Notes under the pieces: model-generated | What the model saw: the letters and a program-made list of their open reading frames with translations, nothing else | The model's database searches: none | What the model was told of the DNA's origin: nothing | Shown here: piece after piece, positions 1 through 64,000 of the stretch | Numbering within the stretch: the first letter of the stretch is position 1 | Layout of the letters: each line of letters opens with the position of its first letter | Program-made: the position numbers and the translations under genes | Assembly (NCBI GenBank): GCA_965279565.1 | Contig: OZ257249.1 | Span: 2,897,116-2,961,115 of the forward strand | Direction: 5' to 3' | From: Tagaea sp. | Lineage (GTDB): Bacteria > Pseudomonadota > Alphaproteobacteria > CACIAM-22H2 | Length of the DNA: 64,000 bases

Positions 1-129
1 GAACGACGAGAATGGTGCCGAGCGACATGGTGTTGAATCCTTGGTTGGGAAGGTGGCCGCACCTGCCATTCGGGCGCGATTCGCGGTTGTATCGCGATGC
101 ATGCGGCAGCGGTCAGCCCCGGAAACTAC

Positions 130-690
130 TCAGGACCCGACAGCGGCGAGATGAACGATAGGTTCGGATGAGGAATCGCCAAGATGCGTGTCGAGGTGCG
201 CCGGACCAGTGTCTGCAAGAATCGCGCGCGCGCGGCCGATATCGGTTCCGACGCCATGCGCCATGACGACAAATCCGTCGGCCTTTACGGCAAACTCAAA
301 TTGGATCGCGCTGTCTCTCGGGATGCCGATGCCGGCGAGAGCGACACCGATTGCATTCATGCCGCCGTTATCGGTCAAACCTTCGACAGCCGACATTGCC
401 GTCGTCGCGAGATGCCCGAGCACGATGACCGGGCCGACGACGGGGACGGTGACAAACAGGCCACCTGAAAACAGGCTCCACATGCGTCCCCAGAAGACGC
501 CCCGTTCGCCCCAGAAGCGGACTTGTCCGCCCGTGTTGTAGAAGCCGACGACTTTCTCGTCCCGATCGTAGGCTTTACCGAGAACACTGAGAGATTCGAC
601 CATGAATCCGCCCGCCGTCAGGCGCCGAACGGCCATCTCGGCGGCTCCTTGATCGGCGAACACGGCGATGACCGAATCTGATTCTTGCAT
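130..690 (-). CDS. DUF1269/YflT-like general stress membrane protein
   Basis: ORF 130..774 trimmed to the internal ATG at 690 (MQESDSVIAVFADQGAAEMAVRRLTAGGF...). Gly-rich hydrophobic core typical of the DUF1269/GsiB-like family. The upstream 28 codons of the listed ORF are Arg-rich filler. Confidence 0.5.
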   Translation of the reverse strand: MQESDSVIAVFADQGAAEMAVRRLTAGGFMVESLSVLGKAYDRDEKVVGFYNTGGQVRFWGERGVFWGRMWSLFSGGLFVTVPVVGPVIVLGHLATTAMSAVEGLTDNGGMNAIGVALAGIGIPRDSAIQFEFAVKADGFVVMAHGVGTDIGRARAILADTGPAHLDTHLGDSSSEPIVHLAAVGS

Positions 691-852
691 GGCATTACCC
701 TCGAATCGTGCACGCAGACGGCGATTCCACATCGCAGTTCGCCGAACCCAAGCCACATCTAGCTGCCGAAGCACTGCCCGGGCCAGATTCGGAAACTACT
801 CATTTTCAATTCAGGTGGAGCCGACCCGGCGAATTACGACCTTGGAGCAGGC

Positions 853-3150
853 ATGCGTGATAGGGTCGCTTCCGAGTTCATTCCGCGCGATGCCCTTCGA
901 GGAGCAACAATCACAATGCGCGGAACCAAGTCGCCATCGACCGGGAAAGCACCGTCGCTGCAGCGCCGCCTGGCGAGCGACCTCCAGAACGTTCTTTACA
1001 GCACGGATGTCGCCACGATCTTTCTGGATACCCGGCTGAACATCCGCCTCTTTACGCCTGCGACAAAGTCGCTGTTTCGCGTAATTCCCGGCGATATCGG
1101 CCGCCCGCTTGCCGACCTGCAGTCGCTTGCTTCGGACGTGACGCTTCTGGCCGACGCGCACGACGTGCTGCGGGATCTGCTGCCGATCGAGCGAGAAATA
1201 CAATCCACAAGCGGCGTCTGGTTCATCCGCCGCATCCTGCCGTGTCGCGCGCAGGACGACGCGGTTGAGGGTGTCGTAATCACCTTCACCGACGTGACCG
1301 AGCGCAAGCATATTGCGCTCGCGCTGGAAGCGGCCAAGCATCAGGCCGAGCAGGCCAATGTCGCCAAGTCGCGGTTCCTTGCCGCGGCAAGCCACGACCT
1401 GCGCCAGCCGTTGCAGACGCTCGCATTGCTCCAGGGATTGCTCGCAAAGACCGTCGATGCGGCGAAGATCCAGAAGTTGGTCGTGCGGCTTGATGAGACG
1501 CTTGCCGCCATGTCGGCAATGCTCAATACGCTCCTCGACATCAACCAGATCGAGGCCGGTATCGTGAAGGCCAAGATAGTCCGGTTCCGGATCGACGATC
1601 TGCTCGACCGGGTCCGGGAGGAGTATGCCGACCAGGCGGAATCTGCGGGGTTGACGCTGAGAGTCGTCGGATGCGGGCTGTCGGTTGCCAGTGACCGGCA
1701 CCTGCTCGAGCAGATGCTTCGCAATCTCGTGTCGAACGCGCTCAAATATACCAAGCGCGGCAAGGTGCTGGTGGGCTGCCGGCGCCGGGCGGGAATGCTG
1801 AGCATCGAGGTCTGGGACACGGGCATCGGAATCCCGAAGATCGAGTTCGAGGCGATCTTCGAGGAGTATCACCAACTCGGAAATGTGGCGCGGGAACGAA
1901 GCCTTGGCCTCGGTCTCGGTCTGTCGATCGTCAAGCGCCTGAGCTCGCTTTTGAAGCATAGGGTTCGCATCGATTCAAAATTAGGTCAGGGTTCCGTCTT
2001 CGCCATCGACATCCCGGAGAAGGGCGATATGGCCCTGGGAGTGCCGGCATCGAGTGTGCGTGGGGCGGATGCCGAGGCATCGAAGAACTCGCGACACACC
2101 GGCACGATCCTTGTCGTCGAAGACGATCCCGAGGTGCGTGGACTGCTTGAACTCCTGCTTGCCGAAGAAGGGCATCGCGTCGTTACGGCATCGGATGGAG
2201 TTGTCGCGGTCGGCCTTGTCCAGAGCGGAAAGGTGCGCCCGGATATCGTCCTAGCGGACTATAATTTGCCGAACGGCCTCGATGGATTGCAGGCCGTCGC
2301 GAAGGTTCGCGAGAGCCTTCGCCGGCTCGTTCCGGTCGTCATCCTTACCGGGGACATTTCGACGGACGCGCTCCGCGAAATCGCGCGACACAACTGCGTT
2401 CTCCTCAACAAGCCGATCAAGACAAGGGAACTGGTCCAGGTCATTGAACGGCTGCTCATGGAGAATCCGCCTGGTGCCGATCTAGCGGAACTGGCGAGCG
2501 AGAGTGGTGGGGCATCGCAGCGCACGATCATTCATATCGTTGACGATGACGACGGCGTGCGTGGAGCGCTGCGAAGCGTCCTAGAGGCGGACGGGCACGC
2601 TGTCGAAGACTACGCAAGTGGCGAAGCCTTCCTTGCGGCATTCCACCCCGGGGGTGAAGGCTGCCTGCTGGTGGATGCCCATCTGCCCGGAATGAGCGGG
2701 CTTGAGCTTCTGCAGCATCTTCGCGCGGCCGGCGGCCGGTTGCCGGCGATCATGATTACGGGCGGCGGCGACGTTCCGATGGCGGTGGAGGCTATGAAGG
2801 CGGGTGCCGTCGACTTCGTCGAAAAGCCGATCAGTGCTGCCGATCTTTCCGCCAGCGTGGAACGGGCACTCGATCGGTCGAAGGATTCGAACAAGCTTGC
2901 CGCGTGGCAGGCGAGTGCCGGCGATCAGATCGCCGGCCTCAGCCGGCGCCAGCATCAGATCATGGACATGGTCCTCGCCGGCCATCCCAGCAAGAATATC
3001 GCAGTGGATCTTGGCATCAGCCAGCGCACGGTCGAGAACCATCGTGCGGCAATCATGAAGAAGACGGGGGCAGGATCGTTGCCCGCACTTGCACGGCTCG
3101 CCCTTGCCGCCTCGCAGGGCAAGGGTGAGGTACCGATGGGCCAAGGCTAG
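853..3150 (+). CDS. hybrid sensor histidine kinase: PAS - HisKA - HATPase_c - REC - REC - LuxR/FixJ-type HTH
   Basis: 765-aa ORF with GGAGCAGG SD before the ATG. PAS-like N-terminus (TDVATIFLD...VVITFTDVTERK), H-box SRFLAAASHDLRQPLQ, HATPase motifs (EVWDTGIGIP, GLGLGLSIV), receiver 1 (ILVVEDDPEV...VLADYNLPNGLDG), receiver 2 (IIHIVDDDDGVR...LLVDAHLPGMSG), and a C-terminal LuxR HTH (LSRRQHQIMDMVLAGHPSKNIAVDLGISQRTVENHR). Confidence 0.8.
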   Translation: MRDRVASEFIPRDALRGATITMRGTKSPSTGKAPSLQRRLASDLQNVLYSTDVATIFLDTRLNIRLFTPATKSLFRVIPGDIGRPLADLQSLASDVTLLADAHDVLRDLLPIEREIQSTSGVWFIRRILPCRAQDDAVEGVVITFTDVTERKHIALALEAAKHQAEQANVAKSRFLAAASHDLRQPLQTLALLQGLLAKTVDAAKIQKLVVRLDETLAAMSAMLNTLLDINQIEAGIVKAKIVRFRIDDLLDRVREEYADQAESAGLTLRVVGCGLSVASDRHLLEQMLRNLVSNALKYTKRGKVLVGCRRRAGMLSIEVWDTGIGIPKIEFEAIFEEYHQLGNVARERSLGLGLGLSIVKRLSSLLKHRVRIDSKLGQGSVFAIDIPEKGDMALGVPASSVRGADAEASKNSRHTGTILVVEDDPEVRGLLELLLAEEGHRVVTASDGVVAVGLVQSGKVRPDIVLADYNLPNGLDGLQAVAKVRESLRRLVPVVILTGDISTDALREIARHNCVLLNKPIKTRELVQVIERLLMENPPGADLAELASESGGASQRTIIHIVDDDDGVRGALRSVLEADGHAVEDYASGEAFLAAFHPGGEGCLLVDAHLPGMSGLELLQHLRAAGGRLPAIMITGGGDVPMAVEAMKAGAVDFVEKPISAADLSASVERALDRSKDSNKLAAWQASAGDQIAGLSRRQHQIMDMVLAGHPSKNIAVDLGISQRTVENHRAAIMKKTGAGSLPALARLALAASQGKGEVPMGQG

Positions 3151-3176
3151 CTGCGAATGATGGCCGCCCTAATTGC

Positions 3177-3337
3177 CCTTGGTTTCCGCTCAATTCCCTT
3201 CGTTGCCGGAAATTGTGGAAACTATCATTGAAATCATTGAATAAGCAGAAGTCTGGGGGACTGGGGGTCGCAGGTTCGAATCCTGTCGCTCCGACCATCA
3301 AAGAAGCCCGCTAAATCAATGATTTAGCGGGCTTCAC
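3177..3337 (+). repeat. repeat family copy A: conserved leader + tRNA 3'-half-like module (…GGGGGTCGCAGGTTCGAATCCTGTCGCTCCGACCA) + 13-bp-stem hairpin GCCCGCTAAATCAaTGATTTAGCGGGC
   Basis: Seen directly. Leader CCTTGGTTTCCGCTCAATTCCCTTCGTTGCCGGAAATTGTGGAAACTATCATTGAAATCATTGAATAAGCAGAAGTCTGGGGGA. T-arm is a 5-bp stem GCAGG/CCTGT with one G-U pair and loop TTCGAAT. Then a 7-nt acceptor strand CGCTCCG, discriminator A, CCA. Lies between the convergent HK and kdpE genes. Confidence 0.8.
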
Positions 3338-3350
3338 GGTTTCGGGATTG

Positions 3351-3520
3351 CCTCTGGTTTCCACGTAGTTTCCATCCGGTTTCCTTTGCTGCCGAAAAGG
3401 AGGGAAACTGACGTTGAAATATTTGAATAAGCAGCAGTCCAAAGGACGGGGATCTTAGGTTCGAATCCTGTCGCGCCGACCGTCAAAAAAGCCCACTGCC
3501 GGGCAACCGGCGCGGGCTTT
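3351..3520 (+). repeat. repeat family copy B, tandem to A and more diverged: leader + GGATCTTAGGTTCGAATCCTGTCGCGCCGACCG + hairpin GCCCACTGCCGGgcaaCCGGCGCGGGC-TTT
   Basis: Same architecture and strand as copy A with an internal insertion in the leader (TTTCCATCCGGTTTCC). Ends 5 nt before the kdpE stop. Confidence 0.7.
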
Positions 3521-3525
3521 GTCGT

Positions 3526-4221
3526 TCAGGTGCCCAATATGAATCTATAGCCCACACCGGGTTCGGTCAGAATGAAGCGTGGCGCGGCAGGGTCGTCTCC
3601 AAGCTTCTCGCGAAGCTGCCGTACATAGACCCGCAGGTACTGCGTATCGGCGACGTGCGCCGGCCCCCAAACGCGCTCGAGGACCATGCGGTGTGTCAGG
3701 ACCTTGCCGCCCGCCTGAGCAAGCAGCTTCAGCAGATCATACTCCTTGGGCGTAAGCTTGATCTCCGCGCCGGCTAGGCGGACGCGGCGCTGCACCAGAT
3801 CGATTTCGAGATCACCGCTGCGGATGATCGGCTCGGCGCCGGATTCTTGGAGTCGGTGCCGGAGGGCTGTGCGCAGGCGCGCGAGAAGTTCCGGCATGCC
3901 GAAGGGCTTGGTGACGTAGTCGTCTGCGCCCTCATCGAGTGCGGCAACCTTCTCGTCTTCACCGGCGCGCACCGACAGCACGATCACCGGTACGGCGGAG
4001 AACTCGCGGATGCGCGTCAACGCCGTGTGCCCGTCCTCGTCCGGCAGGCCGAGATCGAGGAGTACGGCGTCCGGCTTCTCGCGTGCGACGGCAGCAACGC
4101 CTTCGCGGGCGGTCGCGGCCTCGATCACGGTGTCGCCCTCGGCCTCCAGCGCCACGCGTAGCAGTTTGCGCAACTGCGGCTCGTCGTCGATGACCAGGAC
4201 GCGGCGCTTGGATGAGTTCAT
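3526..4221 (-). CDS. kdpE: KdpE, OmpR-family response regulator of the kdp operon
   Basis: MNSSKRRVLVIDDEPQLRKLL...winged-helix C-terminus (LTPKEYDLLKLLAQ...GYRF). The ATGA overlap with the kdpD stop indicates translational coupling. Confidence 0.9.
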   Translation of the reverse strand: MNSSKRRVLVIDDEPQLRKLLRVALEAEGDTVIEAATAREGVAAVAREKPDAVLLDLGLPDEDGHTALTRIREFSAVPVIVLSVRAGEDEKVAALDEGADDYVTKPFGMPELLARLRTALRHRLQESGAEPIIRSGDLEIDLVQRRVRLAGAEIKLTPKEYDLLKLLAQAGGKVLTHRMVLERVWGPAHVADTQYLRVYVRQLREKLGDDPAAPRFILTEPGVGYRFILGT

Positions 4222-6941
4222 CTCGGCTCCGGCCGGGCTTCGTCGGGCTGCGGATCGACCGGCAGGTCGACGATCGCGCGCGTACCGTAGCCGTCGAAGA
4301 TCGGGCTTTCCAGCCGGACCGTCCCGCCGTGCGCCTCGACGAGGCCACGGCAGATCGCAAGCCCCAATCCGGTTCCGGCGATCTGCCGGTCGCCCCAGCG
4401 CCCGTCCTCCCCGCCACGCACGCGATAGAACTTGTCGAAGACGCGCTCGAGATCGGCGGCAGGCACGCCTCGGCCGCGGTCCTCGATGGCGATTCGCAGC
4501 CGCGAGCCGGTTACGGAAGTCGCGACGGAGATTGACGTACCGTCCGGTGAGTATTTGGTCGCATTGTCGAGAAGATTGTAAAGAGCCTGACCGAGCAGTG
4601 TCGGATCGACACGCAGCAGCGGCAAGTTCGGGCTGGCGGATACCGTCACTTCGCGTGCGGGAAGTCGTTTGCGCAGTCGGGCCACGGCGGTACCGACAAG
4701 TTCGCGCACATCCGTCCAGTCGCGCCGAAGTGCAAGGGCACCACCTTCCAGACGCGTCATATCGAGCAGGTTGCCGACGAATCGCGCGAGGCGGTCGGAT
4801 TCCTCGTGGATCGCGTCGAGGAGCTGCCGCCGAGAATGTTCGTCGAGGCTGCTGCCGGTCCGCAGCGTGGAAATGGCCCCGGTGATCGTTGAAAGCGGTG
4901 TGCCGAGATCGTGGCTGATCGAGGAAAGCAGTGCGGCTCGCAGCTTCTCGGATTCGGCGAGCACCTTAGCTTCGCGCATTTCTGCGTCGAGTCGCATGCG
5001 GCCAATTGCGATTGCGGCCTGGTCGGCGAGCGCGTCGAGCAGCCGGCGCGCGTCGGGATCGAGCGACTTGTCCTTCGGCGGTCGGATCCCGAGTACTCCG
5101 ACCGGGCCGGCGGCCGTGCGCATCGGCACATAGAGCCGTTCTGCCGACGGCAGCGTGCCGGAGCCGAGGCCCGCCGCTTCGCCTTTGTCGCGGGCCCAAT
5201 GGGCGGCCGCCCAGTCGCCGGCGGGCAGGTCGTCCTCGGGTGGATAGCCGCCTCGCACGACAAGCCGTTCGTCCTGCGCGAGAAGTACGACGGTGCCTAC
5301 GCCCAGCATCGTCGCAACCTGGTGGGCGACAATCCAGATGAGATCGTCCAGTGCGGCGGCGGCAGCAAGTTTACGCGCAAAGTCGTAGAGGGCCGCGGTC
5401 GTCCGGAAGCGCCGACGTGCGTCTGTCGCCTGCTCGCGAACGCGGCTCGCCTGACTCGACAGCAGGACGGCGACGACGACGAAGATCGCCAGCGCCAGGA
5501 TGTCGCGCGGGTCACCGATCGTCAGCGTCAGGTAGGGCTCGACGAAGAAGAAGTCGAATACCAGTGTGGCCAGCAGCGAGGCATAGAGCGATGGCGACAG
5601 GCCGAAGCGCACTGCCGTGTAGATGATCGACGTGAGCAGCAGGATCGGCTCGACGTTCGGCGTGTCGAACTGCAGGCGAAGGAGCCAGCACAGCCCGGCC
5701 GCGGCGAAAACGGCACCGGTCGCCTCGATGAATGGTTGTGGCCCTCGGGCCGCGCGTGCAGCAAGCCGGACACGCAATGCGGCGGTGAGCCGTTCGCGCA
5801 CCGACGGGCCATCCGACGGCACGATATGCACCCCGATGGCATCGTTTGCGCGGATCAGCTCGTGCACGAGAGACCGTCCGAACCATTCGCGCCAGCGCGG
5901 TCGCCGGGTCTTGCCGATGATGATCTGGGTAATGTTCTGGCTGCGCGCGAGATCGAGGATTTCGACGACGACGTCGGACGTGGGGATCACGCGCGCCTCG
6001 CCGCCAAGCCGGTCTGCAAGCTTCAGCGCATCGGCAATGCGCGTCTTTGCGGCCTCGTCGAGGCTGGCGTGGTGCGGGGTCTCGAAATTCACCGCCATCC
6101 ACTTGGCACCGATCTGGTCCGCCAACCGCCGCGCTGCGCGAACGATAGGGGCGGGATCTGGATAAGCCGATATGCAGGCGAGGATGCGCTCGCCCGCCGG
6201 CCACGGCCCCGGAATCGCCTGGCGCAGCATCAGCCCGACCATCTGGTCGTCGACGCGCTCGGCGGTGCGGCGAAGTGCCAGTTCGCGTAAGGCGGTCAGG
6301 TTGCCGGGTCGGAAGAAATGCTCGGCTGCCCGTTCGGCATTGGTGCCCTTGTAGATCTTGCCTTCCTTGAGGCGCTTGATCAGGTCATCCGGCGTGAGAT
6401 CGACGAGTTCGATCGCGTCGGCGCGCTCGAGTACGGAATCCGGCAGCGTCTCCTGCACCCGCACGCCAGTGATTTTCGCGACGATGTCGTTGAGGCTTTC
6501 GAGGTGCTGGACATTCAGCGTCGTCCAGATATCGATGCCGGCGGCAAGCAATTCCTCGACGTCTTGATGGCGCTTGGGGTGACGCGATCCCGGCGCGTTC
6601 GTATGAGCGAGTTCGTCGACGAGCAGCAGGCCCGGCCGGCGGGAGAGGGCGGCGTCGATATCGAATTCTTCGATTTCGTGCCCGCGATGCGCGAGTCTGC
6701 GACGGGCCAGGACCTCGAATCCGTCGAGCTTGCCAGCGGTGGCGTCACGACCATGCGTTTCGATGATGCCGGCGACGACATCGATCCCCTCGGCTTTGCG
6801 CGCCTGTGCTGCTTCAAGCATCGCATAGGTCTTGCCCACGCCGGGGGCTGCACCCAGGAACACCTTCAGGCGGCCGGCCCCTTCGGACTTGGCGACCGCC
6901 AGCAGCGCATTCGGATCCGGGCGGTCGTCGGCGTTGGTCAT
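4218..6941 (-). CDS. kdpD: KdpD sensor histidine kinase (KdpD N-terminal domain, Usp, TM, GAF-like, HisKA/HATPase)
   Basis: 907 aa with a Walker-like N-terminal KdpD domain (FLGAAPGVGKTYAML), H-box ISHDLGTPLS and HATPase motifs (GTGLGLAICRGLVEAHGG). Confidence 0.9.
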   Translation of the reverse strand: MTNADDRPDPNALLAVAKSEGAGRLKVFLGAAPGVGKTYAMLEAAQARKAEGIDVVAGIIETHGRDATAGKLDGFEVLARRRLAHRGHEIEEFDIDAALSRRPGLLLVDELAHTNAPGSRHPKRHQDVEELLAAGIDIWTTLNVQHLESLNDIVAKITGVRVQETLPDSVLERADAIELVDLTPDDLIKRLKEGKIYKGTNAERAAEHFFRPGNLTALRELALRRTAERVDDQMVGLMLRQAIPGPWPAGERILACISAYPDPAPIVRAARRLADQIGAKWMAVNFETPHHASLDEAAKTRIADALKLADRLGGEARVIPTSDVVVEILDLARSQNITQIIIGKTRRPRWREWFGRSLVHELIRANDAIGVHIVPSDGPSVRERLTAALRVRLAARAARGPQPFIEATGAVFAAAGLCWLLRLQFDTPNVEPILLLTSIIYTAVRFGLSPSLYASLLATLVFDFFFVEPYLTLTIGDPRDILALAIFVVVAVLLSSQASRVREQATDARRRFRTTAALYDFARKLAAAAALDDLIWIVAHQVATMLGVGTVVLLAQDERLVVRGGYPPEDDLPAGDWAAAHWARDKGEAAGLGSGTLPSAERLYVPMRTAAGPVGVLGIRPPKDKSLDPDARRLLDALADQAAIAIGRMRLDAEMREAKVLAESEKLRAALLSSISHDLGTPLSTITGAISTLRTGSSLDEHSRRQLLDAIHEESDRLARFVGNLLDMTRLEGGALALRRDWTDVRELVGTAVARLRKRLPAREVTVSASPNLPLLRVDPTLLGQALYNLLDNATKYSPDGTSISVATSVTGSRLRIAIEDRGRGVPAADLERVFDKFYRVRGGEDGRWGDRQIAGTGLGLAICRGLVEAHGGTVRLESPIFDGYGTRAIVDLPVDPQPDEARPEPR

Positions 6942-6953
6942 ACGGACTTTCGG

Positions 6954-7514
6954 CTAGGGCCGCAGTGCATCGAGGGCGAGATTGAGGCCGAGAACATCGA
7001 CCCGTGGCTGGCCCAGTATGCCGAGTTCGCGGCCGTGCGTGAACTGCGCCAAAAGATTCCGGACCCGGTCCTCCGGGACCCCGCGTGCGGCGGCAACCCG
7101 CGCCACCTGGCGCTCGGCATTTGCGGGCGAGATATGCGGGTCGAGGCCGGATGCGGATGCCAGCACGGCATCCGCGGGGATCGGCTTCGGCCCCCCAAGC
7201 GTTTCGACGTCGCTCTTCACGCGCTCGACAAGCTTGGCCGACGTTGGCCCGAGATTGGCACCGCCAGAAGAGGTCGCGTCATATCCGGCGCTGCCGGCGG
7301 CGGAGGGCCGACCGTGGAAATATCGGTCGCTGGCGAAACTCTGGCCGATCAGCGCCGATCCGACGACACGGCCGTCGCGTTCGATCAGCGAGCCGTTGGC
7401 GGCATGGCTGAACGCGATCTGGCCGATTCCGGTGACTAGCAGCGGATAAAGCACGCCGCAAATCACCGAAAACACGATCAGCAGAACGAAGGCGGGGCGG
7501 ATATGGACGTACAT
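6954..7514 (-). CDS. kdpC: KdpC, K+-transporting ATPase subunit C
   Basis: Real protein starts at the internal ATG (MYVHIRPAFVLLIVFSVICGVLYPLLVTGIGQ...), 186 aa. The listed 357-aa ORF carries an Arg-rich spurious N-terminal extension that overlaps kdpB. Confidence 0.85.
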   Translation of the reverse strand: MYVHIRPAFVLLIVFSVICGVLYPLLVTGIGQIAFSHAANGSLIERDGRVVGSALIGQSFASDRYFHGRPSAAGSAGYDATSSGGANLGPTSAKLVERVKSDVETLGGPKPIPADAVLASASGLDPHISPANAERQVARVAAARGVPEDRVRNLLAQFTHGRELGILGQPRVDVLGLNLALDALRP

Positions 7515-7522
7515 GGCTAACC

Positions 7523-9562
7523 TCACGCGAGCCCGAGGGCGGAAACGAGAATGTCGACGGCCTTGATGCCAACGAACGGAACGAGGATGCCGCCCAGCCC
7601 GTAGACGAGCAGGTGACGGCGCAGAAGTTCGCCGGCCGGCATCGGGCGATAGGCGATGCCCTTCAGCGCCAGCGGGATCAGCGCCACGATGATCAGGGCA
7701 TTGAAGATCACTGCCGACAGGATGGCGCTTTGCGGCGTGGCCAACCCCATGACATTGAGTGCGCCGAGCTGCGGGTAGGCGGCGACAAACAGGGCCGGGA
7801 TGATCGCGAAGTATTTCGCGACGTCGTTGGCGATCGAGAACGTCGTCAGCGCGCCGCGCGTCATGAGGAGCTGCTTGCCGATGCCGACGACCTCGATCAG
7901 CTTGGTCGGGTTCGAATCGAGATCGACCATGTTGCCGGCCTCGCGCGCAGCCTGCGTGCCGGTCTGCATGGCAAGCCCGACATCGGCCTGGGCAAGGGCA
8001 GGCGCGTCGTTCGTACCGTCGCCGCACATCGCCACCAGCCGGCCCTTGGCTTGTTCGGCGCGGATGAAGGCGAGCTTGTCTTCGGGCGTCGCCTCTGCGA
8101 TGAAATCGTCTACGCCAGCCTCGGCGGCGATGGCCGCGGCTGTCAGCTTGTTGTCGCCAGTGACCATCACCGTGCGCACGCCCATCCGGCGAAGCTCGGC
8201 AAAGCGCTCGCGGATCCCGGCTTTGACGATGTCCTTCAGGTAGATGATGCCGAGGAGACGGGTACCTGTGGTACCGGTCTCTGCGACAGCCAGCGGCGTG
8301 CCGCCGCTGCGCGCGATGCGTTCGACTTGTTCAGCCACCGCCGTCGGCAGCGGGACGCCCGCGAACCGCACGATTGAATCGACGGCCCCCTTGCGGATAC
8401 GTCGCCCCGGCAGGTCGACACCGGAAATCCTGGTCTGCGCAGTGAAAGGGACGAACACGGCCGCAGGGTCGCCGGCGGGGGCCGCTCCAAGCCGTTCCTG
8501 GGCGAGACGGACGATCGAGCGTCCTTCGGGCGTCTCGTCGGCGAGCGAAGCGAGGAGGGCCGCCTCGGCGAGTTCCCGCTCCGATACGCCCAGTGCGGGC
8601 GCGAAAGCCGTCGCCATGCGATCGCCCAGCGTGATCGTCCCGGTCTTGTCGAGCAGCAGCACATCGACGTCGCCGGCCGCTTCGACCGCGCGGCCCGACG
8701 TCGCCAGCACGTTGAACTTCACCAGCCGGTCCATGCCAGCTATCCCAATCGCCGAGAGCAGACCGCCGATGGTGGTAGGGATCAACGTCACGAACAGCGC
8801 GACCAGAACCGTCAACGACAGGGCAACTCCGGCGTAGGCCGCGAATGCTGGCAGGGTCGCGACGACCACAACGAAGATCAACGACATCCCGGCGAGAAGA
8901 ATGTTCAGCGCGATCTCGTTGGGCGTCTTCTGCCGAGAGGCACCCTCGACGAGGGCAATCATCCGGTCGAGGAAGCTCGATCCCTGTGCTGCCGTGATCT
9001 TGATCCTGATCCAGTCCGACAGGACGACCGTGCCGCCGGTGACGGCCGACCGGTCGCCTCCCGACTCTCGGATGACCGGGGCGGATTCGCCGGTGATGGC
9101 GCTTTCATTGACCGACGCGATGCCTTCGACGACGGAGCCGTCGCCCGGGATCGTGTCGCCCGCCTCGACCATGACGACGTCGCCAACCTCTAGCTCGGTC
9201 GCGGACACCTTCTCGTATATGTCGCCGGGGCCGTAGACGATCCGCTTGGCCCAGGTCTCGGTCTTCACCTTGCGCAGCGCGTCGGCCTGCGCCTTGCCGC
9301 GCCCTTCGGCGACGGCTTCGGCGAAATTGGCGAACAGGACGGTGAACCAAAGCCATGCCGCGATCTGGCCAGAGAATCCCGCCGAGTGATCGCCGGCGAG
9401 ATCCCGGACGAAGGTGAGGGTTGCGACGCCAGCAACCACGGCGGTTACGAAGATGACCGGATTGCGGACGAGGCCGCGCGGATCGAGCTTGGCGAAGGCC
9501 GCACGGGCGGCCGGCAGCAGGATCGCGGGGTCGAAAAGCGAGATTTCCTTGGCGCGTGCCAT
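7523..9562 (-). CDS. kdpB: KdpB, P-type ATPase catalytic subunit
   Basis: 679 aa with phosphorylation motif DKTGTIT, plus TGDN and [10 protein letters not shown] motifs. Confidence 0.95.
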
Positions 9563-9586
9563 GGTCGTTGTTCCTTTTCTGCGCGA

Positions 9587-11296
9587 TCAGAAGGTCTGGC
9601 CGGCGAGCATCGCGAAATGCTCGACGATCGGACCGAGAGCGAGGGCCGGGAAGAAGCTGAGGCCACCGACGACTAGGATTGTGCCGGCAAGCAGCACGAC
9701 GAACAGCGGGCCATCAGTCGGGAAGGTGCCATCGGAGGCAGGCACGCGCTTCTTGGCAGCAAGCGCGCCAGCGAGTGCGAGCACCGGCACGATGATTGCG
9801 AAGCGTCCGACCAGCATCGCGATCCCGAGCGTGGTGTCCCAGAACGGCACGCTGGCGGTGAGCCCGGCAAAGGCCGAGCCGTTGTTGCCTACGGCCGACG
9901 TGTAGGCATAGAGCGCCTCGGAAAAGCCGTGCGGACCGTCGTTGTTGAGCCCGCCGAGAGCGCCCGGCCAGAGCAGGGCAAGGGCCGTGAACGCCAGGAT
10001 GAAGACCGGTGGCACAAGTACGACGAGGCTGGCAAGCTTGACCTCGCGCGCCTCGATCTTCTTGCCGAGATACTCGGGCGTACGCCCGACCATCAGGCCG
10101 GCAACGAACACTGCGATCACTGCATAGACCAACATGCCGTACAACCCCGAGCCCACGCCGCCGAACACGATCTCGCCAAGCTGGATCATGAACATCGGCA
10201 CGAGGCCACCGAGCGGCGTGAAGCTGTCATGCATTGCATTGACTGAGCCGTTGGAGGCGGCAGTGGTGACTACGGCCCAGATAGCCGACCAGGCAATGCC
10301 GAAGCGGGCTTCCTTGCCTTCCATGTTGCCGTCGGCAGGGTCGAGGCCAAGTGCGATCAGGATCGGGTTGCCGGCAGCCTCCGCGGCGTAGCAGGCGGCA
10401 AGCCCTACAAGCAGCAGCACAGTCATAGTTGCGAGCAGGACGGTTCCCTGGCGCGATGCGCCGACCATCCGGGCGAACGTCACGGTGAGTGCGGCGGGGA
10501 TAGCCAGAATCGCCCATAACGAAAGCAGGTTCGTCCATCCGTTCGGATTTTCGAATGGGTGGGCGGAGTTGGCATTGAAGAAGCCACCGCCGTTGGTGCC
10601 GAGCTGCTTGATCGCAATCTGCGAGGCGACAGGGCCTAGCGCGATCGACTGCGAGGCGCCTTCGAGCGTTGTCGCCTCGACATTGGCCGAAAAGCTCTGT
10701 GGAATGCCGAGTGCGACGAAAGAGATCGCCAGAGCAAGTGACAATGGCAGCAAGACATAGAGGGTTCCGCGTGTCAGGTCCGCCCAGAAATTTCCCACCC
10801 CGCGTGATTCAATGCGCGCAAAGCCGCGCGTCAAAGCCAGTGCCAACGCGATGCCCGTCGCCGCAGATACGAAGTTCTGCGTCGCGAGACCGAACATCTG
10901 CGACAGATGGCTCATCGTCGATTCGCCGCCATAAGACTGCCAATTCGTGTTGGTGACGAAGCTGACCGCCGTATTGAATGCCAAATGCGGGTCGAGCGCG
11001 GCAAGGTCGTTCGGGTTGAGCGGCAAAACGCCCTGCAGGCGAAGCAGCCCATAGAGTAGAACGAAACCGGCTGCATTGAAGGCGAGCATCGCACCGACAT
11101 AGCCGAGCCATCCCTGGTCGCGAGTCGCGTCGATGCCGGCGAACCGGTAGAGATCCACCTCGATGCGTCCGAGGAGCGGGGACAAGAACGTCCGCTCGCC
11201 GGCGAAAACGCGCGCCATATAGACGCCGAGAGGGACAGCACTGGCGAGAACCAGGCCGACGACAAGCAAGATCTGTAGCCATCCCATCGGGGTCAT
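9587..11296 (-). CDS. kdpA: KdpA, K+-translocating subunit
   Basis: 569 aa polytopic membrane protein ([31 protein letters not shown]...). Canonical position between kdpF and kdpB. Confidence 0.95.
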
Positions 11297-11324
11297 GGCG
11301 GGTACTCCGGTTCTCTCGTGTGTT

Positions 11325-11411
11325 TCAGAATTTTTCGGGCGCCAGCAGGGCGACCGCGAGATAGGCGAAAAGGGCGATTGCGACGGCGCTGCCCAGGATC
11401 AGTTCGAACAT
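11325..11411 (-). CDS. kdpF: KdpF, small hydrophobic subunit (28 aa: [28 protein letters not shown])
   Basis: Not in the ORF track. Found by reading the minus strand immediately upstream of kdpA. A single TM peptide ending 29 nt before the kdpA start. Confidence 0.7.
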
Positions 11412-11421
11412 CGGGGCGCCC

Positions 11422-11505
11422 TCACAGCCGCGTGCAGGCGCGCGCGAACAGTGCCATCGCGGCGAACAGTCCACTTCCGAGTACCAAATAGAGAAGGTCT
11501 TCCAT
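11422..11505 (-). CDS. candidate 27-aa hydrophobic leader or small membrane peptide upstream of kdpF (MEDLLYLVLGSGLFAAMALFARACTRL)
   Basis: Not in the ORF track. Strong SD (GGAGGCGGAC-ATG). Stop lies 10 nt before the kdpF ATG. Confidence 0.35.
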   Translation of the reverse strand: MEDLLYLVLGSGLFAAMALFARACTRL

Positions 11506-11610
11506 GTCCGCCTCCAGCGTTGAGGTCGGGACTATGGATCCGGCTGGCGTAGAGGTTCGATGCGGAACTCGGGATCGAGGCGTAAGGATTCTATAAGGGC
11601 AGTTCGTTTT

Positions 11611-11772
11611 CCTTGGTTTCCGCTCATTTCCCTTCGTTGCCGAAAATTATGGAAACCGTCGTTGAAATCATTGAATAAATAGAAGTTTGGGAGACTGGGG
11701 GTCGCAGGTTCGAATCCTGTCGCTCCGGCCATCAAAGAAGCCCGCCGATCGGAACGCCGGTCGGCGGGCTTC
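11611..11772 (+). repeat. repeat family copy C: leader + GGGGGTCGCAGGTTCGAATCCTGTCGCTCCGGCCA + hairpin GCCCGCCGATCGGaacgCCGGTCGGCGGGC
   Basis: Roughly 90% identical to copy A over about 135 nt by eye. Sits between the kdp promoter region and the stop of the threonine-aldolase-family gene. Confidence 0.8.
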
Positions 11773-11792
11773 GAAGTCTTCGATGAAAATCT

Positions 11793-12839
11793 TCAAACGA
11801 TATTCGAGTCTAACTCGACGAGCGTCCTGGCGACATCCGCGGGTGATTTTCCAAGAAGCGTAGGGTTCGCGCGTATCAGAACACGATCTCCATCGACGTC
11901 CCCAAGCACTATGCCGGATTCCCGGGCTTTCACCTTGAAGGTCGCGACGCCGGACTTCGGTTTCAGCCAGACGCAGTTTGTCGGGGCATCTCCCACGGGG
12001 ATCAATGTCGGGCCATCTGTCATCGAGAGCGACTGCGCGAACGCATCGCGCCATTCGAGGCTGCGTTTCCAGTCCGGTTCGAGCCGGTCGATTTCCGCCA
12101 GCACGACGGCGGCGATCGGCCAGAGTTGGGGCAGCGCGCCCCCGTGGCGGCGGCGATCATGTTCGACTCCGTCGAGCAGCTCGATCGGTCCCGCGAGGAC
12201 GGCGCCGAAGGGCAGACCGAACATTTTCCAAAGCGACAGGTAGATCGTGTCGTAGTCGGCGGAAAATTCTGCCATCGACCTGCTGGCTGCCGCTGCGGCG
12301 ATCGGAAGGCGTGCGCCGTCCAAATGCAGGCCGATCCCGAGCTGGTGCGCCGCCGCGATCGTGTCGGCGAGGAGATCGGCCGGGAATGCCTCGTTCCGGC
12401 GGCGACGGACAGGCGTTTCGATGCATATCGCGCCCAGCGACTGGGCGACCTTGCCGGTTCGGGCGCTCGCGGCGGCATCGCGCACCGCCCGGCCCGAGAA
12501 GCCCGCCCCGGTGGGCGTCGCCGCGACAACGGTCAAGCCCTTAACGGCCGCAAGCGAATCGCCCGTGTCGTTCATTACGTGGCTGTCGGGATGCACAAGA
12601 ACGCGGCGTGCACGCGGTCCGCATAGCCGGTCGAGTGCGATCATGTTCGCGAGTGTCCCGGTCGGAAAGAGGACGGCGCGCGCCTTGCCGAGGAGTTTTG
12701 CGAGCGCGGCTTCGCATTCGCGCACGAGCGGCCCCTCGCCGTAGCTGTCGGGTGCCGCAACGCGGTCGAGTGCCGCCGCCAGCCGCTGCGCGAAGCTCGT
12801 ATCGGCATAGGCGCCGTCGACGTCGAGATGGATTGCCAT
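11793..12839 (-). CDS. threonine aldolase / beta-eliminating lyase family PLP-dependent enzyme
   Basis: Real start is the internal ATG (MAIHLDVDGAYADTSF...), 348 aa, with PTGTLANMIALD and SLWKMFGLPFGAV motifs. The listed 958-aa ORF upstream of this is Arg-rich out-of-frame noise. Confidence 0.75.
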   Translation of the reverse strand: MAIHLDVDGAYADTSFAQRLAAALDRVAAPDSYGEGPLVRECEAALAKLLGKARAVLFPTGTLANMIALDRLCGPRARRVLVHPDSHVMNDTGDSLAAVKGLTVVAATPTGAGFSGRAVRDAAASARTGKVAQSLGAICIETPVRRRRNEAFPADLLADTIAAAHQLGIGLHLDGARLPIAAAAASRSMAEFSADYDTIYLSLWKMFGLPFGAVLAGPIELLDGVEHDRRRHGGALPQLWPIAAVVLAEIDRLEPDWKRSLEWRDAFAQSLSMTDGPTLIPVGDAPTNCVWLKPKSGVATFKVKARESGIVLGDVDGDRVLIRANPTLLGKSPADVARTLVELDSNIV

Positions 12840-12850
12840 TCGCTGCTCCC

Positions 12851-14362
12851 TCAGAGGCCCGGCCGCTTTCCGAAGGCCATTGCTGCGGCTTCCGCCGAAA
12901 GCCGCTTGCGATCCGGCTTGTTGGTTGCCGCCAGCGGAATCTCGTCCCTGAACGAGACGAAACGGGGGTGAGCGAAGGCCGGCCCGTTTGCGAGGGCGAA
13001 TCCCTTCACGTCGGCCTCCGTCGCCGCCGTGCCGGGTGTGCGGACCACGAAGGCGAAGGGAAGGGTCCCCTTTACGTCGTCGGGCACCGGCACCACGCAA
13101 GCCTGATGGATTCCGGGCATTCGTTCGAGCAGACGTTCGACTTCGCCTGGCCAGACATTCTCCCCGCCGACGACGAACATGTCGTCCGCGCGTCCGACGA
13201 AATAGAAGAAACCGTTCGCGTCGCGCCGGAAGATGTCGCCCGACCTGTACCAGCCATCCTTCAGGACCTCCGCGGCTTTCGCAGGCAGATTCTTGTAGCC
13301 TTCCATCATCATCGGGTTGTGCATGTAGAGCACGCCCTCGTCGGGTCCGGGGCCCTCGCGCAGTTCGACCTGGCTGCCCGGAACCGGATAGCCGCAGGCC
13401 AGCGGCGGGCGCGGGATGCCGGCGGGATGGATGCCGAAGGGGGCCGGCCCCGCTTCCGTCGTGCCGTAGCTGTTGTTGATCAGCGCCTTGGAGAAGATTG
13501 ACTGGACCTTGTCGATCAGGGCCTGCGTGAGCGGCGCTGAGCCCATCGTGACGTTGGTAACCGAAGAAAAATCTAGACCGCCGATGAGGTCGCGCTCGCG
13601 CGCGACGAGCGCCAGCATCGTCGGCACCGAGGTCAGCCATGTCACCGCGAACCGCTCGATCGCCCGGGCGTAGAGTTTGGCGTCGAACGCAGGCAGCAGG
13701 ACGATGCTCGAGCCGGCAGCAAGGGCACCCTTGATGCTGATCGTTGCGTTCATGTGGAACATCGGCGCGCCGACGACATAGCGGTGGTGCGAACGGTCGC
13801 CGTAGAGCTTCGCCGAGGTCTCCAGCGACCAGCGTTGCGAATCGTGCGACAGGAGCACGCCTTTGGGCATGCCGGTCGATCCCGACGTGTAGAGGATCAT
13901 CGCAAGTTCGCGCGGATCGGGCTCGACCGTATCGAAGGGGCCGGGATCGCGGAGTGTGGCATAACCCCCGTCGTCGAAACCGAAGCCGGGCAGCCCGGCC
14001 GGCCGCAGCGCGGCACGGTCGCGGTCGTAGAAGACCGCACGCAGGCCGGAGTCGGAAACGATATGGTCGACCGTCTCGCGCGCGAGCTTGAACGAGATCG
14101 GGACCGCGACCATGCCCGCACGCATGATGCCGAAATAGGCGTAGAGCAGTTCGAGCCGGTTCAGCGACATAATCCCGATGGCATCTCCGCGCACGAACCC
14201 CTGTGCCAGGAGTCCGCGCGCCACGGCATCGCACTCGCGATCGAAAGCCGCATAGGTCGCCTCGCGCGGCGCGTTCCAGTCGGCAAGCTCGATCAGCGCG
14301 ATCTTGTCGGGGGAGACGGAGGCGTCGAAGCAGCGGCCGAGATTGCGGGATGGGATTGGCAT
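12851..14362 (-). CDS. AMP-dependent synthetase/ligase (acyl-CoA synthetase family)
   Basis: 503 aa from the internal ATG (MPIPSRNLGRCFD...). AMP-binding motif LYTSGSTGMPKGV and the C-terminal lid region are present. Confidence 0.8.
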   Translation of the reverse strand: MPIPSRNLGRCFDASVSPDKIALIELADWNAPREATYAAFDRECDAVARGLLAQGFVRGDAIGIMSLNRLELLYAYFGIMRAGMVAVPISFKLARETVDHIVSDSGLRAVFYDRDRAALRPAGLPGFGFDDGGYATLRDPGPFDTVEPDPRELAMILYTSGSTGMPKGVLLSHDSQRWSLETSAKLYGDRSHHRYVVGAPMFHMNATISIKGALAAGSSIVLLPAFDAKLYARAIERFAVTWLTSVPTMLALVARERDLIGGLDFSSVTNVTMGSAPLTQALIDKVQSIFSKALINNSYGTTEAGPAPFGIHPAGIPRPPLACGYPVPGSQVELREGPGPDEGVLYMHNPMMMEGYKNLPAKAAEVLKDGWYRSGDIFRRDANGFFYFVGRADDMFVVGGENVWPGEVERLLERMPGIHQACVVPVPDDVKGTLPFAFVVRTPGTAATEADVKGFALANGPAFAHPRFVSFRDEIPLAATNKPDRKRLSAEAAAMAFGKRPGL

Positions 14363-14373
14363 CGTGTTCTCCG

Positions 14374-15849
14374 TTATGTGGCAGCGGCCATGCGACCGGC
14401 GATCCGCCCGCCGACGAAACTTTCGGCGATGTTGCCACCCGACATGTAGAGGTGGCCGAACACGCTGCCCAGTTCGCCCGCGACATAGAGATGCGGGACC
14501 GGGCTGCCGAACGCGTCGAGGACCCGTTGCTGGGGGTCGTGGGCAAGCCCGCCTTGCGTGTTCGAGACGATCGGCCAGACGGCAGCCGCCGAGAAGGGCG
14601 GCGTCGCGATCGGCACCATGCTGCCCGGCGGGCGGCCATAGGCGTCGTCCCGGCCGTCGGCACATGCATCGTTCCATGCGGCGACCGTCCGTTCGAGTAC
14701 GGCCGGATCGATGTCGAATTTGGCAGCGATTTCCGAAAGCGTGTCGGCCTGTGTCAGGATGCGGGCATCGAAATCCCGCGGCGTGTTGTCGCGATACCTG
14801 GCGGCCACGCCGGCGTCGTTCCAGGTCGGCGCGCTCAGCGGATAGCGTTCGCGGCCCTTGGCATCGACCAGCATCAGGGACGGAACGCGCGGGAAGCGCT
14901 GGCAGACCGGGTCGAAATGCTCGAGCGCGCGATGCCCGGTATCCTGCATGTAGGGATCGTACTCGTTCATGAAGCGCCGCCCGTCGCGGTCGACGAGGAT
15001 CCAAGTCATCGCGATGTCTTCGCGCAATCCGTCCGCCGGGTTCCAGTCGGGCAGACGCTTGACGCGCACGCCGAACGGATAGGCTGGGTCGGGATGGCGG
15101 AAGCCGTACGATCCGTGGAAGTGCCACATATGCCAGAGCTGCGCGCCGGCGGCCTGCCCCATGCGGATGCCGTCGCCGGTGTTGAACGCGACGGCCGCCG
15201 ACAGGACGGGCTTCAGCACCCAGTGCTGGAGCTGCAACGCCGGGTCGGCTTCGAAGCCACCGCATGCGAGGATCACGCGGCGTGTCGGGATCGATGTCCC
15301 GCCGGCGACGATGCCAGCGGCGGCACCACCGGCCAGTACAAGCCGCTGGGCGGGCGTGCCGAGCCATACCTCGATGCCGCGCCGTTCGACGTTGCGGCGC
15401 ACGACTTCGAAAATGCGTGCACCGGCCGGCGATCCGCGGACGTCCGGGTAGCTCCGGGCGGGATCGAAGCCGGGGAAATCCTCGACATAGGCAAACCCGA
15501 ATGTCCGGTAGCCGGGCAACGGATAATTCGCCGGCGAGGGGCGCACGTCGAGCTTGGCACCGACCGATTCGCACAGGGTGCGCGCGAAGTCGGCAAGCCC
15601 GGCCATGCCATTCGCCAGCTCGGCGAGGACGGCTTCCGGCGTGGTCCCGGCGTTGGTTGCGACGAGGTAGGCAAGTGCTTCGTCCGCGTTTTCGGCAATG
15701 CGCAGGCCGCCGGCCGAGCACACCGAGATGCCGCCGGGAACATTGCCTTTCTCGACGATCAGCACGCGCGCACCGGCATCGTGCGCGGCGATCGCCGCCA
15801 CGCCGCCGGCAAAGCCGTAGCCGACGACGATGACGTCGTATCCGGTCAA
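14374..15849 (-). CDS. FAD-dependent oxidoreductase (FAD_binding_2 / KstD- or fumarate-reductase-flavoprotein-like)
   Basis: N-terminal dinucleotide-binding motif YDVIVVGYGFAGGVAAIAAHDAGARVLIVEK. No in-frame ATG upstream, so the start is inferred as a TTG that overlaps the upstream stop (TTGA). Confidence 0.65.
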   Translation of the reverse strand: MTGYDVIVVGYGFAGGVAAIAAHDAGARVLIVEKGNVPGGISVCSAGGLRIAENADEALAYLVATNAGTTPEAVLAELANGMAGLADFARTLCESVGAKLDVRPSPANYPLPGYRTFGFAYVEDFPGFDPARSYPDVRGSPAGARIFEVVRRNVERRGIEVWLGTPAQRLVLAGGAAAGIVAGGTSIPTRRVILACGGFEADPALQLQHWVLKPVLSAAVAFNTGDGIRMGQAAGAQLWHMWHFHGSYGFRHPDPAYPFGVRVKRLPDWNPADGLREDIAMTWILVDRDGRRFMNEYDPYMQDTGHRALEHFDPVCQRFPRVPSLMLVDAKGRERYPLSAPTWNDAGVAARYRDNTPRDFDARILTQADTLSEIAAKFDIDPAVLERTVAAWNDACADGRDDAYGRPPGSMVPIATPPFSAAAVWPIVSNTQGGLAHDPQQRVLDAFGSPVPHLYVAGELGSVFGHLYMSGGNIAESFVGGRIAGRMAAAT

Positions 15850-16601
15850 GTTCCCAGCGTCCGCAGGCCGGCGACGAGCTCGCCGACCATGGTCGCCAGC
15901 ACGGTCCGTCCCTTTTCGGCGGTCGCCGCGCGCGGATCGCCGCGCACGCCCGAAACACTGTAGTCGGGGCCCGCGGCGGGATCGTCGCGGAAAATCGACG
16001 GTACGTAGAAGACCGTGTTGGGCTCGCTCAGCATGTTGCCGTAGTCTTCGATCGCCCGGTCGAGATGCACGCGCTCGGGCGCGATCGCCATGACCACCGA
16101 CGTTTCCATCTCGTCGGCATGCCCGCCCAGCTTCTGGCGCATCAGCCCGCGATTGGCGCTCCCGAGCGCACGAATATTGGCCACGGGAATGCGCACGCCT
16201 TTTTTCTCGAGAGTCTCGCGCACGACGACGGTGACCGGCCCCTCGGTCGACACGCCGGTGTTGACGATGGCGATGCGCCGCGCCTTGTGCCGAATCAGGC
16301 CGTCGACGATGTCGTGCAGCACGGCGGCAAAAGTTTCCGGGCGCAGATGCTGGCTGCCAGGGTAGCCGACGAAGGCGGGGTAGTAGCCGAAATCGACGAC
16401 GGGTGCCACCAGTACGGGAAGCTCTTTTGCGACACCGTCGCACAGCGCCCGGGCGACGAGATAGTCGGTCTGCATGGGCAGATGCGGCCCATGCTCCTTC
16501 GCCCGCGCGCCGATGGGGATCAGGACGGTCGCGTGCTCGATCCGGGCGGCGACTTCCGGCCAGGTCAGGTCTTCGATCCAGGCACCGGGCGTGACGGTCA
16601 T
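15846..16601 (-). CDS. creatininase-family amidohydrolase
   Basis: 251 aa from the internal ATG (MTVTPGAWIEDLTWPEVAARIEHATVLIPIGARAKEHGPHLPMQTDY...). GGAG SD present. ATGA overlap with the upstream hydrolase gene. Confidence 0.8.
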   Translation of the reverse strand: MTVTPGAWIEDLTWPEVAARIEHATVLIPIGARAKEHGPHLPMQTDYLVARALCDGVAKELPVLVAPVVDFGYYPAFVGYPGSQHLRPETFAAVLHDIVDGLIRHKARRIAIVNTGVSTEGPVTVVVRETLEKKGVRIPVANIRALGSANRGLMRQKLGGHADEMETSVVMAIAPERVHLDRAIEDYGNMLSEPNTVFYVPSIFRDDPAAGPDYSVSGVRGDPRAATAEKGRTVLATMVGELVAGLRTLGT

Positions 16602-17689
16602 AGGTAAAGCTCCAGGAAGCGGCGGATGTCGGGTGCCCAGATATGCTGGGCGGTGCTTTCGAACAGATGGCCTTCCCAGGGCAGGAAGCCGTAAGGCGGG
16701 TAGATCTTCGACCAGACGACGCGCCCGTTGCCGGCAAGCGATGCCGCCAGCTCCTTGGTCGGACGGATGCTGTAGTCGTTTTCGGCCTGGATCAGGAAGA
16801 GCGGCATCGTCACGCGAGATGCGGCACCAAGCATCAGTTCGCGCAGCTTCGGCGTGTTGTCCCAGTTCATCGCGGCACCGGCGAAGTCGATCGCACAGGT
16901 GAAGCGGTCGGTCTTCGAGGCGGCGAGGAGTGTGTTGGTCCCGCCGAACGACGAGCCCATCACACCGATGTGATCGGCGCGGATCTCCGGCATGGCGGCG
17001 ACGCAGTCGAGTGCGGCCAGCACGTCGGAACTTTCGCGATCGAGGCGGGTGGAGACCTGCTGGTCGTATTCGGGCGTGCCGAACGGGGCGCTCGCCTCCT
17101 CGCGCCAGGCGGGGCCGGGCGAATTCCCGTAGCCGCGCCGGTGCGGCAGGAACGACGCGATTCCCCACGACATCAGCAGGGCCGCACCTTCAGGCCGGCT
17201 CACGTCGAGCGAGCCCTGCTGGATGCCGCTGCCATGGTTGCGGATCAGGCAGGGGAACGGGCCGCTACCGGGCGGAAGGTAGAGATAGCCCGCAAGCTCG
17301 CGCCCGTCGGACGTGAATTTCACCTCGCGCGGCACGATGGGCAGGCCGTGCAGTTCGACCGGCCGGATGCCGCTTGCGAGTGGTGCATCGTCCTCGACGA
17401 CGACCACGCGGTCGAACGCGTCGATGTTCGCGCCCATTTCCTTACGAACCACCTCGAACGCCGGGCTTGCCGCGCGCGCTGCCAGATCGGCGGCATGGCT
17501 GGCCCTGTCCGGGAAATCGCATTCCCAAGTCACGTCCGGCACGCGACCGGTGCTGCCTTCGGCGCGCACGAAGACGCGACCGGAACGCAGGCCGATGGAA
17601 AGGCGCACTGCGCAGGCCCGCCGGCGGGTCGCAAGGACGGCTTCGGCCCGTCCGGGTTTGGCGAAGTAGTGCGTGCGTTCGATCAGCAT
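16598..17689 (-). CDS. two-domain alpha/beta hydrolase (dienelactone-hydrolase-like C-terminus, nucleophile motif GVMGSSFGG) with a small N-terminal ABM/Dabb-like domain
   Basis: Start trimmed to MLIERTHYFAKPG. DLH-type motifs LPPGSGPFPCLIRNHGSG and GSSFGG. Confidence 0.65.
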   Translation of the reverse strand: MLIERTHYFAKPGRAEAVLATRRRACAVRLSIGLRSGRVFVRAEGSTGRVPDVTWECDFPDRASHAADLAARAASPAFEVVRKEMGANIDAFDRVVVVEDDAPLASGIRPVELHGLPIVPREVKFTSDGRELAGYLYLPPGSGPFPCLIRNHGSGIQQGSLDVSRPEGAALLMSWGIASFLPHRRGYGNSPGPAWREEASAPFGTPEYDQQVSTRLDRESSDVLAALDCVAAMPEIRADHIGVMGSSFGGTNTLLAASKTDRFTCAIDFAGAAMNWDNTPKLRELMLGAASRVTMPLFLIQAENDYSIRPTKELAASLAGNGRVVWSKIYPPYGFLPWEGHLFESTAQHIWAPDIRRFLELYL

Positions 17690-17699
17690 CGGGTTTCCG

Positions 17700-18634
17700 T
17701 CAGTTCGGGAAATGGCAGCGGACGAGATGGCTGGCACGGCGCTCGACGAGGACGGTATCCTCGATGCGGCAGCGCGCCTGCGCCTTGGGGCAGCGCGGAT
17801 GGAAATGGCATCCGGTCGGCCGGTCCCGCGCGCTCGGAATCTCGCCGGCAAGCGGCGGCGGTGCAATGGAATCCGCCGTCGGCTCGGGGACGGCCGCGAT
17901 CAGCGCCTGGGTATAGGGGTGGGCGGGCCGCTCGAAGATGTCGGCTTCGCTGCCAAGTTCGACGATGCGGCCCAGATACATCACGGCGACCCGGTCGCCG
18001 ACATGCCGGACGGCGCCGAGGTTGTGCGAGATGAACAGCATGCTGAGTCCGAACTGTGCGCGCAGGTCGCGCAGCAGGTTCAGGACCTGGGCCTGGACGG
18101 ACACGTCGAGCGCCGACGTCGCCTCGTCGCAGACGACGATGCGCGGATTGGAGGCGAGAGCGCGCGCGATCGCGATGCGTTGGCGTTGTCCGCCCGAGAA
18201 GGCATGGGGATAGCGTTCGCCCGCATCCGCCGGCATGCCGACGATCGACAGCATCTCGTCCACGCGCCCGGCGCGCGCGCCGGCGTCGACGCCGGCGGCG
18301 CGCATCGGTTCGGCGACGATGTCGCGCACGCGCATGCGGGGATTGAGCGAGGAAACGGGATCCTGGAACACCGCTTGGATCTGGCGACGCAGCGGCCGCA
18401 TACGGGATTCGTCGAGATCCGTCACGTCCTGCCCCGCGATCTCGATGCGGCCGGCGGTGGCTGGCAGGAGCTTGAGGATCATGCGGGCAAGCGTGCTCTT
18501 GCCGCAGCCGGACTCGCCGACCACGCCGAGGGTCTCTCCCTCGGCCAGTGAAAAGCTGACGTCCTCGACGGCGACAAGCGGCCGCACGCCGCTGCCGAAC
18601 GTGCGGCCGAGGCCACTAACCTTCAGCACGTCGC

Positions 18635-18638
<4 letters not shown>
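17700..18638 (-). CDS. peptide/nickel ABC transporter ATP-binding protein (DppF/OppF-like)
   Basis: GTG start overlapping the upstream stop (GTGA). Walker A GESGCGKST, signature FSGGQRQR, and a C-terminal oligopeptide-ABC domain. Confidence 0.85.
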
Positions 18639-19630
<992 letters not shown>

Positions 19631-20503
19631 CTAGCGCCCCTGCAGCTTGGGATCGAGCGCGTCGCGCAGCCCGTCGCCCAGCAGGTTGAACCCGATGATC
19701 GTCGTGCCGAGGGCCAGGCTGCCGAACAAGGCGAGGTAGGGGTCCGTGCGCAGGGCGGGCAGGCCGTCGCGGATCATGCCGCCCCAGCTTGCCTGCGGCT
19801 CCTGGATGCCGAGGCCGAGGAAGGAGAGCGTCGCCTCCGCCATGATGATGAAGCCCACGCCGACCGACGCGCGCACCAGCAGCGGTGCCGCGATGTTCGG
19901 CAGGAGGTGGCGCCAGAAGATCATCGCCGTCGAGGTGCCCGCGACGATGGCGGCATCGATATAGAGCTCCTCGCGGATCACCAGCACGAACGAACGCGTC
20001 AGGCGCGTGATGCCGGGCCACCAGACGAGTGCCAGGGAGACGACGACGGTGAGCGGGCCAGCCCCCATGACGGAAGCGACGAGGATCGCGATGACGACTT
20101 CCGGGAAGGCGAGCATGATGTCGACGATGCGCATCAGGATCGAGTCCGTGCGCCCGCCGACATAGCCCGCGAGCATCCCCAGGGTCGTTCCCACGGCGAG
20201 CGTTATCGCGAGCACCGCGCTTGCGACGAGCAGCGATGTCTGCGCACCGGCGATCAGGCGGCTGAGAATGTCGCGTCCCAGCTTGTCCGTTCCCAGGAGA
20301 TTGGGGCTGCCGGGCACGGCCCACGTGTTGAACAGGTCGGTCTCTTCCGGCGAATGCGGTGTCAGCAGCGGGGCCAGCAGGGCGACCGCGACGACGAACG
20401 CGACGATGGTGCCGCCGATGACCACGTTTCGCTGGCGGGCGAGCCGGCGTGTCAACCGGCGCCAGTCGAGGCCCGGGGCAGGTGCCATGGCGGTCGAACT
20501 CAT
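19631..20503 (-). CDS. peptide ABC transporter permease (DppC-like)
   Basis: 290 aa polytopic protein with a BPD_transp_1 EAA-like loop (AGYVGGRTDSILMRIVDIMLAFP). Confidence 0.85.
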   Translation of the reverse strand: MSSTAMAPAPGLDWRRLTRRLARQRNVVIGGTIVAFVVAVALLAPLLTPHSPEETDLFNTWAVPGSPNLLGTDKLGRDILSRLIAGAQTSLLVASAVLAITLAVGTTLGMLAGYVGGRTDSILMRIVDIMLAFPEVVIAILVASVMGAGPLTVVVSLALVWWPGITRLTRSFVLVIREELYIDAAIVAGTSTAMIFWRHLLPNIAAPLLVRASVGVGFIIMAEATLSFLGLGIQEPQASWGGMIRDGLPALRTDPYLALFGSLALGTTIIGFNLLGDGLRDALDPKLQGR

Positions 20504-21438
20504 GCCTGGACCATGCGCTGGCGGATGCGCGGATCGATGATCGCATAGGCGACGTCGACCAGCAGGTTGATCAGCACGAAGAAAGCGGTGAACAGCATGA
20601 CGATGGCCATCGCGACCGGATAGTCGCGCGCGAACACCGAATCGATGGCCATCCGGCCCAGCCCCGGAATGTTGAAGATCGTCTCGACGACGAACGTGCC
20701 GCTGATGAGCCCGCCGAAAATGATGCCCATCGAGGTGAGCAGCGGAACCATTATGTTGCGCAGCGCATGGCGCAGGATCACGACCGGCTCGCTCAGGCCC
20801 TTCGCCCGGGCCGTGCGGATGTAATCCTGCCCGAGCACTTCCAGCATGAAGGTGCGGGTGAGGCGGGCGATATAGGCCGCACTCGGAATCGTCAGGATCA
20901 GAACCGGCAGCACGGCCTGGTCGAGACGGCCCCAGCCGGCGACCGGCAGCACGCCGAGCTTGATCGAGAACGCATAGACGAGAAACGTCGCGACGGCGAA
21001 ATTCGGGACCGACAGGCCGGCGACGAGGATCAGGATGATCGCTGTGTCGGTCGCCGTGTTGCGCCGGATCGCCGCAATCACGCCAGCAAGCGTGCCGATC
21101 GAGGCGCCGAGGCCGAGTGCGGCGAGCGCGAGCAGTGGGCTGATCTTCAACCCGTCCTGCAGCACCTCGACGACGGGAATACGGACATATCGGTAGGACA
21201 TGCCGAAATCACCGGTCAGGACGCCGCCGACATAAACGGCGAACTGCTCCCACATCGGCCGGTCGAGGCCGTATTCGGCACGCAGCCGGGCGGCCATTTC
21301 CTCGTTCGAGGAGTGGTCGCCCAGCATAACCATTACGGGATCGCCTGGCAGCGCATAGGTGGCAAGAAAGGTCGCGATGAGCACCACCGCAAGCACCGGC
21401 ACGATCATCACCAGCCGCCAGACGACGAACCGCAGCAT
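20500..21438 (-). CDS. peptide ABC transporter permease (DppB-like)
   Basis: 312 aa. ATGA overlap with the downstream permease gene. Confidence 0.85.
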   Translation of the reverse strand: MLRFVVWRLVMIVPVLAVVLIATFLATYALPGDPVMVMLGDHSSNEEMAARLRAEYGLDRPMWEQFAVYVGGVLTGDFGMSYRYVRIPVVEVLQDGLKISPLLALAALGLGASIGTLAGVIAAIRRNTATDTAIILILVAGLSVPNFAVATFLVYAFSIKLGVLPVAGWGRLDQAVLPVLILTIPSAAYIARLTRTFMLEVLGQDYIRTARAKGLSEPVVILRHALRNIMVPLLTSMGIIFGGLISGTFVVETIFNIPGLGRMAIDSVFARDYPVAMAIVMLFTAFFVLINLLVDVAYAIIDPRIRQRMVQA

Positions 21439-21453
21439 GTGTGGGTTACGCCT

Positions 21454-22998
21454 TTACTTGATCTCCGTCGCTATGAAGCGGTCAAATCCGAAAGGCGTGA
21501 CGGACGCGTTAGTCACGTTGGGCTTGATGAGCGCTACGTTCGCCGGCATGGGAAGGGGGGCCGCTCCTATGTCTTCGATATAGACCATCTCGGCCTGCCG
21601 GTAGAGCGCGAAGCGCTTCGTGTTGTCGACGGTGCCGACGGCTTCGTCGATAAGCGCATCGAACTTGGCATTGCTCCAGCGTCCCCGGTTATACGGGCTC
21701 TTCGAGTGCCACATCTGCTGGAGATAGTACATCGCGTCCGGATAGCCCGACGTCCAGCCCCAGGGGAAGAACGCGATCTCGCCGGCGTTCATCCCGCGGA
21801 TGAAGGTGGCGCGCTCCGCCACGTTGACGTTGACCTGCATGCCCAGCGTGCGGTTCAGCTCGTTGGCATAGTAGGTGAGCTCGTCCTTGAAGACGGCCGT
21901 GCAGGTGATGTCGATCGGCGGCAGGCCCCGGCCGCCCGGATATCCTGCCTCGGCAAGCAGCTTCTTGGCGCCTTCCGGATCGTATTTCGGCTTGGGCAGG
22001 TCGGCGAAATAGCCGGCCACGCCCGGCGTCGTGACGCCATGGAGCTGGAAGGCGGCGTTGTCGTAGAAGCCGCGGATCATCGCGTCGCGGTTGATCGCCA
22101 TCGAGATCGCCTCGCGCACGCGCTTGTCCTTGAACGGCGCGTAGACGTTGGCGTTCATGCCGAGATAGCGCGACTGCGCGCGCGGCACGACATGGCGCTC
22201 CTTCTGCTTGCTGGCGTCGCGCATCACGCGGCGCAACGTGTTCTCCTGCACGTCGAGAAAGTCCAGCTCGCCGGCTTCGTACTGCGACAGGGCCGTGTCG
22301 CCGCTGGGGATGACGAGGAAGCGGATCCCGTCGATCTTGGGCGAACCGGCCCAGTACGCCTTGTTCGCCTCGATCTCGACATGCACGCCGCGGCGCCATT
22401 CCTTGAACTTGTAGGGGCCGGTGCCGGCCGAGACACTGCGGACCCAGTCCACGCCTTTTTCAGCGACGATACCGGAATCCATGAACCAGATCGGATAGAT
22501 CGGGAACAGCACGTCGGGCTTCGTGAAGCGCACTTCGATCGTGTGGTCGTCGACGATCTTGATGCCGGAAAGCTCCTTGGTCGTCCCGGCCTTGACGGCG
22601 GCGACCCCCACGATGTTGGCGACGTAGCCCGCACCCAGGCCCGCCTTGGTGTCGGGGGCGGCGAGCTGCTCCATCGTGTACTTCACGTCCTTGGCCGTGA
22701 AGGTCCGGCCGCTATGGAACTTGACGTTCTTGCGCAGATTGAATCGGAACCCGTGCTCGCCCGGCAGCGCGGTCCAGGATTCGGCCAGCACGTTGATGAT
22801 CTTGCCGTCCGGCGTGTAGTCCGTGAAACCTTCATAGACGTTGCGGATGACGCGGCCGGCGATGATCTCGGAATAGGTGATCGGATCCATCATTGCCGGA
22901 TCGCCGGTGACGTTGATCCGGAGCGTCTTCGCGTCGACCGGGGTCGCCAGGGCCAGGGCCGCCAGCATGACGGCAAACGCGCTGCTGATGTACTTCAT
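21454..22998 (-). CDS. ABC transporter substrate-binding protein, family 5 (peptide/opine/nickel type)
   Basis: 514 aa with a signal peptide (MKYISSAFAVMLAALALATPVDA) and SBP_bac_5 architecture. Confidence 0.85.
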   Translation of the reverse strand: MKYISSAFAVMLAALALATPVDAKTLRINVTGDPAMMDPITYSEIIAGRVIRNVYEGFTDYTPDGKIINVLAESWTALPGEHGFRFNLRKNVKFHSGRTFTAKDVKYTMEQLAAPDTKAGLGAGYVANIVGVAAVKAGTTKELSGIKIVDDHTIEVRFTKPDVLFPIYPIWFMDSGIVAEKGVDWVRSVSAGTGPYKFKEWRRGVHVEIEANKAYWAGSPKIDGIRFLVIPSGDTALSQYEAGELDFLDVQENTLRRVMRDASKQKERHVVPRAQSRYLGMNANVYAPFKDKRVREAISMAINRDAMIRGFYDNAAFQLHGVTTPGVAGYFADLPKPKYDPEGAKKLLAEAGYPGGRGLPPIDITCTAVFKDELTYYANELNRTLGMQVNVNVAERATFIRGMNAGEIAFFPWGWTSGYPDAMYYLQQMWHSKSPYNRGRWSNAKFDALIDEAVGTVDNTKRFALYRQAEMVYIEDIGAAPLPMPANVALIKPNVTNASVTPFGFDRFIATEIK

Positions 22999-23095
22999 CG
23001 CCGTTCTCCTTGCGCGTCCGGCACGGAGGCGCCGGAAACTCGTTGATCACAAATACTGCGTCCTATTGTGCGGTGCGTCAACGAGCTCCTGAAGG

Positions 23096-24109
23096 TTACG
23101 GCGCCACGATCACCTTGCCGAAAACGCCCCGTTCGTCGAGGAGCCGCATCGCCTCGCCGGCGCGCTCCAGAGGGAAGCGCTCGGGATGGAGGACGGGCTT
23201 CAAGCTCCCGTCCTTGACCATCGCCAGGAGGGCAAGCACGTCGGCACGGGCCCAGCCGTTCGAGCCGACGATGTTGAGCTCGAATGTCCAGATGAAGCGG
23301 ATATCCTCGGGCGGGTCGTAGCCGGCCGTGGCGCCGCACGTCAGCATGCGGCCGTCGCGACGCAGCACGCGCAGCGCCTTGGTCCATGTGTCGCCGCCGG
23401 TGAAATTGACGACCACGTCGATGCCGCCTTCGTCGCGCCGCGACGTCCGCGCGCGGCCGAACAGCCGGTGGCATTCGGCCACCCAATCCGTCGTCGCATA
23501 GTTGATCCCGACATCGGCACCCAGGGCACGCAGGTGTTCGAGCTTCGTCTCGCTGGACGTGCACGCGACCACGCGAGCGCCGGCGCGGCGGGCCAGTTGC
23601 ACGCAGCAGGTTCCCACGCCGCCCGAAGCGCCGAGGATCAGGATGGTCTCGCCGGCGCGCAGTTTTCCGCGCTCCAGCACCATGCGATGCGCGGTGCCAT
23701 AGGCCGTGGGCAGCGCTGCCGCTTCGGCATAGCCGATCGCCGGATCGAGTGGGACGCACATGTGCGCCGGGACGCGGACGAGTTCGGCAAGGCCGCCATC
23801 GAAAGTCTCGCCCATGAAGCCGCGCTCGGCGCGGTTGATCGGATCGATCAGGACCCTGTCGCCGGGTCGGAAGTCCGTGACCGCACTGCCGACCGCTTCG
23901 ATGTCGCCGGCCGCGTCGATTCCCATGATGAGCGGGAACGGGATCTTGATCCCGGGCATGCCCTTTCGCGTGAAGACGTCGTGGTAATTGAGCGCGCAGG
24001 CGCGCACGCGCACGATCACGTCGCCGGGACCGGGCTGCGGATCGCGGTAGCCCGCCTCGAATGTCAGCTTCTCGAGGCCGCCATGTTCGCGGATGACGAC
24101 GGCGCGCAT
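23096..24109 (-). CDS. MDR-family zinc-type alcohol dehydrogenase / quinone oxidoreductase
   Basis: 337 aa with GroES-like N-terminus, Rossmann motif LILGASGGVGTCCVQLA, and catalytic/structural Cys and His residues. Confidence 0.8.
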   Translation of the reverse strand: MRAVVIREHGGLEKLTFEAGYRDPQPGPGDVIVRVRACALNYHDVFTRKGMPGIKIPFPLIMGIDAAGDIEAVGSAVTDFRPGDRVLIDPINRAERGFMGETFDGGLAELVRVPAHMCVPLDPAIGYAEAAALPTAYGTAHRMVLERGKLRAGETILILGASGGVGTCCVQLARRAGARVVACTSSETKLEHLRALGADVGINYATTDWVAECHRLFGRARTSRRDEGGIDVVVNFTGGDTWTKALRVLRRDGRMLTCGATAGYDPPEDIRFIWTFELNIVGSNGWARADVLALLAMVKDGSLKPVLHPERFPLERAGEAMRLLDERGVFGKVIVAP

Positions 24110-24122
24110 CGGCTCTCCTTAT

Positions 24123-24758
24123 CTACGGACCAGTGAGAACCAGCTTGCCACGCGGCGTCTCCAGTTCGGCAAGGAAACCTGGGGTGAGCGCCCGCTCGAC
24201 GCGGACCGGAACACTCAGGGCGCCATAGATCGCCTCGAGCCGTTCGCGGTCGGGATGGAGGGCGACGAAATTCAGCAGCCGGAGGCCACGCGGTGTCGAG
24301 CCGGATGGATGGGGGGAGTTGCCCCAGTCGATCGCGAACGGGACCGAGTCGCCGAAAGACTCGTCGCCGAAATAGAGGATCGACCAGTCGAGCCGCACGC
24401 CGTCGGCCCGCGTTCGGCCCATCGAGACCGGTCCGCGGATCGGGATGCCGGCCGATTGCGCCGCAAGGCGTATCGCCGCGAGATCGTCGCTGCGCACGGA
24501 GAAAGCGGTCAGTCCGGGGCGCGGCTGGGCCGCGATGCGTGCGCCGCGCGTTCCGGCGAGATCCTGCGCCGGATCCGGCGCGATGATCTCGAAATATAGG
24601 CCGTCACCGAGCGACAGCAGGCTGTTGCGTGTGCCGAAGCCCGCATGCACGCCGCCGCGCGCCGGCTTCACGCCGGACAGCACCGTGAAAAGTCGCTCGC
24701 CGGCTTCGAGATCGGGTGCGCCCCAGAGAATGTGATCGAGTTCCACCTTCACCCGCAC
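24123..24758 (-). CDS. VOC (glyoxalase/bleomycin-resistance/dioxygenase) superfamily protein
   Basis: 211 aa with paired beta-alpha-beta-beta-beta module pattern (LDHILWGAPDLEAGERLF...). Weak family-level call. Confidence 0.55.
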   Translation of the reverse strand: MRVKVELDHILWGAPDLEAGERLFTVLSGVKPARGGVHAGFGTRNSLLSLGDGLYFEIIAPDPAQDLAGTRGARIAAQPRPGLTAFSVRSDDLAAIRLAAQSAGIPIRGPVSMGRTRADGVRLDWSILYFGDESFGDSVPFAIDWGNSPHPSGSTPRGLRLLNFVALHPDRERLEAIYGALSVPVRVERALTPGFLAELETPRGKLVLTGP

Positions 24759-24764
24759 TTTCCT

Positions 24765-25190
24765 TCAGGTCTTGCTGAGATAGACGCCGCGTCCGCTCGC
24801 GACAAGCGCCCCGGCCTCGTCGTGGATGCGGGCCTCGGCTGTGCATAGTGTGCGCCCGAGTTTGAGAATACAGGACTTTGCCAGAAGCGGGCCAGGCATG
24901 GCCGGCCGATGGAAGTCGACGCGCATGTCGACCGTGGGCAGGCCATGGCCGAGACGAGCCGCTATCGCATAGTCGCCGGCGATGTCGACGAGCGCGCCGA
25001 GAATGCCGCCATGCGTATACCCGATCCCGGCGACAGAAACGAATTCGGGCCGCCAAGGCATCAGTAACTCGACTCCTTCCTTTGACAAGGCGTGAAGGCG
25101 CACACCAAGCCATTGGTGAAACGGAGATCGGCGCACCATTTCGTCCAGCGCCCCGAATGTGATCGAGGTATTGTCGGCCGAGGCGGTCAT
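24765..25190 (-). CDS. PaaI/YbgC-type hotdog-fold thioesterase
   Basis: 141 aa with the HGG motif region (GIGYTHGGILGALVDIAGDYA), typical of PaaI-family thioesterases. Confidence 0.75.
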   Translation of the reverse strand: MTASADNTSITFGALDEMVRRSPFHQWLGVRLHALSKEGVELLMPWRPEFVSVAGIGYTHGGILGALVDIAGDYAIAARLGHGLPTVDMRVDFHRPAMPGPLLAKSCILKLGRTLCTAEARIHDEAGALVASGRGVYLSKT

Positions 25191-25625
25191 TCCAGTCGCA
25201 AGGCCATTCTGGCGCTACCTGTCCGCTGACATTCAGGTGGATGGAGGGAGAGAGCTTCCCCCCGTTCCGGGTGGGATTCAATAACTTAAGCGCTTCGGTG
25301 CCTCCGTCGTCGACCTAACCGACACGCCCCCCGCGACGCCGCTGATCGGGCGAGGCCCGCACGTCAATCTCCATCACAATCTCGTGCACGCCGTTCAGGG
25401 CGGCGATGTCGATCTTACGGCGTCGATGGTGGAATGCTCGTGACGGCCGACATTCACGAACTGATCGCCCGTATACATTCGATCGTGCCGGGGCTTCTGT
25501 CGCGCCGCGCATCCTATCTGGCGTCGGACGACAGGATACCGTCGGTATGCACATCGGTATGTACAACGGTGGCTTGACCTTCTTGCTGGCATTTCGATGG
25601 CACGGCTCTCGGAGTGTATTCATTC

Positions 25626-25760
25626 CCCTTGGTTTCCACTCCTTTCCCTTCGTTGCCGGAAATTGTGGAAACCGCCATTGAAATCATTGAACTTCTGGAA
25701 ACCGGGGGCGACTGGGGGTTGCAGGTTCGAATCCTGACGCTCAGACCGTCAAAGAAGTCC
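25626..25760 (+). repeat. repeat family copy D: leader + GGGGGTTGCAGGTTCGAATCCTGACGCTCAGACCG
   Basis: Leader about 85-90% identical to copies A and C by eye (CCTTGGTTTCCACTCCTTTCCCTTCGTTGCCGGAAATTGTGGAAACCGCCATTGAAATCATTGAA...). Followed 30 nt later by a distinct tRNA 3'-end fragment. Confidence 0.75.
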
Positions 25761-25791
25761 GCCGCCGGGTGACCGTTCGGTGAGCATTGCC

Positions 25792-25820
25792 GTAGGTTCG
25801 AGCCCTACGGCGCCCACCAT
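25792..25820 (+). other. tRNA 3'-end fragment with intact CCA (GTAGGTTCGAGCCCTAC-GGCGCCC-A-CCA), different from the repeat-family tRNA module
   Basis: Perfect 5-bp T-stem and 7-nt loop, 7-nt acceptor strand, discriminator and CCA. No D-arm or anticodon arm upstream, so not a full tRNA. Typical of an att-site scar. Confidence 0.5.
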
Positions 25821-25826
25821 CGCTTT

Positions 25827-26666
25827 TCAAGCCGCCGCGACCGGCACAATGCGGCCATAGACCTCCGGCATCGCCGAAATGTCGTCCAGAGCCAGCCCGT
25901 CGACCGTCTCGAGACGTGTCCGGAATGCGCCGCCGGGATCGAGCTCGAGCGTCACGTAGCCGACGAGTTTCGTTCCGAACCGCTCCTGGTGCCCGTCACC
26001 GACGATGAATGCCGTCGACGGCGCCCAGACATGAACCGTCTCGCCGTCTTCGAATCGTCGGTACTGATGCATGTGGCCGCTCGCAATTAGCGTGGGGTGC
26101 TTCGCGCCGAACGCCTCCCAAAGGCGCGTCCGTGCGACGTTCCCGACTCGCCAGTAGGTGCCATCCGGATCGACGATCGCACCGAGGCGAAGCGGCTTGT
26201 GCGCGAAAAGCGCGATATGGCGATCGCCTGCCTCCCGCACCGCGGCGGACAGGAACTCGAACTGCGCCTCCGTATCGGGCCCTGCGGCCCCGGCCAGCAG
26301 CGTGTTGATTCCGATCAACCGCCAGCCCGGCACGTCGCGCACGAAGCGGTCGTCGCCGAAATGGGCGCGATAGCGCGCCAGGCGTGTCGCGTCGAGCGGC
26401 TGCTTGCGGGCGACCGACGGATCGTCGCCGACATCGTGGTTTCCCGGAACGGCGAGCCAGTCGAGCCCGATCCCGGAATGCAGGTCGCGGGCGAAGGCGA
26501 GATCCTCGGCGCTGTCGGCGCCATCCAGCGAGATGTCGCCGGTGTTGATCACGAGATCGGGTTCATCCCTGCGGAGCTTTGCGGCGATTGCCCTGAAATT
26601 TCCGACGAAATGCGGCTTCGAGGGCGAAAGGTGCGTATCGGATATCTGAGCGATCCGGAACGTCAT
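25827..26666 (-). CDS. metallophosphoesterase (calcineurin-like phosphoesterase)
   Basis: MTFRIAQISDTHLS...GDISLDG...GNHD motifs. Start chosen at the ATG preceded by a GGAGAA SD. Confidence 0.8.
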   Translation of the reverse strand: MTFRIAQISDTHLSPSKPHFVGNFRAIAAKLRRDEPDLVINTGDISLDGADSAEDLAFARDLHSGIGLDWLAVPGNHDVGDDPSVARKQPLDATRLARYRAHFGDDRFVRDVPGWRLIGINTLLAGAAGPDTEAQFEFLSAAVREAGDRHIALFAHKPLRLGAIVDPDGTYWRVGNVARTRLWEAFGAKHPTLIASGHMHQYRRFEDGETVHVWAPSTAFIVGDGHQERFGTKLVGYVTLELDPGGAFRTRLETVDGLALDDISAMPEVYGRIVPVAAA

Positions 26667-26727
26667 GGGGTTCTCCATCGGCGATAGGGCGCCGCACGGA
26701 ACGATCCGTGCGGCGCCGCATTGGAAC

Positions 26728-28023
26728 TCAACCGCGCGGGACGAGCTTGCGCACTTCGGTCGCCATGTCGGCCAGGACCTGCTCGGGCGTCGCCCGCTGT
26801 TCGGCTATGCGGGCGAGGTTGTCCACCATCACGTTGGTGACGCGCACCGAGTTGGCGCCCGGGAACGCGTACCAGGGGACCATCAGGTGGACCTGCTTCG
26901 TCGCCGCCTGGAACAGCGGGTTCTCGCGGTAGAAGGCACCCAGATACTTCGGATCGTCGATCGCGATCTGGTTGCACGGCACGTAACCGGTGTTGATCGC
27001 CATCAGCGTCGTGCCCTCGGCCGAGGTCGCGAACTTGACGAACTCCCAAGCCGCGCGCTGCTTGGCCGGATCCTTCGTCACGATCATGGCGCCGGCCCCG
27101 CCGGTCGGCAGGCGGCCCTTCTGCGGATCGATGACCGGCATCGTCGTGGTCTGCAGCACGAAGTTCTTGCCGACCGATTCGGAAATGCCGCGCACCTGTG
27201 CGGTCGTGCGGAACATCATGCCGAGCTTGCCGGCTGCGAACGCCTGCAGGTCGGCCGTGCCCGCGTAGTTGGGCATGCCGCCTTCCTTGACCATCCGGTC
27301 GAGCAGACGCAACGCGGCGAGGCCCTCGGGGCCGTTGAACGCCACATCGGTCTCCTGATCGTTCAGCATGCGCCCGCCATGGCCGTAGAGCAGGGCCGAG
27401 AACATCCAGTCGTCGCCGGGCCAGCGGAAGAACATACCTTCCGTGCCGTCACCCAGCGCCCGGATGCGTTTCGATGCGGCGATGGCGTCATCCCAGTTGT
27501 TCGGGAAGCGCGCCGGATCGAGGTTCGCCCGCTTGAACAGATCGACATTGTAGTAGGAGATCGGGTTGGAGGTCGCGAAGGCGAGGCCCGCCTGCATTCT
27601 CCCGTGGAAGCCGAGACCGAGCAGGGCCGGCGAATAGCCGAGCTTCGCCGGATCGCCCTCCTGCGCCAGCAGCGGGCGCAGGTCGACCGCGATGCCGCGC
27701 TCGGCGAACAGCCGCAGGCGGTTGAGGCCCTGGAACGACACGTCGGGGAGGTTCTGCGTGGCAGCCCCGCGCAGCAGCAGCTGGGCGCCGTCCTCGTAGG
27801 TCGGCGACGGGTTGGCATAGGTCGCCTGGATGTTCGGGAAGCGCTTCGCGAATGCCTCCATCACGGCGTCCTTCGCCGGCTTGAAGATCGCGGGCATCGA
27901 ATAGTGGACGCTGATCGCGACGGGGGCCTGCGCGCGTACGGCCGGGGCAAACAGGGCGGTGGTGGTAGCACCGGCCACGACGGCCAGCGCCGAACGTCGG
28001 GACAGGTTTCTTTCGATTTTCAT
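26728..28023 (-). CDS. sugar ABC transporter substrate-binding protein (family 1)
   Basis: 431 aa with signal peptide MKIERNLSRRSALAVVAGATTTALFAPAVRA and SBP_bac_1 features. Confidence 0.85.
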   Translation of the reverse strand: MKIERNLSRRSALAVVAGATTTALFAPAVRAQAPVAISVHYSMPAIFKPAKDAVMEAFAKRFPNIQATYANPSPTYEDGAQLLLRGAATQNLPDVSFQGLNRLRLFAERGIAVDLRPLLAQEGDPAKLGYSPALLGLGFHGRMQAGLAFATSNPISYYNVDLFKRANLDPARFPNNWDDAIAASKRIRALGDGTEGMFFRWPGDDWMFSALLYGHGGRMLNDQETDVAFNGPEGLAALRLLDRMVKEGGMPNYAGTADLQAFAAGKLGMMFRTTAQVRGISESVGKNFVLQTTTMPVIDPQKGRLPTGGAGAMIVTKDPAKQRAAWEFVKFATSAEGTTLMAINTGYVPCNQIAIDDPKYLGAFYRENPLFQAATKQVHLMVPWYAFPGANSVRVTNVMVDNLARIAEQRATPEQVLADMATEVRKLVPRG

Positions 28024-28054
28024 GTGTATCTCCTTCTCGGTTGGAAACGGGGCC

Positions 28055-28891
28055 TCATCCCTTGAAGCCGGTCATCGTGATGCCTTCGATGAAGCGCCGC
28101 TGGGCGAACAGGAACGCCAGCACCAGCGGTGCGGTGACGAGCGTGGCGGCGGCCATCAGCGCGCCATAATCGTCACCCGCCTCTTCGGCGCGGAAATAGA
28201 GGACACCGAGTGCAGGCGTGTAGAGGTCGCCTTTCGTGACGACGATCAGCGGCCAGAACAGGTCGTTCCAGTGTGCGACGATCGAGAAGATCGCGAAGGC
28301 CGTCGCGGCAGGCCACGCGTTCGGTACCGCGACGCGCCAGACGATCGACGCTTCGCCCATGCCGTCGATCCGTGCCGCGTTCACGAGATCGTCGGGCAGC
28401 GCCTTGAAGAACTGCCGGAACAGGAAGATCGCGAAGACGGAGATCGTGAACGGTGCCGCGAGCGCGGAGTAGGTATTCAGCATTCCCGTGCCGGCGAGCG
28501 CGATGTAGATCGGAATAGCCGGCACGTGCGTCGGGATCAGCAACCCGAGGATGACGAAGGCGAACAGGGTCTCCCGTCCGCGAAAGTGCAGCTTGGCGAG
28601 CGCGTAGCCCGCGGGAAGCGCGAAGGCGAGCTGGAAGGCAAGAATCAGCGCGCAGACGATCAGGCCGTTGATGATGTAGCGGCCGACGGGTACCTCGGCG
28701 AGGACGCGGCCGTAGTTCTCTGCCGCGTACCAGACTTGGGGCCAGAGTGAAAGCGTGGCGCTGAAGACTTCCGACCGCGGCTTGACCGACACCGCGAGCA
28801 TCCACACATATGGCATCAGGAACAGGAGGGCGAGCGTGCCCAGCAGGGCGAGCCGGGGCAGGTCCGCGCGCAGACTGGTGCGGTCAGCCAT
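28055..28891 (-). CDS. sugar ABC transporter permease (MalG-like)
   Basis: 278 aa with an EAA loop (AARIDGMGEASIVWRVAVP). Confidence 0.85.
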   Translation of the reverse strand: MADRTSLRADLPRLALLGTLALLFLMPYVWMLAVSVKPRSEVFSATLSLWPQVWYAAENYGRVLAEVPVGRYIINGLIVCALILAFQLAFALPAGYALAKLHFRGRETLFAFVILGLLIPTHVPAIPIYIALAGTGMLNTYSALAAPFTISVFAIFLFRQFFKALPDDLVNAARIDGMGEASIVWRVAVPNAWPAATAFAIFSIVAHWNDLFWPLIVVTKGDLYTPALGVLYFRAEEAGDDYGALMAAATLVTAPLVLAFLFAQRRFIEGITMTGFKG

Positions 28892-29804
28892 AATGCACCC
28901 GCCTTTCGATGAGGCGCTGCTGGACCAGCATCAGCGCGAGCACGACCGCAAGGAACACGACCGTCATCGCCGACGCGTAGCCCATGCGCAGGAACGTGAA
29001 GCCCTCCTGATAGATCGTGTAGACGATCAGTTCCGACGCCTTCGTCGGTCCGCCCTGCGTCAGGGTGGCAACCGTATCGAAGGTGCGGATGGCGCGGACC
29101 GTCGTGATGAGCACGACGAACAACATCGTCGGCCCGAGCAGCGGCCAGGTCACGAGCCGGAAGCGCTCCCAGACCGAACGAACCCCGTCCATCTCGCTCG
29201 CGGCGTAGAGTTCGCGCGGAATGGCGGTGAGGCCCGCGAGAATGAGCACGAGATTGAACCCGGCGTTCTCCCAGATCGAGATCAGGCCGAGCGAGATGAG
29301 CACCCAGTCGCTGCTTCCCAGCCAGTTCGGGCCCGCGATCCCGAAGCTCCGCAGGACGGCATTCACCGGACCGATCGTGGGGTGCAGCAGGTACTGCCAT
29401 GCCGTCGCCATGGCGACGACGAGCGAGACGACGGGCAGGAAGAATGCGGCGCGGAAGATAGCGCGTCCTCGGGCGTTCGCCTCGATGAGCAACGCAAGAA
29501 GCAGCCCTGCCGCGATCGAGGCCGGTGTCACGATCGCGACGAAGGTCGCCGTGTTCCGTATGGATGTCGCGAAGCCGCGGTCATGCAATAGTTCGGCGAA
29601 ATTCTCCAACCCGACATAGCGTAGCGACGGAAGGCCGAACTCGTAGTCGGTAAGCGCCAGCAGGCAGACGGCCAGAGTCGGCACGAGAAGGAAGCCCGCG
29701 AATGCGAGGATCGCCGGGCCGCACAGCAGCCAACCTGCGATCGCCTCGCCGGTCATCGCCATGCGCCGGCGGCCTGTCCGCCCGACGGCGGCGGCGTCAG
29801 CCAC
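28884..29804 (-). CDS. sugar ABC transporter permease (MalF-like)
   Basis: 306 aa with an EAA loop (ASEMDGVRSVWERFRLVTWP). Start may be an internal ATG. Confidence 0.8.
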   Translation of the reverse strand: MADAAAVGRTGRRRMAMTGEAIAGWLLCGPAILAFAGFLLVPTLAVCLLALTDYEFGLPSLRYVGLENFAELLHDRGFATSIRNTATFVAIVTPASIAAGLLLALLIEANARGRAIFRAAFFLPVVSLVVAMATAWQYLLHPTIGPVNAVLRSFGIAGPNWLGSSDWVLISLGLISIWENAGFNLVLILAGLTAIPRELYAASEMDGVRSVWERFRLVTWPLLGPTMLFVVLITTVRAIRTFDTVATLTQGGPTKASELIVYTIYQEGFTFLRMGYASAMTVVFLAVVLALMLVQQRLIERRVHYG

Positions 29805-30948
29805 TGACTAGCTCCGCGACGCCGCGATGGACGCGGCGGCAGGGAACGCGCCTTCCGTCCGGCCCGAAGAGGAGGGCGCGCGCGGGATCGAAACCGAGTC
29901 GTATCGGCTCGCCGGTCCGGACGTCGAGATCGGTACGGCCTTCGAGGCGCGCGATCGCGGCGGTACCCGTCGCATCGTGGCGGACATGCACGAGAACGGA
30001 GTCCCCGAGGAACTCGACATGCTCGAGCCGCGCCTTGAAACCGCCGCGTGCGAGGACCTGCAGGTCCTCGGGGCGTATCGCGAGTGTCACGGGGCCGGCG
30101 GCAGGTGCGACGAGATCCGTCGGCTCCGAGCCCAACCGGACCAGCCCGTCCGGCCCGGCCTGGGCGGGCAGTGCGTTGATGCTCGGCGAGCCGACGAAGG
30201 CGGCGACGCGCAGGTCGACCGGATCGAGATAGACCTGCTCCGGGCGGCCGATCTGGAGGATCTCGCCACTCATCATCACGGCGACCCGGTCGGCCATCGT
30301 CATCGCCTCCGTCTGGTCATGCGTGACATAGATGGTCGCCGCGCCGACGCGGCGATGGATGTCGACGATCTCCTTGCGCGTCTGGACACGCAGGGACGCG
30401 TCGAGATTCGACAGCGGCTCGTCCAGCAGGAACGCCTTGGGGTGGCGGACGATCGCGCGCCCCAGCGCCACGCGCTGACGCTGGCCGCCGGAGAGTTGGC
30501 CCGGCTTGCGGTCGAGCAGGGGGCCGATCGCGAGCAGATCGGCCGTCCGACGGATTTCGGCGTCGATCTCGGCCAGCCGGGCCCTCGTGCCGGAAAGCAT
30601 CCGCCCGACGAACGGCAGCCTCTGGAACGCGTCGAGGCGGCGCATGACCAGCGGAACCGCCATGTTCTGGCGGGCGGTCAGGTGCGGATAGAGGGCATAG
30701 GACTGGAAAACCATCGCGACATCGCGTTCGGCCGCCCGTCGTTCGGTCACGTCTATGCCGTCGATCCGAACCGCACCGGAATCCGGCGTTTCGAGTCCGG
30801 CCACGATGCGCATGAGGGTCGTCTTGCCGCAGCCCGATGGCCCCACGAGGGCGACGAACTCGCCTTCATCGACCTCGAGCGAGACCCCTCCGAGCGCCAC
30901 GAAGTCACCGAAGCGTTTGACGATGTTCTGGACACTGACCCCGGCCAT
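29797..30948 (-). CDS. sugar ABC transporter ATP-binding protein (MalK/UgpC-like)
   Basis: Walker A GPSGCGKTT, signature LSGGQRQRVALGRA, and a C-terminal TOBE-like domain. Confidence 0.85.
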   Translation of the reverse strand: MAGVSVQNIVKRFGDFVALGGVSLEVDEGEFVALVGPSGCGKTTLMRIVAGLETPDSGAVRIDGIDVTERRAAERDVAMVFQSYALYPHLTARQNMAVPLVMRRLDAFQRLPFVGRMLSGTRARLAEIDAEIRRTADLLAIGPLLDRKPGQLSGGQRQRVALGRAIVRHPKAFLLDEPLSNLDASLRVQTRKEIVDIHRRVGAATIYVTHDQTEAMTMADRVAVMMSGEILQIGRPEQVYLDPVDLRVAAFVGSPSINALPAQAGPDGLVRLGSEPTDLVAPAAGPVTLAIRPEDLQVLARGGFKARLEHVEFLGDSVLVHVRHDATGTAAIARLEGRTDLDVRTGEPIRLGFDPARALLFGPDGRRVPCRRVHRGVAELVSG

Positions 30949-31091
30949 ATCGCTCCTCCGACATTACCGGGCGGACTCTGTCGGCAAGCGGTGACGGAAA
31001 TGCTTTGGTCGAATGAAGATGCCGTTTCAGTCCGATGTGGTTCACGTGACGGCGGGTTGCGTCCGGCGGCGCGTCCGCGCAAAGTCCCGGC

Positions 31092-31805
31092 ATGGCGGAT
31101 ATGGATTCATTGGCCGGAAGCGGGCTTTTCGCGGTCGTTCCCACTCTCGACGCGGCGGCAAGTCTGGAGGCGACGCTTGCCGTAATCCGGACGGCGGAAA
31201 TTCCGATGCTCGTCGTAGATAGCGGATCCGTCGATGCGACGGTCGAAGTCGCGCGCCGGGCGAATGCACGCGTCCTCGCCGCGCCGAGCGGCCGCGGCAA
31301 TCAACTCGCCGCCGGAGCGGCAGCGGCCCTCGAGCAAGGCGGTCGATGGCTCCTGTTTGTCCACGCGGATACACGCCTTCCAGACGGCTGGATTGCCACG
31401 ATCCGCAAGTTCATCGACGCGAACGCGACAGCAAATCGAGCCGGCTATTTCTGCCTCGCCTTCGACGACGCCGGTCCACAAGCGGCGCGAGTTGCTCGGC
31501 TTGCGAACTGGCGGTCGCGTACGTTCGGCCTGCCATACGGGGATCAGACGCTGCTTGTGCCGGCGGAACTCTATCGGGCGGTCGGGGGATACCGGCCGAT
31601 CCCGCTTATGGAAGACGTCGACCTCGTCCGGCGGATCGGGCGCGCGCGTCTCGTCGAAATGGATGGTACCGCGACGACATCGGCAGACCGCTACCGGCGC
31701 GGAGGCTGGTGGCTCCGGCCGGTCCGAAACCTGATCTGCCTCGCGCTCTGGATGGCCGGCGTACCGCCCGAACGGCTGGTCGGCTTCTACCGGGGAAGAC
31801 GATGA
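31092..31805 (+). CDS. family-2 glycosyltransferase resembling 'rSAM/selenodomain-associated transferase 2' (TIGR04283-like)
   Basis: 237 aa with a GT-A fold (VVPTLDAAASLEATL...VVDSGSVDATV...DxD-like MEDVDLVRR). ATGA overlap with the next gene. Confidence 0.65.
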   Translation: MADMDSLAGSGLFAVVPTLDAAASLEATLAVIRTAEIPMLVVDSGSVDATVEVARRANARVLAAPSGRGNQLAAGAAAALEQGGRWLLFVHADTRLPDGWIATIRKFIDANATANRAGYFCLAFDDAGPQAARVARLANWRSRTFGLPYGDQTLLVPAELYRAVGGYRPIPLMEDVDLVRRIGRARLVEMDGTATTSADRYRRGGWWLRPVRNLICLALWMAGVPPERLVGFYRGRR

Positions 31806-32395
31806 GGCCCACTCTCGTGATTTTCGCAAGATTCCCGGCTCTTGGCCGCGTCAAGACCCGTCTCGCCGCCGGCATCGGCGACACCGCCGCGCTCGCCTTC
31901 CATCGGACGACGCTGGAGCGCACATGCCGGATGGCCACGCGCCTGCCGTGGCGCGTCGAACTCCATGTGACGCCAAACGCCACGTCGCGCTTCCCACGCC
32001 TCTGGCCACGTGTCGGGCGCACACGTCCGATCGCGCAGGGGAGCGGCGATCTTGGCGCGAGGATGGTCCGCGCGTTTGCCCGCCGTTGCGGACCGACGCT
32101 TCTGGTCGGCTGCGACATTCCTGAGATGACAGTCGGCCACCTGCGCTCTGCTGCATTGCTGCTGGGAGCAAGCGACGCGGTCTTCGGGCCGGCCAAGGAC
32201 GGAGGTTTCTGGCTCGCCGGCTTCCGCAACGGTCGGCTGGCCCGCAGGGCATTCGCAGGCGTACGCTGGTCGAGTCCGCATGCTCTGGCCGACTGCCTTG
32301 CCAATCTTCGGGGCCGGCGCATGGCCTTTGCCCATGTTCTGGACGACATCGACGATCGAAGCGATCTTCTGGCGTGGCGGAGGCGTACGGCATGA
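31802..32395 (+). CDS. DUF2064 protein resembling 'rSAM/selenodomain-associated transferase 1' (TIGR04282-like)
   Basis: Real start at the internal ATG (MRPTLVIFARFPALGRVKTRLAAGIG...GCDIPEMT...GPAKDGGFWLAGF), which are hallmark DUF2064 motifs. The listed ORF 31346.. carries an Arg-rich spurious N-terminus. Confidence 0.65.
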   Translation: MRPTLVIFARFPALGRVKTRLAAGIGDTAALAFHRTTLERTCRMATRLPWRVELHVTPNATSRFPRLWPRVGRTRPIAQGSGDLGARMVRAFARRCGPTLLVGCDIPEMTVGHLRSAALLLGASDAVFGPAKDGGFWLAGFRNGRLARRAFAGVRWSSPHALADCLANLRGRRMAFAHVLDDIDDRSDLLAWRRRTA

Positions 32396-32450
32396 AACCA
32401 TTTTTTCTGCGTGCGCGAACCAGATACGGGGTTTGGCGGAAGGTGGAGAC

Positions 32451-33392
32451 ATGCGGTCAGGGGAGATAGGGAAGCCAACGATGAAGTTCGTCGATCCGCA
32501 ATTCACGCTTTCCGGACAGAGTCGAGCGAAGGTGCGGCTGAAAGCGCTGCGCACGCTCTGGCTCAATACCGGTACGCTCTGCAACATCGCTTGCGCCAAC
32601 TGCTACATCGAGTCTTCGCCGCGCAACGACCGCCTTTCCTACTTGCAGCGCGACGAAGCGGCTCGCTTCGTCACCGAAGGCGTGGCGCTTTCCCCCGAAC
32701 TTGCCGAAATCGGATTCACCGGCGGCGAGCCATTCATGAATCCCGACATCATCGGAATGCTTGCCGACGCCCTCGACGCGGGCCTGCGCGTGCTCGTGCT
32801 GACCAACGCAATGAAGCCGATGTGGAACCGGCGCGAAGCTCTCGGCGCGCTGCTGCGCGACCATCCGGATCGGCTTATGCTGCGCGTCTCGCTCGACCAC
32901 TACACGCGCGAACAGCACGAGCAGGTGCGCGGTGCCGACACGTGGGAACCCGCGATCGAAGGGCTGAAATGGCTGGCCTCTGCCGGTGTCGCGCTTGCGG
33001 TCGCCGCGCGAAAGATCGGACCGGAAGGCGAGCCGGCGCTGCGTGCCGGCTTTGCGCGACTCTTCGAAGCGCAAGTCATCCCGGTCGATGCTGCGGATCG
33101 CCAGCGCCTCGTCCTCTTTCCCGAAATGGACGCGAACGCTGACGTGCCGGAGATCAGCGACGCTTGCTGGGGCATACTCGGAAAATCTCCCGACGACGTC
33201 ATGTGTTCGAGCGCAAGGATGGTCGTGCGCCGCAGGGGATCGAGCCGGGCAAGCGTCGTCGCCTGCACGCTGCTGCCCTATGACGAGGCATTCGATCTTG
33301 GGCCGACGCTTGCCGATTCCACGGGGCCGGTCCCGCTCAATCACCGCCACTGCGCCAAGTTCTGTGTTCTCGGCGGAGCTGCCTGCAGCTAG
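32451..33392 (+). CDS. radical SAM protein with a C-terminal Cys-rich domain (rSAM/Cys-rich 'selenodomain' family-like)
   Basis: CNIACANCY (CxxxCxxC) radical-SAM motif near the N-terminus. The C-terminal region is Cys-rich (CWGILG...MCSS...VVACTLLPYDE...HRHCAKFCVLGGAACS). Start at the ATG with an AGGTGGAG SD. Confidence 0.7.
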   Translation: MRSGEIGKPTMKFVDPQFTLSGQSRAKVRLKALRTLWLNTGTLCNIACANCYIESSPRNDRLSYLQRDEAARFVTEGVALSPELAEIGFTGGEPFMNPDIIGMLADALDAGLRVLVLTNAMKPMWNRREALGALLRDHPDRLMLRVSLDHYTREQHEQVRGADTWEPAIEGLKWLASAGVALAVAARKIGPEGEPALRAGFARLFEAQVIPVDAADRQRLVLFPEMDANADVPEISDACWGILGKSPDDVMCSSARMVVRRRGSSRASVVACTLLPYDEAFDLGPTLADSTGPVPLNHRHCAKFCVLGGAACS

Positions 33393-33468
33393 GCGGTGCG
33401 CCAGGAAGTTCTCCAAAACGTAACAATGCAATCACGCCCGGCTCACAGAATCAGCCTACGCAGGCGTA

Positions 33469-34755
33469 TTGCCCAAGTTTACGGAAAAGAGAACGCACGT
33501 GTTTGCAGATCGAATCGAATCCGGGTCCGCCACGCTGCGGAACATCAATGCGGCGGTGAACCGGAGCGCTGTGCTGTCGAAAGTCGGTCTTCAGGAACGG
33601 CTCTTCTCGCTCCTGTTTTCCGGGCTGGTCTATTCCCAGATATGGGAAGATCCGGCGATCGATCTCGAAGCCTTGAATCTTGGTCCCAACGACCGGGTCA
33701 TCGCGATTGCATCGGGCGGATGCAATGCACTCAGCTATCTCTCCGCGGCTCCCGCAAGAATCACGGCTGTCGATCTAAATTTCCATCACGTCGCGCTCAA
33801 CCGCCTGAAGATTTCGGCAATCCGGTATCTCCCGGACCATGACGAACTTTTCCGATTTCTCGGGAAGGCCGATTCGCCCGAGAATCTGGAGCTCTACGCC
33901 AGCCATCTGCGTGGCCGTCTCGATCCGGACTCGCGCGCATACTGGGACGGGCGCGACATCCTAGGGCGCCGCCGGATCGGGATGTTCGCCAGAAATGTCT
34001 ACCGCAAGGGCCTTCTCGGCAGATTCATCGGCGCCGGGCATGCGATCGCGCGGCTTCACGGATGCGATCCGTCCCGATTGCTGACCGCGAGATCCTTGCG
34101 CGAACAGCGCGAGTTTTTCGAGGCGGAGATCCAGCCAATCCTGCGTTCGCGCGTCGTCCGGTTTCTGGCCGACCAGCCATTCTCGCTCTACGGACTCGGG
34201 ATACCACCAGCTCAGTATGCGGCATTGCTCTCGTCGGCATCCGAAGGGATGAAGATGGCGGATGTTCTGGAGCAGCGCCTACGGCGATTGGCCTGCGCCT
34301 TTCCGGTCGCCGACAACTACTTTGCTTGGCAAGCCTTCGGACGGCGCTATCCGGACGGAGTGGACCGGACCGTGCCGCCATATCTCGCGCGCGCCAACTA
34401 CGCCCGGATCCAGTCGACGATCGAGCGGATCGAAATTCGCCACGGCAATCTGATTGACGAACTTGAGCGCGCCGAGAATGCGTCGTTAGACGCCTATGTT
34501 CTGCTTGATGCGCAGGACTGGATGACGAATGCCGTCCTGAACCGGCTCTGGACCGCGATTCATCGGACCGCGAGGCTGGGTGCGCGCGTCATTTTCCGAA
34601 CCGCCGCCGAGCCGTCCTTGCTCCCTGGGCGCGTCGATCCAAGGATCCTCGGAAAATGGCGCTACGATGCCGAGCGCTGCCGCGACTGGACCAACAGGGA
34701 CCGTTCGGCGATCTATGGCGGCTTCCATCTCTACCGTCTCGACGAAGCCGCATGA
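33469..34755 (+). CDS. btaA: BtaA-like DUF3419 protein (S-adenosylmethionine:diacylglycerol 3-amino-3-carboxypropyl transferase family)
   Basis: About 420 aa, DUF3419/BtaA-like (LFSGLVYSQIWEDPAIDLEAL...). Start ambiguous: TTG at 33469 per the ORF track, or GTG at about 33499. ATGA overlap with btaB. Confidence 0.65.
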   Translation: MPKFTEKRTHVFADRIESGSATLRNINAAVNRSAVLSKVGLQERLFSLLFSGLVYSQIWEDPAIDLEALNLGPNDRVIAIASGGCNALSYLSAAPARITAVDLNFHHVALNRLKISAIRYLPDHDELFRFLGKADSPENLELYASHLRGRLDPDSRAYWDGRDILGRRRIGMFARNVYRKGLLGRFIGAGHAIARLHGCDPSRLLTARSLREQREFFEAEIQPILRSRVVRFLADQPFSLYGLGIPPAQYAALLSSASEGMKMADVLEQRLRRLACAFPVADNYFAWQAFGRRYPDGVDRTVPPYLARANYARIQSTIERIEIRHGNLIDELERAENASLDAYVLLDAQDWMTNAVLNRLWTAIHRTARLGARVIFRTAAEPSLLPGRVDPRILGKWRYDAERCRDWTNRDRSAIYGGFHLYRLDEAA

Positions 34756-35420
34756 ATCCGATACTCGCGACCTCGAATGGCGACGCGATGGACCGCATCT
34801 ATCGCTGGCAGGTGCCAATCTACGATCTGACCCGTAAATACTATCTGGTGGGGCGGGATCGGTTGATCGGCGAACTCGACCCGCCGCCGGATGGCTCGAT
34901 TCTCGAAATCGGCTGCGGCACCGGCCGGAATCTGCTTTCCGTTTCGAGGATGTACCAGCGCGTAGAGCTTTTCGGGATCGATGTCAGTGCCGTGATGCTC
35001 GAAACCGCCCGTTCTTCTGCCCGCATGTCGAAGTACGGTGCGCGCATCGCGTTCGCGCAGGCCGATGCCGGCACGTTCGAACCGATGGCCCTGTTCGGGC
35101 GCCGGAGCTTCGACCGGATATTCATCTCCTATGCGCTTTCGATGATTCCAGATTGGCGGGCTGCGCTCGATCGGGCCATGGCGGCACTGCAACCGGATGG
35201 ACGGCTCCTGATCGTCGACTTCGGCGAAATGGAGCGGCTGCCCGGGCCGCTGCGATGCGGTTTCGGGAGATGGCTTGCCGCCTTTGCGGTCAAGCCGCGG
35301 GTGGATCTCGCACGGGTACTCGCGGTCAAGGCGGCCAGAGACGGCCTTGTGTCTCGTACGGAATCGCTTCTCGGCGGCTATGCCATCTATGCCACCGTGC
35401 GGCAAATGCCGAACGACTGA
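34752..35420 (+). CDS. btaB: BtaB-like class I SAM-dependent methyltransferase
   Basis: 222 aa from the internal ATG (MNPILATSNGDAMDRIYRWQVPIYDLTRKYY...) with SAM motif I ILEIGCGTGRN. Gene order btaA-btaB matches the DGTS betaine-lipid pathway. Confidence 0.65.
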   Translation: MNPILATSNGDAMDRIYRWQVPIYDLTRKYYLVGRDRLIGELDPPPDGSILEIGCGTGRNLLSVSRMYQRVELFGIDVSAVMLETARSSARMSKYGARIAFAQADAGTFEPMALFGRRSFDRIFISYALSMIPDWRAALDRAMAALQPDGRLLIVDFGEMERLPGPLRCGFGRWLAAFAVKPRVDLARVLAVKAARDGLVSRTESLLGGYAIYATVRQMPND

Positions 35421-35424
35421 GCAT

Positions 35425-35665
35425 CGATGTTCCTTGATTGCCTTTGGGGCGCTGGCGAGTAGCCACAAAGGCATTCGACGGCTTCGAATCCTGCACCCTT
35501 CCCCGTCGACTTCCAAATCTCGCTTGGGGCTCAATGAGGCTATTTGGGGTGGCGATGACGGAAAGCCGTTGTGGAAGGGATGGGCTCGCCATCCGATGGA
35601 GCTTCAATGCTCTTGGTTTCCACTCGCTTCCCTTAAATGCCTAAAATCGTCGAATTTCCGCCGCA
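35425..35665 (+). repeat. degenerate remnants of the repeat family: a leader-like start GTTCCTTGATTGCC with T-arm-like CGACGGCTTCGAATCCTGCACCC (35476-35498), and a 5'-only leader copy E (about 35610-35665: CTCTTGGTTTCCACTCGCTTCCCTTAAATGCC...)
   Basis: Shares the TTGGTTTCCACTC...TTCCCTT leader start with copies A-D, but the tRNA-like module is missing or decayed. Sits between btaB and the SDR genes. Confidence 0.45.
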
Positions 35666-35679
35666 GATGGCGGGGAATT

Positions 35680-36435
35680 TCAAGTGATGCAAAGTCCGCC
35701 GTCGATCCGCACGATCTCGCCGTTGACATAGGCCGACGCGTCGGAGGCGAGGAACAGGATCGTGCGCGCGACGTCGTCCGGAGTTCCCTCGCGGCGCAGC
35801 GGCACGCGCGCCGACGTCTTGGCGCGCGCGGCCTTGTTGTTGCGCCGCGTCTGGAGCGGCGTGTCGATCAGGCCGGGGGCCACGGCGTTGACGCGGATGC
35901 CGTCGGGCCCGACTTCCTTGGCGAGCGAGCGCACGAACGAAGCGACCGCGGCCTTCGCCGCCGCATAGGCCGAAGCGCCGTGGCCGCCGCCGTCGAACGC
36001 GGCCATCGAGCTCATCGCGACGATGGTGCCTTTGCGGCCCGCCATCGCGCGGATCGCGGCGCGGCAGGTGAGGAACACCGAGATCAGGTTCGTGTCGAAC
36101 GTACTGTACCAGTGGGCGAGGTCCGCGTCGGCCACGCGCACGCGGCCGAGCAGATCGCCCGCGTTCGCGACGACGATGTCGGGCGTACCGAGGCGGCGTA
36201 CGACGGTCGCGAACAGGCGCTTCGTGTCGGCCTCGCGCGTCAGGTCGGCGCGGACCGCCAGGCAGCTCTGCCCGGCGCGTTTGGCCGTGCGCTCGATCCG
36301 GGCGGCATTCGCCGCACTGGTGCGGAACGTGAAGGCGACGCGCGCACCGGCAGCAAGGAACGCGCGCACGGTGGCTTCGCCGATGCCCGACGCACCGCCG
36401 GTGACGACAACGACCTTGTCGCGCAGGCCATCCAT
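35680..36435 (-). CDS. SDR-family oxidoreductase
   Basis: 251 aa from the internal ATG (MDGLRDKVVVVTGGASGIGEA...). Catalytic YxxxK (YAAAKAAV), NAG motif. Confidence 0.8.
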   Translation of the reverse strand: MDGLRDKVVVVTGGASGIGEATVRAFLAAGARVAFTFRTSAANAARIERTAKRAGQSCLAVRADLTREADTKRLFATVVRRLGTPDIVVANAGDLLGRVRVADADLAHWYSTFDTNLISVFLTCRAAIRAMAGRKGTIVAMSSMAAFDGGGHGASAYAAAKAAVASFVRSLAKEVGPDGIRVNAVAPGLIDTPLQTRRNNKAARAKTSARVPLRREGTPDDVARTILFLASDASAYVNGEIVRIDGGLCIT

Positions 36436-36440
36436 CGCCG

Positions 36441-37220
36441 CTAGCGCCCGCCCGTCACGTCGACGAAGGCCGCGGTCGCGAAAGCGGCCTTGTCCGACAG
36501 CAGGAACAGCGCGAAATCCGCGATCTCGTCGGGGCGGCCGGGGCGGTTGAGCGGGATCATCTTCGCCATGTTGGCGTAGTGGTCGGCCCCGTCGACGTCG
36601 TGCGCCGGCGTCATGATCGTCGCCGGGCGGATGACGTTGACGCGGATTCCTTCGGGTGCCACCTCGACCGCGACGTTGAGGCTGAAGCCGTCGACCGCCG
36701 CCTTCGCCGCGGCGTAGAGCACGAGCCCGCCCACGCCGTTCTTGCGGCTGGTCGGGCCGCCGCGGCGCGCGCAGTCCGACGAGATGTTGACGATGGCACC
36801 ACCCTTGCCGCCGCGCTTCGTGGACATGCGCTTGATCGCCTCGCGCGTGCACATGATCGTCGAATAGAGATTGAGCGCCGTCACGGCCTCGATCTGCGCG
36901 AGGCTCGCGTCCTCGGTGCGGCAGCCATCGGGGCCGAGCGATATCTTCCCGCCGCCGGCATTGTTGACGAGCGCGGTGACCGGGCCCAGCTCGCGGTCGA
37001 TCGTCGCGAACATGGCGACGACTTCGTTTTCCCTCGTCACGTCGGCCTTGATCGCGACCGCCTTGCCGCCGCCCGCGCGGATATCGGCGACGACCTTGTC
37101 GGCCTCCATCGGCGACTGGTTGTAATTCACCGCGACGCGGTAGCCTTCGCTGCCGGCCTTGCGGCAGATGGCGGCCCCGATGCCGCGGCTGCCGGCCGTC
37201 ACCAGAATGACGCGATCCAT
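36441..37220 (-). CDS. SDR-family oxidoreductase (tandem to the previous)
   Basis: Start at MDRVILVTAGSRGIGAAI with a GGGAGG SD. Catalytic YAAAKAAV motif. Confidence 0.8.
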   Translation of the reverse strand: MDRVILVTAGSRGIGAAICRKAGSEGYRVAVNYNQSPMEADKVVADIRAGGGKAVAIKADVTRENEVVAMFATIDRELGPVTALVNNAGGGKISLGPDGCRTEDASLAQIEAVTALNLYSTIMCTREAIKRMSTKRGGKGGAIVNISSDCARRGGPTSRKNGVGGLVLYAAAKAAVDGFSLNVAVEVAPEGIRVNVIRPATIMTPAHDVDGADHYANMAKMIPLNRPGRPDEIADFALFLLSDKAAFATAAFVDVTGGR

Positions 37221-37326
37221 GCGCTTTACCTCCCGAACTGGAGCCTTTCCCGGCTTGACGCATTGCCCGGGCGGACTTAGCATCCCTTAGAATAGGTCAG
37301 ACCTATTTAGTCAAGTTATCTGTCCA

Positions 37327-38124
37327 TTGCGCAGCGAGGTCCAGTTGGCGGTCAAGCCCCTCAAGAAGCTCGAACGCGGCGAGGCGACGGGTGGCGAAAC
37401 GGCCGGCAAGGGCGGCTCGCGGCCGTTCTTCGTGGCCCAGATCGGCCAGCGCAAGCGTCTCTACGAAGAGATCGCGGCGCGCATCGAACAGCATCTGCGC
37501 AGCGAGAATTTCCAGCCCGGCGATCGCCTGCCGCCCGAGCGCGAGCTTGCCCAGCAGCTCGGCGTCAGCCGCCCGTCGCTGCGCGAGGCGATGATCGCGC
37601 TCGAGACCGCAGGTCTGATCGAAGTGCTGGTCGGCAGCGGCACGTTCGTGCGCGCCCTCGCCCCCGAAGGCTTCAAGTTGCCGTGGGCGCGCGCCGGCGA
37701 TCCGGGCCCGGGCGTGCGCGAACAGTTCGAGGCACGCAAGCTGATCGAGCCGGAACTGGCCTTCCTCGCCGCCGAGTTCGTCACGCCCGAGGAAATCGAG
37801 ATCCTGCACAAGGCCGTCTATGCGGCGGCCGCGAAATTCGCGCAGGGCGAGCTCGCCGAGGCGGAGGACTACACGTATCACGTGACGCTCGCGGAAGCCT
37901 CGCGCAACACCGTGCTCGCGATGCTGATCCGCCACCTGTGGGACCTGCGCCAGGGCGAGATGTGGTTCAAGCTGCGCGCGCGCGTCGTGCTGCCCGAACA
38001 CCGCATGGAAGTGATCGCCGACCGGCGCGAGATCGTCGAGGCGCTGCGCCGGCGCGACGGCGCCACCGCGAAGGCCGTGATGGTGCGCTACCTGCAGCGG
38101 GCCGAGCGCCGATTCTTCGATTAA
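37327..38124 (+). CDS. GntR-family transcriptional regulator with FadR-like C-terminal (FCD) domain
   Basis: wHTH region RLYEEIAARIEQHLRSENFQPGDRLPPERELAQQLGVSRPSLREAM plus an FCD-type all-helical C-terminal domain. Exact start uncertain. Confidence 0.8.
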   Translation: MRSEVQLAVKPLKKLERGEATGGETAGKGGSRPFFVAQIGQRKRLYEEIAARIEQHLRSENFQPGDRLPPERELAQQLGVSRPSLREAMIALETAGLIEVLVGSGTFVRALAPEGFKLPWARAGDPGPGVREQFEARKLIEPELAFLAAEFVTPEEIEILHKAVYAAAAKFAQGELAEAEDYTYHVTLAEASRNTVLAMLIRHLWDLRQGEMWFKLRARVVLPEHRMEVIADRREIVEALRRRDGATAKAVMVRYLQRAERRFFD

Positions 38125-38242
38125 TGGCCTGACCTATCAGCTTGTCGATCTGCCTGTTTGCTGGGCGAAGTTTCGTGGATAGCTCATAATATACAAGTAA
38201 TTTCAGTTATTTGATTGAATTCAATCTCCGGCATTGCGTCGC

Positions 38243-38282
38243 TTGACTCTCCAGTAGTGAAAAAATAGATTGGTCTTACCAA
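38243..38282 (+). promoter_or_regulatory. candidate sigma70-type promoter (TTGACT-N17-TAGATT) overlapped by a GntR-type palindrome TTGGTCTTACCAA
   Basis: Seen in the AT-rich intergenic region about 80-110 nt upstream of the binding-protein gene. TGGT-N3-ACCA matches the general GntR/FadR operator pattern. A second perfect palindrome GATTGAATTCAATC lies at 38213-38226. Confidence 0.35.
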
Positions 38283-38358
38283 CAGATGACCGGATCGTCG
38301 GCCGTCCGGTTCAACGCGATCCTGCCGGCAAAGGCGGGACGCCAGGGAGGAAATCGCG

Positions 38359-39657
38359 ATGAAGTCCGCATCCGTGCAGGCGAGCCTGCTGTCCTTCGGC
38401 CTCTGCGCCGCCCTCGGCGTTTCGGCCGCGAACGCGCAGACCACCGTCACGATGTGGAGTTTCCTCGATCCGGCGAAGACCAGCGGGCGCGAAGTGGCGC
38501 TGCGCACGATGATCGAGAATTTCGAGAAGGCGAACCCCGGCGTGAAGGTCCGCGTCGAGCCGCAGATCTTCTCAGAGCTGATGACGAAGTTCCTCGCCGC
38601 CAACAACACCGGCACGGCCCCCGACCTGATCCTCGTCAACACCGAGAACATGGGCGCCTTCGCCAAGTCGGGTGCGGGCGCCGACCTCAACGCGCTGTTC
38701 ATCGACAAGTGGCCGCGCGGCCAGCAGGAGGATTTCTTCGTGCGCGCCGGCTGGGATGCCGGGCTCGTCGGCGGCAAGCGATATGCCGTGCCGCTGTTCC
38801 ACGCGACGACCAGCATCTTCTATCGCAAGGACCTGCTCGCCGCGGCCGGCATCGATCCCAAGTCGATCAAGACGTGGGACCAGCTTGCCGACGCCGCGAA
38901 GAAGCTGACGGGTGCCAGGGACGCCGGCGGGCGCGTCGACGTGTGGGGCTTCGGCACGCCGCTGTCGACCGAACGCACCGGCGGCACCACCGCCTTCTCC
39001 GCGATGATGTTCGCGGGCGAGGGGATGTGGAAGGACTGCAAGCCGCTCTACGCGTCGCCCACGGGCCTGCGTGCGCTTCAGTGGCACACCGACCTGATTG
39101 CCAAGGCGGGTGCCATGCCGCGCGAGACGATCGCCAACCATGTCGACGACGTCGTCGACCAGTTCACCGCCGGGCGCTACGCGATGGCCGTGATGCCGTT
39201 CGCCCGCTTCGAGAACGTGCGCGCGCAGGCCAAGTGGGACGGCCAGCAGCTCGCCATCCTGCCCTGGCCGAACTGGACGGCCGACAAGGTCGGGCCGCAG
39301 CAGGTCCAGGGCTGGTACGCCGGCATCTGGAGCAAGTCGCGCCGCCTGCCGGAAGCCGCGAAATTCCTCGAGCACATGATCAATCCGGAATCCGTGCGCC
39401 TCTGGTCGGAAGTGGGCGGGCAGGTGCCCACGCGCTTCTCGGTCTGGCAGCAGCCGCAGTTCCGCGACGCCAAGTTCGCCTTCATGGAGACGGTCGTCGA
39501 CGCGTGGAAGGCGTGGAGCTTCCAGATCCCGACCGAGTGCACGACCACGCAGTTCGATGCCGACCTCAACCGTGCGGTCCAGCGCGTGCTCGTCGGCGGC
39601 ATCGCGCCGGCGGCCGCCATGCAGGAAGCCGAGCGCGCCTTCCTCGGCCGCCAGTAG
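38359..39657 (+). CDS. sugar ABC transporter substrate-binding protein (family 1)
   Basis: 432 aa with signal peptide MKSASVQASLLSFGLCAALGVSAANA. Paralog of the binding protein at 45387..46676. Confidence 0.85.
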   Translation: MKSASVQASLLSFGLCAALGVSAANAQTTVTMWSFLDPAKTSGREVALRTMIENFEKANPGVKVRVEPQIFSELMTKFLAANNTGTAPDLILVNTENMGAFAKSGAGADLNALFIDKWPRGQQEDFFVRAGWDAGLVGGKRYAVPLFHATTSIFYRKDLLAAAGIDPKSIKTWDQLADAAKKLTGARDAGGRVDVWGFGTPLSTERTGGTTAFSAMMFAGEGMWKDCKPLYASPTGLRALQWHTDLIAKAGAMPRETIANHVDDVVDQFTAGRYAMAVMPFARFENVRAQAKWDGQQLAILPWPNWTADKVGPQQVQGWYAGIWSKSRRLPEAAKFLEHMINPESVRLWSEVGGQVPTRFSVWQQPQFRDAKFAFMETVVDAWKAWSFQIPTECTTTQFDADLNRAVQRVLVGGIAPAAAMQEAERAFLGRQ

Positions 39658-39680
39658 CAACAGCGGAAGATCGGACGAAC

Positions 39681-40559
39681 ATGATGGCCGCCGCACGACG
39701 CTTTGACGCCCAGCCCTACGCATTCGTGGCGCCGCTGCTCGTGCTGGAGATCCTGTTCGTCGCGGTCCCGCTCGTGCTCGGCTTCTACTACAGCCTCCAC
39801 CGCGCGGACTATTTCCAGGTCACCCAGTTCCGCGGCCTTGGCAACTACGAGCGGATGCTCGATTCGCCGATGGTGCTGAACTCGCTGATGGTGACCGGCA
39901 TCTTCTCGATCTTCGCGCTGTTCTTCACCTTCATCCTCGGCTTCGCGCTCGCGCTCTATCTCGAGCGCGACACGCGCTTCAACATGTTCCTGCGCGCGGT
40001 CGTGCTGATCCCCTACATCATCGCGATGCTGGTCGGCTCGATGCTGCTCAAGTGGATCTTCGGGCAGGATTCCGGGATCCTCAACTTTGCGCTCGGTCCG
40101 ATGGGGCTGGGCCAGACGACGATCCTTGCCGATCCCAACGCCGCGATGGGCGCTCTCGTGTTCAACGCGGTGTGGCGGGATTCGGCTTTCGCGATGATCC
40201 TGCTGCTCGCCGGCCTCAAGGGCATCGACCCGCAGCTCTACGCCGCCGCGCGCGTCGACGGGGCGGGGGCGATCATGCGCTTCCGCACGCTGACGCTGCC
40301 GCTGATGCGCACGCCGATCCTGATCACGACGATCCGGCTGGCGATCCATTTCGTCAACGTGCTGACCTTCGCGCTGATCCTGACCGGCGGCGGGCCCAAC
40401 GAGGCGACGCAGACGCTGGGCCTGACGATGTACCGGATCGGTTTCGTCGATTTCCGCATCGGCCAGGCCAGCGCCATGGCGTTCATGGTGTTCCTGTTCA
40501 ACCTGGTGCTGATCTTCATCCTGCTGCGGCTGTTCAAGGAAAAGCAGGGGGTTCCATGA
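39681..40559 (+). CDS. sugar ABC transporter permease
   Basis: Real start is the internal ATG (MMAAARRFDAQPYAFVAPLLVLEILFVAVPLVLGFYYSL...). The listed 757-aa ORF is a read-through artifact. Confidence 0.85.
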   Translation: MMAAARRFDAQPYAFVAPLLVLEILFVAVPLVLGFYYSLHRADYFQVTQFRGLGNYERMLDSPMVLNSLMVTGIFSIFALFFTFILGFALALYLERDTRFNMFLRAVVLIPYIIAMLVGSMLLKWIFGQDSGILNFALGPMGLGQTTILADPNAAMGALVFNAVWRDSAFAMILLLAGLKGIDPQLYAAARVDGAGAIMRFRTLTLPLMRTPILITTIRLAIHFVNVLTFALILTGGGPNEATQTLGLTMYRIGFVDFRIGQASAMAFMVFLFNLVLIFILLRLFKEKQGVP

Positions 40560-41392
40560 CCTGGCGCAAGCGCGTCCTGCACCGCCGCCTTGCCAACGCC
40601 GCGATCGGCTTCGCGATCTGCGCGGTGGCGCTGTTCCCGATCCTGTGGGGCCTGTCGACGTCGCTGAAGCCCGCCAACCGGATCCTCGAATATCCGCCCG
40701 AGCTGATTCCGTCGACACCGACGCTCGAGCACTATTTCTACCTGTTCGAGACCGGCATCACGCGCCCGATCGTCAACAGCCTGATCGTGTCGTTCTTCTC
40801 GGTCGCGTTCAGCCTGCTGTTCGGCACGCTCGCGGGTTACGCGCTCGCCCGCTACGACTTCCGCGGCCGGGGCGGCGTCATGATGGCGATCGTCGCGGTG
40901 ATGAGCATCCCGCTGCCCTCGCTGACCGTGCCGACCTTCATCCTGCTCGCCCTCATCGGCCTCAACGACACGCTCGTCGGCCTCACGATCCTCTACACCG
41001 CCTACCAGCTTCCGATCACGGTCTGGATCCTCTACGGCTATTTCCGCACGCTGCCGCGCGAACTGGAATCCGCCGCGATGATCGACGGCTATTCGCGCCT
41101 GCAGGTGTTGCGCAAGATCGTCGTGCCGCTGTCGGGCCCCGGCCTGATCGCCTCGGGCCTGTTCGTGCTGACCTTCGCGTGGAACGACTTCGTCGTCGCG
41201 GTGGCGATGGTCTCGTCGGCCGAGACGCGCACGCTGCCGCTCGCGATCTACAACTATCTCGGATTCTTCGGGCGCGAATGGGGGCCACTGACGGCCTCGG
41301 CCATGGTCGCGACGATCCCGGTGATCGTCGTGTTCCTCGCGTTCCAGCGCTACTTCCTGTCCGGCATGACCGGCGGAAGCGTGAAGGGCTAG
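40556..41392 (+). CDS. sugar ABC transporter permease
   Basis: Start at MTWRKRVLHRRLANAAIGF. ATGA overlap with the upstream permease. EAA loop AAMIDGYSRLQVLRKIVVP. Confidence 0.85.
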   Translation: MTWRKRVLHRRLANAAIGFAICAVALFPILWGLSTSLKPANRILEYPPELIPSTPTLEHYFYLFETGITRPIVNSLIVSFFSVAFSLLFGTLAGYALARYDFRGRGGVMMAIVAVMSIPLPSLTVPTFILLALIGLNDTLVGLTILYTAYQLPITVWILYGYFRTLPRELESAAMIDGYSRLQVLRKIVVPLSGPGLIASGLFVLTFAWNDFVVAVAMVSSAETRTLPLAIYNYLGFFGREWGPLTASAMVATIPVIVVFLAFQRYFLSGMTGGSVKG

Positions 41393-41414
41393 CTCGGATG
41401 GGAATTCAACGCGC

Positions 41415-42518
41415 ATGACCAACGTGACTTTCAGCGGCGTGACGAAGCGCTTCGGCACCGTCGTGGCCCTCGAAAGCCTCGACCTCAAGATCGAGGCGGG
41501 CGAGTTCGTCTCGCTGCTCGGGCCGTCGGGCTCGGGCAAGACGACGTCGCTCAACCTGCTGGCGGGCCTGCTGCCGATCGACGACGGCGAGATCCGCATC
41601 GGCGACAAGGTCGTCAACGACCTGCCGCCGGACAAGCGCGACATCGCGATGGTGTTCCAGAACTACGCGCTCTATCCGCACATGACGGTGTTCGAGAACA
41701 TCGCCTTCCCGCTGCGCGCACGTCAGCGCCGCGTGGGCGAGGCCGAAATCGTCCAGCGCGTCGACCGCGTGGCGGGCGCCATGGGCATTGGCGACCTGCT
41801 CGCCCGCTATCCCAAGGAGCTTTCCGGCGGGCAGCAGCAGCGCGTGGCGCTGGGACGCGCGATGGTGCGCGATCCCAAGGTCTTCCTGCTCGACGAGCCG
41901 CTGTCGAACCTCGACGCGCGCCTGCGCATCCGCATGCGCCACGACATCAAGGCGCTGCACCAGTCGATCAAGTCGACGATCGTCTACGTCACGCACGACC
42001 AGGCCGAGGCGATGAGCATGTCCTCGCGCATCGCGGTCTTCAACAAGGGGCGGCTGCAGCAGTACGGCACGCCGCGCCAGATCTATGCCGAGCCGGTCAA
42101 CCAGTTCGTCGCGAACTTCGTGGGCGAACGCGAGACGACCTTCATCGACGGCACGCTCGTCGAGCGCGGCGGCGTGCCCACGTTCGAGGCCGGCGGGGCG
42201 GCGATCCCGATCGCGGGCGCGCAGACGCGCTTCCCGTCGGCGATGGGCCGGCCGGTACGCCTGGGCGTGCGCGCCGAAAGCGTGCGACTGGCCGAAGGCG
42301 GATCGCGCGGCGCCCTGCCCGCGACGGTGACGCTCAGCGAACTCTCCGGTCCCGACCAGATCCTCTATGTGCGCACGGCGGCCGGCATCGAGCTGTGCTG
42401 CCGGACCGATCCGGCGACGATCGCGCGGCCGGGCGACACGGTGCCGATCGAGTTCGTCGCGAGCCTGCTGCACGCGTTCGATCCGGCGACGGGCGAGACC
42501 CTCGCCAAAGCTTCCTGA
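41415..42518 (+). CDS. sugar ABC transporter ATP-binding protein (MalK/UgpC-like)
   Basis: Walker A GPSGSGKTT, signature LSGGQQQRVALGRA, and a TOBE-like C-terminus. Confidence 0.9.
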   Translation: MTNVTFSGVTKRFGTVVALESLDLKIEAGEFVSLLGPSGSGKTTSLNLLAGLLPIDDGEIRIGDKVVNDLPPDKRDIAMVFQNYALYPHMTVFENIAFPLRARQRRVGEAEIVQRVDRVAGAMGIGDLLARYPKELSGGQQQRVALGRAMVRDPKVFLLDEPLSNLDARLRIRMRHDIKALHQSIKSTIVYVTHDQAEAMSMSSRIAVFNKGRLQQYGTPRQIYAEPVNQFVANFVGERETTFIDGTLVERGGVPTFEAGGAAIPIAGAQTRFPSAMGRPVRLGVRAESVRLAEGGSRGALPATVTLSELSGPDQILYVRTAAGIELCCRTDPATIARPGDTVPIEFVASLLHAFDPATGETLAKAS

Positions 42519-42540
42519 AGACGGGGCGGAACCTTTCCAG

Positions 42541-43944
42541 ATGGCACAGACACTCAACCGGATCGAATTCGACGTCGTGGTGCTGGGCGGCGGTGCCGCG
42601 GGCGTGGCGAGCGCCATCGCGGCGGCGCGCAACGGGGCGCGCACGGTGCTGATCGATGCCGGGCCGATGATCGGCGGCGAGATGGTCAGCGGCATCCCGA
42701 TCGACGGGTGCCTCTCCAGCCGCGGCGAATGGGTCGTCGGCGGCGTGATCCGCGACATCTTCGCCGAGTGCGAGCGCCTGGGCGGCTATATCGGCCCGGT
42801 CAACGACTATCGCTCGCTCAACGTCGTCGCCATCGATCCCGAGATCATGAAGATCGCGATCATGAACGAGGTGCGCAAGGTGGGCGTCACGCTGCTCCTC
42901 TACACGTTCGGCGAGGATGTCGTCGTGAACAAGGGCCGCGTCGAGGGCATCGTCGTCCTCAACAAGAACCAGCGCACGCTCGTCACCGGCAAGGTCTTCG
43001 TCGACTGTTCGGGCGACGGCGACATCGCGGTCGCGGCGGGCGCGCCCTTCGAACTCGGCGACGCGTCGGCGGGCGATCTCCAGCCGATCTCGATGGTGTT
43101 CCGCATGGTCGGGATCGAGACCGAGCCGCTGCTGCGCTTCGTGCGCGACAATCCCGAGAATTGCGGCCTTGGCGAGTATCCGGGCCTCAACATGACGCGC
43201 CAGCAATGCGCCGACGCGCTCTACAAGCAGGGTCTCGCCAAGGTCTTCCTCGTCTCCGAGGGGCCCTTGATGCGCCAGGCGATCGCGGCGGGCGATCTCT
43301 ACAAATCCTCGATGATCGCGGTCACGCCGGTGTCGCTCGCGCGCAAGGAAGTCAGCCTCAACACGACGCGCATCGGCAACATCGACGCGACGAAGACCGA
43401 GCAGCTGAGCCGCGCACTGCCCGACCTGCTCGACCAGGTGTGGAACTGCACCGCCTTCATGAAAAAATACGTGCCCGGCTTCGAGAACGCGCATTTCTCG
43501 GGCCTCGCCCCGCGCATCGGAATCCGCGAGACGCGCCGCATCATGTGCGACTACGTGCTGTCCGACGACGACGTCTATCAGGCGCGCAAGAAGGATGACG
43601 GGATCGCCAAGGGTGCGCACGAGGTCGACGTCCACGGCAGCGGCACCAAGCACCTGCGCGAGGCGGTCAAGGACGGGGGGTCCTACGACATTCCCTACGC
43701 CACGCTCGTCGCGCGCACGCTTGCCAACGTGTTCGTCGCCGGGCGCTGCATGTCGGCGACGCGCGTGGCGCACAGTTCGGCGCGCGTGATGGGTACGTGC
43801 ATGGCGATGGGCCAGGCGGCCGGTACGGCCGGTGCGATGTGCGCCAGCGCCAACGCATGGAGCGGCGACATCCGCGACGTGCGTGTGCCGCAGCTTCGCG
43901 ACGTGCTGCGCGCGCAGGGGGCGGTGCTCGATGGAACCTACTAG
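42541..43944 (+). CDS. FAD-dependent oxidoreductase (FAD_oxidored-type, about 465 aa)
   Basis: Start at MAQTLNRIEFDVVVLGGGAAGVASAIAAARNGARTVLIDAG, a dinucleotide-binding motif. Confidence 0.75.
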   Translation: MAQTLNRIEFDVVVLGGGAAGVASAIAAARNGARTVLIDAGPMIGGEMVSGIPIDGCLSSRGEWVVGGVIRDIFAECERLGGYIGPVNDYRSLNVVAIDPEIMKIAIMNEVRKVGVTLLLYTFGEDVVVNKGRVEGIVVLNKNQRTLVTGKVFVDCSGDGDIAVAAGAPFELGDASAGDLQPISMVFRMVGIETEPLLRFVRDNPENCGLGEYPGLNMTRQQCADALYKQGLAKVFLVSEGPLMRQAIAAGDLYKSSMIAVTPVSLARKEVSLNTTRIGNIDATKTEQLSRALPDLLDQVWNCTAFMKKYVPGFENAHFSGLAPRIGIRETRRIMCDYVLSDDDVYQARKKDDGIAKGAHEVDVHGSGTKHLREAVKDGGSYDIPYATLVARTLANVFVAGRCMSATRVAHSSARVMGTCMAMGQAAGTAGAMCASANAWSGDIRDVRVPQLRDVLRAQGAVLDGTY

Positions 43945-43960
43945 GTCCGGGAACTAGGCG

Positions 43961-45352
43961 ATGGCGCGCGCCATCCGTTCGCTGCACTACGACGTCGCCG
44001 TGATCGGCGGCGGCAGTGCCGGCGTGGCGGCGGCGGTCGCTTCCGCGCGCAACGGCGCGCGGACGGTCCTTGTCGATGCCGGCCCGATGGCGGGTGGCGA
44101 ACTGGTCAGCGGTCTGCCGCTCAACGCCGTGCTGAACGCGCGCGGCGAATGGGTCGCGGGCGGCATCTGCCGCGAGCTGGTCGAGGCGTGCCGCGCGATG
44201 GGCGGGCTCGTCGAGCCCTATTTCGACTGGCGCTCGCTGTGGCTCGTCTGCGTCGATCCGGAGATCATGAAGATCGCGGTCGCGCGCCTGCTGCGTGATG
44301 CCGGCGTCGACCTGCTGCTCTACAGCTTCGCCGAGGACGTCGTCGTCGAGGACGGCCGCGTCACCGGCGTGTTCGTGCTCAACAAGAACGGCCGCAACCT
44401 GGTCGAGGCCGACCTGTTCGTCGACTGCTCGGGCGACGGCGACATCGCGGCGATGGCGGGTGCCCCGTGGGAGAAGGGCGGCGAGAAGGGCGAACTGCAG
44501 CCCGTCACGCTGATCTTCCGCATGATGGGCGTGGAGACCGAGCCGCTGCTCGATTTCGTGCGCAAGCATCCCGAGAACGTGGGATTGGGCGAATGCCTGC
44601 TCGAGCCGCGCTCGAAATCCGACTGCGCGGAAGAGCTCTACCGGCAGGGCGTGCCGTCGGTGTTCTTCGACGGCAAGGCGCCGTTCGTGGCGCGCGCGAT
44701 CGAACGGGGCGAGCTGCATCCGTGCGGCATCCTCGCGGTCTGCCCGCTTTCCACCCAGCGGCGCGAGGTCAGCCTCAACACCACGCGCATCGCCAATCTC
44801 GACGCGACGCGCACCGACGTGCTGAGCCAGGCCCTGCCGCAGCTCCTCGACCAGGTCTGGACCTGCGCGAGCTTCCTGACGAAGCGCGTGCCTGGCTTCG
44901 AGAAGGCCGCCTTCAGCGGGATCGCGCCGCGCATCGGCATCCGCGAGACGCGGCGTATCCTCGGCGAATACGTGCTGACCGGGGCCGACGTGCTCGCCGG
45001 GCGCAAGCGCGCCGACGGCATCTGCAAGGGCGCGCACGAACTGGACGTGCACGGGGCCGGCAGCGCGCATCGCCGCGAGATGATCGCCGAAGGCGGCTCC
45101 TACGACGTGCCGTTCGGCTGCCTGCTGCCCAAGCGCACGGCGAACATGCTCGTCGCGGGGCGCTGCCTGTCGGCGACGCGCGAGGCGCACGGGTCGGCGC
45201 GCGTGATGGGCACATGCATGGGCATGGGGCAGGCGGCGGGAACCGCCGCGGCCCTGTGCGCGGCGGATGGAACATCCCTGCGGCAGCTATCGGTGCCCGC
45301 TTTGCGCGAGCGCCTGGCTTCGCAGGGGGCGATTCTCGAAGGAACACACTAG
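43961..45352 (+). CDS. FAD-dependent oxidoreductase, tandem paralog of the previous
   Basis: MARAIRSLHYDVAVIGGGSAGVAAAVASARNGARTVLVDAG. Collinear similarity to the 42541 gene across the whole length, roughly 50-60% identity by eye. Confidence 0.75.
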   Translation: MARAIRSLHYDVAVIGGGSAGVAAAVASARNGARTVLVDAGPMAGGELVSGLPLNAVLNARGEWVAGGICRELVEACRAMGGLVEPYFDWRSLWLVCVDPEIMKIAVARLLRDAGVDLLLYSFAEDVVVEDGRVTGVFVLNKNGRNLVEADLFVDCSGDGDIAAMAGAPWEKGGEKGELQPVTLIFRMMGVETEPLLDFVRKHPENVGLGECLLEPRSKSDCAEELYRQGVPSVFFDGKAPFVARAIERGELHPCGILAVCPLSTQRREVSLNTTRIANLDATRTDVLSQALPQLLDQVWTCASFLTKRVPGFEKAAFSGIAPRIGIRETRRILGEYVLTGADVLAGRKRADGICKGAHELDVHGAGSAHRREMIAEGGSYDVPFGCLLPKRTANMLVAGRCLSATREAHGSARVMGTCMGMGQAAGTAAALCAADGTSLRQLSVPALRERLASQGAILEGTH

Positions 45353-45386
45353 GCGGATCAACCGTCATAACGAAGGAGAGGGAACG

Positions 45387-46676
45387 ATGGGACATTTCAG
45401 GAGCCTTACGGGCACGGCGCTGCTGGCGCTGGCAACGATCGGAAGCGGGGCCGCTTCCGCGCAGACGACCGTCACGATGTGGACGTTCCTCGATCCGCTG
45501 CGCACGTCGCCGCGCGAGATCGCGCTCAAGCAGATGATCGAGGGCTTCGAGAAGGCCAACCCGTCGATCAAGATCAAGGTCGAGCCGCAGGACTTCGCGC
45601 AGATGCCGCCGCGCTTCTTCCTCGGCCACGGTACGGGCCAGAATCCCGACATCGTGTGGATCGACGCCAAGAATCTCGGCGGCCTGATCCAGTCGGGTGC
45701 GGCGACCGACCTGCAGCAGACGCTCGTCTCGAAATGGCCGGCCGGCCAGCGCGAGGATTTCTTCGTGGGTGCGGGCTGGGATGCGGCCAAGCAGGGCAAC
45801 AAGCTGCACGCCCTGCCGCTGTTCCACGGTGCGAGCGTGATCTACTACCGCAAGGACCTGCTGCGCGAGGCCGGCATCGATCCGGCGACGCTGAAGAGCT
45901 GGGATGCCATCGCCGAGGCGGCCAAGAAGCTGACCAAGACGAAGGACGGCCGCGTCGACGTGTGGGGCTTCGGCATGCCGCTCGCCCCCACCAAGACGGA
46001 GAGCACGCCGCTGCTGATCGGCATGATCGACGCCGGCGGGCAGATCTTCAACGGCTGCAAGGCGAACTTCGCCACGCCGGCCGGCGTGCGCGGGCTCAAC
46101 TTCACCGCCTCGCTGATCACCCAGCACAAGGTCACGCCGCAGGAAGCGCTGGCCCAGCACGTGGACGACATCACCGACCAGTTCACGGCCGGTCGCTACG
46201 CGATGGCGATCACCGCGAACCTGCGCTTCAGCGCCGTGGCGCGCGCCGCGGCGTTCGGCGGCTCGAACATCGGCGTCCTGCCGTGGCCGACCTGGACGGG
46301 TCAGGGCACGGGGCCCATGCCGGTCTCCGGCTGGTGGGTCGCGATGTGGAACAAGTCGCCGCGCCAGGCCGAAGCCGGGAAGTTTGTCGAGTACATGACC
46401 GGGGCCGAGGGCGTGAAGCTCTGGTCGACGGTCGGCGGACAGGTCCCGACGCGCAAGTCCGTCCTCGCCGAACCCGTCTTCAAGGAGCCGCAGAACGAGT
46501 GGATCCAGACGATGGTCGCGGCGTGGTCGGCCCGCAGCTGGATCGAGCCCACCGAGTGCAACACCCGCACGATGCAGGCCGCCCTCAACGAGGCCGTGCA
46601 CCGCGTGGTGCTGCAGAACGCCAACCCGATGGACGCGCTCAGGGAAGCCGAGCGCAAGTTCAACGACGCCCAGTAA
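45387..46676 (+). CDS. second sugar ABC substrate-binding protein (paralog of 38359)
   Basis: Start MGHFRSLTGTALLALATIGSGAASA with an AAGGAGAG SD. Shares blocks with the first binding protein (QTTVTMW.FLDP, GWDA, GQVPTR, PTECNT). Confidence 0.85.
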   Translation: MGHFRSLTGTALLALATIGSGAASAQTTVTMWTFLDPLRTSPREIALKQMIEGFEKANPSIKIKVEPQDFAQMPPRFFLGHGTGQNPDIVWIDAKNLGGLIQSGAATDLQQTLVSKWPAGQREDFFVGAGWDAAKQGNKLHALPLFHGASVIYYRKDLLREAGIDPATLKSWDAIAEAAKKLTKTKDGRVDVWGFGMPLAPTKTESTPLLIGMIDAGGQIFNGCKANFATPAGVRGLNFTASLITQHKVTPQEALAQHVDDITDQFTAGRYAMAITANLRFSAVARAAAFGGSNIGVLPWPTWTGQGTGPMPVSGWWVAMWNKSPRQAEAGKFVEYMTGAEGVKLWSTVGGQVPTRKSVLAEPVFKEPQNEWIQTMVAAWSARSWIEPTECNTRTMQAALNEAVHRVVLQNANPMDALREAERKFNDAQ

Positions 46677-46742
46677 CGACGACAAGCGGCGGGGCGGCCG
46701 TCGGGCCGCCCCGGTCCGCATCAACCCGAGAGGAACGAGAAC

Positions 46743-47501
46743 GTGGACACCAAGCTTGCCGACAAGACCGTCTTCATCACCGGCGCCGGTGCCGGCATCG
46801 GGCAGTCGATCGCGAAGCATTTCGCGATCGAGAAGACGAACGTCTACGTCACCGACATCAGTGGTGCTGCGGCCGAGCAGACCGCCAAGGAAATCTGCGA
46901 TGCCGGCGGCCGTGCGACCGCCATGGCGCTCGACGTGACGAAGCGCGCGGACGTGTTCGCCGCGATCGGCAAGGTCGTGGATGCGACGGGCGGCGTCGAC
47001 GTGCTCGTCAACAATGCCGGCGTGGTGGCGCTGGCGAAGATCGAAGAGATCACCGAATCGGAGTTCGACCGCATCTATGCGGTCAACGTGAAGGGCAAGC
47101 TTTTCTGCATGCAGGCGGCGGTGCCCGCCATGAAGAAGCGCAAGTGGGGTCGGATCATCAACACCTGCTCGATCTCGGGCAAGACGGGCGGCAAGCTGCC
47201 CTACGCGCACTACACCTCGTCGAAGGCCGCTGTGTGGACCATGACGATGGCCGCCGCGCACGAGTTCGCGCCGTTCGGCATCAACGTCAACGGGATCGCG
47301 CCCGGCTCGGTCATCGGAACGGCCTTCTCGAAGGGCTTCGATCTCAACAACGATCCGGAAGTCCTGAAGGCGACGATCCCGCTGGCGCGCCGCGGCGTGC
47401 CGGACGACATCGCACCTGCCGTGGTCTTCCTTGCCTCTGACGGGGCCCGCTACATCACCGGCGAGCTCATCGACGTCAATGGCGGACTGCACATGGATTG
47501 A
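46743..47501 (+). CDS. SDR-family oxidoreductase
   Basis: GTG start. TGAGAGIG glycine motif, NNAG, YxxxK (YTSSKAAV). Confidence 0.85.
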   Translation: MDTKLADKTVFITGAGAGIGQSIAKHFAIEKTNVYVTDISGAAAEQTAKEICDAGGRATAMALDVTKRADVFAAIGKVVDATGGVDVLVNNAGVVALAKIEEITESEFDRIYAVNVKGKLFCMQAAVPAMKKRKWGRIINTCSISGKTGGKLPYAHYTSSKAAVWTMTMAAAHEFAPFGINVNGIAPGSVIGTAFSKGFDLNNDPEVLKATIPLARRGVPDDIAPAVVFLASDGARYITGELIDVNGGLHMD

Positions 47502-47511
47502 GGGCACGAAC

Positions 47512-48726
47512 GTGGCATCCCTGAAAATCGAAGCGATCGAATGCATCCCGGTCACGGTGCCGATCGAGGCGCCGATCCTGACCTGCTACGGCTCGCTCGC
47601 GGCCTATCCGCGCGTGCTGGTCAAGATCGTCGCCGAGAACGGCCTCGTCGGCTACGGCGAGACGGCGGCCCGCTACAAGCCGGAGACGTTCCGGATGTTC
47701 GAGTCGATCTTCAAGGGATCGAATCCCTGGGAGTCGACGCGGCTGATCAGCCGGATCAAGCACTGGAACTACTATCCCTGGCAGAAGCCCGAGCCGCTGA
47801 TGGCCGGGCTCGAGCTTGCGTGCCTCGACCTGGTTGGCAAGTCGATCGGCGAACCGCTGCACCGCATCCTCGGCGGCAAGATCCACAAGGAGGTGCCCGT
47901 CGCCTCCTACCTGTTCTATCGCCACGCCAACGCGGCCGGGCAGGGCAAGATCCATACGGTCGACGAGGTCGTGGCCTTCGCCAAGGCGCAGGTCGCGCAG
48001 TACGGGTTCGGCGCGCTGAAGCTCAAGGGCGGCTATTTCTCGCCGGAAACGGATCGCGACGCGCTTGTCGCACTTCGCGACACGTTCGGGCGCGACATGC
48101 GCCTGCGCCTCGATCCGCAGGGCTGCTGGACGCCGGTCACGGCCGTGCGCATCGGCCGTCAGCTCGACGCGATCGACCTCGAATACTACGAGGATCCGTG
48201 CTGGAACGCCGCCGGGATGGCGCGCGTCAAGAAGTCGGTCACCACGCCGCTGGCGACCAACATGTGCGTGACGCAGTTCGAGGAGTTCCATCCCGCGACG
48301 TCGATCGGGGCGGTCGACGTCGTGCTCAGCGATCTCTGGTACTGGGGCGGAGCGCGCGCGACGATGGCGGTCGACCGGATGTGCCATGCCAGCGGCATCG
48401 ATCTCGGCATGCATTCCAGCGCCGAGCTGGGCGTGGGCTGGGCCGCGATGATCCATGTCGCGAGCGCCATGCCGCACCTGAAGCTCGCCATCGACTGCAT
48501 GAACCTGCATCTCGTCGACGACATCATCGTCGGCGGCAAGCTCGTGCCGAAGAACGGCACGATCGCGCCGCCCGACGGCCCGGGGCTGGGCGTGGAGATC
48601 GACGAGGTGAAGCTGAAGAAGTACGCGGAACTCGCGCGTTCGGGCTCGGCGAGCGACCGCTTCCTCGATCCGACGCTGGCCGATAGTGCAAGGCCGGGCT
48701 GGCATCCGCACAGCCCGACCTGGTGA
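47512..48726 (+). CDS. enolase-superfamily enzyme (mandelate racemase/muconate lactonizing family; glucarate-dehydratase-like)
   Basis: Start at the GTG after the SDR stop, with a GAGGG SD (MASLKIEAIECIPVTVP...). MR_MLE N- and C-domains with conserved acid/base and metal-ligand positions (KLKGG, LDPQG, EDP). Confidence 0.75.
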   Translation: MASLKIEAIECIPVTVPIEAPILTCYGSLAAYPRVLVKIVAENGLVGYGETAARYKPETFRMFESIFKGSNPWESTRLISRIKHWNYYPWQKPEPLMAGLELACLDLVGKSIGEPLHRILGGKIHKEVPVASYLFYRHANAAGQGKIHTVDEVVAFAKAQVAQYGFGALKLKGGYFSPETDRDALVALRDTFGRDMRLRLDPQGCWTPVTAVRIGRQLDAIDLEYYEDPCWNAAGMARVKKSVTTPLATNMCVTQFEEFHPATSIGAVDVVLSDLWYWGGARATMAVDRMCHASGIDLGMHSSAELGVGWAAMIHVASAMPHLKLAIDCMNLHLVDDIIVGGKLVPKNGTIAPPDGPGLGVEIDEVKLKKYAELARSGSASDRFLDPTLADSARPGWHPHSPTW

Positions 48727-48743
48727 GACAAGCAGGGGACAGG

Positions 48744-49412
48744 ATGATCGATCTCGACAAGCACGACTGGCCGTCGATCGCGGCGCGCTTCAAGCGGCTC
48801 TACACGCCGGCGGTCTGCGACGTGCTCGACGACTACGAGCTGCGCCACCAGTACGTCCACCATGGCATCCGGCCGCTCGACCGCACGCTGATGCTGGCAG
48901 GCCCCGCCTTCACGATCGTCGGCATGTCGAACTCGACGCGCGACAAGTCCAAGCGCATGGGGCCGCGCGTCATCGACAGCTTCGTGCCGCATGTCGTGGC
49001 CTGCTACGACACGATGGGCAACGAGGACACCGGCGTGTGGGGCGAGCTGTGGAGCGTGGGTGCCGCCAAGCGCGGCTGCGTGGGTGCCGTCGTCGATGGC
49101 GGCATTCGCGACACGGCCTATATCCGGCGCGCGGGCTTCCCGATGTACCATCGCCACACCGCACCGGGCGACGCGGTCGGCCGTTTCAACATCGTCGATT
49201 TCAACTGCCCGGTGTCGATCGGCGGCGTGCGCGTCAATCCGGGCGACTACGTCTTCGGCGACGAGGACGGCATCATGATCATCCCGCGCGCGATCACGAT
49301 CGAGGTGCTGGAGAGGGCGGAAACCGTCTGCGCGCGCGAGAACCGCATCCGCGACGCGATCGACGGGAACACCTCGCTCGCCGATCTCTACACGAAGTTC
49401 GGCCAGTTCTGA
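48744..49412 (+). CDS. RraA-like protein (4-hydroxy-4-methyl-2-oxoglutarate aldolase / RraA family)
   Basis: Start at the internal ATG (MIDLDKHDW...) with an AGGGGACAGG SD. RraA-like fold motifs GAVVDGGIRD and IIPR. Confidence 0.75.
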   Translation: MIDLDKHDWPSIAARFKRLYTPAVCDVLDDYELRHQYVHHGIRPLDRTLMLAGPAFTIVGMSNSTRDKSKRMGPRVIDSFVPHVVACYDTMGNEDTGVWGELWSVGAAKRGCVGAVVDGGIRDTAYIRRAGFPMYHRHTAPGDAVGRFNIVDFNCPVSIGGVRVNPGDYVFGDEDGIMIIPRAITIEVLERAETVCARENRIRDAIDGNTSLADLYTKFGQF

Positions 49413-49422
49413 GCGCCGCCGC

Positions 49423-50298
49423 ATGGCCGCCCCGAAGCGCCGAATCCTGCTGACGGGATCGCTCGGCCATCTCGGCGCGGCCGTCGCGCGTGAGCTTGCC
49501 GGGGCCGGACACGAGCTGACCTGCATCGACCGGCGCCCGCCCGACGGAAACCCGCCGGGCGCCTTCGTGCGCGACGACCTGTCGGATGTCGGGCGGCTCG
49601 CGGGCCTGATGAACGGGATGGACGCCGTCGTCCATTGCGCCGCGATCGCCAGGCTGCACGCGGCCCCCGAGGAAACGGTCTTCGCGACGAACGTCACGAC
49701 GACCGCGAACATGCTGCTTGCGGCCGAACGCGCCGGGATCGGCCGTTTCGTCTATGCGTCGAGCCAGTCGGCCCTGGGTTTCGCCTATGCGCCGCGCATC
49801 GTGCCTCCCGACCGGCTGCCGGTCGACGAGACGCATCCCTGCCGGCCGGTCGAAGGCTACGGGCTGAGCAAACGCGTGGGCGAACAGCTTTGCGAGATGG
49901 TGTCCGCGCGGTCGGCCATGACGAGCGTGGCGCTGCGCTTCCCGGTCATCTGGTCGCACGAACGTTTCGAGGCGCACACGCGCAAGCGACTCGACGATCC
50001 GGTCCAGGCAGCTAAGAGCCAATGGGCCTATGTCGACCTGCGCGACGCCGCCACTGCGTGCCGGCTTGTGTCAGAGGTAACGCTCACCCATCCTCATCGC
50101 GTATACAACATTGGCGCAAGCCGGCCATTCGAGCTTACTGATGCGGCCGTAATTCTAAGAGTTTCCTATGGCGAAGTTGATGGATTGTCGGATGTTTTAG
50201 CATCGGGTGATGCGTTGTTCGATACCACCCGGGCTAGGTTCGAACTAGGGTTCCAGGCGCAATGGTGCTGGAACAGAATGCGGGTCGAGCATGTCTAA
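49423..50298 (+). CDS. NAD-dependent epimerase/dehydratase family protein
   Basis: ILLTGSLGHLGAAVARELAGAGHEL Rossmann motif. The last ~70 codons (from about 50090) are markedly lower in GC than the rest of the gene. Confidence 0.75.
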   Translation: MAAPKRRILLTGSLGHLGAAVARELAGAGHELTCIDRRPPDGNPPGAFVRDDLSDVGRLAGLMNGMDAVVHCAAIARLHAAPEETVFATNVTTTANMLLAAERAGIGRFVYASSQSALGFAYAPRIVPPDRLPVDETHPCRPVEGYGLSKRVGEQLCEMVSARSAMTSVALRFPVIWSHERFEAHTRKRLDDPVQAAKSQWAYVDLRDAATACRLVSEVTLTHPHRVYNIGASRPFELTDAAVILRVSYGEVDGLSDVLASGDALFDTTRARFELGFQAQWCWNRMRVEHV

Positions 50299-50367
50299 CT
50301 GTTCGCACTTCATTGTCGGCCAAGTTGCTGAGGAGGTCGGGGACCAGAATGCCAATTTTCGTAACCT

Positions 50368-50490
50368 CGGTTCCTTGATTTCCACTCAGTTCGTTCAAAT
50401 GCGAGAAACGGTAGAAATGCCGTTGAAATCACTGAATAATTATCAGTTTTGAGGGCTGGGGGCGTAGATTCGGATCCTGTCGCTCCGACC
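50368..50490 (+). repeat. repeat family copy F (most diverged, AT-rich): GGTTCCTTGATTTCCACTC...CGTTGAAATCACTGAATAATTATCAG...GGCTGGGGGCGTAGATTCGGATCCTGTCGCTCCGACCA
   Basis: Same modular order as copies A-D and the same acceptor-like end CGCTCCGACCA, but a degraded T-arm and no clear downstream hairpin. Confidence 0.6.
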
Positions 50491-50852
50491 AAACAAACAG
50501 GCCAGCCGGTCACAGGATCGACTGGCGTTGTTCGTTCTGCCTTGCGCTACTGCGGGGTCGGCTCATCCCGCACGATCAAGTTCATCGATCGCGACGCGCA
50601 AGCTCGGCATTGCGTCCCTGCGCGAGCCAGTCGGAGACGGGCCGGTTGTGGTGATCGATGCGCGCCATTCGATCTGGAGCCGCATCTTCGTGAACATGCT
50701 GTAGCCCGTCAGGGCAAGGAACGCCGTCGCCAGTGCGGCGAAAGGGCCGAAACCTTTTTTCTCTGACCTGCATGCACAGAACTCGTTGATCAGAGATCTG
50801 ATCGACGGGCTTTTCGAGAAAATTGCATTGCCGTACTCAAAATTCGGAAGGC

Positions 50853-52328
50853 TCACGGCTTCCGTGATCTCCATTCCCGCCAGAACGGCCAGACGAAACA
50901 TGCGGCCGCGACAAGTAGCAGGCCAAGCGATCCCGGGCGGGTCACGAGTGGCCACATCGAGCCGTCGGATATCATGAGTGCCGACCGAAGTTTCGCTTCC
51001 GCCATCGGTGCCAGGACGAAGCCGATCACGAACGGGGCAAGTGGGAAGCGTGCGAATTCCATCGCCAATCCGACCAGTCCGAACAGAAGCATGATCCAGA
51101 CGTCGGAGACCTGCCCATCGACGGCGAACGCTCCGACAATGCAGAACACGACAACGGTCGGGAACAGAATCGCGCGAGGTACGAGCATTAGCCTGGCGAA
51201 GAGAAGCACGCCTGCCGTCATCAGCACGTACATCGCGACATGCGCGACAAGGTGCGTCGCCATGATCGTGTTGACGATTTCGGGATTCGTCGAGAACAGC
51301 AGCGGGCCGGGCCGCAGGTTGTGCATGACGAGGGCCGCCAGCAGGATCGCGTCGGCGATCCCGCCGGGAATTCCCAGTGCTAGGAGCGGGATAAGCGAGC
51401 CGCCGGTCGTCGCGTTGTTGGCGCTCTCCGCCGCGACGATCGCCTCCTCGCTGCCCGTGCCGAACGCCTCCGGGGTCTTCGACACGTTCTTCGCGACCGT
51501 GTAGGCGACGATCGACGACACTGCCGAGCCTACGCCTGGGTGGATCCCGATCCACACGCCGATCAGCGAAGAACGCAGCATGTTCCAGCCATGCACGACA
51601 TAATCGCTGAGCCGGAGAAAGACGCCACGCATCGACGCGCGGACATGATCGTTGCCTTGTTCGATGTGCATCGTGTCGGCGACGAGCTGCGACATCGCGA
51701 ACAGGCCGATGACGACGGGCAAAAGCTGGAATCCGTTGGTCAGCGCTTCGACGCCGAATGTCAGACGTACGATGCCGGAAGTCTGGTCTACGCCCGGCAT
51801 CGCGACGAGGACGCCGAGCAATGCCGAAATCATACCTTTGAGGAACGAACCGCGGCTGAGGGAGGAAACGAGCACGAGCGCGGTGAGCACGAGTGCGAAA
51901 TTCTCCCAAGGCCCCAGCAATACGGCGAGATCGGCCACAGGGCGCGTCAGCAACACAAGGAAGAGCCAGCCCACGAATCCGCCGACGATCGAACCGGCAT
52001 TTCCGAGGCCCAGTGCCCGCCCGGGAAATCCCTTTTTGGCGAGCGGATAGCCGTCGAGCGTCGTCATCACCGCATTCGGCTCGCCGGGGATGCGCATCAG
52101 TGTCGCAGTGACAAGACCACCCGAGATACCGCCCACGAACATCGAGATCAACAGCACGATCGCATTGGTCGGCGACATCGAGTAGGTGAACGGCAGCGTG
52201 AGCGCCATCAACATGCCAGCCGTGATACCCGGCATGACGCCGACGGCGATGCCGATCGTCACGCCCGTCATCATGATGAGGAAGGGGAGGGGCGTTGCTA
52301 GATTGAAGAAAGCGTCCGCAAGCGTCAT
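50853..52328 (-). CDS. tctA: TctA-family tripartite tricarboxylate transporter large permease
   Basis: 491 aa from the internal ATG (MTLADAFFNLATPLPFLIMMTGVTIGIAVGVMPGITAG...). The listed 658-aa ORF has an Arg-rich spurious N-terminus. Confidence 0.9.
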   Translation of the reverse strand: MTLADAFFNLATPLPFLIMMTGVTIGIAVGVMPGITAGMLMALTLPFTYSMSPTNAIVLLISMFVGGISGGLVTATLMRIPGEPNAVMTTLDGYPLAKKGFPGRALGLGNAGSIVGGFVGWLFLVLLTRPVADLAVLLGPWENFALVLTALVLVSSLSRGSFLKGMISALLGVLVAMPGVDQTSGIVRLTFGVEALTNGFQLLPVVIGLFAMSQLVADTMHIEQGNDHVRASMRGVFLRLSDYVVHGWNMLRSSLIGVWIGIHPGVGSAVSSIVAYTVAKNVSKTPEAFGTGSEEAIVAAESANNATTGGSLIPLLALGIPGGIADAILLAALVMHNLRPGPLLFSTNPEIVNTIMATHLVAHVAMYVLMTAGVLLFARLMLVPRAILFPTVVVFCIVGAFAVDGQVSDVWIMLLFGLVGLAMEFARFPLAPFVIGFVLAPMAEAKLRSALMISDGSMWPLVTRPGSLGLLLVAAACFVWPFWREWRSRKP

Positions 52329-52837
52329 GGCAGGGCCACCAGCAGGATCTTGCGGAAGACGTGCTCGATCGCCGCTGTCGCAGTCAGAGCCACGCCGATA
52401 ACCCAATAGATGAGCGGCCGGCGCATGCGTGCCATCGCAAGTCCGAGGATTGCAAGGAACACGAATGTCGACAGGAAGAAGGGGACGTTGAGCCAGATCG
52501 CGGCGACATAGGCGGCTGTTGCCGCGAATGCAAATGCCGCAAGCCCGGGGCGCAGCGGATAACCGGCATCTCCGGCCGAAGCATCCAGCCCGCCAATCAG
52601 CGACTGCGTCGCCTGACCGATATGCAGCCCCAGCAGTGCTCGCACGAGAAGTGCGAAGCCCAACGCGAGCAGGGCAAGCGCCGCCGCCATCGGAACGGCG
52701 CCGGGACCGAGCGGATCGTAGACCGCAGGCGGCTCGCGCCAGCCGGCGACGAAGGCGACGCCGCCGACGACGATTACGACCGACGCGGCGAGCGCATCGT
52801 TCCGGTGTTCGCCCTCGGGCGGCTTCCAACTTGCCAA
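52325..52837 (-). CDS. tctB: TctB-family small permease
   Basis: 170 aa with 4-5 TM segments. ATGA overlap with tctA. Confidence 0.7.
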   Translation of the reverse strand: MASWKPPEGEHRNDALAASVVIVVGGVAFVAGWREPPAVYDPLGPGAVPMAAALALLALGFALLVRALLGLHIGQATQSLIGGLDASAGDAGYPLRPGLAAFAFAATAAYVAAIWLNVPFFLSTFVFLAILGLAMARMRRPLIYWVIGVALTATAAIEHVFRKILLVALP

Positions 52838-52847
52838 GCGCCGTGCC

Positions 52848-53798
52848 CTAACGTGCCGGTGCTGCGGTCTTGGCGACAGGCTCGATCATCTTGAAAACGT
52901 CATCGAGCCGCTTGGCGAAGGCAGGCCCGCGCATGAACTGCCCGGTCTGCGCCTGTTTCTGGAAGAACTCCTTCATGTCGGGCGAGCCGTTCGCCTTCTC
53001 CAGCGCATCGGCCATGCCTTCGATCGCCTCGCGAGAAGTTCCCTTGGGGGCGAACCAGAAATTCTCGGCACAGTAGTCGAATCCAAGGCCGAGTTCGCGT
53101 GCGGTCGGGATTCCCGGTTCGAGCGAAAGCCGCTCAGGCCCCGAATAGGCGAGTGCGCGAATGCCGTTCGCCTTGTAGGTCTGGTACTCCGAGCTCGACA
53201 GGACGGTGACCTGCGTGTGCCCGCCCATGATCGCCGCGAAATTCTCGCCGCCACCGCCGATCTGCGCGTAGCGGAACTTGGCGCCGGGGAACCCCTGTTC
53301 CATGAACAGCGCCATCATGTGGTTGAGCGCACCGATATTCACGCCGGCGACGATCGTGTTGGGCTGTGCCTTCGTCGCGTCCAGTAGGTCCTTGAGGGTC
53401 GTGAACTTCGAATCGCCCCGGACGATCGGGTGGAAGCAGAAGCCACCGGTCAGCGCGACGGGTTCGAAATTGCGATAGGAGACGCCGCGCGCGGGATCGA
53501 CGACTTCTCCCGACAGAAGGGCGAGATGGATGGCAAGAAACGTGTGGCCGTCGGGCTGGGCCGTCATGACCTGGCGCGCGCCGACCGAGAAGTGACCGCC
53601 CACATTCTGGATCGCGACTGGCTGGGAGACGATCTTGCGCTCGTCCAGCACCTTCTGGAGCGTGCGGGCGAGGATGTCGGTCGTGCCACCGGGCCCGAAC
53701 GGCACGACGATGCGGATGGGCTTTTCCGGCCAAGCCGCCATCGCAGGCACGACGGATGCAAAAACGGCGACGATCGCGGCGGCGATTCGGAGCAGCAT
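52848..53798 (-). CDS. tctC: TctC/Bug-family periplasmic binding protein
   Basis: Start trimmed to MLLRIAAAIVAVFASVVPAMA (signal peptide). Bug-family motifs KPIRIVVPFGPGGTTD. Confidence 0.85.
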   Translation of the reverse strand: MLLRIAAAIVAVFASVVPAMAAWPEKPIRIVVPFGPGGTTDILARTLQKVLDERKIVSQPVAIQNVGGHFSVGARQVMTAQPDGHTFLAIHLALLSGEVVDPARGVSYRNFEPVALTGGFCFHPIVRGDSKFTTLKDLLDATKAQPNTIVAGVNIGALNHMMALFMEQGFPGAKFRYAQIGGGGENFAAIMGGHTQVTVLSSSEYQTYKANGIRALAYSGPERLSLEPGIPTARELGLGFDYCAENFWFAPKGTSREAIEGMADALEKANGSPDMKEFFQKQAQTGQFMRGPAFAKRLDDVFKMIEPVAKTAAPAR

Positions 53799-53854
53799 CG
53801 GACTTCCTCCCCTTGTGACTTTGATTGCGAGTATTGGATTTTGGCGGCAGGCGG

Positions 53855-55264
53855 TCAAGCAAGCCTCGATACGCGGCCGATCGCATCAAGCTTGGCGTCG
53901 GCGAGATATCCGTACCTGTTGACCCAGATCCGGCCTCCGGATGCGTTCCAGGCGACCCGGCAGCGCTCCTCGAAATCGGCGACCGGCCCGTACCCGTGTG
54001 CCAGCGCATAGACGGGAACGCGGCCGGCCGCGCGGCGTGCCGTTTCAATCTTCGCTGCTTGCGCCCTTTCTCCGACTGGATGCGCTTCGTCGGGTTCGGG
54101 GTATCGCCAGTCTTCCAGCCGTGCCGGTCCTGGGCCGTCCCCTATTCCGAAGAGCCGTGCGATGCCGCGACCCAGATTGGGATTGCCTGCCAGAGAAGGG
54201 TTCGCAGCGGCGATCGTGTCGGCCCAGGCGCGCACCATCATCGGCCAGTGCATGGTGTAGAGCTTGACAGACACGCCATTACACATGCCGTCGAGCGACC
54301 CGAAGTCAAACCCGCTAAGTTGTGTCCATGGCGGCGGAAATGAATTTGGCACAAGCTTGATGTGGCCGGCACCGGCATCGTCGAGCGCGTCGCGGAAGGT
54401 CCGGATGATCTCGCCGGACAGCACCGACTTGAATCGTAGCCATGCCGCCAGCGCCGGCGTGCCGCCGAAGAGTGCTTCAACCGACGTCCGCCCCGCGGCC
54501 CAGTCGGCGAGATACTTGGGTACGAGACCGCCCAGAAGGCGCGCGCGCAGGTCCGCCGCGGCGGCTCGCATGACGGGGAAGTCGAAATCGAGCCTCTGCG
54601 CAGCCGCTTCAGCGTGCGAGCCGAAATCGAAGAAGGCGCCCTCGAGTGAGTAGGGGGGGTACTCCGGCCAGTCGACGCGCAATCCATCGATTTCGGGATA
54701 GGCGCGTACGAGATCCCGGACAAGTGCGCGCGCATAGGCGCGAACATGCGGGCTTGCGAGCGAGGCATTGTTGTCGACGCGGACAGTCGGCGACGTGCCG
54801 TCCGGCAGGCGTGGTCGGTCGTCCTCTTCCGGGCCGCCGAACTGCACGCGGTAACCGGGCGGGATGGCCGCCTGTATCTGGAGATAGACCTCGAGGCCGC
54901 GTGCCTTTGCGGCCCGGATGCTGTCCGCAATGACGCGTCCCTGTGAGATCGTGAGTTCATCGGCGACCGCAGGGCGATATCGCAAGCCGTCGTAGAGCGT
55001 TGCGTCCGGCACGAAGCTTGGCGACGTTCGCACGAATAGTTCGCGGCGACCCCAGAGAGGGCGGTCCAAAAGACGGACCTTGCCTGCACCGGCATCGGCG
55101 GGCGGCTCGCGCGATCCTGTTCCGTCTTGTGCAGGTGCCATGACGTAGGGCGACGTCGCGATCGCGGTAATGTCGGCTCGATTCACAAGATTGTCGAGTG
55201 CCGCTTCGACCCCCTCGTTCTGGAAGAACTCCGGAAAGATCGTGATTCCGACGAATCTCGTCAT
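53855..55264 (-). CDS. conserved hypothetical protein (469 aa, possibly TIM-barrel hydrolase-like)
   Basis: Start at MTRFVGITIFPEFFQ with an AAGGAG SD. No confident family assignment by eye. ATGA overlap with the sulfatase gene. Confidence 0.45.
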   Translation of the reverse strand: MTRFVGITIFPEFFQNEGVEAALDNLVNRADITAIATSPYVMAPAQDGTGSREPPADAGAGKVRLLDRPLWGRRELFVRTSPSFVPDATLYDGLRYRPAVADELTISQGRVIADSIRAAKARGLEVYLQIQAAIPPGYRVQFGGPEEDDRPRLPDGTSPTVRVDNNASLASPHVRAYARALVRDLVRAYPEIDGLRVDWPEYPPYSLEGAFFDFGSHAEAAAQRLDFDFPVMRAAAADLRARLLGGLVPKYLADWAAGRTSVEALFGGTPALAAWLRFKSVLSGEIIRTFRDALDDAGAGHIKLVPNSFPPPWTQLSGFDFGSLDGMCNGVSVKLYTMHWPMMVRAWADTIAAANPSLAGNPNLGRGIARLFGIGDGPGPARLEDWRYPEPDEAHPVGERAQAAKIETARRAAGRVPVYALAHGYGPVADFEERCRVAWNASGGRIWVNRYGYLADAKLDAIGRVSRLA

Positions 55265-56748
55265 GCCTGCTCCTTGTCCAACCTGTTCTGTTCGGGGCGC
55301 AGGTCCCAGCGGTGCTGGTCGATCGGCCTGATGCCGCGCGCCCACGCGCCGATGACGTCCTTGTCAGCACGGCGCGCGCGCATGCGCGCGTCGATGGCGA
55401 GGGGATCCCAGTCGGCAAGCAGGCGCCGTTCGAGATCCTCTCGGATACCTCTATGTGTCGCGCTATCGGCCAGATCCGTCATCTCGTCGGGATCGGATGT
55501 CAGGTCGAATAGTTGCGGTCGGTGGCCGTAGTAGTAGACGAGCTTCCAGCCGTCTTTCCGGATCATGCGCTGGCGCACAGCATCACCACCAGTCCAGGCA
55601 GGAATCGAGTCCGTGCAATACTCCGAATAGGTCTCGTCGAGCCATGTCGCTTCCGGATCGCGCGCCACGTCGAGAAAGCTCCGGCCCTGTCCGTTCGGAA
55701 GCGGTTTGCAACCCGTCGCGGCGAGTATCGTCGCGGTTGCGTCGATCAGATTGACCACGTGCCGCCGTCGCTGGCCCACTGGAAGACCGTCTGGCCAGCG
55801 AAGAATGAGCGGAACTTTTACAGACTCCTCGTAGAATGTGTGCTTCCACCACAATCCGCGCTCGCCCAATTGGTCTCCGTGGTCGGAGCTGTAGACGACA
55901 AGTGTGTCGTCGGCGAGACCAAGCTGCTCGAGCCGATCGAGGATCCGGCCGATCAGCAGATCGAGACGCGTCACGAGGCCGTAGTAGGCGGTACGGGCGC
56001 GCAGTTCGTTCGCCGGATCGGCATCGACGATGCCACGGTCTTTGCGCCACCAGGCCAGCCAGGGATGCTCGTTTGGCGGTACGGGCAGGCGTGCCGGCGG
56101 AACCTTGCCTTCGTAGGGGAGGTAGTCTTCCCGCCAGGCAACGTACGGTGGATGCGGCAGGATGAAGCCGACGCTCAGGCAGAATGGGGTGTCGTCTCCG
56201 TTTCGTCGACGGACGCCGATCGCATCGAGTTCGTCTAGTGCCGCAGCCGTCGCGTCTATGTCCTTCAGTTGATAGGCGCTTTGCCCGATACCGGAAGCGG
56301 TCAGGCTCTCGCGAAACGGATCGTTGGCGTTCTCGAGAACGCCCATTCCGTGACGCGCCACGCCGGCCCAGTTCGGGCTATGGTCGCCGACCGTGCGCTC
56401 GGCAAATCCATGCATCTGGTCCGGCCCCATCGCGTGCAGGCGGCCGACCAGGAAGGGTCTATAGCCACCGGCCCCCATCGCGTGCGGCCATGTCGCCCTG
56501 TCCGAGGCGAGGAAATCATCGTTTGTCCAGCAGTCCTGCGCCGAAGGATAGCGCGCGGTCAACATCGACATGCGGCTGGGCACGCAGATCGGCGACGGGC
56601 AGTAGGCGTTGTCAAACGTCACGCCACCCGCCGCGAGGCGGTCGAGGGCGGGCGTGCGTGCGACCGGATCTCCGTAGCAGCCTGCAACAGATCTGGCGTG
56701 CTGATCCGAAAACAGGAAGAGCAGATTCGGGCGTTTCGCTGATATCAT
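55261..56748 (-). CDS. sulfatase (formylglycine-dependent arylsulfatase family)
   Basis: 495 aa with sulfatase signature C-V-P-S-R (CPSPICVPSRMSMLTARYP), LLFLFSDQH, and GKW-type C-terminal motifs. Confidence 0.85.
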   Translation of the reverse strand: MISAKRPNLLFLFSDQHARSVAGCYGDPVARTPALDRLAAGGVTFDNAYCPSPICVPSRMSMLTARYPSAQDCWTNDDFLASDRATWPHAMGAGGYRPFLVGRLHAMGPDQMHGFAERTVGDHSPNWAGVARHGMGVLENANDPFRESLTASGIGQSAYQLKDIDATAAALDELDAIGVRRRNGDDTPFCLSVGFILPHPPYVAWREDYLPYEGKVPPARLPVPPNEHPWLAWWRKDRGIVDADPANELRARTAYYGLVTRLDLLIGRILDRLEQLGLADDTLVVYSSDHGDQLGERGLWWKHTFYEESVKVPLILRWPDGLPVGQRRRHVVNLIDATATILAATGCKPLPNGQGRSFLDVARDPEATWLDETYSEYCTDSIPAWTGGDAVRQRMIRKDGWKLVYYYGHRPQLFDLTSDPDEMTDLADSATHRGIREDLERRLLADWDPLAIDARMRARRADKDVIGAWARGIRPIDQHRWDLRPEQNRLDKEQA

Positions 56749-57863
56749 CGACGGACGGCCGATCCGAGAGAAGTCAGATACGAAATGTTGAGCGAGATAC
56801 CGAGGCCGGCGGAATTCGGGATCTTCCCTTTTCCCGATCGTGGTTTCGACAGGCTGCCAGCTACCATCGCGAAGAACGCCGGACTTTCATCATACTGGTG
56901 CTCGAGGATCGTGAAGCCCGGTAGTCCTGCGCAAAGATGCAGACTCGCGACATGCGAGACGGGTCCGGTTGGATTGTGTGGCGCGACCTGCACGCCTCTT
57001 CGGGCGGCGTAGGCGGCGATCCTGCGAAACTCGGAAAGCCCTCCGGCGTACTTAACGTCGGGCATCAGGACGTCGTAGAGATTGCTGTCGACATAGGGCC
57101 GGAAGCTCTCGAGACCGGTTCCCGTCTCGCATCCGGCCAGCAACGCGCCGGCGGAATTCGCATGCGCCTTCAGTCTGCTCAATGCGGAATAGGACGCTGG
57201 GATCTCCGGAATCGGGCATTCGAACCAATCGAGGCCGAACGCCGCAAGCGCGTCGATTGCCCGGCGCGCGCCGGCTTCGTCGAACCGCCAGTGACAATCG
57301 ACGTAGAGCTTCCGAGACGGTCCGATCTCGTCGCGTACGGCTCTTGCACGCGCGACGCCTGCAGCGATCTCCGGCGGACTGCCGGGAATCACCTCGTCGA
57401 ACGGGGCGATCTTGATCGTATCGTATCCGTCCGAGACGGCCTTTCGGGCGCTCGCCGCGAAGGATCCGGGACTTCGATCGACCGTTCTCCGATTGATGTT
57501 CGCATAGATCGCGGCCTCGGTCCGTTCGGCGTTGCCGAGCAACGCGTGGAGTGGAGTATCTGCACGTCGCGCGGCTATATCCCAAAGCGCCTGGTCGATC
57601 GCGCTGACGATAGCCGCACCATGTCGGTCGCTATGCGAAATGCCGGCGGCAGCAAGCGGATAGTCGACGGGAAATGCGGGGTGGCCGATCATGGCGCTGC
57701 CGATCCGCGCGGCGGCCAGTGACAGCTCCGATTCCTGACCGGCGAGCGTGGCTTCGCCCCATCCTTCGATTCCGTCGCTATCGGCTACGCGCAGGAATAC
57801 CCAGATTGTCTTCGGACTGATGGTGGCGGCGAACGCGTCAACGTTCCGGATCGACGCGCTCAT
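56745..57863 (-). CDS. enolase-superfamily enzyme (mandelate racemase / galactonate-dehydratase-like)
   Basis: 372 aa from the internal ATG (MSASIRNVDAF...) with a GAGGAA SD. MR_MLE motifs (KIAPFD, DCHWRF, ECP). ATGA overlap with the sulfatase start. Confidence 0.8.
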   Translation of the reverse strand: MSASIRNVDAFAATISPKTIWVFLRVADSDGIEGWGEATLAGQESELSLAAARIGSAMIGHPAFPVDYPLAAAGISHSDRHGAAIVSAIDQALWDIAARRADTPLHALLGNAERTEAAIYANINRRTVDRSPGSFAASARKAVSDGYDTIKIAPFDEVIPGSPPEIAAGVARARAVRDEIGPSRKLYVDCHWRFDEAGARRAIDALAAFGLDWFECPIPEIPASYSALSRLKAHANSAGALLAGCETGTGLESFRPYVDSNLYDVLMPDVKYAGGLSEFRRIAAYAARRGVQVAPHNPTGPVSHVASLHLCAGLPGFTILEHQYDESPAFFAMVAGSLSKPRSGKGKIPNSAGLGISLNISYLTSLGSAVRR

Positions 57864-58013
57864 TCGTGGTTCCTCGTCGTGGATGGGCCGATGTTCCACC
57901 AGATCGCATCGGCTCTCGTTCGAAAACAATGGCACACGACGCCCGGTGCGAGTCAATAATCGTCCTGACGCGATGCGCGCCGGTCCGCGACGTCGACGTC
58001 GCGGGAGGACGGC

Positions 58014-59186
58014 ATGGTGATTCCTGGATCGACGACGTTCATGGGGTTTCTTCGGGCAGACGGTTCTGTCGGTACGCGCAACCATGTCCTCGTCGTTTCG
58101 ATACTCGGACTTACGAACCGGATTGCCGACCGGATCGCACAATGCGTACCAGGCACGCTTCCGGTGACGACTCCTTACGGACGAGGACACTACGGTGCCG
58201 ACAAGACCCTCCATCGTGATCAGTTGATCGGCCTGTGCCTCAACCCGAACGTTGCCGGCGTGCTGGTTGTTGGTGCGGACAGGAAGATGGTCGACGACAT
58301 CGCTGCGGCTGCTGCCCGCGGTGGGCGGCCTGTCCGGAGCGTCGCGCTCGACGACACGCATGAGGATGCGCTCGATACGACGGCTCGCGGCATCCGGGCC
58401 GCAGGGGAACTCGTCCACGCCGCATCGCGGATGCGACGTTCGGAGCGACCGGCTTCTGCCCTGTTTCTTGGCGTCGAATGCGGCCACTCCGACGCGACGT
58501 CAGGCATCGTCGCGAATCCGGTCGCGGGCAACTGCGTGGACAGGATCGTCGATGCCGGCGGCACGGCCGTCGTCGGCGAAACCGTCGAATGGCTCGGGGC
58601 TGAACACATCGTCGCCAAGCGCGCCGCGAATGTCGCAGTTGGAGATGCGATCATCGCAGCGGTGCTGCGCCGGGAAACCGAAATATCGGCAGGTGGTCAT
58701 GACCTGACCGGCAACAACCCGGGTGCGGAGAACATTCGCGGCGGCCTGTCCTCGATCGAGGAAAAGTCGCTCGGTGCAATCGCGAAGACCGGCACCAAGC
58801 CAATCCAAGGCGTCCTTCAGGTTGCCGAACGGCCGACCCGGAACGGTCTCCATCTGATGGACGGGCCAAGCTTTTCCCCGGAATCTCTGACCGGGTTCGC
58901 CGCGTCCGGCGCGCAGCTCATGCTGTTCACGACCGGGGCAGGGAACAGTTTCTGCAATTCTATCGCCCCGACAGTGAAGCTGTCTGGGCGGCCCGATACA
59001 GTTGTGCGGCTAAAGGATCAGATAGATTTCGACGCCAGTCCAGTCTTCGAGGGTCGCGAGGATATCGCGACCGCGGGTGGCCGGCTTTTCCAGCTGGTAT
59101 TGGAGATCGCTTCCGGTGCCGCGACCTGGGGCGAAGTCCACGGCGAGGGTGCCGAAGCGATCTATCGCGCGAACGGTTCGATGTAG
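58014..59186 (+). CDS. UxaA-family (altronate/galactarate dehydratase) C-terminal catalytic-domain protein
   Basis: 390 aa with UxaA-type Cys/His-rich motifs (VECGHSDATSGIVANPVAGNCVDRIV, FTTGAGNSF). Confidence 0.7.
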   Translation: MVIPGSTTFMGFLRADGSVGTRNHVLVVSILGLTNRIADRIAQCVPGTLPVTTPYGRGHYGADKTLHRDQLIGLCLNPNVAGVLVVGADRKMVDDIAAAAARGGRPVRSVALDDTHEDALDTTARGIRAAGELVHAASRMRRSERPASALFLGVECGHSDATSGIVANPVAGNCVDRIVDAGGTAVVGETVEWLGAEHIVAKRAANVAVGDAIIAAVLRRETEISAGGHDLTGNNPGAENIRGGLSSIEEKSLGAIAKTGTKPIQGVLQVAERPTRNGLHLMDGPSFSPESLTGFAASGAQLMLFTTGAGNSFCNSIAPTVKLSGRPDTVVRLKDQIDFDASPVFEGREDIATAGGRLFQLVLEIASGAATWGEVHGEGAEAIYRANGSM

Positions 59187-59191
59187 GGGAA

Positions 59192-59518
59192 ATGAACGGA
59201 ATGGCCGGTCGATCAAGTTGGAACGCCATAGCTGTCGATCCGCGCGATAACGTCGCTATTCTGCTGCGCGATGTTGCCGCCGGCGACGAGGTTCAAATTC
59301 GTAGTGGTACGGCAAACGAACGGTTGGTCGCGGTGGAAGCCGTACCGCTCGGTCACAAGATTGCGCGCCGTGCGATCAGGAATGGGGAGCATGTGCTAAA
59401 GTACGGCGATGTCATTGCCAATGCGCGGATGGAGATTTCCGTCGGGCAGCATGTGCACGTGCACAATGTCGTCAGCAATCGTGCAAAAGTTCGACAACCT
59501 GATCACACCAAACCGTGA
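59192..59518 (+). CDS. SAF-domain protein (UxaA N-terminal-domain-like small subunit)
   Basis: 108 aa (AIAVDPRDNVAILLRDVAAGDEV...LGHKIARRAIRNGEHVLKYGDVIANA), typical of the SAF domain preceding UxaA dehydratases. Here it is encoded after the catalytic domain. Confidence 0.65.
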   Translation: MNGMAGRSSWNAIAVDPRDNVAILLRDVAAGDEVQIRSGTANERLVAVEAVPLGHKIARRAIRNGEHVLKYGDVIANARMEISVGQHVHVHNVVSNRAKVRQPDHTKP

Positions 59519-60492
59519 TGGTCAGCTGATTTTCCGGACGGCCGCATGGCCTTCAACGCCGTCGAACTCCGGGGCGCCGGGAAACGTTCCGCACAGACCT
59601 TGCGAAGTTCGCCAAGTAGTCGTCTGCAGGCCGGCGATAGCACACCGCTCCGGCGCAGCGTGAGGCCAACCGGTCGGTCCCAGTCGAGCCAGCCGATACC
59701 CGCCGGCACCACTCCGGCACACTCGCGGCCCGGCTCCATGGTGACCGAGGGCAGGAAGCCGAGGCAGTCGGTTTCAAGGATCATCGCCCGCATGAATGCG
59801 AGCGCATTCGTCTCGACTGCAAGGCGCGGTGCTGTCAGGCCGTGCGAATTCAGTGCGATCTCGAGATGCTGTCGAGTCACGATGGTGGTGGCAGGCAGCA
59901 CCCAGCGATAACGTTCGATCTCCTTTTTCGGCGGATTTCGAAGTTCGAGTAGCGGATGCCCTGGACGGCAGGCGACGACGACGCGGTCGACGAACAGGGT
60001 TTCCTGCACGAGATCGGATTCGTCAGGCTGTTCGACCAGATTGGAAATCACGACATCGATTTCGCCGGCGCGCAGCCATTCGAACAGCCGGTCATGCAGG
60101 CCGCCGATTACCGTGAGCTTCAGGTCGTTGCGCCCCTTCAGCAGGCGTGCGGTGGCGATCGGTAGAACGCTGGCGATGACACTGGGAGCCGAACCGATGA
60201 CGATGCGGCCTTCGCGGCCTTCGCGGATCGCTCCAACGGCGCGCTCTGCTTCGCTGACCTCGACCGCAATTGTGCGAGCGTGCTGTGCGAACTCGCGCCC
60301 GAACTCGGTCGCGAGAACACCGCGCGGCGTTCGTTCGAACAGCTTTACGCCCAGATAAGCTTCGAGACGGCGCAGACTCTTGCTGAGAGCGGGCTGCGAG
60401 ATGCCTAGCGACTTGGCGGCGCGGACGAGACTGCGGTGTTCGACAAGGGCGACCACGTGACGGAGCTGCTGGAGTTGCATAGGTATATCCAA
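59503..60492 (-). CDS. LysR-family transcriptional regulator
   Basis: N-terminal HTH LQQLRHVVALVEHRSLVRAAKSLGISQPALSKSLRRLE plus a LysR substrate-binding domain. Start may be the Met at codon 5. Confidence 0.85.
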   Translation of the reverse strand: MDIPMQLQQLRHVVALVEHRSLVRAAKSLGISQPALSKSLRRLEAYLGVKLFERTPRGVLATEFGREFAQHARTIAVEVSEAERAVGAIREGREGRIVIGSAPSVIASVLPIATARLLKGRNDLKLTVIGGLHDRLFEWLRAGEIDVVISNLVEQPDESDLVQETLFVDRVVVACRPGHPLLELRNPPKKEIERYRWVLPATTIVTRQHLEIALNSHGLTAPRLAVETNALAFMRAMILETDCLGFLPSVTMEPGRECAGVVPAGIGWLDWDRPVGLTLRRSGVLSPACRRLLGELRKVCAERFPAPRSSTALKAMRPSGKSADHHGLV

Positions 60493-60646
60493 GTGTTATG
60501 GATTGGAGACCAGATGGTAGTTGTTCCATTCTCGTGGAAGTGTCAAGTTTTTGGACATTCCGGACCGCAGCGGCATAACGCGCGGCCGGCGGAGGAGGTG
60601 CGAGTTTGTTCATCCAATCCTACCAGAGCGTTGGAATTTCCACTCC

Positions 60647-61147
60647 GTGAGCGAGCCGGAGGAATCCCCTCGGATTGCGAAGTCTGATGCCGCCTTCGCC
60701 GTGTCGATGATCGCCGTCGCTTTGCTGACGATGTGGGGCCTGCGCAACCAGCCCAAAGCGCCCTACGATCCCGTCGGTGCGGCTGCGATCCCTTTCTGGA
60801 CGGCGACGGTCGTCCTGGCACTGGCCGTCGTGCTTCTTGCGCGTGTGCTAATGCGTCATTCGACGCGCGGGAACTCGATCCAACTCTTCACGTCGTCCGA
60901 CGCCATCGACGACAGCTACGCAGTTTCTTTCAGGCTTTCATTCTACGCGGCAGGACTTTCAGTTCTCTATGCCGTGACGATCCCGCTGCTTGGATTCATG
61001 ACAGCATCGGTTACCTACATGATCCTTGCCGGCTGGGTACTCGGTGATCGGACGCCGCGCGCACTTGCGACCGTGACGGTAATCGCGATCGCGGGTGGCG
61101 TGGGACTCGATCTTGGGTTTCGCGCGCTTCTCATCGATCTTCCATAG
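60647..61147 (+). CDS. tctB: TctB-family small permease (start uncertain: GTG 60647 or ATG 60707)
   Basis: Hydrophobic, about 150 aa (MIAVALLTMWGLRNQ...), immediately upstream of a tctA paralog. The N-terminal part of the listed ORF is unlikely to be coding. Confidence 0.5.
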   Translation: MSEPEESPRIAKSDAAFAVSMIAVALLTMWGLRNQPKAPYDPVGAAAIPFWTATVVLALAVVLLARVLMRHSTRGNSIQLFTSSDAIDDSYAVSFRLSFYAAGLSVLYAVTIPLLGFMTASVTYMILAGWVLGDRTPRALATVTVIAIAGGVGLDLGFRALLIDLP

Positions 61148-61156
61148 AGGCGCGCG

Positions 61157-62647
61157 ATGGATCTGCTTCAGGGCTTCCTTCACTTGCTCACGCCCGGGCC
61201 GCTTTCCCTGCTAATGATCGGCACGCTTCTCGGCATCGTCGTCGGCGCATTGCCGGGTCTTACGGGTGGCGCGCTGCTTGCGTTGTCGCTGCCATTTACC
61301 TACCGGATGAGCAGCGTCGATGGCGTCATCCTGATGACATCGATGTATGTTGGGGGGATTTCCGGCGGCCTCATCACGGCGACACTGATGCGGATTCCTG
61401 GCGAACCGGCGTCCGTCGTCACGACGCTCGACGGGTTTCCGATGGCGCGCGGCGGCCGTCCAGGACGGGCTCTCGGACTTGGCATATCGGCGTCCTTGAT
61501 CGGAGGCGCGCTGTCTTGGATTGCCTTGGTCACGTTGTCACCGATGATGGCGCGTCTGGCCCTTGTTTTCGGCCCGTTCGAGAACTTCGCGCTCGTGCTG
61601 ATGGCGTTGGTGCTCATCGCGGCACTTAGTCAGGGATCAGTCATCAAGGGTTTGCTCTCTGGCCTGTTCGGAATGCTCGTTTCTTTCCCGGGTATCGACG
61701 AGACGTCGGGACAGAAGCGGCTTACATTCGGATTCGAGAGCCTCGACGCGGGCTTCAGCAGCCTTGCCGTGATTCTCGGGATTTTCGCGATCAGTCAGGT
61801 GCTCGCGGACGCCATGCATGCTCGCCAGCGATTCGAACGCCTGGATCCCAGCATCAAGGGGATATTTCTATCGCCGGCCGACTATGCTCGGCAGGCATGG
61901 AACATCGTCCGATCCGCTGTAATCGGCATTTGGATTGGGATTCTACCCGGTGTCGGAGCAAGCATCAGTTCGATTGTCGCCTATTCGACGGCGAAGAATA
62001 TGTCGAAGACTCCGGAAAAGTTCGGAACAGGTTTCGAGGACGGCATCGTCGCATCCGAAACAGCGAACAACGCGAACACGGGCGGCGCGCTGATTCCGAT
62101 GATCACTCTCGGTATTCCCGGCAGCCCTGCCGCATCGATTCTGCTGGCAGGACTGCTAATGCACAATATCCAGCCCGGTCCGACTCTCTTCACAAACTCG
62201 CCGGACGTCGTCAATGCGTTGATGGCAACCCATCTTGCTGCCCATGTCGTGATGTTCATCATGATGGTTGCCGGTTGCATGATGATCGCGCGGTTGATGT
62301 ACGTGCAGCGGGCCTACATCCTGCCGATTATCCTCGTCCTGTGTGTGATTGGCGGGCTCGCCGAGAACGGCCGAATGTTCGACGTCTGGACGATGATCGG
62401 TTTCGGTCTCGTCGGCTTCGCGCTTGAAATGGTCGGCGCCCCGCTCGGACCATTCGTCATAGGTCTGATTCTGGCGCCGCTTGCGGAAGGACAGCTGCGG
62501 GCCGGACTGATGGCCTCGAACGGTTCGCTCCAGCCACTATTCGAGCGGCCGATCACCCTTTTCTTCCTGATCGTCTCCGCGCTCATGTTCATCTGGCCGA
62601 TCTGGCGCGACTGGTACCGCAAGCGGCGAATCGTCGCCGCGGCTTGA
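61157..62647 (+). CDS. tctA: TctA-family large permease (second paralog)
   Basis: 496 aa. Collinear with the 50853..52328 TctA (shared blocks GGISGGL.TATLMRIPGEP, NNA.TGG.LIP...LGIPG). Confidence 0.9.
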   Translation: MDLLQGFLHLLTPGPLSLLMIGTLLGIVVGALPGLTGGALLALSLPFTYRMSSVDGVILMTSMYVGGISGGLITATLMRIPGEPASVVTTLDGFPMARGGRPGRALGLGISASLIGGALSWIALVTLSPMMARLALVFGPFENFALVLMALVLIAALSQGSVIKGLLSGLFGMLVSFPGIDETSGQKRLTFGFESLDAGFSSLAVILGIFAISQVLADAMHARQRFERLDPSIKGIFLSPADYARQAWNIVRSAVIGIWIGILPGVGASISSIVAYSTAKNMSKTPEKFGTGFEDGIVASETANNANTGGALIPMITLGIPGSPAASILLAGLLMHNIQPGPTLFTNSPDVVNALMATHLAAHVVMFIMMVAGCMMIARLMYVQRAYILPIILVLCVIGGLAENGRMFDVWTMIGFGLVGFALEMVGAPLGPFVIGLILAPLAEGQLRAGLMASNGSLQPLFERPITLFFLIVSALMFIWPIWRDWYRKRRIVAAA

Positions 62648-62670
62648 ATCCCGTACACGGAGGACATCCC

Positions 62671-63615
62671 ATGCGTCGCAGAGAGTTCGTCGCCGGCACT
62701 TTAGCCGCAACATTGGCCACACCAGTGCTTGCGCAATCCTATCCGGATAAGCCGATCCGCATTGTCGTTCCGAACCCGCCAGGCGGCAGCGCAGACTATA
62801 TCGCGCGCTTTTTCCAGTCGCCGCTGCAGCGTGTGCTCGGACAGCCTTTGGCTGTTGCGAACGTGGTCGGGGCCGGTACCGCCGTCGGCAACCGGCAGGT
62901 GCGAGATTCGGCGCCCGACGGGCACACCGTTCTGGCTGTTCATCAGGCGCTGCTAACGGCGGCAACTCTGAAGGTGATGGACTTTGGCCCCGAAGCGTTT
63001 GCGCAGGTGGCACAGGTTGCCACCGAGTACGTCGCCGTCATCGTCAATCGCAAGGCACCCTATCAGGATCTGCCGTCGTTTCTTGCAGCAGCAAAGAGTG
63101 GCGAACTGAAGGCGGGCGTCCAGATCGGTGCCATCAATCACTTCCTTTTCCTGTCGTTGGGCGACGCGACGGGTGTCAAGTTCCGCTACGTCAATACCGG
63201 CGGCGGCGGCCCAACGCGCACGGCACTGGCTGGCGGCCATGTCGACTGCGCATTCTTGACGGTGAACGAAGCGAAGCCGCTGGTCGACTCCGGCGACCTC
63301 ACGATCGCTGGCATCTTTGCACCCCAGCGTCTCCCGAGTTGGCCGAATCTCAAGACGGCGCGCGAGCAGGGAACCAACCTGCTGCTCAACCTGAATTACT
63401 GGTGGTGGATGCCCAAGGCAACGCCCCGCGACCGGGTCGACCGCTTTGCCGAAGCGCTGCGTGCGTCGATGTCCGACAGCGAGGTTGTCCAGAAATTTGC
63501 CGAGTTCAACATGAGCCCGGCCTTCCTGAAGGGGCCGGAACTGGAAGCCGAGATTGCCCGGCAATACGAGGGAATGAAGAAGCTCGCTGAGCGCAACAAC
63601 GTCACGGCGGGTTGA
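62671..63615 (+). CDS. tctC: TctC/Bug-family periplasmic binding protein (second paralog)
   Basis: Start at MRRREFVAGTLAATLATPVLA with an ACGGAGGA SD. KPIRIVVPNPPGGSAD motif. Confidence 0.85.
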   Translation: MRRREFVAGTLAATLATPVLAQSYPDKPIRIVVPNPPGGSADYIARFFQSPLQRVLGQPLAVANVVGAGTAVGNRQVRDSAPDGHTVLAVHQALLTAATLKVMDFGPEAFAQVAQVATEYVAVIVNRKAPYQDLPSFLAAAKSGELKAGVQIGAINHFLFLSLGDATGVKFRYVNTGGGGPTRTALAGGHVDCAFLTVNEAKPLVDSGDLTIAGIFAPQRLPSWPNLKTAREQGTNLLLNLNYWWWMPKATPRDRVDRFAEALRASMSDSEVVQKFAEFNMSPAFLKGPELEAEIARQYEGMKKLAERNNVTAG

Positions 63616-63644
63616 CGGGAAAAGAAAAGAGCAGGGAGAATCAA

Positions 63645-64000
63645 ATGACAGACAAAGGTCCTGGCCGCCGCGATGTCTTCGCCGGTGCGGCCGCACTGGG
63701 AGCGCTCGGGACGATTTCCTGGGTTCCCCAGACACGTGCCCAGACGCCGAAGGCGGCGCCGTTCACGATCGTCATCAATAACTCGCCGTGGTTCGACGGC
63801 TTCCGTGGAGCCGTCGAGGCTTACGAGAAGGAGTCGGGCAACAAGGTAAATCTCGACGTCAATCCGTTTGGAGGCAGCCTCGAGAAGCAACGGGCGTCAG
63901 TGCGCGCGCGCGATGGCCTGTTCGATCTCCTGATCATGAACGGCCTTTATTATCAGGAGATGTACCATGGTGGTTTCCTGACACCGATCAACGACATCGA
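63645..64000 (+). CDS. ABC substrate-binding protein, 5' partial (runs off the window end)
   Basis: MTDKGPGRRDVFAGAAALGALGTISWVPQTRA (Tat/Sec-like signal) with a GGGAGAA SD. Truncated by the window end. Confidence 0.6.
   Translation, partial: MTDKGPGRRDVFAGAAALGALGTISWVPQTRAQTPKAAPFTIVINNSPWFDGFRGAVEAYEKESGNKVNLDVNPFGGSLEKQRASVRARDGLFDLLIMNGLYYQEMYHGGFLTPINDI

Follow-up and report, generated by a model that had tools for sequence, protein, structure and literature searches.

Same-strand units carrying a tRNA-Pro 3' part bound integrase-free cargo blocks in Tagaea and are probably junctions of integrative elements

Introduction

The tandem ssrA-specific islands of Dehalococcoides are bounded by tRNA/tmRNA fragments, and some of them lack integration genes (McMurdie et al. 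2011, PMC3146451). Many same-strand direct repeats of the 3' end of the tRNA-like gene bound strain-specific cargo within ~100 kb, a conserved element-derived motif lies immediately upstream of each repeat, and the islands without integration genes have been read as cis-mobilizable elements in accretion (PMC3146451). The array from Tagaea described here resembles these islands in all of these respects. However, an intact ssrA gene heads the Dehalococcoides array, its repeat is 20 bp long (T-loop crossover) and the serine recombinase DsiB is still present in 16 islands (PMC3146451), whereas the Tagaea repeat spans 48 nt from the anticodon stem onward, follows a conserved arm of ~75–95 nt, and has been seen with neither an intact target gene nor an integrase.

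A second case, from another taxon and likened here by description, is Prochlorococcus, whose tandem islands with partial tRNAs, the tycheposons, adjoin tRNA genes and carry nutrient-uptake cargo; newer integrations push older ones inward and so scatter the partial tRNAs (Hackl et al., 10.1101/2020.12.28.424599). To count as a tycheposon an element must have its own tyrosine recombinase and replication module, and fragmented integrases occur among the remnants (10.1101/2020.12.28.424599); none of these is seen in the Tagaea array. At Islander-type attP/attR tRNA sites, too, the island end is marked by a 3' fragment of the tRNA that is displaced and directly oriented (PMC4383910, PMC9897764), but Islander requires both a regenerated intact tRNA and an integrase (PMC4383910), and neither was found in the Tagaea arrays. 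CIMEs are likewise att-flanked cargo encoding neither integration nor transfer (as summarised in PMC3146451); they are defined, however, relative to an adjacent ICE or IME as the source of integrase, and no such neighbour is seen in the Tagaea array.

Integron attC arrays share with the Tagaea array same-orientation cargo units, conserved and partly palindromic sites between them, and recombinase-free cassettes. Integrons have intI, attI and Pc at the array head, attC-type sites, and cassettes that are mostly single promoterless ORFs. In contrast, no IntI, attI or Pc promoter occurs in the Tagaea sequence seen, which lies within the array, and its sites are tRNA-derived rather than of attC architecture and separate multi-gene operons with regulators.

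Results

The analysed stretch of 64 kb (hereafter the window) contains five full copies of a unit of ~170 bases (A, B, C, D and F) and two decayed ones (E1 and E2), all on the + strand. With a family model, nhmmer places the full units at 3168–3340 (A), 3357–3525 (B), 11603–11776 (C), 25618–25793 (D) and 50371–50536 (F), and a search of the whole window gave no copy on the − strand and no additional copy on the + strand. A 25-nt T-arm/acceptor pattern matches five times in the window versus never in 100 shuffles, and a 16-nt arm motif five times versus a shuffle mean of 0.13. Together with an identity of 92% between A and C over 135 nt, these searches bear out the original prediction that the same-strand repeats are real. 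The 85–92% identity proposed for A, C and D holds for A and C; for A and D the values are ~82% over the arm and 87% over the tRNA part.

Each unit consists of an arm (X, ~75–95 nt), a 48-nt tRNA-Pro(GGG) 3' part (O) that extends from the anticodon stem through CCA, and a GC-rich hairpin. O aligns with positions ~29–76 of the genuine tRNA-Pro(GGG) of Methylobacterium bullatum. It begins within the 5' strand of the anticodon stem, takes in the entire anticodon loop and is preceded by an arm that bears no relation to a tRNA 5' half. The tRNA-Pro origin proposed for the 3' half therefore stands, but its extent is longer than was thought: CTGGGGG, formerly assigned to the leader, is by comparison with the M. 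bullatum tRNA the anticodon loop itself. This loop region is the most variable stretch of the unit alignment. No terminal inverted repeats or target duplications were seen at the unit ends in the alignment of copies.

Copy A (3165–3340, +) is the best preserved example in its tRNA part. Its arm (~3177–3249) contains the inverted repeat GGTTTCCGC...GTGGAAACT, followed by the motif ATTGAAATCATTGAATAA at 3227–3244; its O (3250–3297) reads AGT, the CTGGGGG anticodon loop, ACTGG, GGGTC, the T-arm, CGCTCCG, A and CCA. The hairpin at 3304–3334 has a perfect 15-bp stem, which one more G-C pair extends to 3303–3335. The O of copy A is 100% identical in copies from four other genomes, and across the window and its relatives eight copies have 100% identical O. 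The arm is 62–94% identical across genera; the HK gene next to it is ~75% identical at the nucleotide level.

Copy B (3351–3525, +; O 3436–3482, hairpin 3489–3519) abuts copy A directly with no cargo between them. It is the older, more diverged copy, 71% identical to A in the arm and 78% in O, with the anticodon loop mutated to CCAAAGG and the 5' strand of the T-stem mutated as well. Its hairpin abuts the kdpE stop codon at 3526 and has a terminator-like score on the − strand. In copy C (11599–11776, +; O 11684–11731, hairpin 11737–11772) the discriminator A of O is changed to G, and O of copy D (25614–25793, +; O ~25702–25748, degenerate hairpin ~25753–25787) has three substitutions. Copy F (50366–50540, +; O 50445–50491, imperfect hairpin ~50500–50530) is an old, diverged copy in which the T-stem and loop are mutated (GTAGATTCGGATCC). 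Remnant E2 (35603–35660, +) retains the 5' 52 nt of the arm (nhmmer 35603–35654, E = 5.8e-8) and has lost the tRNA part. E1 (35428–35500, +), spotted by eye and not recovered by nhmmer, combines an arm start (GTTCCTTGATTGCC) with a T-loop-like stretch (GCTTCGAATCCTG) across an internal deletion, and is a weak candidate for a copy remnant.

Right after copy D lies a second tRNA 3' fragment (25790–25819, +), composed of the T-arm GTAGGTTCGAGCCCTAC and the acceptor strand GGCGCCC-A-CCA. In the related contig L032, ARAGORN reads a fragment adjacent to a Pro copy as a tRNA-Lys(CTT) chimera; the two T-arms are similar, and we tentatively describe the fragment after D as tRNA-Lys-like, from a tRNA other than tRNA-Pro.

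The DNA between the units forms discrete blocks. Upstream of copy A, a conserved 'SbmA...HK' block ends with a hybrid histidine kinase/response regulator/LuxR gene (HK; 853–3150, +) and stops 15–25 nt before the copy. Block 1 (3526–11598, −) is the kdp operon (kdpE, kdpD, kdpC, kdpB, kdpA), which fits exactly between B and C. Copy C separates it from block 2 (11777–25613, −), which encodes a beta-eliminating lyase, an AMP-binding enzyme, an FAD oxidoreductase, a peptidase, an Opp/Dpp-type ABC transporter, an alcohol dehydrogenase, a glyoxalase and a thioesterase. Block 3 (25820–35427) encodes a metallophosphoesterase, a sugar-type ABC transporter, a radical SAM protein, a DUF3419 protein and a methyltransferase, and block 4 (35661–50365) short-chain dehydrogenases, a GntR regulator, an ABC transporter, two paralogous FAD oxidoreductases, an enolase-superfamily enzyme, an RraA-like protein and an epimerase. 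By Pfam, these four unit-flanked blocks encode only transport, catabolic or regulatory proteins, with no integration or transfer genes. They comprise complete operons, on both strands, that carry regulators of their own. Immediately after copy F there is a 156-nt fragment of an SbmA/BacA-type gene (50595–50750, −), 81% identical by blastn to positions 4666–4819 of contig L031, inside the SbmA_BacA gene. The same junction of a decayed copy with SbmA occurs in L032, where the copy lies upstream of SbmA, and that copy and F have derived changes in common (GCAGG to GTAGG and CGAATCC to xGGATC).

The family is confined to Tagaea-like Rhodospirillales, with copies in Tagaea MAGs, in a single Rhodospirillales MAG and in one related JGI contig. 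Its copies always cluster and share a strand, in groups of three that lie within 72 kb, 19 kb and 18 kb. The randomly oriented scatter of a REP/MITE-like family, which would have spoken against the original prediction, is not seen in these contigs, in every one of which the copies are clustered and lie on one strand. By analogy with L032, the array extends beyond window position 1. A nitrate-respiration (nar) operon is found among the blocks of a relative.

Between genomes, the left and right DNA of a copy assort independently. Copy C and copy L007b, the latter from a Tagaea MAG, are followed by the same block (94% protein identity) and preceded by different ones; L003 and L006 have a common upstream block (98%) and different downstream blocks, and L001 and L012 have only the downstream block in common. 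The arm subtype goes with the upstream block, and the hairpin and flank go with the downstream block, so the exchange lies within O. The expectation that the islands are modular as units is thus borne out: re-assortment of the flanks takes place precisely at the copies, and the breakpoint falls inside the repeat. In L032 the block ending in HK is bracketed by two copies, the upstream one of which was predicted beforehand and then found, and the same contig has a cargo-less doublet at 4301–4477 plus 4502–4566. L031 has the same HK block and, by nhmmer with the family model, no copy. The gene order of L034, compared by order, is as in L031.

Neither an integrase gene nor a remnant of one was detected in the window or in the Tagaea-type loci by Pfam and by tblastn with six integrases. 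No intact tRNA-Pro was found in the window, in the related loci examined or at any readable array end. The suggestion of successive integrations into one tRNA-Pro gene was accordingly not confirmed. An integrase stands by the att site only in phage contigs with the arm motif. In soil and viral contigs, the motif ATTGAAATCATTGAAT(AA) precedes 3' parts of tRNA-Gln, tRNA-Arg, tRNA-Gly and one unidentified tRNA, and in five phage contigs (L022, L028, L026, L029 and L023) a tyrosine integrase gene lies within ~1 kb of the motif site. One contig carries an integrase-bearing prophage of ~64 kb between two motif-plus-tRNA-fragment units. The real motif was found in nine stretches versus no matches for two shuffled-motif controls. 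The arm motif is therefore akin to integrase-associated phage attP sites, and the integrases that adjoin it are not close relatives of one another.

The units are not tRNA genes, as had been predicted; ARAGORN reports none in the window. Several features could be expected of an RNA: a GC-rich hairpin closes each unit, O is highly conserved, the predicted fold allows a 5+5 bp mini-helix ending in GACCA, and 90% of cells preserve the pairing of the 9-bp inverted repeat in the arm, where some double changes occur (three from CG to UA, and GU/AU/GC for the closing pair). However, the Rfam search proposed as a check matched no family at the gathering threshold, and an E-value search gave chance-level matches only. 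No sigma-70-like promoter was found in the two intergenic regions scanned, those of copies A, B and C, and no conserved promoter-like block was seen in the copy alignment. Folding energies are not better than those of shuffles (z −1.2 to +0.6), the better T-run of the hairpin is on the opposite strand, and variability peaks in the anticodon-loop region. The T-arm shows no pairs with double changes and four broken cells, and mutations in the T-stem and acceptor are uncompensated in B, D, F, L001 and L002, as expected of DNA sites rather than of a tRNA-like RNA.

Discussion

We consider it probable that the units are attR/attP-type junctions of site-specific integrative elements whose target is a tRNA-Pro(GGG) gene, and that they bound tandem, integrase-less cargo blocks. 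The anticodon stem/loop is a classical position of integrase crossover, and the start of O at this position favours such junctions. Fragments that start at the anticodon arm were reportedly assigned by Williams, in 2002, to an anticodon-loop crossover class. Of the two explanations offered originally, attR-type scars made up of an element arm and a displaced tRNA-Pro 3' part are the better supported, by the re-assortment of flanks, the anticodon-stem start and the occurrence of the arm motif by phage integrases.

In the mechanism that we propose, arm X would be the element's own end, and O would be the tRNA 3' part, duplicated by integrase crossover within the anticodon-loop region. The hairpin would be a terminator that moves with the left end of the next block and would also end transcription of the convergent gene. 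A circular O-hairpin-cargo-X form could insert into any existing O to give X-O-cargo-X-O, and repeated insertions would stack operon-sized blocks head to tail on one strand, with a unit between each. The integrase-free blocks may be fixed remnants, or cis- or trans-mobilizable cassettes that use an integrase encoded elsewhere. In this scheme the integrase, its point of crossover and the circular form are inferred, as is any present activity of the sites.

Several observations count against the attR reading: (i) No intact tRNA-Pro accompanies the copies in the window or the related loci examined. (ii) No integrase or remnant is present in the window or the Tagaea-type loci, although in ordinary tandem islands one or the other usually follows each repeat. 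(iii) Conservation of arm, hairpin and O across genera exceeds that expected of decaying scars. (iv) Cargo-less doublets (A–B, and that of L032) are not predicted by simple serial integration. (v) The phage integrases that adjoin the motif lack close kinship with each other. (vi) Exchange within a 48-nt identical O could be explained equally well by homologous recombination.

The last point leads to a reading that we regard as rather unlikely, in which the unit is a non-autonomous repeat (REP/MITE-like, or a dispersed 170-bp homology patch) with a captured tRNA-Pro fragment, and blocks are shuffled not by an integrase but by RecA-dependent homologous recombination, in which one copy pairs with another or with incoming DNA. 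It would account for the lack of an integrase near any of 17 copies, for repetition of the entire unit, hairpin included, and for the doublets, and the perfectly identical O could be a minimal substrate for homologous exchange. But the copies are clustered in one region on a single strand rather than dispersed, and lack terminal inverted repeats and target duplications at their ends. Nor would such a repeat be expected to have an arm motif in common with the integrase-linked attP sites of other tRNAs, or a tRNA part that begins at the typical crossover position.

It is also possible, but unlikely, that Tagaea-like Rhodospirillales maintain an integron-like capture platform. A single trans-acting integrase beyond the cassettes, at an unseen array end, would insert, excise and shuffle whole operons (kdp, nar, ABC-transporter, catabolic), each with one attC-like X-O site, and the cross-phylum motif ATTGAAATCATTGAAT would be a putative, so far undescribed accessory binding site of many tRNA-targeting attP sites. 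Such a platform would fit the integrase-free arrays, whose conserved and apparently maintained sites occur in six or more related genomes or contigs. It would also fit the cargo, which consists throughout of adaptive operons for transport and catabolism, and the conserved inverted repeat inside the sites. Yet no integrase, attI-like site or common promoter is seen in the sequence within the array, whose ends lie outside it, the cassettes are whole operons, on both strands, with their own regulators, and ordinary accretion followed by integrase loss gives the same pattern (PMC3146451). Least probable is a multicopy small-RNA family with a tRNA-like 3' end (arm hairpin, T-arm/acceptor mini-helix, CCA and own terminator), transcribed or processed from neighbouring transcripts: this alternative from the original prediction is weakly supported, the Rfam, promoter, folding and T-arm results above speak against it, and RNA function leaves the re-assortment of flanking blocks at the unit unexplained.

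As a kind of genomic-island scar the array is already known, from tandem tRNA/tmRNA islands and cis-mobilizable elements; it is unusual for its integrase-free surroundings. What goes beyond the routine is the persistence of the sites without an integrase and the recurrence of the arm motif across unrelated attP sites. A motif common to attP sites of unrelated integrases, at several tRNAs and in different phyla, hints at a shared accessory factor, and well-kept sites with no integrase in sight raise the question of who moves the blocks. The units themselves are ready-made markers with which island borders can be mapped. If the attR/attP reading is right, this stretch of more than 50 kb is a gene-exchange hotspot in which whole operons, for potassium uptake, sugar and peptide transport and catabolism, and in a relative nitrate respiration, are added and swapped at exactly defined sites, and such arrays would account for much of the flexible genome of a lineage.

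Repeat units and their anatomy

Five full copies of the repeat unit were located in the window with an nhmmer family model: A (3168-3340), B (3357-3525), C (11603-11776), D (25618-25793) and F (50371-50536). At site E, the same model recovered a remnant consisting of the arm only (E2, 35603-35654), and a weaker one was recognised by eye (E1, ~35428-35500). The 64 kb hold no further copies, and the + strand carries the units throughout. Based on sequence reading and alignment of the copies, the unit is ~170-175 nt long. A 25-mer T-arm/acceptor pattern matched the window five times and shuffled sequences not once, and the arm motif matched five times against a shuffle mean of 0.13; a chance origin of the repeats is excluded. 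Thus, the nhmmer units, the alignment and the shuffle controls show that the repeats noticed in the original prediction are real.

Each unit comprises an arm (X), a 48-nt tRNA-derived part (O) and a GC-rich hairpin. Using the genuine tRNA-Pro(GGG) of Methylobacterium bullatum as the reference, O of copy A (3250-3297) corresponds to tRNA positions ~29-76 and reads, 5' to 3', AGT, CTGGGGG, ACTGG, GGGTC, GCAGG-TTCGAAT-CCTGT and CGCTCCG-A-CCA, in which CTGGGGG is the anticodon loop (anticodon GGG) and GCAGG-TTCGAAT-CCTGT the T-arm. The tRNA-Pro 3' origin proposed earlier therefore stands, but the tRNA-derived part is longer than described there, since it starts near position 29 and includes the anticodon loop. 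The arm, located 5' of O, is AT-richer, shows no relation to the 5' half of a tRNA and carries a 9-bp inverted repeat (GGTTTCCRC...GYGGAAACY) together with the motif ATTGAAATCATTGAATAA. On the 3' side of O, the hairpin AAGCCCGC...GCGGGCTT has a stem common to the copies and a variable loop, adjoins the stop codon of a convergent gene in most copies and has the better T-run on the opposite strand. In copy A the loop is AAATCAATGATTTAG, which is similar to an inverted copy of the arm motif.

Directly 3' of copy D, at 25790-25819, lies a 3'-end fragment of a second, tRNA-Lys-like tRNA, with T-arm GTAGGTTCGAGCCCTAC and acceptor GGCGCCC-A-CCA. Such a fragment also directly follows a Pro copy in a related JGI contig (L032, 22114-22161). 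The 68-nt 'tRNA-Lys(CTT)' that ARAGORN reports in L032 is no gene but a miscalled composite, in which a decayed Pro fragment is joined to the 3' fragment of a tRNA-Lys.

Gene blocks between the units

Copies A and B are preceded by a conserved block whose last gene encodes a hybrid histidine kinase (HK; 853-3150). Between B and C lies the kdp operon (kdpE to kdpA, 3526 to ~11400), and between C and D a catabolic block of 14 kb that includes an Opp-type ABC transporter. A 9.6-kb block following D and the second-tRNA fragment ends at E, and a 14.7-kb sugar-acid-type block lies between E and F. Paralogues occur twice in this last block: FAD-dependent oxidoreductase genes stand in tandem (42367-45352; spacing 1417-1420 nt, ~72-84% identical in nucleotides), and a pair of solute-binding protein genes (38359-39657 and 45267-46676) is separated by 7 kb. 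Directly after F, 156 nt of an SbmA/BacA-type transporter gene remain (50595-50750; 81% identity with its intact counterpart in L031, a locus from a relative), and TctABC genes follow. The fragment is the left-end relic of an 'SbmA...HK' block like that ending at 3150. None of the ~50 window ORFs examined encodes an integrase, recombinase or transposase, and tblastn with six integrases found no integrase remnant.

Exchange of flanks among relatives

When one genome per species was scanned for the exact pattern, the unit family turned up in three Tagaea MAGs, a single Rhodospirillales MAG and no other genome; the JGI contig (L032/L033) holds three more copies. In every relative the copies are clustered on a single strand: at 301, 313 and 373 kb in JBGAKN01 (all -), at 44, 56.5 and 62.8 kb in CBDIIB01 (all +), and within 18 kb in L032.

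The flanks of the units assort independently. The blocks downstream of copy C and of its counterpart L007b share 94% protein identity, and their upstream blocks are unlike (kdp versus an IS/secretin block). Two other loci, L003 and L006, have the upstream block in common (98%) and diverge straight after CCA, and L001 and L012 share the downstream block alone. In the alignment, the arm subtype tracks the upstream block and the hairpin the downstream block, which places the exchange within O. The 6-kb block between two copies of the Tagaea MAG CBDIIB01 holds a secretin gene and an IS3-family transposase fragment (rve_3; L007, 1246-1683); in the window, the place upstream of the corresponding copy is taken by the kdp operon.

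Given the SbmA fragment after F, a copy was predicted upstream of the 'SbmA...HK' block. In L032, this block is bracketed exactly by copies at 4301-4477 and 12308-12481, and the decayed copy adjoining SbmA has derived substitutions in common with copy F. Upstream of the first L032 copy (1-4268) is a respiratory nitrate reductase cluster (narH, narJ, narI, rotamase, hemerythrin, NnrS), so nitrate respiration appears to be one exchangeable block. In L031, from a relative lacking the repeat family, nhmmer found no copy at the 'SbmA...HK' block; L034, compared by gene order alone, has the same order. Stretch 1-2789 of L031 carries an integrase (DUF6538 + Phage_integrase) and a resolvase, ~1.2 kb left of this block, and neither a tRNA nor a piece of one was detected there.

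Association of the arm motif with integrases

The motif ATTGAAATCATTGAATAA is not specific to Tagaea. In soil metagenome contigs an identical copy, accompanied by some of the upstream arm, adjoins the 3' part of a tRNA-Gln(UUG), and in another contig it adjoins part of a tRNA-Arg(UCU); in both fusions the match to the tRNA sets in ~2 nt ahead of the anticodon loop, and the flanks on the right vary. The form (C)ATTGAAATCATTGAAT(AA), at 3227-3244 in the window and in loci L015-L017, L019-L026 and L028-L030, sits ~18-26 nt 5' of the T-stem in 3' halves of tRNA-Pro, -Gln, -Arg, -Gly and one other tRNA, on contigs spanning ~40% to 65% GC. An inverted motif copy is often found 3' of CCA (L026, L028).

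Searching IMG/VR for the motif followed by a tRNA T-loop returned nine stretches in three independent groups, and two composition-matched shuffled motifs returned none. No complete tRNA is present at any of these sites, and a tyrosine integrase gene adjoins each, as in L022 (734-1828), L028 (378-1478), L026 (9537-10691), L029 (3647-4819) and L023 (9962-11143; phrog_1, E = 4e-18); these integrases show no close kinship. An IMG/VR search with the arm itself gave 41 matches, all by chance, and nhmmer confirmed none.

In one 64.8-kb contig (L023/L025, IMGVR_UViG_3300037603_000023), a predicted prophage with integrase and tail protein genes lies between two motif units. The motif and a tRNA-Gly(UCC) 3' half stand at both contig ends, and the upstream arm is identical over at least 51 nt. 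Because the downstream flanks differ, this is a tandem-array junction rather than a simple terminal overlap, and its layout, X-O-element-X-O, is that of the window.

Proposed serial integration and its alternatives

In the mechanism that we propose, integrative elements target tRNA-Pro(GGG) by a crossover in the anticodon-loop region, and the units are their attR/attP-type junctions. A circular [O-hairpin-cargo-X] would insert into an existing O, and cargo blocks would thus be stacked head to tail. The blocks lack integrases and are therefore either fixed or mobilised in cis or trans. The original suggestion of attR-type scars was essentially right, given the exchange of flanks within O and the link between motif and integrases.

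Several observations do not fit: (i) No intact tRNA-Pro, and likewise no integrase, was seen at any readable array end. (ii) Eight copies, drawn from five genomes, have an O that is 100% identical, and the arm is 62-94% identical versus ~75% nucleotide identity for the neighbouring HK gene; sites this conserved are maintained or homogenised, not merely decaying. (iii) Serial integration leaves unexplained the cargo-less doublets, namely A-B and two cases in L032. (iv) Exchange inside the 48-nt identical O could alternatively reflect homologous recombination. In view of these points two rival readings are retained: a repeat of the homology-patch or REP-like type, which we consider unlikely, and a dedicated integron-like cassette platform, which seems quite improbable.

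That the units are an RNA gene or small-RNA family is very doubtful: no promoter-like site was present in the two intergenic regions scanned (holding copies A, B and C), folding energies cannot be told apart from those of shuffled sequences, no compensation accompanies the T-stem and acceptor mutations of B, D, F, L001 and L002 (no double changes in the helix), and the anticodon-loop region is the most variable stretch of the unit. The arm inverted repeat still pairs, with a few double changes, which suits a palindromic DNA site as well as an RNA stem. By eye, the arm has no sigma-54 or ECF promoter with correct spacing or conservation. ARAGORN found no tRNA gene in the 64-kb window, Rfam gave no relevant family in gathering-threshold and E-value searches, and matches in a plasmid database were confined to the tRNA part. 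For tmRNA there was a single partial match (12.7 bits); a two-piece (permuted) tmRNA acceptor piece was rejected on the ARAGORN result and, by sequence reasoning, on CGCTCCG lacking the G3:U70 alanine identity. Split-tRNA genes of the Nanoarchaeum style were dismissed, there being no matching 5' halves and several decaying 3' halves.

Serial integration at tRNA-Pro has known parallels. The same logic applies to tRNA and tmRNA islands in general (PMC4383910; PMC9897764) and to Prochlorococcus islands (10.1101/2020.12.28.424599). A further parallel comes from Dehalococcoides, where some of the tandem ssrA islands carry no integrase and a conserved motif precedes every repeat (PMC3146451). The window adds a case with unusual aspects to a class already known, that of att repeats made of tRNA fragments at the borders of tandem islands, or of cis-mobilizable elements.

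Follow-up and report, generated by a model that had tools for sequence, protein, structure and literature searches.

Repeated tRNA-Pro 3' halves with hairpins in a Tagaea genome: probable junctions of successive site-specific insertions

Introduction

The closest known system to the repeats described here is that of tRNA-gene islands with displaced tRNA fragments, namely the Islander-type islands, the Prochlorococcus islands with tycheposons, and prophages in tRNA-Pro genes, such as the Sinorhizobium phage phi3LM21. Partial tRNAs scattered in genomic islands have been described as the outcome of successive integrations (10.1101/2020.12.28.424599), and the Islander account describes a regenerated target gene together with a displaced fragment (PMC4383910). 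Here we analyzed a 64-kb stretch of a Tagaea sp. contig (hereafter 'the window', meaning the whole 64,000 nucleotides), in which the original prediction had noticed tRNA-like repeats that are followed by hairpins.

Results

Six units of one repeat family were found in the window, all of them (6/6) on the + strand, and they separate operon-sized modules such as kdpFABCDE. The features are as follows.

3164..3345, + strand: unit A (nhmmer E 6.6e-56; pattern match), with a 5' arm at ~3172-3249, a tRNA-Pro(GGG) 3' half with a CCA end at ~3250-3297, and a hairpin at 3303-3335
3349..3531, + strand: unit B (nhmmer and pattern match), a decayed copy that directly abuts A, with a hairpin at 3488-3520
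3526..11413, - strand: kdpFABCDE operon (from ORFs), the module separating units B and C
11597..11781, + strand: unit C (nhmmer and pattern match), with a 5' arm, a tRNA-Pro 3' half at ~11687-11731, and a hairpin at 11737-11772
25613..25793, + strand: unit D (nhmmer and pattern match), with a decayed hairpin at 25753-25787
25788..25819, + strand: a second, different tRNA 3' fragment directly after D (GTAGG TTCGAGC CCTAC GGCGCCC A CCA)
35601..35654, + strand: half-unit E (nhmmer E 3.7e-07; repeat family D4), a 5' arm alone, without the tRNA part
50371..50540, + strand: unit F (nhmmer and pattern match), the most diverged copy, with a hairpin at 50492-50536

The full units D and F are additional to the copies that had been listed from the first reading of the sequence. 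The KdpB of the window is 95% identical to P0241, and the locus of P0241 (L053) carries the Pfam families KdpA, E1-E2 ATPase, KdpC, KdpD and response regulator.

The repeat unit is ~185 nt long and consists of three parts, in the order of a conserved arm, a tRNA-Pro 3' half and a hairpin. The 5' arm (~100 nt) is not of tRNA origin and contains the motif TTGAAAT, which is without variation across 22 units, and an inverted repeat (GGTTTCCAC/GTGGAAAC). This inverted repeat is symmetric over 9 bp and 88% paired, with four pairs in which both sides have changed. The TTGAAAT motif and the symmetric repeat suggest that the arm holds putative protein-binding sites. The anticodon-loop region is also among the best-conserved stretches of the unit, and after the tRNA half come a short spacer rich in A, a stem-loop rich in GC and ~15 further bases. 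Inspection by eye gave no convincing match of the 5' arm to a sigma-70, sigma-54 or ECF promoter, nor of TTGAAATCATTGAA to the IHF consensus.

The tRNA-like part is, judged by its sequence, a tRNA-Pro(GGG) 3' half that has been displaced; it starts at the 3' end of the 5' strand of the anticodon stem and runs to the CCA end. A 45-nt block of it (CTGGGGGWCTGGGGGTCG..GGTTCGAATCC..CGCTCCGACCA) also makes up the 3' portion of a genuine tRNA-Pro(ggg) gene in locus L032; the match was made with a pattern that has six degenerate positions, and unit A and L032 differ at one. Annotated tRNA-Pro genes also match the core block, and the tRNA-Pro matches of unit A span query positions 88-139. Three proviruses (L028, L030 and L031) have the same 45-nt block at their extreme ends, and there it is followed by a hairpin. 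A convergent Phage_integrase gene comes after this hairpin in L028 and L031, and the integrase of L030 is 93% identical to that of L028. In addition, phage phi3LM21 has an annotated 57-nt 'attachment site in tRNA-Pro(CGG)', which starts within the anticodon stem and has a convergent integrase gene. A block that starts at the anticodon stem is the identity block typically seen with integrases whose crossover lies in the anticodon loop.

Several other assignments were considered and set aside. Pattern matches in L006 and L014 were intron-containing tRNAs, and those in L009, L010, L013 and L017 were chance matches. A tmRNA or two-piece tmRNA had only a 14-bit match at the 3' end and no ARAGORN tmRNA call. 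The long variable arm of a class II tRNA was also dismissed; comparison with real tRNA-Pro identified the small hairpin ahead of the T-arm as what is left of the anticodon arm of tRNA-Pro (loop CTGGGGG).

We then come to the hairpins, for which the original prediction had claimed a conserved structure after every good repeat copy. The stem sequences that it quoted were all found in place, and the hairpins after A, B, C and F are strong when folding energies are scored against 200 dinucleotide shuffles (A, -26.0 kcal/mol, z -8.97; B, -22.8 kcal/mol, z -4.0; C, -35.0 kcal/mol, z -7.6; F, -20.1 kcal/mol, z -3.2). The claim does not extend to unit D (-12.7 kcal/mol, z -0.56 by the same shuffles): its stability is no better than chance, and we therefore call this hairpin decayed. 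Hairpin A has 16-nt arms (GAAGCCCGCTAAATCA/TGATTTAGCGGGCTTC) that are 100% complementary, and the 16-nt arms of C are 94% complementary, the single mismatch ascribed earlier to its stem being a U.G wobble on the + strand. These two are the cleanest short hairpins of the 64-kb window. Hairpin B is weaker, its stem being interrupted by an A.C mismatch and a bulge. The motif AAAGAAGCCC occurs eight times in the window at no more than one mismatch, against 2.0 expected, and four of the eight occurrences lie directly after units A-D.

We also aligned the hairpins of 11 members, copies from related genomes included. Standard pairs made up 94.7% of the cells, as opposed to 24-51% when the 3' partner was slid, and both sides had changed in 5 of 16 pairs; the observed values were matched by only 0-2 of 500 shuffles. 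Together with the fold z-scores, this alignment supports the earlier view that pairing has been kept by selection on structure. The further claim that the distal half of the stem differs between copies through compensatory change fared differently. The differing stems do still pair, but the distal stems of A and C cannot be aligned in register and belong to two different hairpin types, so that their difference is not column-by-column covariation. A single covariation register for all hairpins was likewise rejected, the distal stems of A and L001 being out of register with the C type. Rather than the compensatory drift of one hairpin, the difference between A and C mostly reflects a recombination junction at which distinct downstream arms were joined. 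Compensatory pairs do occur within a type, between A and L001 (AA/TT to GG/CC) and among L016, L019 and L033b (CCGG/CCGG, CTGG/CCAG and CCTCG/CGAGG, respectively).

The hairpins look like intrinsic terminators, with an activity that we infer from their form and placement. They had been proposed as bidirectional terminators of the flanking convergent genes, and as a prediction this fits their placement: 6 nt separate the kdpE stop codon from hairpin B, after which the minus strand reads TTTTTT, and another gene ends at 11793, 21 nt from hairpin C. Hairpin B is more stable on the minus strand, and only B, on that strand, passed a scan for the terminator consensus. The minus-strand tails are TTCTTTGATGG (A and C) and TTTTTTGACGG (B), while those on the + strand (TTCACGG, TTTGTCGTT and TTCGAAG) are poor U-tracts with TTC or TTTG. 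Over the whole set, wobble pairs number 27 on the + strand against 12 on the minus strand, and of 25 hairpins, 18 have their better fold on the + strand. This bias is in keeping with a hairpin that began as a terminator for transcripts in the tRNA sense.

The base of the stem, GCCCGC/GCGGGC, is conserved and its tip is variable. This pattern could also be expected if the hairpin itself were the recombination substrate, as a folded attC-like site or cruciform whose base holds the recognition and crossover point and whose distal stem is free to vary; unit A indeed ceases to be homologous to C, and likewise to L033b, inside the stem, just past GCCCGC. We nevertheless regard this as very improbable, given that L005 and L007 diverge right after CCA, ahead of the hairpin, that L007, L011 and L033a/c bear an unrelated hairpin 17-20 nt further away, and that the units of L021 have no comparable hairpin. 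The wobble bias, in addition, points to selection at the RNA level.

Comparison with related genomes showed that a relative matches a unit on one side only, be it left or right. Against a background identity of 0.62, L005/L007 gave 0.97 for the left flank, 0.94 for the arm, and 0.64 and 0.59 downstream. For C/L008b, the left side gave 0.64 and 0.71, and the core, hairpin and right flank all gave 0.90; the hairpin and right flank of unit C are orthologous to positions 6806-7999 of L008 (90.7% identity). For A/L033b, the values were 0.75 on the left and 0.58 on the right. As far as these identities tell, the breakpoints fall at the tRNA core, on both sides of it, and the segments between units vary among related genomes. 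For example, the neighbours of the SbmA..HK module are not the same in the window, L033 and L024, and the module between C and D is flanked by units in L021 too. Clustered units in a common orientation were also found at 313, 355 and 373 kb of one Tagaea contig and at 44, 56 and 63 kb of another, and L033 has three co-oriented units.

The sister Tagaea genome OZ245864.1 carries, at the site of A/B in the window, an intact tRNA-Pro(CGG) that is convergent to kdpE, and a truncated unit of the same orientation lies 17 kb downstream of it. No intact tRNA-Pro was found by ARAGORN in the 64-kb window. The isoacceptors do not agree: the intact tRNA of OZ245864.1 is CGG and the units of the window are of the GGG type. 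The units are accompanied by accumulated fragments of other tRNAs, and the TctA flank to the right of unit F neighbours a tRNA-Met in L035, not a tRNA-Pro.

Repeats of this kind could also be non-autonomous elements of the REP/MITE type, or plain dispersed duplications, spread or shuffled by homologous recombination, in which the hairpin would owe its retention solely to a role as bidirectional terminator or insulator between operons, and the presence of a tRNA-Pro half to an accident of origin. The absence of recombinase genes nearby agrees with this, as do the hairpins at convergent gene ends with their T-rich minus-strand tails and the occurrence of the SbmA..HK module in L024 without any units. 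However, the orientation is strictly uniform, each genome has one locus of clustered units, and there are neither terminal inverted repeats (in alignments) nor target duplications. Moreover, the tRNA block starts at the very tRNA position of the annotated or inferred phage attachment sites, and the anticodon-loop region is, as noted, among the best-conserved stretches of the unit. This explanation thus seems unlikely to us.

The hairpin had also been read as the intrinsic terminator of a transcribed tRNA-like RNA, and the transcript is the part of that proposal that we do not uphold, for want of a tRNA or tmRNA call, of a promoter and of the 5' half of the tRNA. ARAGORN returned 0 tRNA and 0 tmRNA genes in the 64-kb window, and Rfam returned 0 families there at the gathering score, with only 13-14 bit matches to tRNA/tmRNA 3' ends. 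No sigma-70-like promoter was found near A, B or C, the tRNA 5' half is absent from the units, and units C and D have no co-directional upstream gene. A related idea is that the unit is a small RNA gene family, with a 5' stem-loop (GGUUUCCAC...GUGGAAAC), a single-stranded AUUGAAAUCAUUGAAUAA, a tRNA-like 3' domain ending in CCA, and the hairpin as its own terminator. Such a layout does resemble a small RNA with a terminator, and the paired inverted repeat with its four double changes, the invariant TTGAAAT and the wobble pairs favouring the + strand are all compatible with it. We consider it quite unlikely all the same. There is no promoter-like site at A, B and C and no conserved upstream -35/-10, the folds of whole units are at the level of shuffled sequences (z -1.06 to +0.67), and no Rfam family applies. 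The left and right parts of the unit differ in evolutionary history, and copies B, D and F and half-unit E are decaying. The accumulation of other tRNA fragments beside the units and the intact tRNA-Pro at the equivalent site of the sister genome also speak against an RNA gene.

Finally, we looked for an integrase or recombinase gene by a regular expression for the box II motif, by tblastn with four integrases, and by Pfam on the ORFs flanking the units. These searches detected none, either in the 64-kb window or across ~200 kb of family loci, and the flanking ORFs were metabolic or transport genes. The tblastn matches to units were not integrase remnants, being only the reverse translation of the T-arm. 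Scans of viral contigs gave no match to the arm-plus-T-arm pattern and only chance coding matches to the arm-only pattern, and BLAST against plasmids and phages matched the tRNA part and not the arm. Since the arm was absent from the phage, plasmid and viral-contig searches, no free attP form of it is known.

Discussion

We propose, with moderate confidence, that the units are the junctions left by successive site-specific insertions at tRNA-Pro, and that the hairpin is a terminator carried beside the tRNA half. Operon-sized modules would have been inserted one by one at a tRNA-Pro gene through site-specific recombination by a putative recombinase. Each insertion would rebuild the tRNA with a 3' half brought by the element, followed by the element's own terminator hairpin, and the previous 3' half, now behind the arm of the element, would be pushed deeper into the array with each presumed step. 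An internal junction would in that case consist of the arm of the left module, the tRNA half and the hairpin of the right module. The structure of the hairpin would be kept by selection for ending the transcript of the regenerated tRNA, in the + sense, and a displaced hairpin may be reused to terminate the adjoining convergent gene, as B may do for the kdp operon. Its sequence would differ between units through downstream arms that come from different related modules, and through a few real compensatory substitutions. Homologous recombination among the repeats could yield the same breakpoints, which counts against the insertion reading. The lack of an integrase and of an intact tRNA-Pro in the window, the CGG isoacceptor of the sister genome, the absence of the arm from phages, plasmids and viral contigs, the tRNA-Met beside TctA in L035 and the poor + strand U-tracts weigh against it as well.

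If the insertion reading is true, then this stretch of chromosome is a variable region seeded by tRNA-Pro, the whole kdp potassium-uptake operon included, and the units are ready-made markers that delimit accessory modules in Tagaea-like genomes. The hairpin by itself is ordinary, a terminator travelling with a tRNA half. Less ordinary is a long arm that is conserved at every junction and across genera, without an integrase nearby, and this introduces the question of whether operon cassettes lacking an integrase are mobilised in trans. In its strongest form, the idea would be an active, integron-like platform for gene capture in Tagaea-like Rhodospirillales. Recombinase-less operon cassettes, each with one ~185-nt attP-like site made up of the arm (TTGAAAT and the 9-bp inverted repeat), the tRNA-Pro 3' half and the hairpin, would be inserted, excised and reshuffled at tRNA-Pro by a recombinase encoded elsewhere and acting in trans, and the hairpin would be required, insulating each cassette transcriptionally. 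We hold this extension to be speculative and rather doubtful.

Three known systems may be compared with the array. The hairpins share with bidirectional intrinsic (Rho-independent) terminators a GC-rich stem of 11-16 bp, a loop of 3-4 nt, flanking tracts that are A-rich on one side and T-rich on the other, and a position 6-21 nt past convergent stop codons. They differ in that the T-tract of the + strand is short and interrupted and in that the hairpin belongs to a repeated unit, not to a particular gene. With integron attC sites and cassette arrays, the units have in common that recombination-linked sites of one orientation lie between cargo lacking an integrase, and that structure is conserved above sequence. 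However, the base of the stem is GCCCGC/GCGGGC and not a GTTRRRY core, the conserved core is a tRNA half and not the palindrome, and the modules consist of multi-gene operons that have promoters of their own. No intI gene or R''/L''...L'/R' core motif was noticed, and the general searches for tyrosine recombinases gave none in the window. The closest system is that of the tRNA-gene islands. Unlike those islands, the modules here have no integrase in or near them and are ordinary operons (kdp, ABC transporters), every junction retains a well-conserved ~100-nt arm that is common across genera, and the head of the array is not among the sequence seen for the genome of the window. What they have in common is a 3' tRNA half from the anticodon stem-loop to CCA in direct orientation, variable cargo between several fragments, some of which are of different tRNAs, and an integrating element that brings a new 3' half followed by a hairpin. 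The array is a feature of a known kind, probably the footprint of serial insertions at a tRNA gene, and an unusually tidy example of it.

Repeat units and their surroundings

Every copy of the ~185-nt repeat in the window lies on the + strand, and in each full unit the CCA-like end is followed by TCAAAGAA and then by a GC-rich stem-loop.

Copies of the repeat in the window
3164-3345, + strand: full unit A
3349-3531, + strand: full unit B
11597-11781, + strand: full unit C
25613-25793, + strand: full unit D
35601-35654, + strand: half-unit E, the 5' arm alone, without the tRNA half
50371-50540, + strand: full unit F

A lone 5' arm like that at 35601-35654 also occurs at 2596-2663 of L001, a locus of a Tagaea MAG, just upstream of a gene judged by eye to encode a putative SorC-type regulator. 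In addition, a unit with an A-type hairpin is directly abutted by a second (partial) unit both in the window (A and B, 3164-3531) and in L001 (2596-2842), and this doublet may have been inherited as one block.

The genes flanking the units are ordinary. They include genes for a hybrid histidine kinase, SDR genes and TctA; kdpFABCDE lies between units B and C, and a module of a lyase, an oxidoreductase and an ABC transporter between C and D. Searches for an integrase in the 64-kb window and in ~200 kb of family loci were negative. Members of the family are present in Tagaea spp. and in other Rhodospirillales MAGs, with copies co-oriented and clustered in one region: at 313, 355 and 373 kb in one contig and at 44, 56 and 63 kb in a second. 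Locus L033 has three co-oriented copies. We also noted direct repeats spaced 1417-1420 bp at 42.7-45.3 kb of the window, formed by two adjacent paralogous genes, and two further similar genes at 38.4 and 45.4 kb, with a spacing of 7025 bp. These look like duplicated genes within one operon; several gene families at 38.3-47.5 kb have ABC-transporter homologues.

The tRNA-Pro core and the 5' arm

ARAGORN detected no tRNA or tmRNA gene in the window, and Rfam gave no hit at the gathering score; its only matches, at 13-14 bits, were to the 3' ends of tRNA and tmRNA. The acceptor-like end is not a tRNA or tmRNA gene, and the original prediction of a transcribed tRNA-like RNA is not supported. The successive blocks of the core segment, CTGGGGG-ACTGG-GGGTC-GCAGG-TTCGAAT-CCTGT-CGCTCCG-A-CCA, correspond to these parts of tRNA-Pro: anticodon loop (GGG), 3' anticodon stem, variable loop, T-arm, acceptor 3' strand, discriminator and CCA. 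In a BLAST search against phages, unit A matched annotated tRNA-Pro genes and the 57-nt 'attachment site in tRNA-Pro(CGG)' of Sinorhizobium phage phi3LM21, which begins in the anticodon stem and adjoins a convergent integrase gene. Scanning viral contigs with a 45-nt block, we recovered an entire tRNA-Pro(ggg) gene (L032, called by ARAGORN) and four proviruses (L028, L029, L030 and L031) whose predicted ends begin a few bases before the block. In L028 and L031 the block is followed by a hairpin, beyond which lies a convergent Phage_integrase gene, so that in real tRNA-Pro-targeting elements an element-supplied tRNA 3' half precedes a hairpin. The L030 integrase is 93% identical to that of L028.

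The ~100 nt upstream of the tRNA half show no similarity to tRNA. In an alignment of 22 units from several genera, TTGAAAT is invariant in this arm and TTTCC and GGAAA almost so; its inverted repeat, GGTTTCCAC...GTGGAAAC, shows 88% pairing, and the changes within it are symmetric. Whole-unit folds were no better than shuffles, and no sigma-70-like promoter was found near A, B or C. We infer that the arm is putative protein-binding DNA, like the arm-type sites of attP; for comparison, direct repeats GCGGACCGTTT flank the phi3LM21 core on both sides. Less probably, the unit is a small RNA. In unrelated phyla (Thermodesulfobacteriota and Flavobacterium; L018 5605-6262 and L004 7314-7393), too, a T-arm fragment is preceded at ~25 nt by a TTGAAATCATTGAA-like sequence; this recurrence may be partly circular, as the motif belonged to the search pattern. 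An integrase-like ORF lies immediately upstream in L018 (tblastn E 2e-7).

Hairpin structure and direction

No other short hairpin in the 64-kb window is as clean as A and C, whose 16-nt arms are 100% and 94% complementary. Folding z-scores against dinucleotide shuffles were -9.0 (A), -4.0 (B), -7.6 (C), -3.2 (F) and -0.6 (D); hairpin D is decayed. Thus the predicted hairpin is real and present beyond the three copies first listed. Among eleven aligned hairpins from the window and related genomes, standard pairs filled 94.7% of cells, versus 24-51% with the 3' partner slid, and five of 16 pairs had changed at both positions; the observed values were reached in 0-2 of 500 shuffles. The claim that structure is kept while sequence changes holds within hairpin types, as shown by compensatory pairs in A versus L001 (TAAATCA/TGATTTA versus TGGTTCA/TGATCCA) and in related loci L016, L019 and L033b (CCGG/CCGG, CTGG/CCAG, CCTCG/CGAGG). 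It does not extend to the contrast of A with C: the A-type and C-type distal stems have no in-register alignment, and the contrast therefore reflects mostly non-orthologous arms. The hairpin of a third type (L007, L011, L033a/c) is unrelated and lies another 17-20 nt downstream. The hairpin is terminator-like and under structural constraint.

Wobble pairs favor the + strand (27 versus 12), on which 18 of 25 hairpins fold more stably, a pattern consistent with their having arisen as the terminator of the tRNA-sense transcript. The minus strand has the better T-rich tail (TTCTTTGATGG in A and C, TTTTTTGACGG in B), and each of B, C and D has the stop of a convergent gene at a distance of roughly 40 nt or less (B, 6 nt; C, 21 nt). 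Hairpin B is the one that folds better on the minus strand, and a terminator scan flagged only B, as the end of the kdp operon. We conclude that the hairpins probably act, or formerly acted, as terminators in both directions, in line with the bidirectional role first suggested.

Junctions between modules

We compared identity by segment between pairs of units.

Pairwise identity by segment (background identity 0.62)
L005 and L007: left flank 0.97, arm 0.94, core 0.98, hairpin arm 0.64, right flank 0.59
C and L008b: left flank 0.64, arm 0.71, core 0.90, hairpin arm 0.90, right flank 0.90
A and L033b: left flank 0.75, arm 0.75, core 0.96, hairpin arm 0.70, right flank 0.58

Only the left side is common to L005/L007 and to A/L033b, the latter both preceded by an orthologous kinase gene, and only the right side to C/L008b. 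Such one-sided sharing puts breakpoints to the left or the right of the tRNA core, which is what exchange within it would be expected to produce. The units are probably recombination junctions; homologous recombination between repeats could mimic these breakpoints.

The neighbors of the SbmA-to-kinase module differ among the window, L033 and L024, and the C-to-D module is unit-flanked in L021 too. The TctA region to the right of unit F has, in L035, tRNA-Met rather than tRNA-Pro as its neighbor. In L024 (1-3700), from a related genome, the SbmA-to-kinase stress module has no units; to its left is an AT-richer stretch with a tyrosine integrase (DUF6538 and Phage_integrase) and a resolvase. The most telling case of changed module context is the tRNA-Pro site of the sister Tagaea sp. 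contig OZ245864.1, whose KdpB is 95% identical. Here an intact tRNA-Pro(CGG) (L053 16190-16266, ~265.1 kb), convergent to kdpE and 152 nt from its stop, occupies the position of units A and B, and its isoacceptor does not match the GGG-type units of the window. No integrase lies near this tRNA, and a truncated unit in the same orientation follows 17 kb downstream. The spacer between kdpE and this tRNA contains a GGTTTCC motif like that in the unit arm. In L054 a decayed unit follows kdpE.

Fragments of other tRNAs accumulate beside some units. Directly after unit D (25788-25819) is a different tRNA 3' fragment (T-arm GTAGG-TTCGAGC-CCTAC, acceptor strand GGCGCCC, discriminator A, CCA). Junctions of the third hairpin type in L033 (4490-4560 and 22080-22160) contain additional tandem tRNA fragments, all decayed, among them a second tRNA-Pro-like piece and, in L033c, another with the anticodon loop CTCTTAA that looks like Lys-CTT.

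We propose that the array arose by successive site-specific insertions at a tRNA-Pro gene. An incoming module would bring arm, core and hairpin arm, leaving a regenerated tRNA followed by the module's hairpin as its terminator, while the old tRNA 3' half would be displaced and preceded by the module's arm. Repeated insertion would yield co-oriented junctions, each resembling a complete attP-like unit. The array head in this genome lies beyond the window; no free attP form of the unit was found in phage, plasmid and viral-contig searches, and no recombinase in the window or the family loci. What is unusual, and merits follow-up, is that the junction arms are long and conserved in an array whose modules lack an integrase. 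The feature itself, probable tRNA-gene island junctions with their own terminator, is of a known kind. A preprint on tycheposons (10.1101/2020.12.28.424599) reports a like pattern to that proposed for the array in the window: islands with scattered partial tRNAs, left by successive integrations in which older elements are pushed inwards.

Follow-up and report, generated by a model that had tools for sequence, protein, structure and literature searches.

The window, a 64,000-nt stretch of DNA from Tagaea sp., carries a ~175-nt repeat whose copies are probably scars of att sites, left by tandem accretion that depended on a recombinase supplied in trans, the repeat itself probably not being a gene. 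This reading draws on four direct observations, namely, how the unit is built, the clustering of its copies in one orientation, a block-wise mosaic among relatives, and a kdp island lacking an integrase in a tRNA-Pro gene elsewhere.

A tRNA-derived unit between operon blocks

The repeat family comprises five full copies (A, B, C, D, and F) and one truncated copy (E) in the window, all on the + strand. Each full unit consists, in order, of a conserved arm (75 to 95 nt), the 3′ 48 nt of tRNA-Pro(GGG), and a hairpin. The tRNA part starts at the anticodon stem-loop, with the loop CTGGGGG, and ends in GACCA. The arm carries two to three GTTTCC motifs at 11-bp spacing, an inverted GGAAAC, and a 9-bp direct repeat (ATTGAAATC/ATTGAATAA). 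The pattern TTGAAATNWYTGAA-N25-42-TTCGRATCCTG has five matches in the window, exclusively on the + strand, and none in 100 shuffles; the truncated copy E, absent from the pattern matches, was recovered by a profile search. The elements are as follows.

Unit A, 3169..3340, + strand: arm at about 3172-3249; tRNA-Pro(GGG) 3′ part at 3250-3297 (48 nt, ending in GACCA); hairpin at 3303-3333
Unit B, 3355..3520, + strand: three direct GTTTCC motifs; tRNA part at 3435-3482 with a broken T stem; hairpin at 3489-3517
Unit C, 11603..11775, + strand: tRNA part at 11684-11731; hairpin at 11737-11772
Unit D, 25619..25788, + strand: tRNA part at about 25701-25748 with 7 substitutions; truncated hairpin
Second tRNA 3′ fragment, 25789..25819, + strand: 31 nt of another, Val-like tRNA, starting at the T stem
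Unit E, 35598..35654, + strand: arm only, first ~55 nt (nhmmer E = 2e-7, model positions 16-71)
Unit F, 50370..50540, + strand: diverged; tRNA part at about 50444-50491; mutated T arm; hairpin of its own type
SbmA/BacA gene remnant, 50553..50750, - strand: directly right of F; C terminus and one internal piece, with ~660 nt between them deleted

The tRNA part of unit A has no mismatch to the consensus 45-mer. Unit B, the most diverged of the full copies, lies 15 nt past A and abuts the kdpE stop codon, and its hairpin is a predicted terminator of the - strand. Unit E lacks the AT-rich motif, the tRNA part, and the hairpin. The fragment beside D, which the first-pass annotation had already pointed out, does belong to a different tRNA: it reads as the T arm GTAGG/TTCGAGC/CCTAC followed by GGCGCCCACCA, and the T-arm scan behind it gave 5 matches against 0.43 expected. 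When the unit was used as a blastn query, annotated tRNA-Pro genes were matched over their 3′ ~50 nt only. ARAGORN predicted no tRNA gene in the 64-kb window.

To place the copies relative to the genes, we used a gene map based on codon bias together with Pfam scans, which gave the following blocks.

Block 0, 1..3150: YflT-like gene and hybrid histidine kinase (HK)-LuxR gene
Block 1, 3526..11602, - strand: kdpE, D, C, B, and A (and F)
Block 2, 11793..25190, - strand: beta-eliminating lyase, AMP-ligase, FAD oxidoreductase, creatininase, hydrolase, peptide ABC transporter, Zn-dehydrogenase, glyoxalase-like protein, thioesterase
Block 3, - strand half, within 25827..35420: metallophosphoesterase, sugar ABC transporter
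Block 3, + strand half, within 25827..35420: GT2, DUF2064, radical SAM, btaA-like (DUF3419), btaB-like
Block 4, 35680..50298: two SDRs, GntR, sugar ABC transporter, two FAD oxidoreductases, SBP, SDR, enolase-like protein, RraA-like protein, epimerase
Block 5, 50853..64000: TctABC, sulfatase, enolase-like protein, dehydratase, LysR, second TctBAC

All copies are intergenic and lie between gene blocks, which bears out the earlier claim that each marks an operon boundary, and they occupy only 5 of the ~11 operon boundaries in the window. Units A and B separate the hybrid HK gene from kdp, and C separates kdp from the lyase-to-thioesterase cluster; D and the second tRNA fragment then precede the metallophosphoesterase-to-btaB block, E the SDR-to-epimerase block, and F the tct/sulfatase genes. 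Blocks 1 to 4 are each bounded by units and contain only metabolic, transport, and regulatory genes. A profile search found no additional unit in block 5 up to the end of the window. As the first-pass annotation had proposed, composition was profiled block by block: per-gene GC3 in blocks 0 to 5 is 0.72, 0.79, 0.83, 0.79, 0.91, and 0.74, respectively (P = 2e-10 by ANOVA), and it is unequal between the two halves of block 3.

The unit might instead be a small tRNA-like RNA gene, with a 5′ hairpin, an AT-rich linker, a tRNA-Pro-like 3′ domain, and its own terminator, that was duplicated between operons, block variation being a by-product of recombination between copies. The unit is indeed conserved, more so than its surroundings, and has a hairpin at its end; RNAalifold predicts a 5′ hairpin and an extended T-arm helix, and a few base pairs are changed on both sides. 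However, the signal from covariation is weak, as many cells are unpaired (for pair 20-46, 7 are CG, 4 UA, and 7 other), and B, D, and F have a broken T stem yet retain the arm motifs. The hairpin reads as a terminator on the opposite strand, and no sigma-70-like promoter was found in or before units A to C. Rfam returned nothing at the gathering score in the window, the best relevant signal being a weak match to the tmRNA 3′ end (14.3 bits against a gathering score of 47). Given also that co-orientation, clustering, and the tRNA gene with a direct repeat at one related locus (L024, described below) are unexpected for a small-RNA family, we regard such a gene as a very unlikely explanation.

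Block-wise mosaicism among relatives

Across a scan of 185,579 species genomes, the unit was found only in Tagaea metagenome-assembled genomes (MAGs) and one Rhodospirillales MAG; further copies were found at loci L022 and L026. Besides those in the window, there are 13 copies in Tagaea-like Rhodospirillales genomes, giving 18 full units in seven genomes. The copies of each genome lie on a single strand within tens of kilobases of one another, and in all units the tRNA identity starts at the anticodon stem-loop. The catabolic and transport blocks flanking the 13 nonwindow copies are almost entirely different, and no tyrosine recombinase was found in them within the sequence surveyed (at most 10 kb per side). 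A Lys(CTT) tRNA fragment beside a unit in L022 parallels the Val-like fragment beside D. The Tagaea loci contain no tRNA gene, and an intact tRNA-Pro(GGG) was seen at no array end examined. In the Tagaea sp. genome, the array has its left end outside the window, where the intact tRNA-Pro(GGG) gene and its integrase would also lie.

The first-pass annotation had suggested comparing synteny across close relatives, and the part of this comparison carried out here shows synteny broken at the copies. The hairpin and downstream block of unit C are ~91 to 93% identical to those at a Tagaea MAG locus (L007b), to which they are orthologous, but the arms are only 72% identical, a paralog-level value; the rise to ~93% identity begins at the anticodon loop and continues past the hairpin into the following gene. 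Upstream of C lies kdp, whereas upstream of L007b lie an insertion sequence (IS) fragment, a secretin gene, and a Sel1 gene. Because the tRNA part is conserved in every copy, the breakpoint is resolved only to ~90 nt, somewhere between the anticodon loop and the hairpin end.

The HK boundary varies by lineage as well. Just 3′ of an HK gene lie both window unit A and unit L022b; these HK genes are orthologous (73% identical DNA), and the two units are 78% identical in the arm and 100% identical in the tRNA part. To its right, this conserved HK gene is followed by kdp in the window, but L022 has an ECF-sigma/NDH2 block there, and L021 and L029 have a DUF1194/ABC block. Block 0 of the window forms the right-hand end of a stress block running from SbmA to HK; in L022, this stress block has units on both sides, and an intact SbmA gene occupies the position, relative to a unit, that is equivalent to that of the window remnant. 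L021 and L029 have rearrangement breakpoints at the same block edges without a unit, and thus breakpoints do not all need this site. Homologous recombination between the 170-bp direct repeats could account for part of the presence/absence pattern.

The copies are also short, numerous, intergenic, and confined to one lineage, as would be expected of a small nonautonomous mobile repeat (MITE or REP type) that targets intergenic terminators and resembles a tRNA only incidentally. We consider this extremely improbable, as the unit has neither terminal inverted repeats nor target-site duplications, the copies of each genome are on one strand in one region, and it is the blocks rather than the units that differ between genomes. 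Moreover, the tRNA part is a precise 48-nt 3′ block, and in L026 its T stem carries a compensatory change, as expected if it had been copied from the host's own tRNA.

The kdp block at an intact tRNA-Pro gene

The kdp block is known from three other neighborhoods. Its segment at 3539-11601, which ends at the edges of B and C, is 85.9% identical to the corresponding segment at loci L024 and L025, which belong to two other assemblies. There, the block lies between an intact tRNA-Pro(TGG) gene (predicted by ARAGORN) and an exact 47-bp direct repeat of the 3′ part of that tRNA, which starts at the anticodon loop, as in a textbook case of insertion into a tRNA gene. Pfam scans found no integrase inside this island. 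The attR arm carries CATTGAAA and GGTTTCC, the two core motifs of the window arm, and the locus was located via KdpD, independently of the arm motif. The arms are not shared between the kdp blocks of the window and L024, which implies that the kdp cargo moved between Pro(GGG)- and Pro(TGG)-type sites otherwise than by simple excision and reintegration. In L026, a unit directly adjoins kdpE, with a methyltransferase block on the opposite side; the more distant L028 and L030 have kdp without a unit.

The lack of recombinases extends beyond this island. No integrase, transposase, or phage family was detected by Pfam among the 56 called genes of the window (one 469-amino-acid protein had no match, and one partial gene was left out of the scan), in agreement with the first-pass annotation. 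Nor was PF00589, another recombinase, or a remnant of one found around the 18 units in seven genomes, within at most 10 kb per side, which is less than whole blocks. A tblastn search with an integrase query was negative.

The first-pass annotation had offered the loss of integrases as an alternative, in which integrase-bearing islands would have integrated serially at tRNA-Pro(GGG), all integrase modules would later have been deleted, and the units would now be inert, with differences between genomes arising by RecA-dependent deletion between direct repeats. Such decay is the standard origin of cis-mobilizable elements (PMC5704250), and it does occur locally: units B, D, E, and F in the window and the inner unit in L024 are decayed, and an IS remnant (L007b) and the SbmA pseudogene are present. 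Yet the absence of integrase remnants in the sequence surveyed around the units fits less well with loss than with a recombinase acting in trans. All copies retain the arm motifs, positional orthologs are conserved above the adjacent coding DNA, and the L024/L025 island combines a perfect 47-bp repeat with the absence of an integrase. A purely fossil array therefore seems unlikely to us.

Proposed site-specific accretion and related systems

Under accretion in trans, the arm (P) would be the end of an inserted DNA block, the tRNA part (O) would be the last 48 nt of tRNA-Pro(GGG) from the anticodon stem-loop on, and the hairpin (P′) would be a property of the right-hand block. Operon-sized circles, each with a P-O-P′ site, would have been inserted successively by a tyrosine-type recombinase, with crossover in the anticodon loop of tRNA-Pro or of a resident O copy, and every insertion would add one P-O-P′ junction. 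Tyrosine integrases in Islander cross over most often at the anticodon loop, subsite A (PMC4383910). As the blocks lack a recombinase, the enzyme would have to come in trans, from elsewhere in the genome or from a visiting element, and each block would be a cis-mobilizable cassette. The outcome would be a plasticity zone in which self-contained catabolic, transport, and ion-homeostasis blocks lie between co-oriented units. We infer the recombinase, the circular intermediates, and the protein-binding role of the arm motifs.

Serial site-specific integration into a single tRNA, as initially proposed, is upheld with respect to accretion, which the mosaic at C, the HK boundary, the kdp island, and GC3 all favor, but not with respect to a strict left-to-right order. 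Unit B looks older than A and C, and the SbmA remnant lies past F. A decayed copy between two well-kept ones also does not fit a simple order in which the newest element lies next to the tRNA.

Tandem arrays at tRNA genes, with the tRNA gene and a displaced 3′ fragment, are recorded in Islander, which requires an integrase per island and lists 4 arrays of at least three islands among 3,919 islands (PMC4383910). Several features agree: the displaced 3′ fragments are oriented like the tRNA (five tRNA-Pro(GGG) fragments of 45 to 48 nt on the + strand), the identity block starts in the anticodon loop (the T stem for the Val-like fragment), blocks of foreign composition lie between fragments, and L024/L025 show the full signature of intact tRNA-Pro and 47-bp repeat. 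In contrast, the window has at least six junctions in 50 kb with no integrase found, and its repeat of ~175 bp extends beyond the tRNA part to the arm and hairpin.

The cis-mobilizable elements (CIMEs) and site-specific accretion of ICESt1-related elements in Streptococcus (reviewed in PMC5704250) likewise have att sites on both sides and lack integration and transfer genes, as blocks 1 to 4 do here, and their tandems are built by incoming elements that integrate into a resident att site. In that description, CIMEs derive from ICEs or IMEs by decay, and a site usually holds a single one, adjacent to a functional element (PMC5704250), whereas here many plain metabolic operon cassettes follow one another, no ICE/IME remnant or partner element was seen, the hosts are Alphaproteobacteria, and the target is tRNA-Pro.

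Islands seeded by Tycheposons in Prochlorococcus carry their own tyrosine recombinase and replication genes and contain fragmented integrases (bioRxiv 10.1101/2020.12.28.424599). They resemble our region in the tRNA seed, the displacement of older elements deeper into the island by incoming ones, the scattered partial tRNAs, and a cargo of nutrient-uptake and adaptation genes. They differ in that Pfam found neither the hallmark recombinase nor replication genes in the window or related loci, no broken integrase genes were seen here, and the arms around the tRNA part are conserved.

The likeness to integron cassette arrays, namely, co-oriented recombinase-less cassettes, each ending in a conserved site, and a cargo orientation biased relative to the site, is functional only. 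The hallmarks intI, attI, and Pc were not found in the window, the units are tRNA-derived, unlike the imperfect palindromes of attC hairpins, and the cassettes are whole operons of 6 to 15 kb with their own regulators. More tentatively, the units may still be live integron-like sites at which a trans-encoded tyrosine recombinase captures, excises, and reshuffles operon-sized cassettes without integrases, each with a ~175-bp tRNA-Pro-derived attP-like site, in a chromosomal array of >50 kb.

The region is best read as a new form of tRNA-seeded island array and of cis-mobilizable element, of a kind that integrase-dependent island finders such as Islander exclude by design. On this reading, metabolic operons that look ordinary, the one for the kdp potassium pump among them, act as exchangeable cargo over ~50 kb. 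The kdp island in the intact tRNA-Pro(TGG) gene offers a clean attL/attR pair, and the arm motifs (GTTTCC at 11-bp spacing and the 9-bp direct repeat) are candidate binding sites. If the units are still active, they would form a system of operon-scale cassettes whose recombinase is encoded elsewhere. In that case, the CIME/accretion idea would reach beyond streptococcal ICEs, where it is a curiosity, and describe a general way in which environmental Alphaproteobacteria diversify their metabolism, and Tagaea-like Rhodospirillales would possess a dedicated platform for the exchange of whole operons, kdpFABCDE included.

Repeat copies and gene blocks in the window

Repeat finding recovered a family of direct repeats of 135 to 175 nt in the window. 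The pattern TTGAAATNWYTGAA-N25-42-TTCGRATCCTG matched five times, always on the + strand, and had no match in 100 shuffles, and a profile made from the other copies recovered a sixth, truncated copy (E). The repeat family named in the first-pass annotation is therefore real.

Unit copies and associated remnants in the window
3169-3340, + strand: copy A, the best-kept copy
3355-3520, + strand: copy B, the most diverged of the full copies
11603-11775, + strand: copy C
25619-25788, + strand: copy D, with a truncated hairpin
25789-25819, + strand: 3′ fragment (31 nt) of another tRNA, Val-like, directly after D; it starts at the T stem and comprises the T arm plus GGCGCCCACCA
35598-35654, + strand: copy E, an arm without the other parts
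50370-50540, + strand: copy F, diverged
50553-50750, − strand: SbmA/BacA pseudogene remnant directly right of F, with the C terminus and one internal piece kept and ~660 nt deleted between them

Genes were mapped from codon bias, and the called genes were scanned with Pfam. The block contents named earlier were confirmed, and GC per block, evaluated as GC3, showed strong differences, from 0.72 to 0.91 (P = 2e-10 by ANOVA).

Gene blocks from left to right (gene map and Pfam), with mean GC3
Block 0: hybrid histidine kinase (HK); 0.72
Block 1: kdpEDCBA; 0.79
Block 2: lyase, ligase, creatininase, peptide-ABC, and thioesterase cluster; 0.83
Block 3: metallophosphoesterase, sugar ABC, GT2/DUF2064/radical-SAM, and DUF3419 plus methyltransferase (btaAB-like); 0.79
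Block 4: SDRs, GntR, and sugar-acid cluster; 0.91
Block 5: tct and sulfatase clusters; 0.74

On this map, all copies are intergenic and each lies between two blocks, bearing out the claim that they stand at operon boundaries. They occupy 5 of the ~11 operon boundaries in the window and are markers of a boundary subset, not of all boundaries. Only 15 nt (3340-3355) separate copies A and B, which form an "empty" cassette. A TTCGAATCCTG string at 35480-35500, between the btaB-like stop codon and truncated arm E, has no matching stem and may be one more decayed tRNA fragment.

Several features lie within the blocks themselves. Block 3 (25827-35420) has two compositions, with a GC3 of 0.80 to 0.89 in the − strand sugar ABC operon and 0.71 to 0.75 in the + strand GT2/DUF2064/radical-SAM/btaAB-like operon; no unit was found at the divergent junction between these halves. 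Two adjacent FAD_oxidored genes (42541-45352) are ~73% identical in DNA, a tandem duplication, and the sugar-ABC ATPase genes of blocks 3 and 4 (30367-30918 and 41445-41948) are 71 to 78% identical in inverted orientation. A 469-aa protein in the tct/sulfatase block (53855-55264, − strand) matched no Pfam family at an E value of ≤1e-5.

Anatomy and distribution of the unit

Units were aligned first as 14 and later as 18 copies, the latter drawn from window copies A to F and from loci L001 to L011, L022, and L026 of related genomes. Three parts emerged: an arm, a tRNA part, and a hairpin. The arm is 75 to 95 nt long and is followed by a short, highly variable junction. Its invariant motifs are TgGTTTCC, a second TTTCC 11 bp later, TGCCGGAAA, an inverted GGAAAC, and CATTGAAATCATTGA; copy B carries a third TTTCC, and the motif set amounts to two or three GTTTCC, GGAAAC, and ATTGAAATC/ATTGAATAA. 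The 48-nt tRNA part (AGT-CTGGGGG-ACTGG-GGGTC-GCAGG-TTCGAAT-CCTGT-CGCTCCG-A-CCA) begins with the last three bases of the 5′ strand of the anticodon stem and continues through the 3′ terminus of tRNA-Pro(GGG). In L026, its T stem has pairing-preserving changes (GTGGG/CCCGC), as expected if the fragment was copied from the tRNA of its own host.

Most copies have the hairpin AAGCCCGCC...GGCGGGCTT; two further types are also present. As the hairpin has an A-run on its 5′ side, giving a T-run on the − strand, it reads as a − strand terminator; terminator prediction called none of the hairpins on the + strand and one on the − strand. The right-hand gene converges on the unit in 15 of the 18 cases (P = 0.0075). 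The hairpin probably terminates the right-hand operon. The orientation of the cargo relative to the unit is biased.

The units appear to be under constraint. Copy A and a unit of L022 (L022b) each follow closely on the 3′ end of an HK gene. The two HK genes are orthologs with only 73% identical DNA, yet identity between the units is 78% in the arm and 100% in the tRNA part. Arm identity is 0.77 within genomes and 0.76 between genomes. One might read such a unit as a small RNA gene, since RNAalifold on the unit alignment predicts a 5′ hairpin and an extended T-arm helix. However, covariation was weak and mixed on both 14 and 18 copies (RNAalifold and pair counting), with pair 20-46 being CG in 7 copies, UA in 4, and unpaired in 7 of the 18. 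B, D, and F have a broken T stem but keep the arm motifs, and no promoter-like site was found in or before units A to C. We therefore rank this explanation low. Rfam gave no family in the window at the gathering score, nor over A and B at the E-value threshold.

In a scan of 185,579 species genomes, the unit was confined to Tagaea MAGs and one Rhodospirillales MAG. The copies of any one genome share a strand and cluster regionally, for example, at 43.9, 56.5, and 62.8 kb of CBDIIB010000004.1 and at 301, 313, and 373 kb of JBGAKN010000004.1. The window is ~91% identical to one Tagaea MAG over the block they share and thus most likely belongs to a Tagaea-like member of the Rhodospirillales. Plasmid and phage collections yielded matches to the tRNA-Pro part alone and no element with the whole unit; annotated tRNA-Pro genes of phage genomes match exactly the tRNA part and nothing else (blastn). 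A single viral-contig match was a chance match inside a coding sequence. A metagenome scan gave no more Tagaea-type units.

Three unrelated lineages (L012, 5605-6748, − strand; L016, 3436-3510; L018, 2077-2150) have 3′ fragments of Arg or Gln tRNAs in which the anticodon loop is preceded, at a distance of ~11 nt, by the motif TTGAAAT(C/T)ATTGAA. Some 30 nt upstream of the L012 motif is the end of a tyrosine integrase gene. As the search pattern itself required the motif and we estimate that a handful of such matches would arise by chance, these hits are at most suggestive.

Block neighborhoods in related genomes

The first-pass annotation had proposed looking for synteny breaks at the copies, and copy C has one. 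In L007, from a Tagaea MAG, a unit (L007b) is followed by the ortholog of the lyase gene that follows C, and upstream of it are an IS3 fragment, a secretin, and a Sel1 protein in place of the window's kdp genes. By pairwise alignment, the arms of C and L007b are 72% identical, the level seen between paralogous copies, and identity is ~93% from the anticodon loop through the hairpin into the gene. This jump, together with the unlike upstream genes, indicates at the sequence level that arm and left block travel together, as do hairpin and right block. With a tRNA part conserved throughout, the switch point is placed only to within ~90 nt.

The kdp block was also found in neighborhoods unlike that of the window (L024/L025 and L026). 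The closest KdpD (93% amino acid identity) is in L024/L025, where the kdp DNA matches window positions 3539 to 11601, from just after B to just before C, at 85.9% identity. There, an intact tRNA-Pro(TGG) stands on one side of the operon, and a 47-bp stretch running from its anticodon loop to past its 3′ end is repeated exactly on the other side; the only genes in the interval are kdp genes. The arm beside this repeat carries CATTGAAA and GGTTTCC, core motifs of the window arm; as the locus was found through a protein, this match is independent of the search motif. Since the arms and the target tRNAs differ between the window and L024, the cargo must have taken another route as well. In L026, a Pro(GGG)-type unit adjoins kdpE, with a methyltransferase block on its other side, and in more distant genomes the neighbor of kdp is neither a unit nor a tRNA. 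A decayed unit separates the intact tRNA-Pro(TGG) of L024 from kdpE. It is not alignable with unit B; the kdp block may carry an old scar along with it.

At the HK boundary, the HK gene ends an SbmA-to-HK stress block, which in the window is followed by A, B, and kdp. In L022, this block has units on both sides and is followed by an ECF-sigma/NDH2/patatin block ending in another unit. In L021 and L029, it is joined without units to a DUF1194/ABC/lyase block, so that breakpoints fall at the same block edges without units, a poor fit to a unit-only model; L021 showed no tRNA fragment. The left edge of the block has a unit in L022 and a LysR gene in L029, and in L021 a tyrosine integrase (DUF6538 plus Phage_integrase) and a resolvase (1-3700). 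The junction of F with the SbmA remnant mirrors L022, where an intact SbmA gene is directly right of a unit. It points to a second copy of the SbmA-to-HK block beside F, now largely deleted; the intact copy extends beyond the window on the left.

In L022 (22105-22165), a Lys(CTT) fragment beginning at the anticodon stem is joined to a Pro fragment that has decayed, a chimera that ARAGORN called as a 68-nt tRNA-Lys. With the Val-like fragment in the window and this Lys(CTT) fragment both fused to units, these sites also seem to have served elements specific for other tRNAs.

Recombinase searches and the accretion reading

No integrase, transposase, or phage family was matched among the called window genes (Pfam), as the first-pass annotation had stated for the 64 kb, and ARAGORN found no intact tRNA or tmRNA in the window. 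No tyrosine recombinase was found by Pfam around 18 units in seven genomes (≤10 kb per side, with some blocks partly covered), where the genes are regulators, transporters, catabolic enzymes, and one IS fragment. A tblastn search with the L012 integrase gave no remnant in the window or any locus. Neither an intact tRNA-Pro(GGG) nor its recombinase was found in the window or the loci of related genomes.

A tyrosine integrase that inserts into a tRNA gene and crosses over in the anticodon loop leaves a classic signature, and the anatomy of the unit matches it. In Islander, the anticodon loop is the commonest attP subsite, and attP spans ~250 bp and contains a tDNA fragment (PMC4383910). Serial insertions would leave internal junctions that are P-O-P′ hybrids, with the tRNA part as O, the arm side as P, and the hairpin side as P′. 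The units look like such hybrids and the comparison of C with L007b agrees, so the island accretion proposed earlier is supported. The decayed unit B between the well-kept A and C is awkward for this reading.

The option that the integrases were lost is disfavored. Their absence both near the units in seven genomes (≤10 kb per side) and in the perfectly bounded kdp island of L024/L025 argues for a recombinase supplied in trans rather than repeated integrase loss.

Among the closest known cases are tandem tRNA islands, CIME accretion in streptococci, and the tRNA-seeded islands of Prochlorococcus, which are built by tycheposons and have partial tRNAs scattered through them (bioRxiv 10.1101/2020.12.28.424599). 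Islander holds 4 arrays of three or more tandem islands among 3,919 islands, with an integrase in each island (PMC4383910), whereas the cassettes here are integrase-less. Unlike all three, the arrangement here has many consecutive integrase-less operon cassettes and a long conserved unit instead of a bare tRNA repeat, and no parent-element remnants were seen. RecA-mediated deletion between the direct repeats probably contributes to the pattern, and we consider an active, integron-like platform for operon cassettes rather unlikely. If the recombinase is supplied in trans, each block would be a cis-mobilizable cassette, in the sense of cis-mobilizable elements (PMC5704250).
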